Below are positions 1-39,107 of a stretch of DNA of 39,107 nt, piece by piece. This DNA comes from a virus (Duplodnaviria; Caudoviricetes). Location: the IMG/VR virus record IMGVR_UViG_3300042923_000456, positions 1 to 39,107 of that record; one strand, given 5' to 3'. The notes beneath the pieces are model-generated. The model was not told where the DNA came from, made no database searches, and saw only the letters and a list, made by a program, of their open reading frames with translations. How positions within the stretch are numbered: the stretch's first letter is position 1; each line of letters begins with the position of its first letter. Made by a program: the position numbers and the translations under genes.

Positions 1-127
1 ATCATATCCCTCGCATTTTCCTTCATACTGGTTTGGCATTCCTACCCCTAATGCAATAGCTTCTTTTATCACATTGCAATTTTCTAAAGTCTTTTTCACT
101 ACTATCACTCCTTCGCAATAATTAGCT
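1..127 (+). repeat. 127-bp exact terminal overlap (copy 1)
   Basis: 1..127 is identical to 38981..39107; an ORF reads through the junction. Confidence 0.97.
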
Positions 128-135
128 ATTGCGCA
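112..135. other. dif-like palindromic site A (9-6-9)
   Basis: TTCGCAATA-attagc-TATTGCGCA, overlapping the stop codon of 122..445. Confidence 0.65.
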
Positions 136-445
136 ATTCATATTCTTTATATAATTTAATCCAATCTTCCAAAGTCATTGTCACAAGCCATTCATGTCTA
201 TCTTTTCTATGAAAAACTGTAGGTAAATCATCTTTACTATCACTTTTAGCCTGGCTTATTGCATCGTATAAATTAAGCTTTTCAACTCTTTTGCATTCTA
301 TGTGAATGCCATTCAGACCCACCACATCAGCATCACCGTTCGAGCCGCAATATTGTTGCCCTCGTCTGCAATCATATCCATATTCTTTGAGCTTATTTGA
401 TAGTTCTCTTTCTCCTGCCGCTCCTTTACGTTTTGAATTAGTCAT
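122..445 (-). CDS. Holliday junction resolvase, PD-(D/E)XK Hjc-like
   Basis: SKRKGAAGERE...ADVV...IECK motif pattern. Confidence 0.8.
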   Translation of the reverse strand: MTNSKRKGAAGERELSNKLKEYGYDCRRGQQYCGSNGDADVVGLNGIHIECKRVEKLNLYDAISQAKSDSKDDLPTVFHRKDRHEWLVTMTLEDWIKLYKEYELRNS

Positions 446-810
446 AGATAAAACCTTCCTCCCATCATTCTTTTAATTATTTCTTTCTTTTCAAATTGTT
501 CATTTTTGCATGGTACTTTATGCATCAACTTATTAACCTCGTTCGTAGATATATCTAACAATTCCTTAATTTCGTGTACCGTGTATGATTCATTTGTAAA
601 AAGAAGTTCTAGTTTGAGCTGTAATTCCTGCTTATACTGTAAATCTATTTTTCGATTTTTATGAGGTGAGTCATTTCCTCTATGGTGACATTCGCATAAA
701 TATTTAAAATTTATTGGTATATTCTTCATCCAAGGTGCTGCACTTTTAAATACTATATGATGTAGCTCTGCATTATTTCTTCCGCATATTTCACACTCTA
801 TTCTAATCAC
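442..810 (-). CDS. HNH endonuclease-like protein
   Basis: CEICG...ELHHI...LCECHH...PH; start uncertain (possibly ATA at 801). Confidence 0.75.
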   Translation of the reverse strand: MIRIECEICGRNNAELHHIVFKSAAPWMKNIPINFKYLCECHHRGNDSPHKNRKIDLQYKQELQLKLELLFTNESYTVHEIKELLDISTNEVNKLMHKVPCKNEQFEKKEIIKRMMGGRFYL

Positions 811-920
811 CTCTTTATAATTAATTTAAAGCCTTTCTAATAGCTTTTATTTTGTGTCTATCCAAATGTACTTATTTTATGTTTACGCTTGTCCTGCGCT
901 TTATTGGCTATCATAAAACA

Positions 921-1094
921 CTATCTAAATCGTTTGCCCGAACTATTAACAGAATTAATAATTTTACCTCGCATAGAACCCTGGACAAGAAAGCACATTG
1001 CACCATTAATTTCTCTTTCTTTTTTCTTCTCTCGCTCTATCTTTCTTTTTTGTAGAGCATCATAAGTTAATCGAGCTTTCTCTTTATTTGTCAT
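921..1094 (-). CDS. Hypothetical basic protein, 57 aa
   Basis: Manually translated MTNKEKARLTY...; ATGA overlap with upstream gene. Confidence 0.6.
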   Translation of the reverse strand: MTNKEKARLTYDALQKRKIEREKKKEREINGAMCFLVQGSMRGKIINSVNSSGKRFR

Positions 1095-1351
1095 ATTTTA
1101 TCTAACGTAGATTTTACTATCTCAATTGCTTCTTTAAAGCTTTTGCCTTCCTCGTAAAGTTTAATTACTTTTCCTATTGCTACTTTAAGAGAATTAGATT
1201 CTTTCATAAAATACACAGCTTCTTTTTTAAGATCATTATTTTCTATTGCAAGTTCATCATTTACTTGTTTACTTTTTTCTAACTCACGATATGCATTAGC
1301 CGAATCTGGAAGATAATCACCTATCGGTTCTGCCTTATAATTTTTAATCAT
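1091..1351 (-). CDS. Hypothetical protein
   Basis: ORF in operon with SD. Confidence 0.7.
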   Translation of the reverse strand: MIKNYKAEPIGDYLPDSANAYRELEKSKQVNDELAIENNDLKKEAVYFMKESNSLKVAIGKVIKLYEEGKSFKEAIEIVKSTLDKI

Positions 1352-1939
1352 TTAAATATTCACGCTCCTTCTACCTTTTTTAATATTGTAAACTTCTTGT
1401 CTTATGCTATTTCTTGAATGTCCAATAACTTTAGCAATTTCACTGTATGATTTTCCATCTAGGCGCATTTCCATAGCCTTTATTCTGCTTTCTGTAGTCC
1501 ATTTTGTGGTAACTATATCCCCTTCTATTTCCATAGCTTCTTTGATGTTATAAACAGTTGTCCCAGTGCATCCTGCTTCTTTTGCTATATAATCAGCCTT
1601 AAACCCTTCTTTTAGCATTTTGATTATCAATTCAACATTAACAATTCGTCTGCTTACAACTGGTTTTGTTAAATTATACTTTTCAACGATTGTATAGTAA
1701 TGCATCTTAACTGCGTTGACTGTCCTATTGAGCTGTGCTGCAATCTTTTTATAACTAAGTCCGCTATCTCGTAACATTACAAGTTTTTTAGATTCTTCAT
1801 CAGTCCATCTTTCTTTTTGTGAAACTTCTCTTTCTGCATACATTCTTATAGATCCTAAAGGACAACCAGTGACTCTAGATATATAAACAAACTTTTCGCC
1901 ATCTTCTAATAATTTTTTTACTAATTCTCTATTTACCAA
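1352..1939 (-). CDS. Multi-HTH / Myb-like repeat DNA-binding protein
   Basis: Two WT-x-E...G-SY--IA--L/I-R/H repeats alternating with short HTH units. Confidence 0.65.
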   Translation of the reverse strand: MVNRELVKKLLEDGEKFVYISRVTGCPLGSIRMYAEREVSQKERWTDEESKKLVMLRDSGLSYKKIAAQLNRTVNAVKMHYYTIVEKYNLTKPVVSRRIVNVELIIKMLKEGFKADYIAKEAGCTGTTVYNIKEAMEIEGDIVTTKWTTESRIKAMEMRLDGKSYSEIAKVIGHSRNSIRQEVYNIKKGRRSVNI

Positions 1940-1945
1940 TTTTAA

Positions 1946-2737
1946 TCACCTCAATCTATAATTATTTTTAATGTTTTCTTCTATCTCAGCTGTGTAATCT
2001 TTGCACATTTCTATAATTCTACTGCCTACAGCTTCGTCAAAGTCCATTAACCTGTCCGCTGTATATTCGCTAGAAACTATAAGCGGTAAGTAATTTAAGT
2101 ACCTGTAATTAATAATCTCAAACATTATGTTTATATCAGATTCATTTACCTTCCCATTTTTCATAGCTCCCTTAAACAAATCATCTATTAACAAAACTTC
2201 ACATAATTGATATTTTCTAATTTTCTTGTTGTAGTATTCTTCATCTATCATATTCTGCTTAAATAATGTCAAAGTATCTCTGTAGGGCATATAGACCACT
2301 TCTATACCCTTCTTGATGAAATTCATCGCTAGAGCTATGCATAAATGTGTTTTGCCGCTGCCTACTTGTCCTATAAGTGCTATAGAATTTCTTCTAGTTG
2401 TTCTAACATTATTAAACTCTTTATAATATTTACTTGCCATTTCTTTCGCAAGTTTAGATCCTTGATTCCAAACTTCAAAGGTGCTAAATGTCTGCCTTGC
2501 TTGTTCAATGTTTATGCCTGATAACTTCAATATCTTTTCAGCCTTATCAACTTTCTGGCAAGAACATCTAGTCATTAAGTCCTGTGCATCTTCTCTGTGC
2601 GTTATTATCATTCCAGTATCTCGGCATTTATCGCACTTATAAGAGGTCTGAATAATCGGCTTCTCCTTCAAGTTTTGGTTTTGGAGCTTTGTATCCCTCG
2701 AACTTGCTATTAACTCCTGGAGCATTTTTAAATCCAT
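1946..2737 (-). CDS. DnaC/IstB-like helicase loader ATPase
   Basis: CDKCRDTG...CSC zinc site, Walker A GQVGSGKT, Walker B LLIDDLFK, SRIIEM. Confidence 0.92.
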   Translation of the reverse strand: MDLKMLQELIASSRDTKLQNQNLKEKPIIQTSYKCDKCRDTGMIITHREDAQDLMTRCSCQKVDKAEKILKLSGINIEQARQTFSTFEVWNQGSKLAKEMASKYYKEFNNVRTTRRNSIALIGQVGSGKTHLCIALAMNFIKKGIEVVYMPYRDTLTLFKQNMIDEEYYNKKIRKYQLCEVLLIDDLFKGAMKNGKVNESDINIMFEIINYRYLNYLPLIVSSEYTADRLMDFDEAVGSRIIEMCKDYTAEIEENIKNNYRLR

Positions 2738-3428
2738 CCTTATCCCCTTTCATTTGCAAATACAGCTTATCGTATTGTTCTCTTAATTTAGCAGGACTTA
2801 ATATATTCTTGTACCAAAAATTATCATGTTGGCACCATTTAATAACGGTTTTAACTTCTTCAAGTTCTCTTTTATCAATCCTTAATATCTTGTCAAATAC
2901 TTTGCACCATGATTGTATATTAGGTTCTTTTGCCTTATCATTATTAGCTTTCATGTGTTTAAAAAGATATTCGGAGAGTCTGTACTCGTCAGAGTCAGAC
3001 ATATATATATTATTACTCTTACCTATACTATCCTTACCTAACCTAACCTGTGGATACCGTTGGTATGACATGTTGTCTACCGTTGGTATGACATTTTCAT
3101 ATACATTATTATTCTCTACAAGCTGCTGTTTCTCTTCATTGTAGATAGTTTTAGCATATCTATCGTTGCGTATATAATTGTGTACCCTCCAATGTTTTAT
3201 AACACATATCCCACTCTCAAAAGGTATAATAAAGTTCTTAGCTATTAACAATTTTAAATCATCATCACTACAACCAACCATCTTTTGTATTTTCTTTGGT
3301 GAAGCTACAAATCCGTCATCATCTGCCCTCATGTTTAAATCGTAATAGAGCAATCTTGTTGTCATTGGCATATCTAAAAATAAATCAGTATCTACAATTT
3401 TCAAAGAAAACATTCTTCGTTGTGCCAT
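2637..3428 (-). CDS. Phage replication initiator (replisome organizer)
   Basis: MAQRRMFS...FLDMP...ADDDGF N-terminus; FWYKNILSPAKLREQYDKL C-terminus; adjacent to loader. Confidence 0.88.
   Translation of the reverse strand: MAQRRMFSLKIVDTDLFLDMPMTTRLLYYDLNMRADDDGFVASPKKIQKMVGCSDDDLKLLIAKNFIIPFESGICVIKHWRVHNYIRNDRYAKTIYNEEKQQLVENNNVYENVIPTVDNMSYQRYPQVRLGKDSIGKSNNIYMSDSDEYRLSEYLFKHMKANNDKAKEPNIQSWCKVFDKILRIDKRELEEVKTVIKWCQHDNFWYKNILSPAKLREQYDKLYLQMKGDKDGFKNAPGVNSKFEGYKAPKPKLEGEADYSDLL
3018..3094. repeat. Probable replication origin iterons within the initiator gene
   Basis: 17-bp direct repeat TACCGTTGGTATGACAT at 3055-3071 and 3078-3094, plus short ACCTA repeats and an adjacent AT run. Confidence 0.65.
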
Positions 3429-3440
3429 TTAATCACCTTC

Positions 3441-3617
3441 TCATTCCATTTCTTTAAGTCGTGACTTTTTAAATGATAAATACCAGTACAATGTAGAAAT
3501 CATATCTGTTAATTCTTCTAAACTCTCAGCATCCATCGAATCAATATCTAACCCTGTAATCTCCATTCTTTCATTTTTTGTTTTCTTGATCTGAATAGTT
3601 TCTCCTACTTTAAACAC
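3441..3617 (-). CDS. Hypothetical protein, 58 aa
   Basis: GTG start after AGGTGA SD; MFKVGETIQI... Confidence 0.65.
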   Translation of the reverse strand: MFKVGETIQIKKTKNERMEITGLDIDSMDAESLEELTDMISTLYWYLSFKKSRLKEME

Positions 3618-3647
3618 TTAATCACCTTCTCAAATTTAAATTTTTCA

Positions 3648-4016
3648 TCACCATTCAGTAGAACATATCTCAAAAGGTTCTTTTGTAACTGATTCAAGAC
3701 CATAACTATTAATCATACAACTAATAACTGCTCTAAAGGATTCCTTTACAAATAAGTCGCCACCCCGTTTGATTATAGAAAAACTTGTTTCAACGTGATT
3801 ACTCATATTACTAAGCTGCTCTATAATTTCAGATATTGTTGTTTCTGAATACATTGTATTTTTATCTAAGTCACATTCTTTCACTTCTAAATCTTCTTCA
3901 TCTAGTCCAGTAGTTTCTGTATACCAAGCAACGGCATTTTCTATATTCATAGCACAAACCCAGCTATAATCATCCATTTTAAATACTTTTGGAAAATTTT
4001 CATCTTTTTTTAACAT
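3648..4016 (-). CDS. Hypothetical acidic protein
   Basis: ORF with SD. Confidence 0.7.
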   Translation of the reverse strand: MLKKDENFPKVFKMDDYSWVCAMNIENAVAWYTETTGLDEEDLEVKECDLDKNTMYSETTISEIIEQLSNMSNHVETSFSIIKRGGDLFVKESFRAVISCMINSYGLESVTKEPFEICSTEW

Positions 4017-4346
4017 TTAATCACCCTCTCGCTCGTTAAGTCTTATAATACCCTCTATAATATCTAAGGTTAAATACTCCTTAGGTATGTCTAGTTCTAC
4101 ACTTTCATAACCAAATCCACCGCTTTTTAGCTTTATGTCCTCTTTTTTAACAATAAATGCTGCTTGATTAATCTTTAATCCAGATATTAAACCAAGTCCC
4201 TTTTCGTCTATTTGCTGAACTTGAAAGTATCTTTCATTCTCTTCGCCAACTATAATAAAAGTATTTTTAGAACTATCTTCAGCGCAAGTCAATTTATATA
4301 AATTCGAACTTTCTTTTACTTCATATAGTTTAAATTCTAATAACAT
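4017..4346 (-). CDS. Hypothetical protein
   Basis: ORF abutting neighbours. Confidence 0.7.
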   Translation of the reverse strand: MLLEFKLYEVKESSNLYKLTCAEDSSKNTFIIVGEENERYFQVQQIDEKGLGLISGLKINQAAFIVKKEDIKLKSGGFGYESVELDIPKEYLTLDIIEGIIRLNEREGD

Positions 4347-4858
4347 TTATTTACCTTCCTTTATCTCAAATGCTTTTAATATGTCTCCTGTTTCAATAAC
4401 CTGGTTGTGTTCTTTTATTGGAAGTAACAATCCTACAAATTCTTTTCCGTAATATACCCTAAGTGTTGGTATAGCATCATCTGGATTCGCTCTATAAGTT
4501 ACATCTTTGAATATTTCTAAATATTTTTTGTTGTAAAGGCAATATTTGTCGCCAATTTTAAACACTCTTGCTAAATAATTTACGCCTACATCTTTTAAAA
4601 ACTTTGTTTCTTCGGCTTCAATTTCTTTCTCAACTTCTATTAATTTTGAAAAGTTGTGCGTTTCTTTAGAATTAAATTCTCTATAGCTTTCTATAGCTTT
4701 AACCTTAAATAATTTTGAAATCACATCATGATGCCCATAGCTAAGATTAACTAAAAACATACCATTGCAGTATTGGAACTTATCTTCAAATACATTAACT
4801 ACATTTCTTCCGTGCAAAGTAATGAAGCTGCATAACTTTTTTCATTTATATAATCCAT
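4347..4858 (-). CDS. Hypothetical protein, probably frameshifted near its 5' end
   Basis: ORF 4347..4817 lacks an SD; ATG at 4858 joins it if the A6 run (4837-4842) is read as A7. Confidence 0.5.
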
Positions 4859-4876
4859 TTTTATACCGTCTTTCTT

Positions 4877-4978
4877 TTAATAAACCGCAAAATATATCAA
4901 TCCTAAGATTGTAAAAACAACCGTACTAAACAATGTTGCTAGTAAATATTCAATTATATTTCTTAAAATGTTACTCAT
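4877..4978 (-). CDS. Small membrane peptide, 33 aa
   Basis: MSNILRNIIEYLLATLFSTVVFTILGLIYFAVY with AGGAG SD. Confidence 0.6.
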   Translation of the reverse strand: MSNILRNIIEYLLATLFSTVVFTILGLIYFAVY

Positions 4979-5028
4979 TTTTTATTCTCCTAGTATAAAT
5001 TTTGATATTCTGAGCATAATATATAGTG

Positions 5029-5769
5029 TTAATATTTTTTCTGACATGTAAAACATAATGGCTTTTTAAATTTTCCAACAGAATAGTCGTGTATCTTTTG
5101 AGTTATGTCGCATTTGCAATCAATACATTTTAAAATATCATCTGTAGCGTTATTTGAAGCCGTAGGCGTTTGATTTGTTTGCTGACGTGTATTTGTATTC
5201 CCTTTATTTTTATCTTCTACAAAGTCGTTTAAATCAGTTTTGGGGGTAATGCCCATTTTAAATCTGCTTACTTTTTTATTATCTATAATTTCTAGCGCAT
5301 TAATTTCTCTTTGATCGTTGTAACCTATATTTTTAACTTGGAACTTTAGAAAAGAATTTACATTTACTTTATTATCTTTTTCATAGTACTCACCAGTTTG
5401 TAAATCAATCCAGATAAAAGGTGAGGTATACAACTCTCTGCCTATTCCTATATTAAATCCAGCTCTTTTAAAACTGTCTGAAGCTTGACCTTTTTCCTTT
5501 TCAGCGTTGCTTTCCACTCCTACATCTTGTTTTCTTACCCAAGTTTTTTTATCATCATCCCATATATCAATATTGCAAAATAGATTCCCGTTTATAACTT
5601 CGTGTGTTCTCTGCCATCCTCTTACTCCGTATTCTTCATCAAGTATTTTCATATCTACTCTTGCATCTTTATATAGCAGCAGAATACAGCCTACTGAACC
5701 ATTTGCTGTTTTTTTAGTACTTTGTACTCTGCACTCTATTTCATCAGCTCTTAACACTCTAATGCTCAT
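5029..5769 (-). CDS. Sak/Rad52-like single-strand annealing protein with C-terminal zinc finger
   Basis: LLYKDARVDM..LDE..G..GWQ, KGQASDSFKRA..GIGRELY; CxxC...CxxC tail. Confidence 0.82.
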   Translation of the reverse strand: MSIRVLRADEIECRVQSTKKTANGSVGCILLLYKDARVDMKILDEEYGVRGWQRTHEVINGNLFCNIDIWDDDKKTWVRKQDVGVESNAEKEKGQASDSFKRAGFNIGIGRELYTSPFIWIDLQTGEYYEKDNKVNVNSFLKFQVKNIGYNDQREINALEIIDNKKVSRFKMGITPKTDLNDFVEDKNKGNTNTRQQTNQTPTASNNATDDILKCIDCKCDITQKIHDYSVGKFKKPLCFTCQKKY

Positions 5770-5911
5770 TCAATAACCTCCTAAGTTCCAATTCCATTTC
5801 TATTATTTTCTTTTTACCTTCTTCTACACACCTAGAAGGTGCAACAGTTATATAACTTTTTTCTTTCTCTATTCCTAGCTTAAGTTCTTCTATCTTCTCC
5901 TTTACTGTCAT
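5759..5911 (-). CDS. Hypothetical protein, 50 aa
   Basis: Manually translated MTVKEKIEELKL...; fills the gap between neighbours. Confidence 0.5.
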   Translation of the reverse strand: MTVKEKIEELKLGIEKEKSYITVAPSRCVEEGKKKIIEMELELRRLLNEH

Positions 5912-6122
5912 TATTCTTATATTCATCTAAAATCCTCCTCGCTAAATCCTTTGGAGCTGATGGAATAAATTTTATCTTGTCTACTTCTTGCATATTGTAG
6001 TTAATATTTATATAATGTTGTAGACTACTACTATGATGCTGCAAGGTTAAATTCTTTTTATTTAAGAGTAAGATTTTACCCCTGCGGCATGAACCATCTT
6101 TAAAAATTACTTGACAGAGCAT
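5880..6122 (-). CDS. Hypothetical protein
   Basis: Start moved to ATG after GGAGG SD. Confidence 0.6.
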   Translation of the reverse strand: MLCQVIFKDGSCRRGKILLLNKKNLTLQHHSSSLQHYININYNMQEVDKIKFIPSAPKDLARRILDEYKNNDSKGEDRRT

Positions 6123-6123
6123 T

Positions 6124-6336
6124 TCAATCAAACCCCTCCATATCTCTATAATCAATCTCTATAACTATTTCTTTTAATGCTATTTTTTGTAGCTCCTGTC
6201 CTCTTTCTTCTGTAAGTTCATAAAACCTACAGCCTAACCCTATTGCTAAATTTCTGTACTTCTCAATTTCTTCTTTAATGTCACTGCTGAATATTCCGAC
6301 ATTGTTATTGCTATCAACAATTTTGAAATATCTCAT
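6124..6336 (-). CDS. Hypothetical protein
   Basis: ORF with AGGTGA SD. Confidence 0.65.
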   Translation of the reverse strand: MRYFKIVDSNNNVGIFSSDIKEEIEKYRNLAIGLGCRFYELTEERGQELQKIALKEIVIEIDYRDMEGFD

Positions 6337-6344
6337 GATGTCAC

Positions 6345-6542
6345 CTATTTAAACTTTCCAAGGGTTATTTCTTTCTCTGCTTCTTCATTCTTCTTTACAA
6401 GTTCTACAAACGCTTTATTCCTTTTGTATAGTAATACTACTGTTGCTACGCTTGCGACTGCTATAGATGCTGTAAGACCACTAATAGCCGCCATTGTCCA
6501 AACACCTACGATAGCTATATTTGTTGCTGTTTTATTTCTCAT
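6345..6542 (-). CDS. Small membrane protein
   Basis: Hydrophobic N-terminal half. Confidence 0.65.
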   Translation of the reverse strand: MRNKTATNIAIVGVWTMAAISGLTASIAVASVATVVLLYKRNKAFVELVKKNEEAEKEITLGKFK

Positions 6543-6712
6543 TATTTCTTACCCCCAAACTTAAATCTCGTTTTATAGCACTCATGGCAGCTTTTAGAAG
6601 TATAAATATGACCTTTTAACCATTTTCTAAAAAGCATACATTTGTATTTCTCTTGTCCAAATCTTTTGCTTCTAATAGGGAGACAATATTTGCAAAAGTT
6701 GCAATATCTCAT
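6542..6712 (-). CDS. Cys-rich hypothetical protein, 56 aa
   Basis: MRYCNFCKYC...KC...CHEC; coupled to both neighbours. Confidence 0.6.
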   Translation of the reverse strand: MRYCNFCKYCLPIRSKRFGQEKYKCMLFRKWLKGHIYTSKSCHECYKTRFKFGGKK

Positions 6713-6996
6713 TTCTTACACCTCCCAGCTTTAACAATATCCTTAAGAAACTTTCTGAATATGTGACTAAACTTTCTATTTTCTTTAACATACTCGTCTA
6801 TATCTTCTTTGTAAGCTTTCATTTGCTTGCTGATTAAAAATTGTGCATATGGTTCAACTTCATCACTGTTGTAGTGTTCGGATAGCTTTAAAGCTAATCT
6901 ATCCACTGCATCGTTATTCACTTCATTATCCTTTGTAAATACAGCCTTTTTATCTTCATCTGTTTCAATAGTCCATTTGGTGTACATAACTTTCAT
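6709..6996 (-). CDS. Hypothetical protein
   Basis: ORF with AGGAG SD. Confidence 0.7.
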   Translation of the reverse strand: MKVMYTKWTIETDEDKKAVFTKDNEVNNDAVDRLALKLSEHYNSDEVEPYAQFLISKQMKAYKEDIDEYVKENRKFSHIFRKFLKDIVKAGRCKK

Positions 6997-7051
6997 TAAT
7001 AATTCAACTCCTTTTTATTGGGTATGTAGTAGCTATATTTACACTATTTAA

Positions 7052-7303
7052 TTATTCTGCTGCTTCTGTTGCGTTAGCTCTTTCCAATATTTCAATGTCC
7101 TCTATCTCTCTAAATTCAATGTCAATGTCGTTATTCTCTCTTTCAAGAGTAAGCGTATTAAAAAAGCATGATTCAAGCTCTCCTATTAATACTTCTCCGG
7201 TTTGAAGAGTAACTTTTATTCTGTCTCCTTCTTCGATAGTCATTGGGTAATCTCCACCGTTGTTAACTTCTATTTTATTTATTGTTTTTATATCTTTAAT
7301 CAT
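7052..7303 (-). CDS. Hypothetical protein (possible Sm/SH3-like fold)
   Basis: EGDRIKVTLQTGEVLIGEL pattern. Confidence 0.6.
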   Translation of the reverse strand: MIKDIKTINKIEVNNGGDYPMTIEEGDRIKVTLQTGEVLIGELESCFFNTLTLERENNDIDIEFREIEDIEILERANATEAAE

Positions 7304-7305
7304 CT

Positions 7306-8001
7306 TTACACACTCCTTATTATAATTTGATTATTATTTAGTTCTATTTCACTTTTTAATATTATTGGAACTCTATACCCTTCTATTATTTCTTTTGCTG
7401 TATTCAATTGACTTCTCTTAATTGCTTCGTATCTCTCAACTCCAAACTCTCTTTTAAGCTGATGTTGAATGTCCAAATACACTTTAGTTCGTATTGAGTT
7501 GTTTTTATAAGCCGGTGTACCGTGTCCGCCTAATACTTTAATGCCTGTCCTTCTCACTAATGACTGAAGTTCTTTACATTCGATATTGAAAAGAGGTAAA
7601 TTACTTTCTAGATCATTTATTTTAGTTTCTAGTGTCTGCTGTTTAGCATCTAAGGAAAATATTGCTTGCAGCTCTTTAGATAAGTTAGGAAATGTATTAA
7701 TCTTTTTCTCACATTCAATAAAGTAATTTCTATATTCATGTGATTTTTCTGTCCTTGCCATCATTGCTATGTGTTTTGCAAAGTCTAGAGATATTGCAAA
7801 ATCTTGTATTTCGTTACCCTCGTCATTATGACGAACCCCCACCCAGTCAGTACCAATCTCAAAGAAATCATTTTTTTCAATATTTGTCGGGTACCACCTG
7901 GACCAGTTTGTTTTATTCAATCCTAATCCTAAGTACAATTCTCTAGCACTTACTAATTTTTTACCTTCATCGCTTTCAGTTATCTTTATCAAATCATCCA
8001 T
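7306..8001 (-). CDS. AntA/AntB antirepressor with ORF6C domain
   Basis: VSARELY...SLDFAKHIAM...RNYFIECEK; LKREFGVERYEAIKR. Confidence 0.88.
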   Translation of the reverse strand: MDDLIKITESDEGKKLVSARELYLGLGLNKTNWSRWYPTNIEKNDFFEIGTDWVGVRHNDEGNEIQDFAISLDFAKHIAMMARTEKSHEYRNYFIECEKKINTFPNLSKELQAIFSLDAKQQTLETKINDLESNLPLFNIECKELQSLVRRTGIKVLGGHGTPAYKNNSIRTKVYLDIQHQLKREFGVERYEAIKRSQLNTAKEIIEGYRVPIILKSEIELNNNQIIIRSV

Positions 8002-8008
8002 TTAAAAA

Positions 8009-8360
8009 CCCTCCATCCTTAAATTAGCTTTCATCTACCTTTATGCTTTTGTTTTTTAAAATGCTAGTTATCATCCAATCATATCCATAAAATCCTTTTG
8101 AGCATTTTCTTATCTTTTGTGCTTCTTTTGAGTCTATTTTTTCTAGACAAACGCTAGCAACCCAACCGTCACCAAAATTGTAGATAAATCCTCCTATTTT
8201 AAGCAATTCTTCTGCTAACATTTTTCTTTCTTTACTTGTAAATTTAACTATTCTTGCGTATAAATCTTTTTCACCTGTCCATTTGTTGTTCCAACTACCA
8301 ACACTCGGCATATTCAATTCAAATTTTATTAACATCTTAACCCCTCCATCCTTAAATTAG
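8009..8360. repeat. 19-bp direct repeat flanking gene 8024..8335
   Basis: CCCTCCATCCTTAAATTAG at 8009-8027 and 8342-8360. Confidence 0.9.
8024..8335 (-). CDS. Hypothetical protein
   Basis: ORF with SD, between direct repeats. Confidence 0.75.
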   Translation of the reverse strand: MLIKFELNMPSVGSWNNKWTGEKDLYARIVKFTSKERKMLAEELLKIGGFIYNFGDGWVASVCLEKIDSKEAQKIRKCSKGFYGYDWMITSILKNKSIKVDES

Positions 8361-8554
8361 TTCTTTAGTAATTCTGATACGTTAGTTTCTAATGCTGTTG
8401 CAAGTCTATTTAAGTATTCTAGAGAAGGATTTTCTTTTTTACCATTCTCTAAGTCGCAGATATATCCGACTGCTACATCAGCTCTTTCTGATAAATCTGA
8501 TATTGTGTAATTCATTTGCTTCCTATATTTAGCCAAGTTTTGTGCTAGTGACAT
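8357..8554 (-). CDS. Cro-like XRE HTH regulator
   Basis: TISDLSERADVAVGYICDLENGKKENPS; divergent from repressor. Confidence 0.88.
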   Translation of the reverse strand: MSLAQNLAKYRKQMNYTISDLSERADVAVGYICDLENGKKENPSLEYLNRLATALETNVSELLKN

Positions 8555-8574
8555 ATTTTCTCTCCTTTCTGATA

Positions 8575-8627
8575 AAATAAAAAAGCCAGCGAGTACGCCG
8601 ACTAATCGGGCATACTAACTGGCTTTT
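8575..8627 (-). terminator. Long hairpin plus U-tract (attenuator) upstream of cro-like gene
   Basis: AAAAGCCAG...CTGGCTTTT with paired inner stem, followed by T run on the - strand. Confidence 0.75.
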
Positions 8628-8835
8628 GGGTTCTGACCTCTGTCCTTAACGGCACTGGGTTCCGACCTCCAAGCTCTGTGTTATTAACTTTATTAATTAC
8701 TTCAACTTCTTGTTTACAATTAGGACATTTTAAATAAACACCCTCAATATTTTTATCAGTATCAATCATACAAAGTTTCTTACCGCATACTGGACACTTG
8801 AACCATTCTTTCATAATCTGATCACATTCATTCAA
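8602..8835 (-). CDS. Mu Com-like / Cys-rich KTR-like zinc-ribbon protein
   Basis: WFKCPVCGKKL...LKCPNCKQE. Confidence 0.72.
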   Translation of the reverse strand: MNECDQIMKEWFKCPVCGKKLCMIDTDKNIEGVYLKCPNCKQEVEVINKVNNTELGGRNPVPLRTEVRTQKPVSMPD

Positions 8836-8986
8836 ATCATTCCTCTCTAATTTTGTTGGATATGTATATGTAATATGGACTCACTATCATTCCCCCCCTT
8901 TGTGCATTGCTACCTATTTATATATTAATTTTCAACTGCTATTCATTTTTACCCCCTCAAATGTTATTGCAATTCCGTAATATTTA

Positions 8987-9130
8987 TTAGATAATAGTTT
9001 TAACTCTTGTTATCGTCTCTAGGGGAATGTTGTTTTTAATTATAAGCTTTGCTATCTCCTCCCCTAGTAAGTTTGAAAATTCTTCTGCGGTTTTAGTTTC
9101 GTAAACTACTGAAAATTTTATTTTTTTCAT
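8987..9130 (-). CDS. First early-lytic gene, hypothetical 47 aa
   Basis: Start reassigned to the ATG after AGGGGG, downstream of the leftward promoter. Confidence 0.6.
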   Translation of the reverse strand: MKKIKFSVVYETKTAEEFSNLLGEEIAKLIIKNNIPLETITRVKTII

Positions 9131-9166
9131 TCTACATTCCCCCTTTGTTTTGCCTTCCATGATTTT

Positions 9167-9195
9167 ATTATATTCACTATTAGTGAAATTGTAAA
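9167..9195 (-). promoter_or_regulatory. Early lytic sigma-A promoter
   Basis: TTTACA-17-TATAAT on the - strand. Confidence 0.8.
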
Positions 9196-9301
9196 CCCTC
9201 ATATTTCACTTTGAGAGAACGTTTAGAGCGATTATTCTTTTTTATCTCTTTTTATCTTGATTTTCCTATTATTTAGATGTATTATATTCTCTGATAGTGA
9301 A
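9173..9301. promoter_or_regulatory. Three repressor operators TTCWCT-N3-AGWGAA
   Basis: 9173-9187, 9205-9219, 9287-9301; first lies in the lytic promoter spacer, third over the cI transcription start. Confidence 0.8.
9257..9285 (+). promoter_or_regulatory. Repressor (lysogeny) promoter
   Basis: TTGATT-17-TATTAT. Confidence 0.7.
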
Positions 9302-9323
9302 TAATTAGAAAAGGAAGATTGAT

Positions 9324-9662
9324 ATGTTGTTAGGTAAAAGAATTAAAGAGTTGAGAAAATTAAACAAAATGACACTTAAGGACTTATCCGATATAACTAA
9401 TATTAAAACTGGACAGTTAAGTGAAGTAGAAAATAATAAAAAATCTTTGTCGCTAGAGAGTCTTGAAGCTGTTTGTAATGCTTTTAAAATTACTTTGTCT
9501 GATTTTTTTGATTCCGAAAAAGAAATAAGAGAGGAGGAAGATTTTTTAAATAAGCTTACTGAGGAAAAAAGATTATTATTTTGTAAAATAAAAGATCTCG
9601 AGATTGAAGATGTTAAAAAAGTTCTTAAAATAATAAGAATATTTGATGAAGAAAACGAATAA
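9324..9662 (+). CDS. CI/ImmR-like XRE repressor
   Basis: LGKRIKELRK...TLKDLS...LSEVENNKKSLS; first gene of the lysogeny operon. Confidence 0.9.
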   Translation: MLLGKRIKELRKLNKMTLKDLSDITNIKTGQLSEVENNKKSLSLESLEAVCNAFKITLSDFFDSEKEIREEEDFLNKLTEEKRLLFCKIKDLEIEDVKKVLKIIRIFDEENE

Positions 9663-9680
9663 AAGGAGGCAGGAAGGTTG

Positions 9681-9990
9681 TATGGTCATTGATGACTTTG
9701 AAAATGTAAAAGGCTATATGAAAATTCTACAGGACAGTGGTAAAATAAGAGTTGTGTACGAAAATTTTAATTCTTTATACGGCATGGTTTATAAAGGAAG
9801 AAACGAACAATATCTAATAATAATCAACTCAAGTTTGTGCATAGAAATGCAAAAAAGAATATATTGGCATGAGTCAAAACATATATATTCTCACATTTTG
9901 CATGAGGGCGACTGTATAACCTTCGAGAAAGAAGCAATTGAATTTAGCGATTACGCAATAACTATAGGAGATAATATCGTCGAATTATGA
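9681..9990 (+). CDS. ImmA/IrrE-like metallopeptidase (anti-repressor)
   Basis: IIINSSL...HESKH...E.EA..F; between repressor and integrase; start probably ATG at about 9682. Confidence 0.75.
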
Positions 9991-11492
9991 AAAGGATTGC
10001 AATATATAGTAGAAAAAGTAATTATGAAGAGAATAGTAATAGTACAAGCAATCAAATTAAGATTGTAAAAGATTATATGTCCAGGTATGGGGAATGTGAG
10101 TTCCTTGTATTTGAAGATGAAGGGTTTTCCGGGGGGAATACCAAAAGACCTGACTTTCAACGTATGCTTAATATGATAAGTAATAATAAAATTGACATAG
10201 TTGCAGTATACAAAATAGATCGTATTGCTCGTAATATAGTTGATTTTGTTAATACATATGATTTACTGCAAACATATAATGTAGGTCTTATAAGTGTTAC
10301 TGAAGCTTTTGACCTCACAACTGCAATGGGAAAAATGATTTTATTTGTGCTGGCAACTTTTGCAGAGCTTGAAAGAGATAATATTAAGCAGCGTATTAAA
10401 GATAACAAGATAGAAAATGCCAAGCTTGGTAGATGGGTAGGGGGCGGTGTCCCCCTTGGTTATGAGTCTATAGATGTTAACGAGAATGGTAAGATAAATA
10501 AATATCTAAAAATTGATGAAAGTAAAGCACCAATAATAAGAGATTTATATAGTAAGTTTATAGAGCTTCAAAATCTATCTATGACCAGCAAGTATATGGT
10601 AAAAACTTATGGTATTTTAAACACTGTTACGTCGCTTTCTAGGGTTCTTAGAAATGCAGCTTATGTTGAGTCTACTAATGAAGTTGTGACGTTCCTTAAG
10701 CGTAATTTTGAGGTATATGGAGAACCTAACGGCAAAGGGTTACTTTTGTACGGCAATAAAAGCAAACATAAACAAAATGTAGTTGAATTTTATGCTATCA
10801 GCAAGCATGATCCTATAATAGATGCTGAAACGTGGCTTAAAGTTCAACACTTAATTTCTACGCGGAAAATAGCTCAAAAGAATTGGTCGCATATGTCGTT
10901 TTTGAGCGGTCTTGTATTTTGCCCTTACTGCGGTGATAAAATGTGGCTATCAACATCAGGTTATCATGGTAAAATCTATTTTAGCTATAAGTGCCACAAC
11001 ACTAAATCGGGAAAATGCAGTAATAAATCTATAGCATCTTATAAATTAGAAAACGAGCTTATTGAAATGCTAACACAATACACAGTTAGTAAGAAAGCTT
11101 TCTTAGCTACATTTGAATTATTCCGTCCAGCAAATGAATATAATAAAGAGAAGTTAATAGAAAAAAACATAATTAAGAAAACTAAAGAGATTGAAAAACT
11201 TACAGAACAGTTACTTAAATTTGACGGTGCTGCTCTTGAGGTTGTAACTTCTAAAATCAATATATTGTCAGACGATATTAAAAGTTTAAAAGAGGATTTA
11301 TTTGTAATAGAAAAATCAAAAGCTTTTGATGATAACAAAAATATAAATTACGAATATGTATTTGATCAATTTAAAGTGTTTTTAAACACATTTGATTCGC
11401 TATCTGTAGAAGATAAAAGGCTTTTCTTAGGTAAGTTAATCAAGGCTATACACTGGGACGGTATAAACTACAGCGCTAAAGTTATAATCTAG
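9987..11492 (+). CDS. int: Large serine integrase
   Basis: IAIYSRKS catalytic motif, DEGFSG..RP, KIDRIARN, recombinase domain, CPYCG...C...C zinc ribbon and coiled coil. Confidence 0.96.
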   Translation: MKRIAIYSRKSNYEENSNSTSNQIKIVKDYMSRYGECEFLVFEDEGFSGGNTKRPDFQRMLNMISNNKIDIVAVYKIDRIARNIVDFVNTYDLLQTYNVGLISVTEAFDLTTAMGKMILFVLATFAELERDNIKQRIKDNKIENAKLGRWVGGGVPLGYESIDVNENGKINKYLKIDESKAPIIRDLYSKFIELQNLSMTSKYMVKTYGILNTVTSLSRVLRNAAYVESTNEVVTFLKRNFEVYGEPNGKGLLLYGNKSKHKQNVVEFYAISKHDPIIDAETWLKVQHLISTRKIAQKNWSHMSFLSGLVFCPYCGDKMWLSTSGYHGKIYFSYKCHNTKSGKCSNKSIASYKLENELIEMLTQYTVSKKAFLATFELFRPANEYNKEKLIEKNIIKKTKEIEKLTEQLLKFDGAALEVVTSKINILSDDIKSLKEDLFVIEKSKAFDDNKNINYEYVFDQFKVFLNTFDSLSVEDKRLFLGKLIKAIHWDGINYSAKVII

Positions 11493-11494
11493 CT

Positions 11495-11540
11495 GCGTAA
11501 GTATTTGTCGTTACCTCCAGGCGCGGATAATAATTTACGC
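11495..11540. other. Probable attP site
   Basis: 46-bp imperfect inverted repeat GCGTAAGTATTTGTC...GATAATAATTTACGC directly after the integrase stop. Confidence 0.65.
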
Positions 11541-11547
11541 GTAGATA

Positions 11548-11576
11548 TTGACTTGTAATGCAAATTGATGTACAAT
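11548..11576 (+). promoter_or_regulatory. Sigma-A promoter of the accessory operon
   Basis: TTGACT-17-TACAAT. Confidence 0.8.
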
Positions 11577-11591
11577 AAGAATATAAGATAA

Positions 11592-11615
11592 TGCGCAATT
11601 TGAAATTATTGCGAC
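11592..11615. other. dif-like palindromic site B
   Basis: TGCGCAATT-tgaaat-TATTGCGAC. Confidence 0.65.
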
Positions 11616-11637
11616 TTTGAAAGGAGATAAAAGTTGT

Positions 11638-11784
11638 ATGAATGAATATGTGATTGTATATAAGGCTGATATTTATAGAGAAACTACTATAATAGCAAAC
11701 AATAAGAAAGAAGCTATGGACAAGTTTAGAAAAGAAGTAGGAGTATATGGAGTTTGTTCGTGTGAATTAGCTGACGAAGATTAA
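11638..11784 (+). CDS. Hypothetical protein, 48 aa
   Basis: MNEYVIVYKAD... with AAGGAG SD. Confidence 0.7.
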   Translation: MNEYVIVYKADIYRETTIIANNKKEAMDKFRKEVGVYGVCSCELADED

Positions 11785-11803
11785 TTTTAAGGAGGAAAAA
11801 TAA

Positions 11804-11962
11804 ATGAATAAAGTTAAAAGAAGTGCAAAAGAAGGAGAAACAATAGAAATTATAAAAACAGGAGAAGTTAAGAAGGTTAAATTTACTTTTATGGGTGGGG
11901 TTCATGTAGCTGATAATCACCTTACAAGTTTTTTAGATGATGAATATTTAGTTTTAGAGTAG
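11804..11962 (+). CDS. Hypothetical protein, 52 aa
   Basis: MNKVKRSAKEGE...EYLVLE with AGGAGG SD. Confidence 0.72.
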   Translation: MNKVKRSAKEGETIEIIKTGEVKKVKFTFMGGVHVADNHLTSFLDDEYLVLE

Positions 11963-11986
11963 TTCGTAATTCAAGAATATTTTGAA
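11963..11986. other. dif-like palindromic site C
   Basis: TTCGTAATT-caagaa-TATTTTGAA, immediately after a stop and running into the next SD. Confidence 0.6.
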
Positions 11987-11998
11987 GGAGGTATAAAG

Positions 11999-12142
11999 TT
12001 GATAGGCACAGTAGTAGACTACTCTAAATATATTATTAAAATCTTAAGCGGTGAAAAACTATTTACTTTTAATTTAGAAGATATTAGTAATATTAGAATA
12101 GGCAAACAGGTAGAGTTTGACGAGAAAGGGTTGATAGATTGA
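11999..12142 (+). CDS. Hypothetical protein, 47 aa (possible OB-like fold)
   Basis: TTG start after AGGAGG; MIGTVVDY...IRIGKQVEF. Confidence 0.65.
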   Translation: MIGTVVDYSKYIIKILSGEKLFTFNLEDISNIRIGKQVEFDEKGLID

Positions 12143-12303
12143 AAACATTCAATATGAGAATGACGGAAGATGAATACAAAAAGCTTTTAGAAGATGCAGA
12201 GAAATTAGGTTTTGTAACTGCTAAAGGCGTAATACAAAAGACTGCTTATGTAAAGTTTTTACTTAATAATGTAAAAGTAGATGTTAAATTGAAAGGAGAA
12301 TAA
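12139..12303 (+). CDS. Ribbon-helix-helix (CopG-like) regulator, 54 aa
   Basis: KTFNMRMTEDEYKKLLEDAEKLG...KTAYVKFLL. Confidence 0.7.
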   Translation: MKTFNMRMTEDEYKKLLEDAEKLGFVTAKGVIQKTAYVKFLLNNVKVDVKLKGE

Positions 12304-12307
12304 ATAC

Positions 12308-12778
12308 TTGTCCAAAATATTTAAAAGTTGGAAATCTCCAGCTATAATTATTTTATTGCTTATTTTCGCTATAATGTTTAGATGGAATAATATTGGTTCT
12401 ACAACCAAGGATGGTGTACTTATTATAACCACGCAAGATAGATGGAATGGAGCTATATTGCAAAAAACAATTAAAGGCGGAAGTTATTCAGAAAGCATTA
12501 TAAAAAGTTCTTGGTTTGAATCTTTAAGAAAACCAATTAAAAAAGAAGTAGAATATAAAGATATTACATTGCAAGACGAACCGAATTCATCTTTTGGAAA
12601 TGATTATAAATTTGTAAATAAAAAATCGCATGAAGAATCTAAAACAAAAATTGTACAAGTTCCGCCTAATCCTATATATCTATTAAGCAGCAAAGGTCTT
12701 ATAAAGGTATGGATTAGCATAACTTCATTAAGTATTATATGGTTGATTTTTACTGTAATAAAAAAGGCTAGGGGTTAA
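12308..12778 (+). CDS. Two-TM membrane protein (moron; possible superinfection exclusion)
   Basis: N- and C-terminal hydrophobic helices; lysogenic orientation. Confidence 0.7.
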   Translation: MSKIFKSWKSPAIIILLLIFAIMFRWNNIGSTTKDGVLIITTQDRWNGAILQKTIKGGSYSESIIKSSWFESLRKPIKKEVEYKDITLQDEPNSSFGNDYKFVNKKSHEESKTKIVQVPPNPIYLLSSKGLIKVWISITSLSIIWLIFTVIKKARG

Positions 12779-12794
12779 ATCCTAGCCTTAATTT
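12761..12794. terminator. Terminator between convergent operons
   Basis: AAGGCTAGG...CCTAGCCTT hairpin. Confidence 0.8.
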
Positions 12795-13120
12795 TATAAA
12801 CTATTATTTATTTTACCATCGTCCATATAATCCACAGCTTTTACATATAAAGCATGTACAATAGGTTTCAAGTTATCCTCAGTTACAAATGGTATTTTAA
12901 GCTTTTTAAGCAATAGATACAATGCTTTTACTGCCCACTCTTCCTGCTGTTGTCCATTTGCCAATATATTTTCTTTTGATAGCTGCTTTGCTTTTAACAT
13001 AAGTGCATAAGCTTGCTGCTTTGTCCATTGCCAGCCCATCACACAACACATAACAACTATGGATATTACCCATAGTATTATGTACCTATATTCCCATAAA
13101 AGATTTTTTAATAATTCCAT
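12794..13120 (-). CDS. Holin-like membrane protein
   Basis: N-terminal TM then AYALMLKAK...GQQQEEWAV; follows endolysin. Confidence 0.6.
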   Translation of the reverse strand: MELLKNLLWEYRYIILWVISIVVMCCVMGWQWTKQQAYALMLKAKQLSKENILANGQQQEEWAVKALYLLLKKLKIPFVTEDNLKPIVHALYVKAVDYMDDGKINNSL

Positions 13121-13131
13121 CTATATTCCTC

Positions 13132-13803
13132 CTAAACTATTTTAAATTCTATTGATTCTAGTCTTAAACCTTCTCCAGTTGTACCAAGTACATTACCCTC
13201 AACACATGGAATAAATTCTGTCCAGCCTTTATTTTGAATATGTACTCTAGCCATTAAACCGTGATAGTCTGGCTTAGGTTCTTCTACTTCTTGCCCTGTT
13301 AAAGCCTTTACAATCCTCTTTGCAATTGCATCTATACCAACGGTATCGACTTTGTCCATATCTTCTTGAGAGTCCACAAAAGCTACTTCTAAAAGCACGG
13401 CAGGAGCATTAGTATTCCTAATTACATATAATCCAGAGCCTAACTTTACACCACGGTCAATAAATCCTAAACTTACAACTTCCTCCACTAACCTTGCAGC
13501 AAACGCCCTTCCTGCATCCGACATCGCATAAGCTTCAGTTCCTTTACCTCCACCAGCATTAAAATGAATTGATAGAAAGAAATCTACATTATCCCTATTG
13601 GCTACTGTAGAACGCAAATATAGGCTTTCTGTTAGGCTTGAAGCTGTAACAGGTGTACAATCGGTTACCTCGTGTCCTTGCAGTCTTAAATACTCTATAA
13701 CCTTATCTCCTAAAGCTAATGTTAGATTATCTTCTTTTCTTACTCCTACTGCTCCAGTGTCGTATGGGCAATTATGCCCTTTGTCTATCCCAAACTTCGC
13801 CAT
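13132..13803 (-). CDS. Endolysin, N-acetylmuramoyl-L-alanine amidase (Amidase_3) with a ChW-like C-terminal repeat
   Basis: IDKGH, E, SIHFNA, AVLLEVAFVD; HIQNKGW...GTTGEGLRLESI. Confidence 0.93.
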   Translation of the reverse strand: MAKFGIDKGHNCPYDTGAVGVRKEDNLTLALGDKVIEYLRLQGHEVTDCTPVTASSLTESLYLRSTVANRDNVDFFLSIHFNAGGGKGTEAYAMSDAGRAFAARLVEEVVSLGFIDRGVKLGSGLYVIRNTNAPAVLLEVAFVDSQEDMDKVDTVGIDAIAKRIVKALTGQEVEEPKPDYHGLMARVHIQNKGWTEFIPCVEGNVLGTTGEGLRLESIEFKIV

Positions 13804-13817
13804 TTATAAATCTCTCC

Positions 13818-14081
13818 TTACTTAAATTTTTTACGCAGATGATTAATTCTAATTTCACCTACGTATTTTACATCTAGATCTTTTACGCTTTTTACGTCAT
13901 TCTTTATAGCATAATCTTGTATTTCTTTAGCAAGAATAGGACCTATATCATATACCTGTTCTATTTCTTGTAGCGTGGCATATCGAATGTCTTGTTTATC
14001 TGTAGCCATGTAAATAACAGTAAATGTAAGAATAACAAATAATCCAGCTATCAAAATTATTCTCTTATAATATTTACCCAT
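13818..14081 (-). CDS. Membrane-anchored ComEA-like helix-hairpin-helix protein
   Basis: TM then DIRYATLQEIEQVYDIGPILAKEI...VKYVGE. Confidence 0.75.
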   Translation of the reverse strand: MGKYYKRIILIAGLFVILTFTVIYMATDKQDIRYATLQEIEQVYDIGPILAKEIQDYAIKNDVKSVKDLDVKYVGEIRINHLRKKFK

Positions 14082-14082
14082 A

Positions 14083-14274
14083 TTATTTCCTCGCCATGTT
14101 GAGTATTACAGTTAATAAAGTAACTACAGATGTGCCCATTAAGCCTATTAACCACAACATTATTTTGCTTTGAAAGTCTTTTATATCCTTTATATCTTGC
14201 TTCACGCTGTCAACTTTTGTCTCGACTATAGACATTCTGTTTTCTATAAGCCTTATTCTTTCTTCTTGATCCAT
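14083..14274 (-). CDS. XhlA-like holin/hemolysin
   Basis: Coiled-coil N-terminus plus C-terminal TM; first in lysis cassette. Confidence 0.7.
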   Translation of the reverse strand: MDQEERIRLIENRMSIVETKVDSVKQDIKDIKDFQSKIMLWLIGLMGTSVVTLLTVILNMARK

Positions 14275-14307
14275 TTGTGACCTCCTCTATGTAATCTGAG
14301 TAGGGTA

Positions 14308-14335
14308 ATAAAAAAGGAACCCATAAGGCTCCTTA
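14308..14335 (-). terminator. Intrinsic terminator
   Basis: AAGGAGCC-ttat-GGGTTCCTT followed by T run. Confidence 0.7.
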
Positions 14336-14340
14336 AGTGA

Positions 14341-14487
14341 TTATTTTGATTTAAAATGTTCCAATAACTCTTCTTTATTCTTGTCTCTTGCTCTATATGT
14401 GTAATATTCGTTATTTATAACCATTTCAACATGGTCTAAATCTTTCATACATTTCATCAAATACCATATGGCTATTCTTTTTATCAT
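14341..14487 (-). CDS. Hypothetical protein, 48 aa
   Basis: MIKRIAIWYLMK... with AGGAGG SD. Confidence 0.65.
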   Translation of the reverse strand: MIKRIAIWYLMKCMKDLDHVEMVINNEYYTYRARDKNKEELLEHFKSK

Positions 14488-14506
14488 ATATCCTCCTTAT
14501 CATAAA

Positions 14507-14764
14507 CTAACGAATCGATGGTTCAGTTATATCAATAAAAAAATCTATACCGCAATAATGTGTTTCTTTCCATAAATGAGCATATCCGTTAATAGCTATA
14601 ATTTCCACAATTGTTTCTATACAATCGATATCCACTTTTGTAAATTGCTCCTTCTTAGTTTCTTCACATATACCGCCATTTTCGATTAGCAACCCGGGCA
14701 ATAATTCCTCTAGTTGTTCTTTGCAATAGTCTAATCCTGTTGCGGAATGTATAATAACTTTCAT
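14507..14764 (-). CDS. Hypothetical protein
   Basis: ORF with AAGGAG SD. Confidence 0.7.
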   Translation of the reverse strand: MKVIIHSATGLDYCKEQLEELLPGLLIENGGICEETKKEQFTKVDIDCIETIVEIIAINGYAHLWKETHYCGIDFFIDITEPSIR

Positions 14765-14789
14765 TTTTTCTCTCCTTTAAGCTGTATAC

Positions 14790-14882
14790 TTACTTATAAA
14801 TATATGCAAATAACAGTAAATATATTATTAAAACATATATAGCTTGTTCCCAGTTGATATATTTAAGATGTTTCTTTATCAT
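14790..14882 (-). CDS. Small hydrophobic peptide, 30 aa
   Basis: MIKKHLKYINWEQAIYVLIIYLLLFAYIYK, GAGG SD, ATGA coupling. Confidence 0.55.
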   Translation of the reverse strand: MIKKHLKYINWEQAIYVLIIYLLLFAYIYK

Positions 14883-15040
14883 ATATCCTCTACTTTTTCT
14901 GACGTTAATCCTTTTACGCCGCGCTTATTTAGTTCTTCATGCGCTTTTTTTCTTATTTCTTCAATTGTATCACCGCTTATAAACATATAGTCTTGAGTTC
15001 CATCCTTATATTCAAAATATATTTTATATTTCATGTACAT
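14879..15040 (-). CDS. Hypothetical protein, 53 aa
   Basis: MYMKYKIYFEYKDGTQD... with AGGGG SD. Confidence 0.65.
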   Translation of the reverse strand: MYMKYKIYFEYKDGTQDYMFISGDTIEEIRKKAHEELNKRGVKGLTSEKVEDI

Positions 15041-15048
15041 ATTCCCCT

Positions 15049-15192
15049 TTACGCCGTATACTTGCTTACTATTTTATCTAATTCTCTATTTAAAGATTCC
15101 TTAAGTCCTGTTTTATTAGCTTCTTTCGATGCCCACTCTAAAGAAAGATCAAGTATTCCTAAGCATTTCCGCAATTCCTTATTACCCTTCAA
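15049..15192 (-). CDS. Hypothetical protein, 47 aa
   Basis: TTG start overlapping the antirepressor stop, AGGAG SD. Confidence 0.6.
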   Translation of the reverse strand: MKGNKELRKCLGILDLSLEWASKEANKTGLKESLNRELDKIVSKYTA

Positions 15193-16025
15193 ATCACTCC
15201 TTTCTGACTGGTTAGAAAATTTAAAGCTACTAGTTCTTCTTTATAAACTACCTTAAAGGTCTTTTTATTACCTTTAATTTCTGTAGGTTTACCATTATCA
15301 TATAGCCAGTTCTTTACCTTTTCTATAACACTTTCAGAATATTTAGTAACAGTTCCTTGCCAGTTAGATGTGCTTTCCCATACAGATGCCATTTCATCTT
15401 CTTCTATATCTAGCTTATCAATTATTGCAGTTACAGCTTGACCATGAGGTTTATTTGATGTGCTGTATAATCCTATCTTTTTAGCTATTCCTAATCCGTC
15501 GTAATAACTTTGCTCTGATACTACATCAATAGGAAGGTCTATTCCTGCAGCTTTATATATTGTTTTGGTTATTAATGCTTGAGACATTGTGCTAACTCCT
15601 GCAGCTTGTGCTATTCCTAGTAAGAATTGACAATTTTCTAACGCTTTATCTGGAGATAATCCTTTAAATGCAGTTTGAGCCACTTGCGCAATCTTCTTAA
15701 CTTTAAAGTAGGTATCTTCTAGCTGTTCGTATACGTCCCAAGCTTCATCAGTATCAAGTATTTTTGCGTGTCTTGCAGCTCCCATTTCAGTCCATAGATA
15801 CAGAATAGATACGTATTTAAGGCTTTCATCATTAAGATGATACCCTTTAAATTGCTTTAATTCTTCTCCTTCAAGCCTGTAATAATGTTTACCTTCAACA
15901 AATCGTGCTATATTCCTATTAAAGTTATTGCTTATTATTTTATCTTCTGTCCCAAATTGTTCTGCTAAAACCGCTGTTGTCATTATTCTTTGATTTTTAA
16001 ATTCGATTGGCATTAATTGATTCAC
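15189..16025 (-). CDS. ORF6N (KilA-N-like) domain antirepressor
   Basis: IEFKNQRIMTT..LAE..G...NFNRN..RFVEGKHY...LYLWTEMGAARHAKILDTDEAW. Confidence 0.88.
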   Translation of the reverse strand: MNQLMPIEFKNQRIMTTAVLAEQFGTEDKIISNNFNRNIARFVEGKHYYRLEGEELKQFKGYHLNDESLKYVSILYLWTEMGAARHAKILDTDEAWDVYEQLEDTYFKVKKIAQVAQTAFKGLSPDKALENCQFLLGIAQAAGVSTMSQALITKTIYKAAGIDLPIDVVSEQSYYDGLGIAKKIGLYSTSNKPHGQAVTAIIDKLDIEEDEMASVWESTSNWQGTVTKYSESVIEKVKNWLYDNGKPTEIKGNKKTFKVVYKEELVALNFLTSQKGVI

Positions 16026-16058
16026 TATAAATTCCTCCTTTTAATTCACCTAGAGGTA

Positions 16059-16145
16059 TGCTATAATGAATTTGCATATCTTCTAGATGTGCTGTTTAAG
16101 AAAGCTTATTGCGTTTGGTTGCGGGTAGGCTTTCTTTATTTTTTG
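16059..16145 (+). ncRNA. Putative antisense sRNA (sar-like) with its promoter
   Basis: Extended -10 TGcTATAAT at 16059-16067 and hairpin plus T-tract at 16098-16145 on the + strand, opposite the ant leader. Confidence 0.5.
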
Positions 16146-16282
16146 ACTATCTCCCCATACAAATCTTCTTTTATCTTTTCAAGAATATAGTCTTTTAATG
16201 AAATTCCTCTTTGGGCTATATATACTTTTATATCTTTATGCAATTCTTCGTCAATTCGTATGGTAATAGTTTTTTCTGGCAT
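16136..16282 (-). CDS. Arc/Mnt-like ribbon-helix-helix repressor, 48 aa
   Basis: KTITIRIDEELHKDIKVYIAQRGISLKDYILEKI; GGAGGTG SD. Confidence 0.82.
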   Translation of the reverse strand: MPEKTITIRIDEELHKDIKVYIAQRGISLKDYILEKIKEDLYGEIVKK

Positions 16283-16298
16283 ATTCTCACCTCCTATT

Positions 16299-16330
16299 TA
16301 CAGTATATACTGCAATACTGCATAAATCAA
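16299..16330 (-). promoter_or_regulatory. Promoter of the RHH-ant operon with overlapping operator repeats
   Basis: TTGATT-17-TATACT; TGCAGTAT direct and inverted repeats over spacer and -10. Confidence 0.75.
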
Positions 16331-16438
16331 GAGGTAATTGCAAATAAATAAAATAAATTTTCCTCAAAATGTTGGGGAAACTAAAAGAAGTAGATTTCTC
16401 TACTTCCTCTTATATTTATTTATAGTGTTTTTGCGCAT

Positions 16439-17125
16439 CTAATCTGCTTTATTATTTTCGTATATTAATACCATGCACAATATTGCAACTATGACAGCGG
16501 AAAAATATAATACAAGTGTGAAAAGCCACGAATCATTAATATACATTCCTGTATATAAAAGCAAAGCACCTATAACTATGTATATTATACTTATTGCTAT
16601 AGAAAGAATTAGACTTGCTACAAATTTATATTTAGGAACTATATATGCAAATGTTAGAATTATTGTGCCTGTTCCAACTATTGCATCTAGAAGCAAATTA
16701 AGTGGCTCATAATTAATATTTATATATCTACTCAATGAAAACATATAAACGAATCTAACTGCTAGATTTGCTAGCCAAGCTAACGGAAATGCAAGTATCC
16801 ATCTTAGCCAATTAGGGAGCCTTAATATACCTTCTTGTATGCTTTCTTCTTTTACTTGGGGTGCTTGTTCTGTTGCTGCCTGCTCTGTATAACTTTCTCT
16901 AGCCACTTGTTCTTCTGTTAATTGGTCATTGTATTGATTTCTCCACTCGTCATTTGTCAATACTTCTCTTGCATAGTTTAATTGTTTCATATATTCTTCT
17001 GCTTGCTCCCTATATTGCTGGTCTACTACATCAGGATGATACTTTGAAGCAAGAGTTTTATATGCCTTTTCTATGATGTCTTTTGATGCATTTCTACTAA
17101 CTTGAAGCAGTTCGTAAAGGTCCAA
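16439..17125 (-). CDS. J-domain (DnaJ) membrane protein
   Basis: DLYELLQV...IEKAYKTLASKYHPD...LNYAREVL...R.QYND, then four TM helices. Confidence 0.88.
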   Translation of the reverse strand: MDLYELLQVSRNASKDIIEKAYKTLASKYHPDVVDQQYREQAEEYMKQLNYAREVLTNDEWRNQYNDQLTEEQVARESYTEQAATEQAPQVKEESIQEGILRLPNWLRWILAFPLAWLANLAVRFVYMFSLSRYININYEPLNLLLDAIVGTGTIILTFAYIVPKYKFVASLILSIAISIIYIVIGALLLYTGMYINDSWLFTLVLYFSAVIVAILCMVLIYENNKAD

Positions 17126-17141
17126 TGTAACAAATCCCCCT

Positions 17142-20100
17142 TTATTTAGTAATACCTTTGTTCTTTAATATTTCGAGCTTGGCTTGTGTTTTAGCAAGTT
17201 CAACTGCCTTCCTTATAACTTCCGCCTTTTGCTCATCATTATACTTATTATATGAAGGACTGTCAATAATTGTATTAACGCTTTTAAGAGTATTTTGACC
17301 GATTAATCTTTGATATTGATTTAATTCTTCACCGCTCAAAGTAACTGTTGGATTAGTTTTTGTCTTAGGAATAATTTTATCAGCTATACCTGGTAATTGT
17401 TTAGTTTCTCCAGACTCTTGATATAATCTTACTATTTCTGCTTGTGCTTTATCTGGCTTATATGTCGTAGTAAATCCAGGATTTAAAAATACATTATAAA
17501 AACTATTTTTACCTTGATATGCCTTTACATCGTTCCCGAATATATCTACTCTCTTAGGAAGCGTTTTAGATACTCCAGGAAGTCGTGCTAACGTTTTATT
17601 AAGCGTCTTTTTAAAAGGATTAGGATCGTAAGTATCTCTAACATATGGGTCTAATACTTGAGATATTTGTTTCCCTGCCGTAGGAGTTGCTTGAGTTGTA
17701 GCACCTAACAATGTTTCACCAATACTTGCAGCTGGGGAATACCCTCCTAACAGTTTACTAGGACCTTGTAATACTGTTGAGTTAAATAACAGATTTCCGG
17801 CACTTTCTATGCCTGTCAATACTGGATTCTGACCTTCCTTTGAACCTTTAATAGCATTATATATGTCTGCTCCCATGGCAATAGGCGCACTAGCTGGCAA
17901 TGCCCAATCATATGAATAATAAGTGTCTCCTACTTTAAAAGCATAATTTTGTTTTCCTAATGCTGTTTCTATATTAGCTACTTTATTACTTTTATTTCTA
18001 TCTCCTGTTATTAAGCCTTTTTCAGCCATCAAATAACCTAAAGTCATTAATCCGGTGCCTGTTAAACTTCTAGCCATAGTATCAACAAAATTTTTCTGAT
18101 TAAAAACACCTTTTCGTGATTGTGATAATCCTTTAAAAGAACCTTTTAATGCTCCGGCAGGTGAATAATCTATAAATTTATCTAATATATTAGCTGGCGT
18201 TTTCGTGAAAGGTATAATTAAATTCATAATTGTTTGATATACCGCTTTGCCTTCTGGATGCTTGTTTAAAGATGATGGGTTTTTAAAATTGCTAAATAAA
18301 GCTGCAAAAAAACTATCATTCTGCAAGGTTCTTTCAAGAGCATATACTTTAGCATCTTCCTTCATAACATCACTTATAATATCCGTTTTCTTAATCTTCT
18401 TAAGCTCTGCTAATCTTTCAGAATATGCAGCATTATAGAATGGAGTATCACCAAGCTTTAAAGCATTTCCAACTAAATAATGCACTTTATTAGCAGCTTT
18501 ATTAACAGTTTTCATAACAGGATTAGAAGTATTCTCGTTAAATATTTTAACCTTACTTGGAAGTTCTACTCCTGCGCCTACATTGGAAGTGTCTACACCA
18601 TTTTTAATATCTAATGCCCATTCTTTCAAGCCTTTTGAAGCACCAGATAATGCAGCTTTGCCCTTTGTAAGAGGGTCTAATATAGTAGTTCTTTCACTTC
18701 CTCTTATTGCAGATACAGCCTTATCTATACCAGCACCAGGTATATTTTTTACACTTTCAAGAGTATTAAGTAATACGTTTCCCAAAGGATTTCTAACTAT
18801 AGCGGTCTTAGGATTACTTAACATCAATATTCTTTGTGCTGCTTGCATTTTTTCTGAACCACTGGAAGGTATTTTATCAGCAATTAATTGTCTTACTTTA
18901 GCAATCTCAACTCTTTGCTCATAACTTCCCTCAGGTAATGTTTTAGAGTTTTCCATATGTGTTGTAATAAAATCAACATCATCCGGTGTCAATACTGGAA
19001 GTCCTTCTTTTTGCTTAATTATATCTCTAAGCGCGTTATCATCATAAGCGCCTAAATTAACTAAATCCATTATTCTCTCAAGCTGCGACTTTTGTCCTTT
19101 AGCCGGTCTTTCTTTAAACATATTTTGTAGAATAGATTCAGATTTATCCTTAACTAATTGATCGTATTTAGTTTGAATATTTTGAGCTAATAAAGCTGCA
19201 TCTTCTCCAGTTGCTCCAGTAGCCTTTGTTATATAGTCTGACAGCTCTTGTAAAGCTTGGACTTTATCGCCCTTGCTACTCCTTGCAATTTCGTCCAAAG
19301 TCTTGCCTAAGTCCTTTAATGTAGTTTTAACACTATTCTCAACCGTCTTTTGACTATAGGTAGGTATTATGCCTTTATTAAAGTAGTTATTTAGTAGTTC
19401 TTGCGCTCTAGGGTCATCTAAATATTTAGATTCTACAATAGATTTTGCTTTATTCCATACTGAACCATAATTGGCTTTATCATTAATAGCTTGCTTTAAA
19501 AAGTCAATAGGATTCCTTGGAGGTATCTTTGCTTTAGTAGGCAACGGAGATTCTTTGGCTACTCTAAACAATTCGTTAACCATATCTTGTACTACATCTT
19601 TTTCTTTGACTTTATCAGTAGGTAAAGTAGATGAAACTTTTCTTGCAAGTAATTGTTCTGGAGATAATTTTTCTAATTCTTTAGCAGCTTCTTTCTTAGC
19701 GTTTTCAAGTATATCTTTAATTTGTTTAGTTTCATTATCAACTTTATCAAGTATTTTTGGATTAGTATTTTTAAGTCCATCTTCTACATTGTCTACAGTT
19801 CGAGCCGCATCCATTAATGCACCATCAACAGTTTTCTTATCCCAAGCCGTGTCAGTACCTTTTAATGCTCTAGCTGTTTCTCTGGTCTTTCCTGCAACTG
19901 TTTTAAGCCAATCTATCAAAGGATTATAATTACCTGTCCTTCTAGCTTCATTTCTTAATTTAATAGCAACTAAAGCAGCTTCATGAGCATCTTGACCACC
20001 ACTAAGAGAAGATTTGTTTTTAATATCGTCCATAACTTTCTGCATGTTTTCAGTTACAGCTCTTTCAGCCTGTTCTGCCCAATCAGCAGATTTTTGAGGC

Positions 20101-21236
20101 ACATAGTCAAACTCTTTAGGATCTATCAATTTCTTTTCTTCGTCTGTAAATGCTTTAGCTCTTTCAATTGTATTACTTCTAAATTTACTTTGAAGTTCAT
20201 CAAGTTTCTTTTGTGCAAATCTTTGTAAATCCATAGCCAATAGTTTTGATTTTTCATCTGGAGCATTTTTTATTTGTTCCTCAATTTGCTTTAATGTATT
20301 ATTTATATCATCTACATTATCTAACTTAGAGATATAATCTTGAGTTATATTAGCTATTGTAGGCGTTGTTTTATTGACGGGTATATTTGTATTAGGAGTT
20401 TCCATTCGGCTTGCCGTAGGCTCAATTTTGGCGTTTAAAGGTTGTTCTATTTTAGGTAGTTTAGGTTCTAATGATTTTAGATAATTTATGCCTTCTCCAG
20501 CTAATTTGCCAGCACCAAATAATGCAGCTCCACCTGTCATATTTACAGCTAAATCTTTGGGAAGATCTTTAATTCTTCCTTCTGATAAATTTTGAATTAC
20601 TGTTCCTGCTCCTGCATCTACAGCACCACGAGTTAAAGCACCAGCTAACTGATTCCCTATTACTGTACTTCCCCCTCGTTCTAATCCTCCTATAGCTTTT
20701 TTACCCAATAAATTTGCTACTTTATCCCCTGCTAATTTAGAAATATCGTCTGTAGCATTTAAAAGATTAGTACCTCCACCTGGTCCAGCTAATCCCATAC
20801 CCAATAATTGCCCACCTACATCAGTGGCAGTATTTAATATTTTACTTCCAGTATCTGCTGGAGCCTGTTTATTGCCTTGTGCATCTACTAAATAAGCATT
20901 ACCACCGCTTAAGGCATTAGCTGCATTACTCATAAGCCTTTGTGTTACAGGTATTCTATTAAATGTTTCTAATGCAAAGCCAAGAGGTTTTATTAAATTA
21001 GGGGTTTCAGTATGAGTTTCTTTATATTGTTCCCATGCTGGCTTACCTATGATGTTACCTAATCCTCTTGATGGTTCCATAGGCTTAATAGAAGGTAAGG
21101 AAGGATTTTGTATTCCTAAATCTTCGTAAGTGTAAAGCCTTGAATATTCTGGTTTTTTTTCTTCGTAATTAAGTCCTTTTAGTGAAGGTGTTACTGTTTT
21201 ACTTTCAAAGTCTTTAGCTGTCCACTTATAAGCCAT
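17142..21236 (-). CDS. Large internal virion / DNA ejection protein
   Basis: 1364 aa, Gly/Ala-rich N-terminus, helical body, LPD38-like C-terminal region (YAFKVGDTYYSYDW..P); last gene of podoviral structural module. Confidence 0.72.
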   Translation of the reverse strand: MAYKWTAKDFESKTVTPSLKGLNYEEKKPEYSRLYTYEDLGIQNPSLPSIKPMEPSRGLGNIIGKPAWEQYKETHTETPNLIKPLGFALETFNRIPVTQRLMSNAANALSGGNAYLVDAQGNKQAPADTGSKILNTATDVGGQLLGMGLAGPGGGTNLLNATDDISKLAGDKVANLLGKKAIGGLERGGSTVIGNQLAGALTRGAVDAGAGTVIQNLSEGRIKDLPKDLAVNMTGGAALFGAGKLAGEGINYLKSLEPKLPKIEQPLNAKIEPTASRMETPNTNIPVNKTTPTIANITQDYISKLDNVDDINNTLKQIEEQIKNAPDEKSKLLAMDLQRFAQKKLDELQSKFRSNTIERAKAFTDEEKKLIDPKEFDYVPQKSADWAEQAERAVTENMQKVMDDIKNKSSLSGGQDAHEAALVAIKLRNEARRTGNYNPLIDWLKTVAGKTRETARALKGTDTAWDKKTVDGALMDAARTVDNVEDGLKNTNPKILDKVDNETKQIKDILENAKKEAAKELEKLSPEQLLARKVSSTLPTDKVKEKDVVQDMVNELFRVAKESPLPTKAKIPPRNPIDFLKQAINDKANYGSVWNKAKSIVESKYLDDPRAQELLNNYFNKGIIPTYSQKTVENSVKTTLKDLGKTLDEIARSSKGDKVQALQELSDYITKATGATGEDAALLAQNIQTKYDQLVKDKSESILQNMFKERPAKGQKSQLERIMDLVNLGAYDDNALRDIIKQKEGLPVLTPDDVDFITTHMENSKTLPEGSYEQRVEIAKVRQLIADKIPSSGSEKMQAAQRILMLSNPKTAIVRNPLGNVLLNTLESVKNIPGAGIDKAVSAIRGSERTTILDPLTKGKAALSGASKGLKEWALDIKNGVDTSNVGAGVELPSKVKIFNENTSNPVMKTVNKAANKVHYLVGNALKLGDTPFYNAAYSERLAELKKIKKTDIISDVMKEDAKVYALERTLQNDSFFAALFSNFKNPSSLNKHPEGKAVYQTIMNLIIPFTKTPANILDKFIDYSPAGALKGSFKGLSQSRKGVFNQKNFVDTMARSLTGTGLMTLGYLMAEKGLITGDRNKSNKVANIETALGKQNYAFKVGDTYYSYDWALPASAPIAMGADIYNAIKGSKEGQNPVLTGIESAGNLLFNSTVLQGPSKLLGGYSPAASIGETLLGATTQATPTAGKQISQVLDPYVRDTYDPNPFKKTLNKTLARLPGVSKTLPKRVDIFGNDVKAYQGKNSFYNVFLNPGFTTTYKPDKAQAEIVRLYQESGETKQLPGIADKIIPKTKTNPTVTLSGEELNQYQRLIGQNTLKSVNTIIDSPSYNKYNDEQKAEVIRKAVELAKTQAKLEILKNKGITK

Positions 21237-21247
21237 CTATATCCCTC

Positions 21248-22468
21248 CTATCTTGCTCCTGCGTACGAACTATATCCACCAAGATTATAATACGGATTTT
21301 CCGATTTTGGTTCTAACCCTAATGTATTTGCTAATTTAATTTTATAATCTGTAGGCAAGTCTAAACCTTTTAACCAATTTGCTATTTGATCATCTTCGTA
21401 TTGTCTTACTTTGCCACCATCAGCATTTGTTAAGGTTGAATTTTTAAGATTTAATCCTATATCTAAATACTGGTTATAATCCGATTGTAACTGTTTAGCA
21501 GTATTTGCACTAGAAGATTGACTAGCCTGTTGAGCATTTAAATTATAGTTTCTATCTGCATTTAATCTATTAAGGTTGTATTCAGCATTCCATTGATTAT
21601 TAGCATTGTCAAATTGTCTATTCCACTGATCTGTAGATGTATCAAATTGTGTTTGTCTGAATGCATTATCTAACTCTTGTTGTTTACTTTGTAGTTCTTG
21701 ATTAGCTTGAGCTATTGCAAGCTGACCTTGTTGAATACTTAATTGACCTTGTTGTACTGCATTAGATATTTCAGCTTGTTTCTTTTCAAAGTCAAATTGT
21801 GCTTGAGCCATGGAGTTATTAAATTGTTGTTGTTTTAATTGATCTGTGTATCTTTGACTTTCTCTAGTATCTGTAATTGTATCTCTTCCGGCTTGATAAT
21901 TAAAAGCTCTATCTGCATTCATTTGATTAATTAACTGTTGCATACTTTGAGCTTCTATTCCTGCTTGTGCTGCAACTACATCGTCATTAAATGCATTATT
22001 AACATCAGATACTCTCCTTGCATTATCTGCAAATGCGTTAGCTTCTGCTGTTTGCAAATTACCTAAAGTGCCTTGCAGAGCAACATTTCTTGCAAGTTCA
22101 GCCTGTCCGCTTGCTCCTGCATTGGATTGACCTCTTTGAGCCATATATTCTGCAAAGTTTTTTGCCTGGAGTTGACTACCTGTTGAAGCGTTTGACCTTT
22201 GGTTATAATATTGTGGTGCAATTTCTTTTTTTTCTGCTTTTAAATTAGACAGAGTTTTATCTCTTGCACTAGCAAGTGATATAATTGATTGATTCTTTTG
22301 AGCTTGTTTCAAAGCATTTATTTGATCTATAGGATTATAAGTAGGTGAAGTAGTATTTGTAGATGCAGGAACCGCTTGCTGTGTTGGTGTAGCATTAGAT
22401 TTATTATAAGCATCTGTAACTGCATTTTGTTTTCCTAAATCCGCATAATATTTAACATAGTTTATCAT
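21248..22468 (-). CDS. Gln/Asn-rich internal virion (ejection/pilot) protein
   Basis: Q/N/A-rich coiled coil; start reassigned to ATG after GGAGG. Confidence 0.7.
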   Translation of the reverse strand: MINYVKYYADLGKQNAVTDAYNKSNATPTQQAVPASTNTTSPTYNPIDQINALKQAQKNQSIISLASARDKTLSNLKAEKKEIAPQYYNQRSNASTGSQLQAKNFAEYMAQRGQSNAGASGQAELARNVALQGTLGNLQTAEANAFADNARRVSDVNNAFNDDVVAAQAGIEAQSMQQLINQMNADRAFNYQAGRDTITDTRESQRYTDQLKQQQFNNSMAQAQFDFEKKQAEISNAVQQGQLSIQQGQLAIAQANQELQSKQQELDNAFRQTQFDTSTDQWNRQFDNANNQWNAEYNLNRLNADRNYNLNAQQASQSSSANTAKQLQSDYNQYLDIGLNLKNSTLTNADGGKVRQYEDDQIANWLKGLDLPTDYKIKLANTLGLEPKSENPYYNLGGYSSYAGAR

Positions 22469-22489
22469 TTTAAACCTCCCTTCATTGGA

Positions 22490-22535
22490 AAAAGGCAAAA
22501 TAAAAAAGCCTTTTTAGACTTCTATTTTGCCTTCT
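22490..22535 (-). terminator. Intrinsic terminator / hairpin
   Basis: AAGGCAAAATA...TATTTTGCCTT inverted repeat. Confidence 0.65.
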
Positions 22536-22539
22536 AGGG

Positions 22540-22752
22540 TTATTCTGGAATATAAGCGATAGTATCGTCATATTCCTGTTGGGTAATCCAGCCTTGAGCA
22601 AGCGCATTATCAATATCATCTAAAGGATAATGAGTAGCTGCATACTCTTTTACAGGTTCAACATATTCTGTAGGAATAGTCGAAAAGCTAGTTGTACCAT
22701 ACCTGTAAATATTTCTAGCATAAGTTGAAGTTCTAAACTCATAAATTGGCAT
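22540..22752 (-). CDS. XkdX-like small tail-associated protein
   Basis: ALAQGWITQQEYDD C-terminal motif; follows coiled-coil chaperone. Confidence 0.6.
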   Translation of the reverse strand: MPIYEFRTSTYARNIYRYGTTSFSTIPTEYVEPVKEYAATHYPLDDIDNALAQGWITQQEYDDTIAYIPE

Positions 22753-22764
22753 AATATTTACCTC

Positions 22765-23064
22765 CTATGCTTCTTCTGGATTCATGCTAAAATAAAAATC
22801 CATGAACGCTTGAAAATCAGCACTCATGGTGAGCATGTCATTTTTAAGTTTTGTATTCTCTGTTTTTAATTCTGTGTTTTCTTCTTCTAGATCGTTAGCT
22901 TTATTAATTACATCTAAAAGTGGGTTACTTGGCATTTCTCCACCACCTGGATTATCCCAAGCCATCTCCACTCTATGACTTACTGTAACACCATCAATTG
23001 TATATTCTATAATGACTAATTTCCTTGCTTCATCTACCCATTGATTTAAAATATATGGTTCCAT
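22765..23064 (-). CDS. XkdW-like tail fibre chaperone
   Basis: C-terminal coiled coil LEEENTELKTEN; start moved to ATG after AGGAGG. Confidence 0.55.
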   Translation of the reverse strand: MEPYILNQWVDEARKLVIIEYTIDGVTVSHRVEMAWDNPGGGEMPSNPLLDVINKANDLEEENTELKTENTKLKNDMLTMSADFQAFMDFYFSMNPEEA

Positions 23065-23074
23065 AATATCCCTC

Positions 23075-23416
23075 CTACGGTAATACTCTGTACATTGCAT
23101 AAATATTAACTGCTGCCGTAACCTTTAATGAAGTTGCGCCAATTATTCTTAGTCCAGATAAATCTGATACGGTACCCGGTGGAATAGGAAGTCTAATTCT
23201 ATTTGTTGCTCCATCTATCTGTACAATTGCATCGACTTCATTTGTAGTATAGTTTGCTATAGACACTAATTGACATTTGCCAGTTATATTAAAAACCGTA
23301 TTTGCGCCATCTGATGTTGTTGTTAAAAAATTATTTGTATGAGTTATACCAACTCCAACTTGTCTGCCTATTTCTTGCAATGTGTCTTGCCTTGCAATAT
23401 AAATTTCTCCAGCCAT
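23075..23416 (-). CDS. Tail fibre-associated structural protein
   Basis: Beta-rich ORF in tail module. Confidence 0.6.
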   Translation of the reverse strand: MAGEIYIARQDTLQEIGRQVGVGITHTNNFLTTTSDGANTVFNITGKCQLVSIANYTTNEVDAIVQIDGATNRIRLPIPPGTVSDLSGLRIIGATSLKVTAAVNIYAMYRVLP

Positions 23417-23427
23417 ATTCTACCTCC

Positions 23428-24123
23428 TTATAACAATCTGTAGTATAAAGCACCATTGTTGATACCTGTAACATATTTATCGGTTGTTGTATCGTCCATT
23501 ATTGCATTATTGGCACAATCAATAAACCATACATTTCCCGTCATAGATTGCGCTTCTGCAAAAGAGTAAGGTGTAGTTAAAACAATATCTTTACCATTCT
23601 TTGTATTCATTGTTAGTAGGGAACTATACTTAACAATAACTGTTCCACTGCTATAATTCTTAACTATTCTTACTTTTTGTGGTTTTGTAGTTATAAAATT
23701 ATTAATTTGAACAACTCCGCCACCAGTTGTATTTGTGTATATTACATCGATATTTGAAACATCTAAATTGTCATATGTTCCTGCTGTTAATGTTAAAAGT
23801 CTATTCCTAAAATTACTTGCCATTTTAGCATCCGTCAAGGTTCCGTCTGGAATACCACCTAATACATAAGTACTAAGCTGGCTTTTAAGTTCAGCTAAAG
23901 CTGCTTGAACTTGAGTCGCTGTAAGTCCTCCTATTGCTGATATTGGTATATTACTAGCTATTAATTGAGGTATCAGAGTGCTATTGATATAATCTTGAAT
24001 ATCAATAGCAGCTTGGTCAAATTTAAGTTTAAGTTGAGCTGGTGTCAAATTATCTTCTTGATTAGGTCTATCGCTTAAAGATTGAATTGTATCTATTGAG
24101 CCAGTATAATTAGTAAATGCCAT
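23428..24123 (-). CDS. Tail fibre / fibre adaptor protein
   Basis: LSDRPN...LTPAQLKLKFD N-terminus, ATQVQAALAEL, IPDGTLTDAK motifs. Confidence 0.65.
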   Translation of the reverse strand: MAFTNYTGSIDTIQSLSDRPNQEDNLTPAQLKLKFDQAAIDIQDYINSTLIPQLIASNIPISAIGGLTATQVQAALAELKSQLSTYVLGGIPDGTLTDAKMASNFRNRLLTLTAGTYDNLDVSNIDVIYTNTTGGGVVQINNFITTKPQKVRIVKNYSSGTVIVKYSSLLTMNTKNGKDIVLTTPYSFAEAQSMTGNVWFIDCANNAIMDDTTTDKYVTGINNGALYYRLL

Positions 24124-24135
24124 ATAAGCACCTCC

Positions 24136-25905
24136 TTATTTCGACATACCACCAGATAATGCTGGTAGATTTATATTTAATATAGTCATAGAATCCGTTA
24201 AGCTGTCATTTGATATTATTAATTTAAAATAGGTAAATTTCTTTGCCTTAAGCTTTAATCTAAATGGATGAGGTATTGATATAGTTTCAAAACTAAAGTC
24301 GCCAAAATCAACATTTGTAAAGTTAGCTAAGTTGTAAGAAATAATGTCAGGATCACTGCTTGTTGAGTAATCTGTTTGCCACTCTACAAAACATATGCTT
24401 TTAGTTTCTGGTTGAAGTCCCACCCATCCAAAGTTTATAAACTTTCTTTTGTTGTTTTCTCCAAAATCTAAGAACCCTGTTTCTAGCTTAGAATGAATTA
24501 TTTCTCCATTATCGTCTGTCATTAGCCCATACTCACCAAACTTCATTATTTGCCCTGTGGTAGTTCCAAAATATAACTCATTGTCTATCTCAATAAAACA
24601 TGTTGGCGTGTTGTATAGCTCAAATTTATACCATACATCAAGCCTATAATTGTAAATATAAATTATTTTACCTACTGCAAGCCAATATTCAGCAGCCTTA
24701 ACATAATCAAAAGTTATAGCATTAGTTAAATCCAATTCATCCAAGGCTAATTGAACCCTTTGTGATTTTAATACCGCATTTCTTTCATCTCTTACATTAG
24801 TAGCCACCCATTCATATACTCCATTGTATATAGAGAACGGATTATTTTGAATTAACTGACTTTGTCCAAAAGCTACGTTTCCACGCTCTTGGTTTAATGC
24901 GAAAACAGGAAATGAAGCTATTACATTGTCGTTAACATCTGTTATTGCATCATAGTAAGTAAACCAGGTATCATTTTCGGTATAAATAATAGCTCTATCA
25001 TATTGTCTTATCATGTCTGTAACTGCAAATTGGCTAGAACCTACTTTATTATTATTAAACTCTGGAAAGTATTCTGCTGAAGGTAACCCATCTGCTAAAG
25101 CGCTAAAGTAAATTGTATTCTTATCGTCTAGATTCCCCCATATGTGTACTCTTGTATCCGAAGCACCTCCAAATATTAAAGCCTTTTTATTCTTATATAC
25201 TTTACTTCTTTGTCCTGAGCCTTTTGCCCATCCTATATCAACATTATCTTGTCCTGTTGCAGGAGCTGAGGTAAATGTTATTGTTCCAGTAGTTAAATTA
25301 ACAGTATAATCAGTAGTTAAAGTTTTAGTAACTCCGTTTACTTTTACAAAATCAATGCTTGCTACATTTGCTTCAGCTATAAAATAAGCTGTAGCAGTTC
25401 CATCAGCATTAAAAGTTTGATGTTTCTCGCCTGTCAGCATATTTATTTCTTCGTATAAAGTTCCTCCGCCTGCTGGAGGTGTTCCAATTGCAACTTTAGG
25501 TCTATACCCTGCTACATCTTCTATACTTCCTGTTCCTGCCCATTTCTTATAAGATGAACCGTTCATTATATACAAATTATCGTTGAACGCAAAAAAGAAC
25601 GTCTTAGCATCTGTAAGTGTTCCTAAATCTGTATTTACATTTGTAGTCATATTTTGTTCATATACATGTCCATTACAAGCAAAAACAAAATGATAAGTAT
25701 TAGATAGTTTACCGTACCACATACCTTGTATATTTTTTGAAGCTATACTTGCAAATAACTCTTCATAACCTTCTCTTTTACGAGGTTTATAATTCTCTGT
25801 TATCCTTATGTTTTTACATTCAGATAATTCTCCAACTTTTAAATTTGTATCTCCTGTAGCATCTAAGTGAATGCCAAGGAAATGATCTATTAATACAGTT
25901 GACAA
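24136..25905 (-). CDS. Tail nozzle / DNA stabilisation protein (P22 gp10 / T7 gp12-like)
   Basis: About 590 aa beta-propeller-like, KREGY near N-terminus, follows adaptor; internal DYTVNLTTGTITFTSAP domain; TTG start likely. Confidence 0.75.
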   Translation of the reverse strand: MSTVLIDHFLGIHLDATGDTNLKVGELSECKNIRITENYKPRKREGYEELFASIASKNIQGMWYGKLSNTYHFVFACNGHVYEQNMTTNVNTDLGTLTDAKTFFFAFNDNLYIMNGSSYKKWAGTGSIEDVAGYRPKVAIGTPPAGGGTLYEEINMLTGEKHQTFNADGTATAYFIAEANVASIDFVKVNGVTKTLTTDYTVNLTTGTITFTSAPATGQDNVDIGWAKGSGQRSKVYKNKKALIFGGASDTRVHIWGNLDDKNTIYFSALADGLPSAEYFPEFNNNKVGSSQFAVTDMIRQYDRAIIYTENDTWFTYYDAITDVNDNVIASFPVFALNQERGNVAFGQSQLIQNNPFSIYNGVYEWVATNVRDERNAVLKSQRVQLALDELDLTNAITFDYVKAAEYWLAVGKIIYIYNYRLDVWYKFELYNTPTCFIEIDNELYFGTTTGQIMKFGEYGLMTDDNGEIIHSKLETGFLDFGENNKRKFINFGWVGLQPETKSICFVEWQTDYSTSSDPDIISYNLANFTNVDFGDFSFETISIPHPFRLKLKAKKFTYFKLIISNDSLTDSMTILNINLPALSGGMSK

Positions 25906-25906
25906 G

Positions 25907-26845
25907 TTACCACCACCCACCGTATACGTCTTGTATTTCGTCTATAGTTGAGGGTTGTTTAATAAAAGATTCTGCCTTTAGTTGGTTATATTTACTTGTT
26001 AAAACATTGGTCATAAATTCGTTTTGCTCTGCTGCCATGAAGTTTTTAGCTAATTCATAAGCTATAATATTAACATTTATATCATCTAATTCTAAAGTAT
26101 CTGTTAATGCTGTTATTTCTGTAGGTATATAATTGTATTCAATTTTTAACTCTCCATTAAAATCATACTCTACATATAGACTTTGTCTATTCCCTTCATG
26201 CTCGACTTTATAATTAGCAGTTTTAACATATTCTTTTATAGGATATTCAGCTACAACTTGTTTTATTGATTTTAAATCTGCTGGCAACTCCATTTCGACC
26301 CAAGGCGCATACTCTGGAGCAACTTGCAAAGGATAATTAAACAATGCTCTATTAACAATTCTAAAATAGTATGTTCCTGTTGCCCTTATTCTTGCCTTTG
26401 TAGCGCCATTGGTAGGTGTGACAATACCTTTGTATGCCGTGAATCCTGCGACCGTTGGCGAAGCTGCTACAGTAGCTAAAACGTTCCATGTATTTGTGTA
26501 ATCCTCAATGTATACTGTACAAGGTTTATCAACTTCAAAGTAATAAGCTTTTACACTTCCAAATTGATTTATATTACCTTCATATGTTAATTCTATCCCT
26601 TTATAGTCATCTATTCTGTATTGGTCTCCTAGCATATTGGGAATAGGACTATAAGCAATTCTATATATTTTATACAAGTTTCCAGCTGAAGCTAATTCTT
26701 TTTGAATCATATCTATTAAAGAAGGAGCCTTACCGGCATAATCCTTTGTTTTATTTGCATCTATTCCGCCTGTCGCAGACAATTCGTCTATTAGAGCCAA
26801 TGACTTTTTATATATTTGTTGTGCTGTTGTGCTAATTTTAATCAC
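25907..26845 (-). CDS. Head-tail adaptor (P22 gp4 / T7 gp11-like) with inserted beta domain
   Basis: Helical termini, ELPADLKSI motif, position before nozzle; start may be ATT at 26836. Confidence 0.7.
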   Translation of the reverse strand: MIKISTTAQQIYKKSLALIDELSATGGIDANKTKDYAGKAPSLIDMIQKELASAGNLYKIYRIAYSPIPNMLGDQYRIDDYKGIELTYEGNINQFGSVKAYYFEVDKPCTVYIEDYTNTWNVLATVAASPTVAGFTAYKGIVTPTNGATKARIRATGTYYFRIVNRALFNYPLQVAPEYAPWVEMELPADLKSIKQVVAEYPIKEYVKTANYKVEHEGNRQSLYVEYDFNGELKIEYNYIPTEITALTDTLELDDINVNIIAYELAKNFMAAEQNEFMTNVLTSKYNQLKAESFIKQPSTIDEIQDVYGGWW

Positions 26846-26854
26846 CTCCTATAG

Positions 26855-26878
26855 TTCGTAATTTATTCCAAAAACGAA
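26855..26878. other. dif-like palindromic site D
   Basis: TTCGTAATT-tattcc-AAAAACGAA directly after the spike stop codon. Confidence 0.6.
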
Positions 26879-28297
26879 TTAGTACAACTCTACAGTTCCA
26901 CCATTTACTACATAGTAAGATTCTTCAAAATCACAATTTCTTAAATACATATTACCATTGTCGTTCCATATTGAATAGGGTGAATTAGATGATTTACAAG
27001 CTTCATTCCACATTTTGCAATCTGAACCATACATAAGAAAAAAATCACCTCTATTTATTGATTGAGCCAAAGAATCATGAGCATCGCAAGCAATATTCCA
27101 AGTTCTATTTCCTGGGCTTACATCTGCAACATTTGGTCCGACATTATGATGATATTCACCATTTAGCCTAATAATCGACCCGCCTTCATGCATTGTAGAA
27201 CCATTATCAGTATCATCAGACGCATGTCCATTGTGCCTACCTACGCAGTTTATTTCTATTACTTTTGGTTTTACATTATTCAGCGCATGATAATTAAAAC
27301 CATCCTCATAGGCTCTCGCAGCTAAACAATTTTCTACCACTACCAATGATGCACCGTCTATATCAAAAACATCCTGACTGCTTGTATATTTGAATTTGCA
27401 ATTTTTTGCGAACACTTCAAGATTTTGTCCTGCTCCAGTATTTTTAAACCAATTAGTTCCACCTTCTAATTTTAGATTTTCAATATATATTTTTATGTTA
27501 CCGCTTGCCACTAAATTATTAACATTTACATATGATACTATCTTAGCTTGCTCTGCCGTCAATCCTGTAAGGTCTCTTGAGTCCGCAGGATGAACGAATA
27601 TATATGAACCAGTTGTATAGTAAGAACCAGGAGTATTATTTGCTACTGTTAAATCAGTTTGCTTTGTAAGTTTAGTATAGTCTCCATTTGCATCCAACAC
27701 ATTAGTATCATAAACAGCCAAAGTGCCTATTACCCGTGTAGTTCTGTACAAATTAGGATTTGCAGAAGAAATAAAATCGGTCAATACATCACTTGTGTCA
27801 CATATAACACTATCGCCAAGACCTATTATATTTATGTTTTTTGTTATAGCAATACCATTAAAGCCACTGTCTTTATTATATCCACCATTGGCTAAATATA
27901 TTGTAATAACATCACTTTTCGCAACTGCGGTTTGTATATTTTTTAAAGCCGTACCCAGCGTTAATCCGTTGTTTGTATCATTACCGTTCACAACATCAAC
28001 ATAATAAGATGCTCCGCCAGTATTTTTATTTAATGCAATATTATAATCCGTAAAATATACACGATTAAAATCTCTATATATATTAATAGGTGCTTCCCAA
28101 GTAAATTCGCTTGGTCTTTGTAATGTATATCTTCCTGTCATTATTGCATTCGTCATTTCAGCCAATTGCGACTTAAGCTGTCCAGGTTCATCACTCAATT
28201 TATAATCTGTCAACGTACCGTCTGGAATCTGACCTAATACAACGTCTTGTAATTCTTCCCTTACTTTATTTATCTTGCCTTGATTAATTATGTCCAT
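26879..28297 (-). CDS. Right-handed beta-helix spike / receptor-binding protein
   Basis: YYVDVVNGNDTNNG..ALKNIQTAV cap, then DGFNYH, NGSTMH parallel beta-helix repeats. Confidence 0.78.
   Translation of the reverse strand: MDIINQGKINKVREELQDVVLGQIPDGTLTDYKLSDEPGQLKSQLAEMTNAIMTGRYTLQRPSEFTWEAPINIYRDFNRVYFTDYNIALNKNTGGASYYVDVVNGNDTNNGLTLGTALKNIQTAVAKSDVITIYLANGGYNKDSGFNGIAITKNINIIGLGDSVICDTSDVLTDFISSANPNLYRTTRVIGTLAVYDTNVLDANGDYTKLTKQTDLTVANNTPGSYYTTGSYIFVHPADSRDLTGLTAEQAKIVSYVNVNNLVASGNIKIYIENLKLEGGTNWFKNTGAGQNLEVFAKNCKFKYTSSQDVFDIDGASLVVVENCLAARAYEDGFNYHALNNVKPKVIEINCVGRHNGHASDDTDNGSTMHEGGSIIRLNGEYHHNVGPNVADVSPGNRTWNIACDAHDSLAQSINRGDFFLMYGSDCKMWNEACKSSNSPYSIWNDNGNMYLRNCDFEESYYVVNGGTVELY
28149..28172. 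other. dif-like palindromic site E, in frame within the spike gene
   Basis: TTCGTCATT-tcagcc-AATTGCGAC; encodes SQLAEMTN on the - strand. Confidence 0.65.
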
Positions 28298-28301
28298 TTA
28301 A

Positions 28302-28718
28302 TCACCCCATTTCTTGATAAACTATAGACATATAAAGACTATTTGAACCACCAGACGAATAAGCAATTTTAGCACTTATTCTTGTATTTGCTGATAATAT
28401 AGGAGTACACATATCTATATTTAGTATTGTATCTGTACCTGTTGTGCCTTTAGCTATTCTTGTCCTACCTATTTCTATTTCTTGACCACTTAAACCAGAA
28501 TATAAAACAACTTCATATGTTCCAGTTCCAGTTATATTAGCGAATTGAACTTTTCTTATTACAAATTTAGTAGTAATAGCATTAGCAGGAACTATTTCAG
28601 TGAAATCGCCCAATGTATAAGTTCCAGTTGTTGATACTTGCTTTGCTATTGCTAAACTAGGATATACTTTAAAGCTTTTAAACTGATATTTTCTTAATAA
28701 ATTATCTCTGTAAATCAT
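28302..28718 (-). CDS. Virion structural protein (beta-sandwich)
   Basis: Start moved to ATG after GGAGG; in late operon. Confidence 0.65.
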   Translation of the reverse strand: MIYRDNLLRKYQFKSFKVYPSLAIAKQVSTTGTYTLGDFTEIVPANAITTKFVIRKVQFANITGTGTYEVVLYSGLSGQEIEIGRTRIAKGTTGTDTILNIDMCTPILSANTRISAKIAYSSGGSNSLYMSIVYQEMG

Positions 28719-28729
28719 AATAGTACCTC

Positions 28730-28891
28730 CTATACTGGATACCATTGCTCTCCATCTGTTACGTATGTGTCTGATGTATCGTATTCAAAGAATTTAGCTG
28801 TTGCTGGGTATTTAGGGTCTGGTAATGTTATAGCTGCTCTTTCTGTGCTAGTGCCGTAAAATACGTGATCATAAGGATTGTATGTAATCAT
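28730..28891 (-). CDS. Small virion protein, 53 aa
   Basis: FYGTSTERAA...FFEYDTSDTYVTDGEQW motif, typical of small fibre/head-associated domains. Confidence 0.7.
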   Translation of the reverse strand: MITYNPYDHVFYGTSTERAAITLPDPKYPATAKFFEYDTSDTYVTDGEQWYPV

Positions 28892-28893
28892 TA

Positions 28894-29121
28894 TTAACCC
28901 TCCTTAACTTCTATTTTTATACTGCTTGGTTTCTTTCTAACTTTTACCATATCTCCTATTGATTCAACTTTTATTTCAGAGTAATCAAACTTTTCTATAG
29001 CTCTTTTTATAATACTTTCATCATCTGTTATAAACTCACCTTTTGTATTAAAAGCAAATACAAATTGTCCTGTTTCTGTGCTATTTACAACTTGCCTTGA
29101 TTTGCCATAAAATTTATACAT
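28894..29121 (-). CDS. Hypothetical late protein
   Basis: ORF with GGAGG SD. Confidence 0.7.
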   Translation of the reverse strand: MYKFYGKSRQVVNSTETGQFVFAFNTKGEFITDDESIIKRAIEKFDYSEIKVESIGDMVKVRKKPSSIKIEVKEG

Positions 29122-29138
29122 AAAATACCTCCAATATG

Positions 29139-29165
29139 AAAAAAGAGGAGCAATAAGCCCCTCTT
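29139..29165 (-). terminator. Terminator after capsid genes
   Basis: AAGAGGGGC...GCTCCTCTT plus T run. Confidence 0.75.
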
Positions 29166-29547
29166 AAAGTGTTTCTATTACATACATACCAGCAGCATGA
29201 TCTGTTAATAACCTTTTGCCTGATGCTGGAGTTAATGTAATAGCAACTGTTCCGTCATCTTGTTTAACTCTACCGCCTTCTAATTCTATCGCTACGGATG
29301 CGCCAGCAGCAACGGAACCAGTAACAGCAGATGTGCCTGCCCAAAAATCTCCAACAGCAATGCTATATGTTATAGCACCGTGCCCAGAACCATTATAGAT
29401 TATGTATACAAGTTTATAATCTGGTCTAGTTGGTGTAGCTGTAAAAACTTCTGCTGTATCTATTACTGTTGATGTAGCAGCATTAGCTGTCATAGCAAGG
29501 CCGGTATTCATTGAAACTAATTTAGTATTTGTTATTGTAACTGCCAT
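29164..29547 (-). CDS. Probable capsid decoration protein
   Basis: Ala/Thr-rich beta protein directly after coat gene and sharing its initiation region. Confidence 0.6.
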   Translation of the reverse strand: MAVTITNTKLVSMNTGLAMTANAATSTVIDTAEVFTATPTRPDYKLVYIIYNGSGHGAITYSIAVGDFWAGTSAVTGSVAAGASVAIELEGGRVKQDDGTVAITLTPASGKRLLTDHAAGMYVIETL

Positions 29548-29560
29548 TTATATCAACTCC

Positions 29561-30400
29561 TTATATAGTAGTTTCTGCTGATTGTGTAGCATTAAGCCTA
29601 ACTAATTCTTTTGGCTTTAATACTCTACCGCCATAAACATTAAGTCCACTTGCGCCACCAGCAAAACTATCTTCTAATTCTTCTATAAATCTTTGTTTCA
29701 TTAATTGCTCTGCAAATATTATAGAATTGAAAGATCCTGCAAGTATTTGAGAATTAAAACTACCTTCTGCACCTGTTGTAACGACATTATTAGATACAAA
29801 TATAGTAGTATCTAAGTAATCTGCCCAACTAAGCCCACCTTTTTCTCCATCTAAACCATTATTAATTTGAAATTTAACTCCTGCAAGCATTAATTTTTCT
29901 TTGTACCATGGAGGAATTACCATCCATCTATCATTAGGCTTTACATTGTTTTCCTCAAGCTTTCTAATAACTGTTGATGTAGTAGAAAGAACATTAGCTG
30001 ATGTGATTGTTGCTGTAACAGTTGTTGCTGCTCCTGCATATAAACCTAATATAAATTGATCTGCTGTATCTCTCAAGCCATATGCTGCTCTTTCAACCTG
30101 TGAGCCTTTGACATCAATATTACTTTGGAATGCTTCTATATCGTCAATTTTGAAAGCATAATATTTCTTTTGATCTATTAACAATGCTACTGTAGAATCT
30201 TGAAGGGTTTCATAGCTGATTGAACCTGTGTAACTTGATATTGTAGGATCTGCAAGTCCACTAAAATAAACTGTGTCGCCTTCTTTTTTGATTGGTGCAT
30301 CGGGTTCCATTGTACATATTTTCTTTGCTATTAAGTCCTTTTCAAGCGTTCTTAATATTTTGGTACTGACTAACTTTGGTATTGAGTTTATAACTGCCAT
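29561..30400 (-). CDS. Major capsid protein (P22 coat-like HK97 fold)
   Basis: GDTVYF, IDQKKYYAFKIDDIE, RWMVIPP, GLNVYGGRVLKP; follows scaffold. Confidence 0.9.
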   Translation of the reverse strand: MAVINSIPKLVSTKILRTLEKDLIAKKICTMEPDAPIKKEGDTVYFSGLADPTISSYTGSISYETLQDSTVALLIDQKKYYAFKIDDIEAFQSNIDVKGSQVERAAYGLRDTADQFILGLYAGAATTVTATITSANVLSTTSTVIRKLEENNVKPNDRWMVIPPWYKEKLMLAGVKFQINNGLDGEKGGLSWADYLDTTIFVSNNVVTTGAEGSFNSQILAGSFNSIIFAEQLMKQRFIEELEDSFAGGASGLNVYGGRVLKPKELVRLNATQSAETTI

Positions 30401-30411
30401 TTATATCTCTC

Positions 30412-31218
30412 CTATCGCATATTTAATATTTTTTTAACTTGTGACCAATTTTGAGAAATTTCTTTTTCTGACATAGTTGCTATACTTTCAGCAGTAATTT
30501 CTTTCGTAACAGGTTTTCCATTACCTGTGACACTGCCTGTTGATGTAGCAGCATTAACAGAATTAATTTCTTGAGTTTTAGTTCCTTTTTCTATATCTTG
30601 AAGTTTTTTTCTAAGAATAGAATTTTCATGTCTCATATATGCATCTACAAGACTTTTACCTTCTTTGCCATTTGATTTTTCATAAGCTTCTGAAAGTTCC
30701 CAAACTTCATTTGGTATAGAATCTTTACCAGGATCAAAATCTCTATTGTTGTTATTTCTAAAATACTCTAAAAATTCAACTTTATTTTTTTGTGAAAATT
30801 GTTCTTGTTTTTGCTTATTTAAAGCTTCTCTTGCTTCTTTAACAGTTGGATTATTATTTACATATTCATCAACTATTGTGGGGTCTATGCCCTTTTCTTC
30901 TAAAGCTGCTCTACGTTCACGTTCTTGATTAATCCTCATAGCTTCGTCATATTCGGCTTTAGTTTTAATAGGCTTGCCATCAAATACATAACCTTGATTT
31001 GCTATGAATTTATCTATTGCTTCTTGTTCTGCCCTTCTGCGTATTTCAGCAAATTTAGCATTTTCTTCTTTAGATTGAACTGGTTTCTCTTCTACTTTGG
31101 GTTGTTCAGCGACTTCAACCTTTTGCACGCTTTCTGCAGATTCTATAACCAGGTCTTGTTGTGGTTCAACGTTCTCCACTGGCTCTGCGTTTACAGTGCT
31201 TTCATTTATATTTTCCAT
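30412..31218 (-). CDS. Scaffolding protein
   Basis: Acidic N-terminus, QSKEENAKFAEIRR, helical; between portal and coat. Confidence 0.8.
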   Translation of the reverse strand: MENINESTVNAEPVENVEPQQDLVIESAESVQKVEVAEQPKVEEKPVQSKEENAKFAEIRRRAEQEAIDKFIANQGYVFDGKPIKTKAEYDEAMRINQERERRAALEEKGIDPTIVDEYVNNNPTVKEAREALNKQKQEQFSQKNKVEFLEYFRNNNNRDFDPGKDSIPNEVWELSEAYEKSNGKEGKSLVDAYMRHENSILRKKLQDIEKGTKTQEINSVNAATSTGSVTGNGKPVTKEITAESIATMSEKEISQNWSQVKKILNMR

Positions 31219-31265
31219 TAATTATCTTCCTTTCGTTTTTACGCTACTTAAGCGATATTTTGACA

Positions 31266-31292
31266 ATAAAAAAAAGACTTATTCAGTCTTGG
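31266..31292 (-). terminator. Terminator after portal
   Basis: AAGACT-gaata-AGTCTT plus T run. Confidence 0.6.
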
Positions 31293-31295
31293 TAA

Positions 31296-33029
31296 TTACA
31301 TTTGTGGTTGTTGCATTAACTGCATAATAGCTTGTTCCATTTGTCCATCCGGCAATGCTTTTAATTGAGCTTGAATATCAGGCGGTAATGTTTCAAAGAA
31401 CTGCGCCATAGCTTCAAAATCTTGTTGCTGTGAACTCATTTGATTATTTACTTGTTGATCTAATGCATCTATTAACTCTTGTTTCTTGTCTATATAACCA
31501 TTAGGTAATCTTTCAAGGTATTGTTGAGGAGTTATAATTTGCTTCTCTAATAAATTATCTAATGTTTGAATAGCTGTAATTTCACTCCAGTAACTAGATG
31601 GTCCTACGTCAACCTTTAATTTAAACGGAATATCTTGATAAAGTGAAGCGTTAAACATTCCGACTTTAGATTTATCTCCATCTTTATAACTTATTTTTCT
31701 ATCTACGTCACCGTATTTTGACAACATAAAATCTAACCATATTAACCCTAAATCTTCTACAAACTGATATAAATTATCTGCTATAGATTGTAATGGGACT
31801 TGTGACGCTTTCTGAACTGCTATAATTGCACCTTGATTCTTCGGGTCTATGTTGCCTAATGCCGCATCATTTGCTCCATTTAAATCTTTTGTAGTTGCTA
31901 TAGCTTCTCTGAATACCTCCATTACCATGTTATTCATTTGTCCATAGCTTATTTGTTGTACAGCTCCTACAGTATCACCTTCAACGCCTATAGCAGCGCC
32001 TACAGCATTATTCCAAGCAGTTATTCTATTTTTATCGTATATAACTTTACCAAACGCTGTCATTCTCATATGTTCAACTATCATTGCATATAAAGTATTG
32101 ATAACTATTTGATTAGGTATTAATCCAGTACATTCAGCTTGACCATGATATGAATTTTTAAGCCTTGTCCAATTAAACCATGCTAGAGGATACAATTTTA
32201 GCTTAGTGTCTAGTTTAGGTTTTATAGGACAATATCTAGTAGTTTTAGAAAGCATAACAGTGCCATTTTCTTTCCACATCTTAATTATGTATGTGCATTT
32301 ACCGTTATCCCCACCATTATCAATTTCCTGCTTTCCTCTGTCTCCTGCTTGATATTCTGTATCTTCATCATTGCTTATTTTTTCAATCATATCTTTTGGG
32401 ACTTTATTCTCTTTAGCTTCTTTCTTAAGATTAGATACCATATCTCTGCCCAAAATAAGTATATAAGGTTGTGCTTGGACTTTATTGTTATTAGGATTAC
32501 CAAACATAACATTTTGTCCATCAACTAGCTCTGTGCAAAAATCCCCCATTACTTTAACAGGATTGTTTTCAGCATCTATTCCATTTGTAGTATATGTATC
32601 TATCTTAGGATCCCAATAAGTATATAAAGCCATGTCGCCAGTTACAGCAGCGTCCATTAAACCCTCTCTTAATAAAGAGTCCATTTTTAACTTTTCCCAC
32701 TTAACTTCGCTGTATCCTGATAACATATCTGCAATTCTTTGATATTCTTGCTCGTTTGGGTCTTCTGTATCATCTTCAATGTTTTCAATGCCAAATTGCA
32801 TTTTAACTCTACTGCTAAGGACAGAAGATATTTTAAACTCTACTATAGGTTTAAGTATATTGAATACTGGTGTAGATAATTTTCCTGCTTTGACTCCATA
32901 CCATTGATCGTTACTTATAAAACGATAGTTTTTATCTATTGTTTGATAGTATGGTGGATGGAGCTTGCTATTATAATCTTTGCCCTGTTCATATAACCTC
33001 CACTCGTCCATTTCTTCTTTGTCTTTCAT
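31296..33029 (-). CDS. Portal protein (P22-like)
   Basis: 577 aa, DQW..PVFNILKP, Gln-rich C-terminal barrel; position. Confidence 0.88.
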   Translation of the reverse strand: MKDKEEMDEWRLYEQGKDYNSKLHPPYYQTIDKNYRFISNDQWYGVKAGKLSTPVFNILKPIVEFKISSVLSSRVKMQFGIENIEDDTEDPNEQEYQRIADMLSGYSEVKWEKLKMDSLLREGLMDAAVTGDMALYTYWDPKIDTYTTNGIDAENNPVKVMGDFCTELVDGQNVMFGNPNNNKVQAQPYILILGRDMVSNLKKEAKENKVPKDMIEKISNDEDTEYQAGDRGKQEIDNGGDNGKCTYIIKMWKENGTVMLSKTTRYCPIKPKLDTKLKLYPLAWFNWTRLKNSYHGQAECTGLIPNQIVINTLYAMIVEHMRMTAFGKVIYDKNRITAWNNAVGAAIGVEGDTVGAVQQISYGQMNNMVMEVFREAIATTKDLNGANDAALGNIDPKNQGAIIAVQKASQVPLQSIADNLYQFVEDLGLIWLDFMLSKYGDVDRKISYKDGDKSKVGMFNASLYQDIPFKLKVDVGPSSYWSEITAIQTLDNLLEKQIITPQQYLERLPNGYIDKKQELIDALDQQVNNQMSSQQQDFEAMAQFFETLPPDIQAQLKALPDGQMEQAIMQLMQQPQM

Positions 33030-33049
33030 TTACTCACCTTCTTTCAACC

Positions 33050-33105
33050 AAAATAAAAAGAGCCTATTAACCACCATAGGTAATCAATAGGCTCTCGAGA
33101 AGCTC
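33050..33105 (-). promoter_or_regulatory. Attenuator hairpin with GAG-repeat (Com-type) site upstream of portal
   Basis: GAGCTTCTCGAGAGCC overlaps the 5' arm of AGAGCCTATT...AATAGGCTCT plus T run. Confidence 0.65.
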
Positions 33106-33126
33106 AATTATTTAATTATTTTAAGC

Positions 33127-33354
33127 TTAATACTCTTTTATTCCTTCTTCTTTTGCAAAGTCGTAAGCTAATTCAAATTGGTTTTCATTACTAACTTCAT
33201 TATTTTTATCGCAAAATGAATGCAAATTGTAAAACTCATTTAATTTCTTATTCATATCTTCATGGTGTGTACTATATGCACTTTGATGTACTTTCCCTAA
33301 CAATAACGCTTTACCGCATCCCCTGCATACTAACCACATGCTATTATTTGCCAT
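33127..33354 (-). CDS. Hypothetical protein with CxxC
   Basis: LVCRGCGK...H..C. Confidence 0.7.
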   Translation of the reverse strand: MANNSMWLVCRGCGKALLLGKVHQSAYSTHHEDMNKKLNEFYNLHSFCDKNNEVSNENQFELAYDFAKEEGIKEY

Positions 33355-33628
33355 GATTAATATTCTCCTTTATGCCACTATAAGTAAAATTGCAATTATA
33401 AATAAGTTCATTTCCTAAAGAATATATCCCTTGATCATATATAACTACATCATTGTATCCGTATTTTTCTGCTGCCATTTTTGCCTTTTTGCTAAAACGT
33501 TCTTTATTTTCGCTTAAATACTCTTCTCTTTCTTGTTCTGTCATTTCCCATACATTGCTATACTCGTCTGATTTTATCATAGATTCCATTTTGTACCCGA
33601 GAAACATTTCATTATTCATTCTTGACAC
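33344..33628 (-). CDS. Hypothetical protein
   Basis: ORF with AGGAG SD. Confidence 0.65.
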   Translation of the reverse strand: MSRMNNEMFLGYKMESMIKSDEYSNVWEMTEQEREEYLSENKERFSKKAKMAAEKYGYNDVVIYDQGIYSLGNELIYNCNFTYSGIKENINHGK

Positions 33629-33632
33629 TCTC

Positions 33633-33740
33633 CTATTTTTTATTGGTGTTCATTGTACCGCATCTAGTACATTTTATTTCATACTCTCCTTTAATTTTAC
33701 CCAAAAGCTTATTACATTTGCAACATCTTATTTCTGTCAT
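33633..33740 (-). CDS. Mu Com-like zinc-ribbon regulator, 35 aa
   Basis: MTEIRCCKCNKLLGKIKGEYEIKCTRCGTMN, the canonical IRC..C.KLL...EIKC.RCG..N pattern; AAGGAG SD. Confidence 0.85.
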   Translation of the reverse strand: MTEIRCCKCNKLLGKIKGEYEIKCTRCGTMNTNKK

Positions 33741-33741
33741 T

Positions 33742-33993
33742 TTATTTATCTCCTTCTTTCTGTAGGTCTCCTGTGTAACTTAGGATATTACTCCAAGCTT
33801 CAGCATATTCGTCAGTAGCTTTCTTTTCTTCTTTAGCTTCTACATGCTCTTTATAAGCCTTTGCAGGGTTTAAATTAATAGAAGGTACAATGCCCTTCCC
33901 TATCTCTTTACCGTGCTTTATGCCTACGCTATAAGCTTTTATGGTAGAAATAAAAAAGCACAATCCTACGATCATGCTTAAAAATAAATCCAT
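33742..33993 (-). CDS. Small membrane protein
   Basis: N-terminal TM; NILSYTG C-terminal motif. Confidence 0.7.
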   Translation of the reverse strand: MDLFLSMIVGLCFFISTIKAYSVGIKHGKEIGKGIVPSINLNPAKAYKEHVEAKEEKKATDEYAEAWSNILSYTGDLQKEGDK

Positions 33994-34044
33994 ATATTCA
34001 CCTCTTTGTCGCTAATCTAGCGAATCTAATAAATAAATATTTAG

Positions 34045-34150
34045 CGTAATTTATTCAATGTTTATTCAAGCTTTTTTATATAATCACGTCTTTTTTGGCA
34101 TATTTATGTATATTTATTCATTATTGAATATCTTATACATAGTTTATGCA
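34045..34150. repeat. Array of TTTAT(T/G)(C/T)A repeats including ARG-box-like palindromes
   Basis: Copies at 34050, 34061, 34103, 34113, 34132, 34143; TGTAT-ATTT-ATTCA at 34107-34120. Confidence 0.7.
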
Positions 34151-34178
34151 ATTGCATTTAATGTATATTATGTATAAT
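34151..34178 (+). other. Canonical XerCD dif-like core site
   Basis: ATTGCATTTAA-TGTATA-TTATGTATAAT versus E. coli dif GGTGCGCATAA-TGTATA-TTATGTTAAAT. Confidence 0.7.
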
Positions 34179-35538
34179 ACATATAGCTCTGATCTATTTC
34201 TTGAGGTTCAAATGTTTCCTTCTTTTTATATAGTCCAAAATCATCTTTACGTTTATTTAATGGTTCTTCTGTTATTCTCGGTCTGCTCATTATTCCGTAT
34301 CTAATAGCTTCTGGTGCATGTGTTATTTCATGCGGTTCTCCTGCTGCATCTTCTAATTTTTTATCGTCATATTGGAGCAAAGGTATATTCTTTACAGCAT
34401 TTAAACAATTACTAAAAAACTTTAACTTTGATGATTTTTTACCATACATATCATCTATTGGTTTTAGGTATTCTCTCATTGTTCTCCATCCTGCTATTCT
34501 GCTATTATTAGCTTGCATTAATGGTAGTCCTGCTTTTATCATTATTTCAAAACCACTTTCGCCAGTCTCTTGTCTTTTATTCCATAAGTCTGGTGAAGCT
34601 ACAGTATATTCCACCTTTTCTTCTTTTGGAGTTAGTTCTATTATTCTTTTAGCTGCTGCACTTAATATTAATCCTGGTTCGTGCATCTCTCTATATACAT
34701 AACACACACCATAAGTATCAACTGCCCACCAATAACAAGCAGCCATGTCCATACCATAGTCAAGTGATCTGAACCTTTTCCAGTGGTTAGGTATTTGAAA
34801 TGGTTCTATAACATGTAGTTCTCTATTCCATTCATTGAAATATTGACCTTCAAACGCGTCCCAATCTCCATACAACATAGCTCTTTTACGCATCTCTGGA
34901 AGGTTTTCTAGGTTTTCAACATACTCTGGATTATTAGTCATTAGATACTTATTTTCATATACCGTAGAAGGTATAAACTCATAATTCTCTGGCTTTTCTT
35001 TGTTCCTATATTGTTTATCTATAAATAATCTTTTCATCCAGCTATGCCCTACGCCACCAGGATTGCAAGTAAAATACATTCTTGGCGTAAATTTAATTAG
35101 CATTTGTCCGCTTGATCTATTAGATTCCATTAATGTATCTTTTTGAAACTCAGTAAATTGTGTAGCTTCTTCCATGAATATTACATCATAAGCCTGCCCT
35201 TGATATTGCAATACATCTGATTCAGCACTACAATAACCTAGTTTAATTCTAGCATTATTAGGGAATAAAAACTCTTTATTTAATGCATCATACTTAGTTA
35301 TATCTTTAAGCTCTGACTGTAAATTTAATATATGATTCTCTCTCAATTCTTGAAGAGTACGTCTCAGTATAAGTATCTGTATTCCGCTATAATTAAGCGC
35401 TAGTAAAACTGCCTTACGTCTAGCTGCCCAGCTCTTGCCGCCACCCCTTGAACCTCCATAAGCTATATACCGCTTTGTTGATTTAAAGAAATCTATTTGT
35501 TTAGGATAAGGAATGCCTTGTAATACTATTTTGCCCAT
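34168..35538 (-). CDS. terL: Terminase large subunit
   Basis: YGGSRGGGKS Walker A, IFMEEATQF Walker B, TCNPGG, SLDYG nuclease domain. Confidence 0.95.
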   Translation of the reverse strand: MGKIVLQGIPYPKQIDFFKSTKRYIAYGGSRGGGKSWAARRKAVLLALNYSGIQILILRRTLQELRENHILNLQSELKDITKYDALNKEFLFPNNARIKLGYCSAESDVLQYQGQAYDVIFMEEATQFTEFQKDTLMESNRSSGQMLIKFTPRMYFTCNPGGVGHSWMKRLFIDKQYRNKEKPENYEFIPSTVYENKYLMTNNPEYVENLENLPEMRKRAMLYGDWDAFEGQYFNEWNRELHVIEPFQIPNHWKRFRSLDYGMDMAACYWWAVDTYGVCYVYREMHEPGLILSAAAKRIIELTPKEEKVEYTVASPDLWNKRQETGESGFEIMIKAGLPLMQANNSRIAGWRTMREYLKPIDDMYGKKSSKLKFFSNCLNAVKNIPLLQYDDKKLEDAAGEPHEITHAPEAIRYGIMSRPRITEEPLNKRKDDFGLYKKKETFEPQEIDQSYMYYT

Positions 35539-35906
35539 TCTTCAAGATCACCTTCTAAAGTTATCTCTATATTTCTATTTGTATTGTCTGATTCAACCTT
35601 TTCTGTGAATAACTTAAGGTGTTTCCCTAATAACTCAAATGCTTTTAACTTATCGCTTTCCTTATCACCTTTTATAGCTATATCCTTAATACCATTTAGA
35701 ACAAACTCAGCTGTTATGCCATTATTTATAGCGCGTTCTTCAAGTCTTTTATCTATCTCAGACCTCAAATAAGGTTTCATAAGGTTTTCTTGCCCTATGA
35801 CCGATGCTGTCTTCTCACTGTAACCCGCTCTAATAGCCGCTTGAGTGGCATTAAGGTCTTTCATGTATTCAGTTATAAACATTTCTTGTTTTGGCGTTAG
35901 TTTCAT
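35526..35906 (-). CDS. terS: Terminase small subunit
   Basis: LTPKQEMFITEYMKDLNATQAAIRAGYS; KAFELLGKHLKLF. Confidence 0.95.
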   Translation of the reverse strand: MKLTPKQEMFITEYMKDLNATQAAIRAGYSEKTASVIGQENLMKPYLRSEIDKRLEERAINNGITAEFVLNGIKDIAIKGDKESDKLKAFELLGKHLKLFTEKVESDNTNRNIEITLEGDLEEWAK

Positions 35907-35952
35907 CAATGCCACCTCCTTATATCATCCAATATAAAATCTCTCCTTTATA

Positions 35953-36090
35953 AATAAAAGAGCAGCTTATATGCCACTCTTAATTAATTCCAAATTAAAA
36001 TAGCTGGGCATCACTCCAGCTATCTCTTACTAAGGGGAACTGCTTTGACTCTATTAGAGGTTTGATGTGGTCTCTTTCGGAGTCATCTTA
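35953..36090 (-). promoter_or_regulatory. Structured late leader with two terminator-like hairpins
   Basis: TGACTC...GAGTCA stem, ATAGCTGG...CCAGCTAT and AAGAGTGGC...GCTGCTCTT hairpins between late promoter and terS. Confidence 0.55.
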
Positions 36091-36097
36091 TGTTATA

Positions 36098-36142
36098 AGT
36101 ATATCACGTATTTTCAATAGTTGACAGGCTATTCTATAGGCT
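36098..36142 (-). promoter_or_regulatory. Late promoter, probably activator-dependent
   Basis: TGaTATACT extended -10, no consensus -35, AGCCT direct repeats upstream. Confidence 0.55.
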
Positions 36143-36159
36143 CAATTTATATTTATATT

Positions 36160-36579
36160 TCATTCATTTTGGCTCCTTATTTTATTCTCTATTCTTCTTA
36201 CATGTCTATCGCCTATTCCTATTATCTCTGCCACCTTCTCTTGGGTTAATCCTATTGCTCTAAGCTGTCTTACTTTAATTGTTATGTCCGATATATTTTC
36301 TATACAATTATCTATTATATTTTTCTTTGTAGTCAAATCTTTTAATAGTTTCTTTTCTTCTTCCATAAGTGTCTTAAACATAATAGCTTTACACATTACT
36401 CTAGATGCATCTGGAAGGTCTTTTGAACCATGGGGCATGTCTGAGTATTGTTGTGCTGTAAGTTCTTTAGGTTTCCACCCGATTATTTTATCATTCCAAT
36501 AATTAAAACTTATCTCATGACTTTCCATAAGATTCTTATGTAGTTCTATCTCGTCTATTAGTTCTTTATATCCATTCAT
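36160..36579 (-). CDS. Late transcriptional activator (RinA/ArpU-like, C-terminal HTH)
   Basis: YSDMPHG motif, GLTQEKVAEIIGIGDRHVRRI; last gene before terS. Confidence 0.8.
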   Translation of the reverse strand: MNGYKELIDEIELHKNLMESHEISFNYWNDKIIGWKPKELTAQQYSDMPHGSKDLPDASRVMCKAIMFKTLMEEEKKLLKDLTTKKNIIDNCIENISDITIKVRQLRAIGLTQEKVAEIIGIGDRHVRRIENKIRSQNE

Positions 36580-36833
36580 ATCTCTTTGTAACCTCCACAT
36601 GTTTTACAATCGCCCTTACATCTTTTCTTGCAAGTTCTTCCGCAGTCGCAGCAAGCTTTTTCATAGCATTCAGTCTCCCAGTTATATATGCATACCCATT
36701 CAGTATTTTTTCTTTGTTTTACTTTTTCTTTTTTTCTTAACTCTTTTTCTTCCTGTCTACTACATTTACTGCTGACTTTAAATACGCACATAAACATTGC
36801 CGCTATTATTATGCAGATAAAGAGTATTAACAT
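36576..36833 (-). CDS. Membrane-anchored Cys-rich hypothetical protein
   Basis: N-terminal TM, Cys cluster. Confidence 0.65.
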   Translation of the reverse strand: MLILFICIIIAAMFMCVFKVSSKCSRQEEKELRKKEKVKQRKNTEWVCIYNWETECYEKACCDCGRTCKKRCKGDCKTCGGYKEI

Positions 36834-36845
36834 TTTAAAAACCTC

Positions 36846-36992
36846 CTAACTTTCACTTACTTTGATTGCTGCATCTAGCTCCTTTAATGCTTTTTCAGAA
36901 TCTTTTTTTACATTTAAACCGCCAGTTACTCTAACTATTTTTAATGAACTTCTGATAGTGTTAATTGTCTCTTGGTTGATTGTTATATTCAT
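36846..36992 (-). CDS. Hypothetical protein
   Basis: Start moved to ATG after GGAGG (MNITINQ...). Confidence 0.6.
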   Translation of the reverse strand: MNITINQETINTIRSSLKIVRVTGGLNVKKDSEKALKELDAAIKVSES

Positions 36993-36993
36993 C

Positions 36994-37488
36994 TTAGTAC
37001 CCCTCCAGTTGCCTTTTAAGATTCTTTTCATATTTCTTGTAATATTCAGCTTCCATTTCCTCAAGAGTGATTCCTAATGCAAACCCTAAACAAATTATTG
37101 CTATTAAAGGACTTCCCGTGCCTGTACATTCTTTATAGGCGTTTAAGAATGCTGCGTCTATATTATCAGTTTTATTCTCTGGTCTTTTCTCTACTTCACT
37201 CACTTTTTTCATAAATTCATTTAAATCTATCTTTGCTAATATTCCCTCATTATTTTCTAAACTTAAAGCAAAATGCAAGCAATCTGCGAACTCCTCAAGT
37301 ATTTTACTTCTATCAATCTTCTTATTTTTCTTCCAATACTTAAAATGTTTAACCTCGTTTGCCAACTCTCCAATTTCTACTAGCAGAGCATTCCAAACCT
37401 TTAAAACAGGATATTCTGTTATCCCATGATTCTTAAATATTATCTCGTCAAGCTTAGCTTGATCTATTAACATTTGTTTTAAATTCAT
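36994..37488 (-). CDS. dut: Dimeric (all-alpha) dUTPase
   Basis: Q..LD, ALLVEIGELANE...FKYW, LEEFADCLHFALS, Y..K...N..RQ..GY. Confidence 0.9.
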   Translation of the reverse strand: MNLKQMLIDQAKLDEIIFKNHGITEYPVLKVWNALLVEIGELANEVKHFKYWKKNKKIDRSKILEEFADCLHFALSLENNEGILAKIDLNEFMKKVSEVEKRPENKTDNIDAAFLNAYKECTGTGSPLIAIICLGFALGITLEEMEAEYYKKYEKNLKRQLEGY

Positions 37489-37493
37489 CAATA

Positions 37494-38087
37494 TCACTCC
37501 TTAATTTTTATAGGGTAAACCTTGTACATTTTTTCAAATTCTTTTAAACCTTTTAGCTTTGCTTCGTCATGGTGCTTGTTACAAAGAGATATTTTATCTT
37601 TACCAACTGTGTAAATTACTCCTGCATCTCCACAGCAGCAACATACACTTTTCTTTATTGTTATATATAGATACTTATTAATGTCATCTGTACGCTCTAT
37701 AATGCTCTCAGAGGGTGGTATTTGATTATCTATACAGAACTCTATCAAGTAAGATATAAACTCTCTAGCGACCTCTAGGCTGCAATTTGATAAGCTTATA
37801 TGTTCTATATCATTCTCAGTGCAATACATAAACTGTAATATGTCTCTTAAGTATTCGGGTTCATCCCCAGTGTAAAGAGAAATATCTCTGATAGTTGCAA
37901 ATATCTTCTTTCTTTGCTCTGCTGTTATTCTTCTGTCGTCGTCAAATCTTAACTCTCCAGTTATTGCACCTTTATTCAAATATTTCTTTATATCTTCTAC
38001 AGTAGCATCTAAGGCAATCTGTAGAATTATTTTCCCTTCTATTTCTTTCATGTTTATTACTTTTACAGATTGCCATAGTTGTTTCAT
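37494..38087 (-). CDS. DUF968 / putative HNHc nuclease family protein
   Basis: DDRRITAEQRKKIFATIRDI, SLSNCS..AREFI, CCCCG...LCNKHH. Confidence 0.78.
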   Translation of the reverse strand: MKQLWQSVKVINMKEIEGKIILQIALDATVEDIKKYLNKGAITGELRFDDDRRITAEQRKKIFATIRDISLYTGDEPEYLRDILQFMYCTENDIEHISLSNCSLEVAREFISYLIEFCIDNQIPPSESIIERTDDINKYLYITIKKSVCCCCGDAGVIYTVGKDKISLCNKHHDEAKLKGLKEFEKMYKVYPIKIKE

Positions 38088-38127
38088 ATATGCTCTCCTT
38101 AAGCCAGATTTTTCTTGCAAGTGCGTC

Positions 38128-38394
38128 TTAATCTATCATCCACATAAAATGTTCTATGGCTTTTATTTTCGCTTCATTTAAGCTACAATCTTTATAATAT
38201 GCTACTGGTGATTCAAGAAGCAACTTATCATCAATGCCATACTCTTTATGTCTTCTGATAGATAAATAAAATTTATAGCCTGTTTTATGGGGTTTTAAAT
38301 ACAATCTAAATCCATTAAAATAATCAGATAAGATTCTTTTTTCATTGTTTCTACTATCATAATGCCATACATTATATACAAACTCTTGTTCCAA
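38128..38394 (-). CDS. Hypothetical protein
   Basis: ORF in early operon. Confidence 0.65.
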   Translation of the reverse strand: MEQEFVYNVWHYDSRNNEKRILSDYFNGFRLYLKPHKTGYKFYLSIRRHKEYGIDDKLLLESPVAYYKDCSLNEAKIKAIEHFMWMID

Positions 38395-38409
38395 ACTCTC
38401 ACCAACTTT

Positions 38410-38883
38410 CTAATTCGTAATGTGTTTATATGCAGAGCATATTTTCGGACAAGTTTTAAGTTGACATTCATATTGCGCTAATATTTGTCCATAGGGTTCA
38501 TGACCTTCTTTATACTCTCTCTTGATAAGCTTAATATCCTTACCCATGTGACAAGGCTTTGTACATGCTGTCCTTATCTTTTCAGATTCATCTTCATATA
38601 CTTCTAATCTAGCTCTTACCTCACAAAATCCTACACAAGCCCAATACATTATACTTAATAGCGAATCATCATCCATTAGTTCTCCAAAGTTCTCAGCAGT
38701 CCAAGTATCATCTAAAGAATCATCATATAGCCTGTTGTATTCTTTTTTACAATATTCCACTAAGCTTATGTCCTCTTGATTTTCTCCAAGTCCTCTTAAA
38801 TAAACCTCATTATTTTTACCAAAAACCATGTTTAGCATGTTCTCTGTCATTCCTTTAGGCTTGTTAGTAGTTAATCTTTTCAT
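38410..38883 (-). CDS. Hypothetical protein
   Basis: MKRLT...RLEVYED pattern common in Bacillota phage accessory genes. Confidence 0.7.
   Translation of the reverse strand: MKRLTTNKPKGMTENMLNMVFGKNNEVYLRGLGENQEDISLVEYCKKEYNRLYDDSLDDTWTAENFGELMDDDSLLSIMYWACVGFCEVRARLEVYEDESEKIRTACTKPCHMGKDIKLIKREYKEGHEPYGQILAQYECQLKTCPKICSAYKHITN
38414..38437. other. Degenerate dif-like site F
   Basis: TTCGTAATG-tgttta-TATGCAGAG at the 3' end of 38410..38883; one arm good, one weak. Confidence 0.4.
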
Positions 38884-38911
38884 AAATTTCTATCTCCCTT
38901 TAAATCAAATT

Positions 38912-39079
38912 TTACTCTTCGTACATTGTATTTAACTTGCAGCATTTACATCTTTTTAAAGGTTCTTCTCTATTCTCAGCATCATATCCCTCGCATTTTC
39001 CTTCATACTGGTTTGGCATTCCTACCCCTAATGCAATAGCTTCTTTTATCACATTGCAATTTTCTAAAGTCTTTTTCAC
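38912..39079 (-). CDS. Cys-rich hypothetical protein, 55 aa (crosses the circular junction)
   Basis: GTG start after AAGGAG; MKKTLENC...GKCEGY...CKCCKLN. Confidence 0.65.
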   Translation of the reverse strand: MKKTLENCNVIKEAIALGVGMPNQYEGKCEGYDAENREEPLKRCKCCKLNTMYEE

Positions 39080-39107
39080 TACTATCACTCCTTCGCAATA
39101 ATTAGCT
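38981..39107 (+). repeat. 127-bp exact terminal overlap (copy 2), assembly circularisation signature
   Basis: Identical to 1..127; length equals a common assembler k-mer. Confidence 0.95.

Follow-up and report, generated by a model that had tools for sequence, protein, structure and literature searches.

The window, meaning the whole stretch of 39,107 nucleotides analysed here, carries among its phage genes a set of short dyads that the original prediction had described as six dif-like palindromes at cassette boundaries (Table 1). All six strings are present at the positions and in the orientations listed, and the predicted placement at gene ends or starts, with one at a domain junction, proved right on the gene map for sites A to E, several of which lie at gene junctions and are oriented with transcription. 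Site A is followed, across the terminal repeat, by the gene at 38912-39088, and no partner for it was found in the window. Site B lies 100 bp past the serine integrase gene with an RBS next downstream, and neither ORF of the B/C cargo had a match in PHROG or Pfam. Site E corresponds to codons 43-50 of the tail spike.

Table 1. Positions of the window, the proposed sites and the genes discussed.
Feature	Position	Strand	Description
Window	1-39,107		IMG/VR record IMGVR_UViG_3300042923_000456; virus, Duplodnaviria; Caudoviricetes
Site A	112..135	-	Spacer GCTAAT; covers RusA-like stop, abuts RBS of next gene
Erf-like single-strand annealing protein	5029..5769	-	phrog_1097, E 6e-20
Large serine integrase	9987..11492	+	Sole site-specific recombinase found in genome
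Site B	11592..11615	+	Spacer TGAAAT; 5' end of two-gene cassette
B/C cargo	11617..11962	+	Two small ORFs, ~50 aa each
Site C	11963..11986	+	Spacer CAAGAA; directly 3' of TAG stop, runs into RBS
Site D	26855..26878	-	Spacer GGAATA; directly 3' of tail-spike stop codon
Tail spike/fibre gene	26879..28297	-	472 aa; anchor of 42 aa, then site E and a receptor-binding or hydrolase part of 430 aa
Site E	28149..28172	-	Spacer GGCTGA; in frame (SQLAEMTN), anchor/tip junction
Proposed site F	38414..38437	-	Sixth site of the original prediction; background score, non-member

A position weight matrix was scored on the window and on shuffled controls. In the leave-one-out matrix, sites A, B, E, C and D reached 21.0, 20.6, 20.3, 13.3 and 12.5 bits, respectively, and at spacer 6 no non-site outscored any of them, while F scored 3.6 bits with 16 non-sites above it. 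With a matrix from 119 sites of other genomes, which were gathered with a consensus originally drawn from A-E, A-E took the five highest ranks in the circular genome (15.8-25.0 bits), scores reached in 0 of 30 shuffles, and F ranked 47th at -5.4 bits, a level at which shuffles yield 34-61 matches. A softer matrix gave F 3.1 versus 16-25 for A-E. The candidate site at 14407 also scored as background. The predicted six-member family thus retains five members that stand far above chance, and of the three proposed pairs E/D and B/C hold up; A/F falls, since F is not a member and A is unpaired.

Both arms of the sites fit TTCGYAATW, giving the family motif TTCGYAATW-N6-WATTRCGAA, a 24-bp dyad. The exact motif occurs at 106 IMG/VR loci with a 6-bp spacer versus 49 with spacers of 7-9 bp together (~16 per control length), and it is found as well in prophages and chromosomes of Clostridiaceae and Peptostreptococcaceae. 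At two mismatches, 50 of 51 records matched (records chosen by a site, or the window's own and closest), control patterns gave counts of 0-1, and up to 114 copies were present per genome. The chromosomal 5' sites lie just downstream of promoter-like sequence, flank reassortment occurs at chromosomal sites too, and in one locus (L191) four to five sites with one and the same spacer are arrayed between small ORFs. Close relatives of the window were found neither for its 312-aa gene nor among GTDB genomes with the capsid protein, the capsid relatives being mostly 59-89% identical. Among the scanned capsid relatives (L003-L015 and G001-G004), the E/D pair was seen in the closest relative, G001, only, where both sites are degenerate and the motif has no match at two mismatches. 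In BLAST comparisons with cultured phages, none of the matches listed for the site regions spanned a site. A codon-degenerate scan for SQFKDIA in 112 Peptostreptococcaceae genomes gave no match and hence no host for the phage class with that peptide.

The spacers are kept by position across unrelated phages with differing flanking genes: GCTAAT at A, TGAAAT at B, CAAGAA at C, GGCWGA at E and a GGA-type at D, the E type being in frame and the D type at the stop. The A spacer recurs, flanked by unrelated genes, in phage G106 (L408:11255) and L165, and a tie of site A to RusA was ruled out, as the site was found at 0 of 63 loci carrying the RusA-like gene. In G111, G070 and, in degenerate form, G113, the B spacer again follows a stop and precedes an RBS, with a B-type TGAATT in G114; the C spacer is also in G106, and CAAAAA or CAAAGA serve as downstream partners in G111, G070, G091 and G090. 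In neither G111 nor G070 did the DNA lying between these spacers give a tblastn match (E<1e-5) to the B/C cargo of the window. The E spacer stands in frame before different C-terminal domains in G001, a G007 prophage and others, and among 13 long E-class ORFs a D-like site lies no more than 6 nt from the stop in eight, the window's included, and is absent at the ORF's own stop in five. Furthermore, 196 of 198 pairs that share a flank fall within one spacer class, and the two exceptions join classes one base apart. As far as sequence comparison can tell, exchange is confined to identical or near-identical spacers.

The in-frame site lies between the anchor of the tail spike and its receptor-binding or hydrolase part. 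PHROG tail fibre and hydrolase matches begin at aa 72-92, and most of the listed tblastn matches, to tail fibres of Staphylococcus, Bacillus, Klebsiella and other phages, begin at aa 52-72; one scanned relative of the spike domain (L419) has no site. The cargo found behind in-frame copies includes phosphoesterase, GH16, GDSL esterase, pectate-lyase-like, beta-helix, LRR and CotH domains. In the non-exact in-frame copies the Ala codon is GCG in 10 of 11, and a codon-degenerate scan of 301 Clostridiaceae genomes gave six matches starting with Ser or Thr, five of which use CAA TTG plus GCG or ACG (background usage: TTG 49/255, GCG 8/162, ACG 23/213). Because these rare codons are kept, the constraint acts on the DNA. 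The junction peptide (SQLAE.. or SQFKDIAN) is a translated dyad with recombinase-site geometry, which occurs also outside genes and on host chromosomes. The window has a single site E, with neither an alternative spike end nor an inverted matched site, which leaves another genome as the only source of a new spike end.

In the large TAAAGA/TAAAAA sister class, the breakpoints found between related phages fall at the sites; the sharp statistics concern this class rather than close relatives of the window, and its pairs are non-independent. The 52 in-frame TAAAGA-class sites have 14 classes of left flank and 22 of right flank, which occur in 36 different combinations. Among 84 pairs sharing exactly one flank, identity breaks 0-5 nt outside the far arm in 77, and 174 of 571 alignment ends fall at a site in both sequences (expected, at most 8); the other 397 lie away from sites, tail proteins being shuffled at other junctions too. 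Whole cassettes are shared from 5' site to 3' site, with 97.2% identity over 1,271 bp between L483 and L511, whose flanks are unrelated, and 98.1% over 3,657 bp between L506 and L507. An in-frame class site is followed by a TAAAAA-class site on the same strand in 38 of 40 fetched stretches, the other two ending at a record edge, and both sites point the same way as the gene; it is the spacer, not the arm type, that distinguishes the 5' from the 3' site. In pairs sharing the left flank both arms are equally conserved, a one-sided result that does not pin the crossover to the spacer.

The prediction that the phage encodes no tyrosine recombinase agrees with a PF00589 search of the genome, which gave no match, and with a scan of 70 ORFs, which gave none either. 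The serine integrase is not a likely actor on sites with a 6-bp spacer. PF00589 likewise had no match in 8 of 29 near-complete site-bearing phages, and among the recombinase loci scanned no integrase consistently adjoined the sites. The term dif-like turned out to be literally apt: upstream of the Clostridiaceae XerS-like gene lies a palindrome, NNCGYNAAA-N6-TTTNRCGNN, of the same 9-6-9 build and with outer ends (TTCG/TGCG/GTCG) like those of the cassette arms. It is 2-6 mismatches from the motif and has A at position 8 where cassette arms have T; the Peptostreptococcaceae counterpart is 7-10 mismatches away. The motif is not the host dif itself, as this separate palindrome adjoins the XerS-like gene; for C. 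perfringens str. 13 and C. beijerinckii no dif is predicted in PMC3025954. The XerS-like gene is present in site-rich and site-poor genomes alike, including 28 of 29 site-poor Clostridiaceae, and no enzyme examined tracks the sites. XerD/RipX was rejected as the unique enzyme, XerD being present in 58 of 63 genomes and not found in site-rich G007; in 10 of 11 XerD copies read, Lys replaces the first catalytic Arg. Site-poor genomes carry the 302-aa recombinase that we take to be RecV, whereas site-rich G007 and G008 lack it. The complete site-rich genome G036 has only four tyrosine recombinases, all common to site-poor relatives. Also set aside as unique explanations were a 371-aa integrase and three patchy groups with no cognate site directly up- or downstream: a ~200-aa resolvase group, a 295-315-aa recombinase of 130-140-kb phages and a 327-367-aa accessory phage recombinase. 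The best lead, though less likely right than not, is the host XerS-like recombinase or a relative, the XerS-like gene's own palindrome being similar to the motif.

Collectively, the observed family with its position-fixed spacers, the breakpoints at sites, the cassettes shared site to site, the constraint on DNA and the lack of a tyrosine recombinase in the phage lead us to infer enzymatic site-specific recombination by a two-step route. A-E belong to a conserved dyad family and probably provide crossover points for a tyrosine recombinase acting in trans between co-resident genomes with the same spacer. A crossover at one matched site would join the phage to a prophage, plasmid or chromosome; a further crossover at a different matched site would then separate the two again, with the DNA in between exchanged. 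By E and D, the receptor-binding part of the spike would be replaced behind a fixed anchor; by B and C, small accessory genes would be replaced, carried with their stop-site-RBS joints; and A could work with any other matched site. Since the five spacers differ mutually by at least three of six bases in both orientations, a phage would not be expected to delete or invert its own cassettes, which speaks against the idea that pair members recombine with each other into excised circles. No joint or excised circle at any site was seen in the contigs of runs X1 and X2, a negative that cannot prove absence. More broadly, and with a probability we put somewhat below even, there may be a community-wide natural cassette exchange in Clostridia, in which the single XerS-like chromosome-resolution recombinase or a close relative acts on a dispersed sister of its dif site and the 6-bp spacer works as an address that all carriers have in common. 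Phages, prophages and chromosomes unrelated to one another could then exchange equivalent parts: spike tips joined in frame to any anchor, accessory genes lying between a stop and an RBS, and chromosomal genes lying between a promoter and a terminator.

The strongest alternative, though an unlikely one, is that the 24-mers are short homologies for general or phage annealing recombination, the palindrome being kept for another reason and the spacers fixed since exchange needs identity. Such a length is short for homologous recombination. Annealing at a conserved 24-mer nevertheless predicts the same breaks and the same spacer classes, the window encodes the Erf-like protein and a RusA-like resolvase, the search yielded no site-specific enzyme, many alignment ends lie away from sites, and recombination at boundary sequences is a published proposal (PMC3029335). 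What annealing leaves unexplained is that the same dyad arms with a strict 6-bp spacer recur at unrelated positions, that symmetry-preserving rare codons are kept, and that the arms resemble the XerS-like gene's own palindrome. It is quite improbable that the sites serve as operators or stoperators, bound by a transcription factor of host or phage and recombining only incidentally, a view that would suit the phage sites, which lie between a stop and an RBS, and the chromosomal ones, which closely follow promoter-like sequence, and that has a precedent in the multi-copy intergenic repressor sites of mycobacteriophages (PMC3029335). It would have to accommodate a motif common to unrelated phages and chromosomes of two families and a copy inside the tail-spike ORF at a domain junction, and it gives no reason for position-specific spacers or for flanks reassorting at the site edge. 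A reading of the sites as ends of small mobile elements, which an integrase or transposase would move regardless of spacer identity and of which the phage sites are scars or targets, would fit ~540-bp repeats in G008 with one site copy per end, in which the inner arm is fixed and the outer arm and spacer vary, and a Tn554-like trio between two sites in G047; this is very improbable in view of the position-fixed spacers in phages and Peptostreptococcaceae chromosomes, where flanks are shared almost only within a class, and of phage cargos with no common terminal sequence beyond the site. Chimeras made by metagenome assemblers at the common 24-mer are hardly credible, even with phage records that are mostly metagenomic contigs, given that left/right combinations recur in frame in several contigs, that bacterial genome assemblies hold sites and shared flanks too (twice in one G056 contig), that the window is one contig in run X1, and that run X2 has near-identical phage pieces, though no listed piece spans a member site.

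A full-text literature search, with most subscription journals and bioRxiv supplements outside its reach, found no description of the motif or system. Clean swaps of receptor-binding domains at junctions in temperate phages are usually credited to illegitimate or short-homology recombination. If an enzyme is confirmed, clostridial phages of gut and soil would have a specialised, address-coded way to change host range and pass on genes, dif modules would have a Gram-positive counterpart, and cassette exchange could draw on natural spacers that are orthogonal to one another.

Several known systems share features with these sites. Integron cassettes are small promoterless genes, with the integron integrase beside attI and attC hairpins with extrahelical bases. 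The stop-site-RBS joints, the L191 array and the promoter-like sequence before chromosomal 5' sites are reminiscent of them, but no integron integrase adjoins the clostridial sites in the window or the recombinase loci scanned, and the sites are short dyads of double-stranded type with position-specific spacers. Tail-fibre inversion systems (Gin/Cin/Pin) and shufflons (Rci) act inside a single genome, flipping DNA between matched inverted sites, and have the alternative ends and an adjacent invertase in that genome. As in these, a recombination-type site lies in frame in a tail gene and the receptor-binding end changes, whereas the window has no matched inverted sites, alternative C-termini or invertase. 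A chromosomal tyrosine recombinase acting in trans on dispersed sites is known in RecV of C. difficile (PMC5903667). Work on phage boundary sequences and on receptor-binding domain shuffling (PMC3029335, PMC10684548) describes modules and domains that are exchanged at conserved junctions, most strongly in host-recognition proteins; the accessible text describes no dedicated site, and the term 'site-specific' does not occur in PMC10684548. Like stoperators, the clostridial sites are multiple and oriented with transcription at gene junctions, but their motif is not specific to one phage repressor and occurs in unrelated phages and host chromosomes. XerS/difSL comprises a single recombinase and a near-symmetric site (PMC1914069, PMC5357621), and the Clostridiaceae XerS-like palindrome shares build and outer bases with the motif; however, dif is one copy beside its gene, whereas the clostridial sites are multiple, dispersed and bracket cargo, with AATW where the dif-like palindrome has NAAA. 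The best reading likens the system to pdif modules, with two departures: the sites are symmetric, and one copy, lying in frame, would swap receptor-binding domains. On Acinetobacter Rep_3 plasmids, pdif sites have two arms and a 6-bp spacer, are recombined by host XerC/XerD in trans at identical or one-off spacers, and allow modules to be replaced via a cointegrate and a second crossover; they are asymmetric (XerC arm plus XerD arm) and inversely oriented, with alternating C and D modules (PMC13141974). The clostridial sites share the two arms around a 6-bp spacer and, judging from the shared flanks, the matching of spacer class with one-base tolerance (2/198). They differ in having symmetric arms of one consensus, in pairs that are co-oriented with transcription and have unlike spacers without inverse C/D alternation, in being carried by phages and chromosomes of Clostridia rather than plasmids, and in one site that is translated in frame, so that a protein domain becomes the module.

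The six 9-6-9 strings of the original prediction were all found where it had placed them in the window, and this observation was confirmed for five of them, A–E, which form one family with the consensus TTCGYAATW-N6-WATTRCGAA. In the proposed matrix scan against shuffled controls, A–E passed, whereas the sixth string, F, failed, its scores lying at background. Leave-one-out matrices recovered A–E at 12.5–21.0 bits with no better non-site at spacer 6, while that for F gave 3.6 bits and 16 non-sites scored better. With a matrix built on 119 sites from other genomes, A–E ranked first to fifth, above every match in 30 shuffles, and F ranked 47th, at shuffle level; since the consensus used to collect these outside sites had initially been derived from A–E, this matrix tests F better than the consensus. 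The five spacers mutually differ by at least three of six bases in both orientations. No match to PF00589, the tyrosine recombinase family, was found in the window genome, as had been foreseen.

The window record is that of a complete, circular phage; it has a terminal repeat of 127 nt and a GC content of 32%, and its gene content is that of a temperate phage, with a CI-like repressor and a large serine integrase; a P22-like portal, an Erf-like annealing protein and a RusA-like resolvase are also encoded. It is present as one contig in the soil run X1, possibly the run from which it derives, and near-identical pieces occur in the run X2, which contains a close relative at low depth. The clostridial ChW repeat of its endolysin and its mosaic similarity to phage G106 (57% in the endolysin, 82% in one early gene) point to a host within Clostridia.

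Locations of features and loci in the window and in other genomes
Feature	Location	Description
Large serine integrase	9987-11492	
Second antirepressor (ORF6N) and DnaJ-domain membrane protein	15189-17125	between virion and lysis genes
46-nt repeat	23821-23866 and 28196-28241	80% identical, in anchors of two tail proteins; encodes IPDGTLTD peptide
Virion protein	24136-25920	30-34% identical to Bacillus megaterium podophage proteins (Pascal, Page, Pony, kin)
Locus L495	G099:127300-131900	TAAAAA site, 211 bp before a TAAAGA site
Integron-like array (G117)	L191:3043-7003	four to five sites, three with spacer GACCGC
Candidatus Desantisbacteria MAG	L149, L150, L185, L200, L202, L208, L221	many exact pattern matches
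MITE-like repeat (G008)	L374-L376, L575-L580	~540 bp
Tn554-like trio (G047)	L338, L353	between two GTTATA sites
Motif-rich Clostridiaceae genomes	G242, G285, G007, G290, G317, G303, G210	
371-aa integrase	L343, L344, L346, L351, L593	own upstream palindrome and repeats
XerD/RipX orthologues	L330, L337, L623-L633, L660-L668	without the His of HxxR
Upstream of XerS-like genes	L683-L712, L335, L582, L626-L630	

The spacers of the window reappeared in phages whose flanking genes are unrelated. G106 carries the spacers of A (GCTAAT) and C (CAAGAA) together with an E-like GGCAGA that lies in frame within a tail protein and a D-like GGAAAA at a stop, and G111 and G070 carry TGAAAT (as in B) followed by CAAAAA (C-like), enclosing different small genes. 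The spike of the closest relative, G001, contains EQLAEIMN with spacer GGCTGA, followed by a beta-helix domain unrelated to that of the window, and a weak GGATAA site at its stop. The E-type pattern was found at 22 IMG/VR loci. Thirteen ORFs, those of the window and G001 included, continue for at least 300 aa after an E-type site; in eight (one of them from the scoring pool) a D-like site lay no more than 6 nt from the stop (p ≤ 0.03), in two it lay one or more genes further downstream, and three had none. Site A was found at none of 63 loci carrying the RusA-like gene and site E was absent from a relative of the spike domain, so the sites track host lineage and not particular genes.

Codon usage at the in-frame copies was also compared. 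Eleven copies not matching the exact pattern, from loci found allowing up to a few mismatches, used GCG as the Ala codon in ten cases. Scanning 301 Clostridiaceae genomes with a codon-degenerate pattern gave 12 listed matches and one further unlisted; of the six whose first residue is Ser or Thr, five have CAA TTG and GCG or ACG, and these five sit in the first 31–292 codons of long ORFs in which the background usage is 49/255 for TTG, 8/162 for GCG and 23/213 for ACG. This retention of rare codons indicates that the dyad is kept as DNA.

Breakpoint statistics were drawn from sister classes and not from close relatives of the window; in the best-sampled class, the in-frame site (SQFKDIAN) has the spacer TAAAGA and the downstream site TAAAAA. 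The 52 in-frame TAAAGA-class sites join 14 left to 22 right flank classes in 36 observed combinations. Among pairs of 57 non-redundant sites, 48 had only the left flank in common, 36 only the right, 6 both, 1,424 neither, and 82 were intermediate. The change point lay 0–5 nt outside the far arm in 77 of the 84 one-flank pairs from these sister classes; breakpoints between related phages coincide with the sites. Alignments ended at a site in both partners in 174 of 571 observed cases vs at most 8 expected. Loci L483 and L511 have 1,271 bp in common at 97.2%, reaching from the 5′ site to the 3′ site, and no other sequence of the fetched stretches is common to them; L506 and L507 likewise have 3,657 bp at 98.1%, the match beginning within a spacer whose first three bases differ. 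The in-frame class preceded the TAAAAA class on one strand in 38 of 40 stretches from 38 phages, and 196 of 198 flank-sharing pairs fell within one spacer class, the two cross-class pairs joining TAAAGA with TAAAAA. The site at L495, whose left flank is common with TAAAGA-class sites, is likely a cross-address event at one mismatch.

Pfam matches were found for 14 of 18 cargo translations (one of the 18 being a short mis-set frame), and the cargo domains comprise phosphoesterase, GH16, GDSL esterase, pectate-lyase-like, LRR, Ig-like and CotH. Small genes on the chromosomes of Peptostreptococcaceae lie between a GTTATA site, which follows promoter-like sequence, and a TTAATA site, which precedes terminator-like sequence; 33 pairs among 64 such sites have only one common flank, some within one genome.

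These observations partly support, and extend, the earlier interpretation of a cassette-exchange system driven in trans: cassettes are probably exchanged at the sites by matched-address crossovers between co-resident genomes. Passages of PMC13141974 describe pdif recombination as requiring identical or one-off spacers, and single modules as being replaced via a cointegrate and then a second crossover. By analogy, two crossovers at matched addresses would exchange the interval between the sites, and unlike spacers within one genome would protect it from self-deletion; such exchange would explain why spacers and order are fixed, why flanks reassort and why whole cassettes are shared. Annealing at conserved boundary sequences, a form of recombination proposed in passages of PMC3029335, predicts the same breakpoints but leaves the common dyad arms, strict spacing and symmetric codon choice unexplained, and we regard it as rather unlikely. 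Operators fit the data less well and are improbable, spacer-independent mobile elements fit less and more improbably still, and assembly chimeras are scarcely credible.

The exact pattern was found at 106 IMG/VR loci; with unchanged arms and the spacer length set to 7, 8 or 9, the total was 49. This ratio does not count independent events, many of the 106 being related low-GC phages. A two-mismatch re-search of 51 records (49 chosen for holding a site, the window and G001) matched 50, most at least twice, with control counts of 0–1. In GTDB (35 of 64 parts scanned), at least 122 loci, many of them chance matches, were found; among the Bacillota that carry the motif are Intestinibacter bartlettii, Clostridium culturomicium and C. 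acidisoli, the last of which yields 114 two-mismatch copies vs 14 in the control. Most of 151 Clostridiaceae genomes were at control level and few were motif-rich, indicating a patchy distribution, and 63 mostly Peptostreptococcaceae genomes were likewise patchy. The repeat in C. acidisoli G008 gives 100 BLAST pieces genome-wide and carries one motif copy per end, in which the inner arm is constant while the outer arm and the spacer vary. The L191 array, with small ORFs of unknown product between its sites, lies directly 3′ of a 308-aa serine recombinase gene, and the G047 trio comprises two tyrosine recombinases and a 126-aa gene.

PF00589 is unmatched in 8 of 29 near-complete phages that bear sites, among them the window, so any tyrosine recombinase has to be supplied externally; no recombinase candidate examined tracks the site distribution. 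The best lead, though not a result, is a catalytically intact XerS-like protein, the sole family present in nearly all site-rich genomes examined; 28 of 29 site-poor Clostridiaceae have its gene as well. Upstream of this gene in Clostridiaceae lies a 9-6-9 palindrome, NNCGYNAAA-N6-TTTNRCGNN, which is probably the clostridial dif and is absent from the dif predictions of PMC3025954. This pattern, drawn from four of 12 site-rich-genome loci, is perfect in 8 of those 12 and in 21 of 29 others. It has the geometry and the TTCG, TGCG and GTCG outer ends of A–E, at 2–6 mismatches from the motif and always with A where the cassette arms have T; a related palindrome in Peptostreptococcaceae is 7–10 mismatches away. 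The second lead is an accessory recombinase of 327–367 aa, whose gene in some phages is a few kb or less away from sites. XerD was found in 58 of 63 genomes, not in site-rich G007, and the first catalytic Arg is replaced by Lys in 10 of 11 copies read; with the His of HxxR also missing, clostridial XerD/RipX may be catalytically impaired. A 302-aa recombinase, which we take to be RecV-like, and a 371-aa integrase likewise do not follow the sites: both are absent from G007 and G008, which are site-rich, yet occur in site-poor genomes. The latter, which is conserved and in 38 of 63 genomes lies close to the XerS-like gene, is possibly a domesticated integrase.

In the literature searched, with subscription journals and preprint supplements outside reach, no description of this motif or system was found. 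Identification of the window-type sites as chromosomal dif, an integron or an inversion switch was rejected, and a pdif system is ruled out by their symmetric arms and co-orientation, in which they differ from pdif; their manner of working would nevertheless be like that of dif modules.

Follow-up and report, generated by a model that had tools for sequence, protein, structure and literature searches.

What would account for a phage tail gene that carries one palindromic site within its reading frame and a second site of the same kind at its stop codon? The question is raised by a predicted spike gene in a viral DNA of 39,107 nucleotides (IMG/VR record IMGVR_UViG_3300042923_000456), which we refer to as the window; the record is circular and complete, with a terminal repeat of 127 nt. 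A reading made from the letters alone (the sequence-only reading) had proposed that the two sites bound a receptor-binding cassette, and that site-specific exchange would fuse new C-terminal domains in frame onto a constant virion anchor. The sites have a defined anatomy, are constrained at the DNA level and coincide with the points at which related tail genes diverge, and it is probable that they are crossover sites of the tyrosine-recombinase type with different 6-bp cores, the segment between them being exchanged between phage genomes.

The phage and its spike gene

Among the 53 of 85 ORFs scanned are genes for a large serine integrase, a repressor, DnaC/DnaD-like replication proteins, an Erf-like protein, terminases, a P22-like portal, the capsid and an amidase whose ChW repeat is of clostridial type, and from this gene content the phage is therefore most likely temperate and short-tailed, with a host in the Clostridia. 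There is no match to the tyrosine recombinase family PF00589 in six frames of the complete genome, and the sole serine recombinase in the scanned ORFs is the 501-aa integrase, 15 kb from the spike gene. We note that a DnaJ-domain gene (16439–17125), unusual in a small phage, lies directly after the ejection-protein genes, and that a 39.6-kb contig in soil run X1 has scattered similarity to the window and a like gene order. The genes and segments discussed below are:

26879..28297, minus strand: predicted tail spike or appendage gene, 472 aa (ORF call, PHROG 32409, structural model and fold matches)
28175..28297, minus strand: anchor-coding part of the spike gene, with no homologue found elsewhere
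26879..28148, minus strand: putative exchangeable segment, 1270 bp, the whole beta-helix body (from the alignment starts of relatives and from other phages)
5029..5769, minus strand: gene for an Erf-like single-strand annealing protein (PHROG 1097, E = 6e-20), which bears on an alternative mechanism

The spike is laid out as an N-terminal anchor (residues 1–41), a neck helix (38–54) and a beta-helix body (~56–472), and it matches the tail fibre family PHROG 32409 over residues 72–466 (E = 8e-61). In an AlphaFold model from a 92-sequence alignment (pLDDT 92.5) a weak, low-confidence N-terminal helix is followed by the neck helix and then by the beta-rich body, and the peptide encoded by the in-frame site sits in the neck helix between the N-terminal part and the body. 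The nearest folds to the body are beta-helix hydrolases, lyases and tailspikes, all of them distant (E 3e-7 to 1e-3, TM 0.15–0.52, identity ≤14%), and a sequence search of the PDB gave no solved relative of the spike. A predicted right-handed beta-helix behind an N-terminal anchor and neck is the arrangement of tailspikes and depolymerases, and to judge from its modelled fold the body is probably the receptor-binding region. The anchor shares a 46-nt stretch (28196–28241; 80% identical) with a 231-aa tail gene that has no site (23821–23866), and because of this shared stretch we suggest that the spike anchor arose from the 231-aa gene.

Five palindromic sites in the window

The window contains five palindromic sites (A to E), all with the same 11-6-11 layout of two arms around a 6-bp core:

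110..137, no strand assigned: site A, of the same family, straddling the stop of a RusA-like gene
11590..11617, no strand assigned: site B, of the same family, separating the serine integrase from a small ORF
11961..11988, no strand assigned: site C, of the same family, with a stop codon on one side and a ribosome-binding sequence on the other
26853..26880, minus strand: site D, overlapping the spike stop codon, core GGAATA, with a ribosome-binding sequence after it
28147..28174, minus strand: site E, in frame, core GGCTGA (28158–28163), encoding K42 to A51

Site E reads AAGTCGCAATT GGCTGA AATGACGAATG on the minus strand and is translated as K42-SQLAEMTN-A51, in frame as the sequence-only reading had it, and the palindromic pattern given there matches E with no mismatch. 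Site D (AATTCGTTTTT GGAATA AATTACGAACT) has a degenerate gene-side arm and fits that pattern only with three mismatches. The placement claimed for D is borne out, since the first base of its 24-bp form (TTCG...CGAA, 26855–26878) directly follows the TAA; 1270 bp separate the 24-bp forms of D and E. The ~340 bp from B to C, next to the integrase, contain two very small ORFs and may be an accessory cassette.

For scoring we used a weight matrix from 18 intergenic sites, of which four lie in the window and the rest in the Clostridium sediminicola chromosome. It gives the five sites 17.7–23.6, with the next-best position in the window at 9.5, and none of 200 third-order Markov null genomes has any site reaching the 17.7 of E; E is outside the training set, although it was in view when the seed pattern was defined. 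When the E peptide was recoded synonymously according to phage codon usage (100,000 draws), the score of E was reached in 2 of 10,000 (P = 0.0002; left arm P = 0.005, right arm P = 0.06). Site E is beyond chance. Among 48 minus-strand gene ends D scores highest (18.3 vs 3.3), a comparison that is not independent because D is in the training set; site A lay just outside the interval covered by the gene-end scan. No recombinant joint at D or E was seen in contigs of two soil runs, one of them probably the origin of the window; contigs cannot show absence.

A site family in Clostridiaceae tail regions

The strict form of the pattern is present in 14 of 151 Clostridiaceae genomes (two of them the seeds; control, 0), and among the matches listed 11 of 14 are in frame in tail-like genes, with ORFs judged by eye. 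Eighty regions downstream of the baseplate family PF10076 were chosen without the DNA pattern, from the upper part of at least 150 matches listed. These have 33 matches at a 6-bp spacer and only 0–6 at each of 12 other spacers; two inverted arms of ~11 bp at an exact spacing of 6–8 bp are the form of a tyrosine-recombinase core site. One codon register is common to 26 of the 28 in-gene matches with scores of at least 10.

The constraint on the DNA is evident in the codons. A wide peptide motif has 38 distinct matches in the 80 regions and the strict form [ST][QH]LA[DEQ] has 15, among which leucine is TTG in 13 (background 12%), serine or threonine is xCG (TCG or ACG) in 10 (background 3–6%), and 12 beat synonymous recoding at p<0.05. 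Two of the 15 are small non-fibre proteins without a DNA site and do not beat recoding, and most holin-like matches among the 38 are without any site. The register is fixed by the G of TTG, with which the core begins, and downstream sites often have CAA TAG where in-frame sites have CAA TTG. Codon usage agrees with the suggestion of the sequence-only reading that the SQLAE-type peptide is the protein footprint of a DNA site: synonymous positions in these codons are constrained within the site family, and the free variation that would speak against it is not seen. The peptide [ST]-[QH]-[LM]-x-[DEQ]-x-[ATV]-[NK] is what the site encodes, and its free residue x falls within the core.

An intergenic site accompanies the in-frame one in 15 of 25 regions and is present in 5 of the 47 regions that have no in-frame site (p = 2e-5, for regions that are not independent and after eight under 6 kb were dropped). 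The prediction that a second site follows each stop holds only in part: downstream sites do co-occur with in-frame ones, but they lie directly at the stop in six genes only (those of the window, L022, L036, CPD1, CPQ4 and CBP1), and 10 of the 25 regions have none. In fibre genes the second site is usually 0.45–2 kb past the stop, and the unit therefore includes the small genes behind the fibre. The core of D, GGAATA, recurs at the downstream sites of L078, L090 and L097, and two regions (L073 and L090) have tandem gene-site units. Many in-frame copies are degenerate, with scores of 6–12, and C. tetani phages have 0 and 1 site at scores of 11 or more.

The strict pattern has seven matches in GTDB, three in phage-like tail genes and four in unrelated genes, and it is present in 2 of 301 genomes in a class-wide sample and 2 of 401 in a phylum-wide one. 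In both samples one of the two genomes is the seed, so the strict form with its GGC core is not general. A degenerate SQLAE pattern gave 11 matches in viral contigs, approximately the chance level, and none of these lies in a tail gene whose ORF is complete. One contig assigned to a Neomarinimicrobiota MAG (L022/L046) has Clostridia-like tail genes with both sites, and is probably a mis-binned phage contig.

Other occurrences are of several types. In the C. sediminicola genome (G001) one prophage-like tail cluster has in-frame sites in three genes and one intergenic site (L045:12790, 13706, 15961 and 18143). The chromosome of this genome has 39 site matches vs 9 for the control, and family sites form both ends of a dispersed non-coding element of ~250 bp, with end cores GAAATA and TATAAT or TATAGT and with short forms in which the sites are tens of bases apart. 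Copies of the element in C. sediminicola G001 are:

L039:6880-7140
L043:6478-6748
L047:6457-6740
L042:7302-7361

In another genome (G029, L025:1490-1630) an in-frame site sequence is found just before a 30-nt direct repeat that occurs twice, resembling a CRISPR array, and the site sequence may be a spacer acquired from such a tail gene.

Homologues of the spike

The body of the spike is widespread and its anchor is not. We found no homologues of the window's own anchor using residues 1–42 as query, and the 312-aa neighbouring gene also gave no matches. A capsid query identified 13 loci, and this spike gene is absent from all 12 that were examined (a 35-residue fragment, L256, was left out). 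The closest relative, L244 (89% capsid identity), has no such spike gene but a 757-aa beta-helix gene, the N-terminus of which is orthologous to the window's 231-aa gene and which has an in-frame site with the core GGCTGA, as in E. A second site near the stop is absent in L244, L227 and L228, and Bacillus phages Anath and Athena and locus L001 have a spike gene without a site.

A phmmer search with the spike returned 2112 relatives, and among the 170 examined the alignments begin mostly at query residues 40–69. Where there is enough upstream sequence, 10 of 160 relatives have a SQLA-type peptide no more than 20 residues from the corresponding position, on anchors that clearly differ, and at five control offsets the peptide is found in 0 of 168–170; its exact register in the ten is partly set by the alignment itself. 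The peptide is missing in the other 150, and the body is also found in phages of Staphylococcus, Klebsiella, Gordonia and others, so the domain moves by other routes too.

Tail genes diverge at the sites

Twelve of 14 pairs of tail genes that share an anchor diverge across the site, and at control offsets divergence is seen in 0 of 75 (–180 to –60) and 1 of 13 (–30). The 13 switching pairs have an identity of 0.96 over the left arm and 0.92 over the core, falling to 0.55 over the right arm, and the last shared base is at site positions 13–19 in 10 (the core is 12–17) and at 25, 31 and 34 in the rest; seven of the 13 come from one cluster, so that there are ~6 independent groups. The cores differ at two of six bases in two groups (L099/L101 and CPD1/CPQ4) and at one base in a third. 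One example is the three-way set L028, L029 and L038, in which the same anchor is joined to different tips and a different anchor to the same tip start, both changes being at the site. In the reciprocal class as a whole (same tip, different anchor) none of three pairs is over the thresholds, with two near misses.

The clearest example, that of the cultured phages CPD1 and CPQ4, came from an anchor-only query (87 residues, motif excluded), which gave 14 phage records, of which CBP1, CPD1, CPQ4 and Athena were examined; another anchor-only query gave no matches. CPD1 and CPQ4 are 97–100% identical over the 120 bases preceding the in-frame site and share its left arm and three core bases. Past this core there is no detectable similarity for 1.4–1.5 kb, and the two are identical again from the last left-arm bases through the core and right arm of the second site, which lies 1–3 bases after the stop. 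To judge from the aligned sequences, both borders have the pattern expected of crossovers in two cores. In CBP1, a phage of Caldibacillus, the in-frame peptide is present and written in rare codons, and there is a site on the stop; Athena has neither.

The expectation that C-termini change at the motif is upheld within the site family, where conserved C-termini past the motif are not seen. The broader claim of tip exchange at the site needs qualification: related tail genes do diverge there, but exchange of the same domain, and among related phages, also takes place where there is no site. Nine of 11 phages in the CPD1 group lack both sites and are mosaic at other points, and a blast-based breakpoint survey of the 80 regions gave at least 346 events, too noisy to count, with many breaks away from sites.

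Search for a recombinase

The cognate enzyme was not found; there is no tyrosine recombinase in the window, and none is annotated in CPD1. Two conserved Xer-like genes are present in five Clostridiaceae genomes, a canonical dif pattern has fewer matches than its control in five genomes, and beside 30 tyrosine-recombinase loci (host Xer included) there are no sites beyond two weak in-gene matches. Predictions of dif are reported to have failed for two Clostridium genomes (PMC3025954).

Many Clostridiaceae prophages encode, in their early region, a 331-aa XerD-like recombinase that is 30% identical to a chromosomal XerD-like protein; this phage family is found at 59 places across 48 of 384 genomes and is absent from the window. 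Among 40 of the 59 places examined a site is present in 19, in no fixed position, and the loci have 25 matches at the 6-bp spacer vs 2–9 at other spacers. The family is enriched near sites but loosely, and we do not accept it as the cognate enzyme. We note that at L164:15860-18104 (G065) one copy looks split and rearranged between two strong sites; other copies are in L186–L225.

Exchange between genomes and its alternatives

Reasoning from Cre and Xer biology and from the spacer matching described for pdif sites (PMC13141974), we propose the following scheme. A tyrosine recombinase from outside this phage would bind both arms, and a crossover at two in-frame sites with matching cores would join two phage or prophage genomes, giving a product that keeps the anchor and left arm of one parent and the right arm and tip of the other. 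A second crossover at the downstream sites (such as D), or homologous recombination further on, would complete the swap. Any tip would fuse in frame, since the codon register of the site in the neck helix is always the same, and the unlike cores GGCTGA and GGAATA would prevent loss of the segment through recombination between E and D within a single genome. A swap of spike tips would change host range.

Several observations weigh against this model: the prevalence of spike homologues without the peptide (150 of 160) and of CPD1-group phages that are mosaic and site-free (9 of 11), the lack of a recombinase in the genome and of a second site in 10 of 25 regions, and the fact that any domain border yields a pattern of constant anchor and variable tip. 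The wider proposition is that phages of Clostridia and Bacilli, temperate and lytic, share a natural cassette exchange, in which unrelated phages trade receptor-binding domains from a common pool, in frame, at address-coded sites of the tyrosine-recombinase type in the necks of spikes and fibres, by means of an enzyme supplied in trans, with the SQLAE-type peptide as its footprint; we regard the chances of this as evenly balanced.

An alternative is that the sites are hot spots seeded by homology, in which short shared sequences are joined by annealing proteins (of the Erf, RecT or Sak types) or by host recombination, with a palindrome-bound protein perhaps merely stimulating the process. This phage encodes an Erf-like protein and no tyrosine recombinase, the gene annotated as a 'recombinase' in CPD1 is presumably an annealing protein from its family features, and site-free mosaicism is common both in the 80 regions and in the CPD1 group. 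However, homology should keep whole sites alike, yet the right arms of switching pairs are only 0.55 identical with the symmetric consensus kept, and annealing needs neither an exact 6-bp spacing nor address-like cores. We therefore consider it unlikely.

The sites could also be operators or roadblocks bound by a dimeric repressor, possibly with a recombinase fold, and be mere passengers of the swaps. The positions of sites A–D, at stops or adjoining ribosome-binding sequences, would suit such a role, and in SPbeta MrpR is a protein of recombinase fold that acts as a repressor on a repeated phage element (PMC10516654). That motif is 15 bp and in promoter regions; near D or E there is no excess of promoters (8 found vs 8.9 expected). 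A repressor also gives no reason for one codon register (26 of 28) or for placement at the divergence points of tail genes, nor for the same site form across unrelated phages and hosts, and a regulatory function of this kind seems very unlikely.

Use of the sites may instead lie in the past, if they are former crossover points (such as mobile-element ends) through which the tip came and are conserved through recent ancestry. One Clostridium chromosome does have these sites as the ends of its dispersed ~250-bp element, degeneracy is frequent among in-frame copies, and the gene-side arm of D is poor. But rare codons are retained across unrelated anchors and hosts, and pairs 93–100% identical upstream have already swapped tips at the site, so the exchange is recent, and that the sites are only relics is highly improbable. 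Lastly, a purely protein-level motif, in which SQLAE is a coiled-coil heptad that closes the neck helix and the palindrome arose by accident, agrees with the position of the motif within the model helix and with like peptides in small non-fibre proteins that have no site, but on the recoding results for E and for 12 of the 15 strict peptides, and with a matrix from non-coding sites finding the in-frame ones, it appears already largely refuted and is scarcely credible.

Comparison with known systems

The receptor-binding genes of phages are mosaic, and joins outside invertases and diversity-generating retroelements (DGRs) are usually ascribed to untargeted recombination. If a defined site marks the join, the choice between targeted and untargeted recombination becomes directly testable, and peptide and DNA together provide a marker for the border of anchor and tip in thousands of unannotated Bacillota tail proteins. 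The sites also point to an uncharacterised recombinase with several non-interacting spacer addresses, which could serve protein-domain exchange in Gram-positive hosts. We found no description of the site family or the peptide in the full-text literature searched, which covers few of the subscription journals.

The sequence-only reading had set the system apart from DGRs and invertases, and we agree: the window has no reverse transcriptase, repeat pair, linked invertase or spare tip. More specifically, 53 scanned ORFs include no reverse transcriptase and the 20 largest repeat families no template/variable pair; nor does the window resemble an integron, with its IntI integrase, attI and folded attC sites, as there is no PF00589 match in six frames and the sites are 28 bp. 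In the Mu Gin/gix, P1 Cin/cix and e14 Pin switches an in-frame crossover site in the fibre gene joins a constant N-terminus to alternative C-termini. These switches rely on a linked serine invertase acting at inverted sites with a 2-bp core, and the genome itself carries the alternative tip in silent form. The record of phage 186 likewise has a 'Mu-like inversion crossover site' annotated in its fibre gene. The spike shares with these a putative crossover site inside a fibre or spike reading frame, but the only serine recombinase in the scanned ORFs is the distant 501-aa integrase and not an invertase beside the gene, there is no inverted spare tip (no second tip in the ORF list), the core is 6 bp, and exchange is apparently between genomes.

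Recombinase-mediated cassette exchange with heterospecific lox or FRT sites, an engineered method, uses a known enzyme on sites of the form 13-8-13, and is similar in that two symmetric sites with unlike spacers flank a replaceable segment; the spike system would be its natural counterpart. XerS/difSL and XerH/difH use one recombinase and a single-copy terminus site beside its gene. One recombinase acting on both arms would fit the symmetric arms seen here, but our sites are multi-copy in phages and none is beside the chromosomal Xer-like genes examined.

MrpR and its element SPBRE are a catalytically dead repressor of recombinase fold and a 15-bp promoter motif (PMC10516654). The resemblance is that of a repeated phage element with a binder of tyrosine-recombinase fold, and that account makes no link to gene exchange, unlike the one proposed for the 11-6-11 sites.

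The pdif/dif modules of Acinetobacter Rep_3 plasmids have sites for XerC-XerD with two arms around a 6-bp spacer, and modules bounded by such sites are proposed to be exchanged via a cointegrate, favoured by identical or near-identical spacers, with the enzyme encoded off the module (PMC13141974). As described there, the similarity extends to the two arms and 6-bp spacer, the site-bounded unit and the enzyme that is not on the unit. The differences are that pdif sites, in the same account, have distinct XerC and XerD arms, are inversely oriented and bound whole genes on plasmids, whereas here both arms fit one consensus (and one matrix), neither resembling the right arm of the predicted clostridial dif in the rows compared, the genomes are those of Bacillota phages, one site is inside an ORF and the unit is a protein domain. 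The feature belongs with neither the invertase switches nor the pdif modules, and it combines the logic of both.
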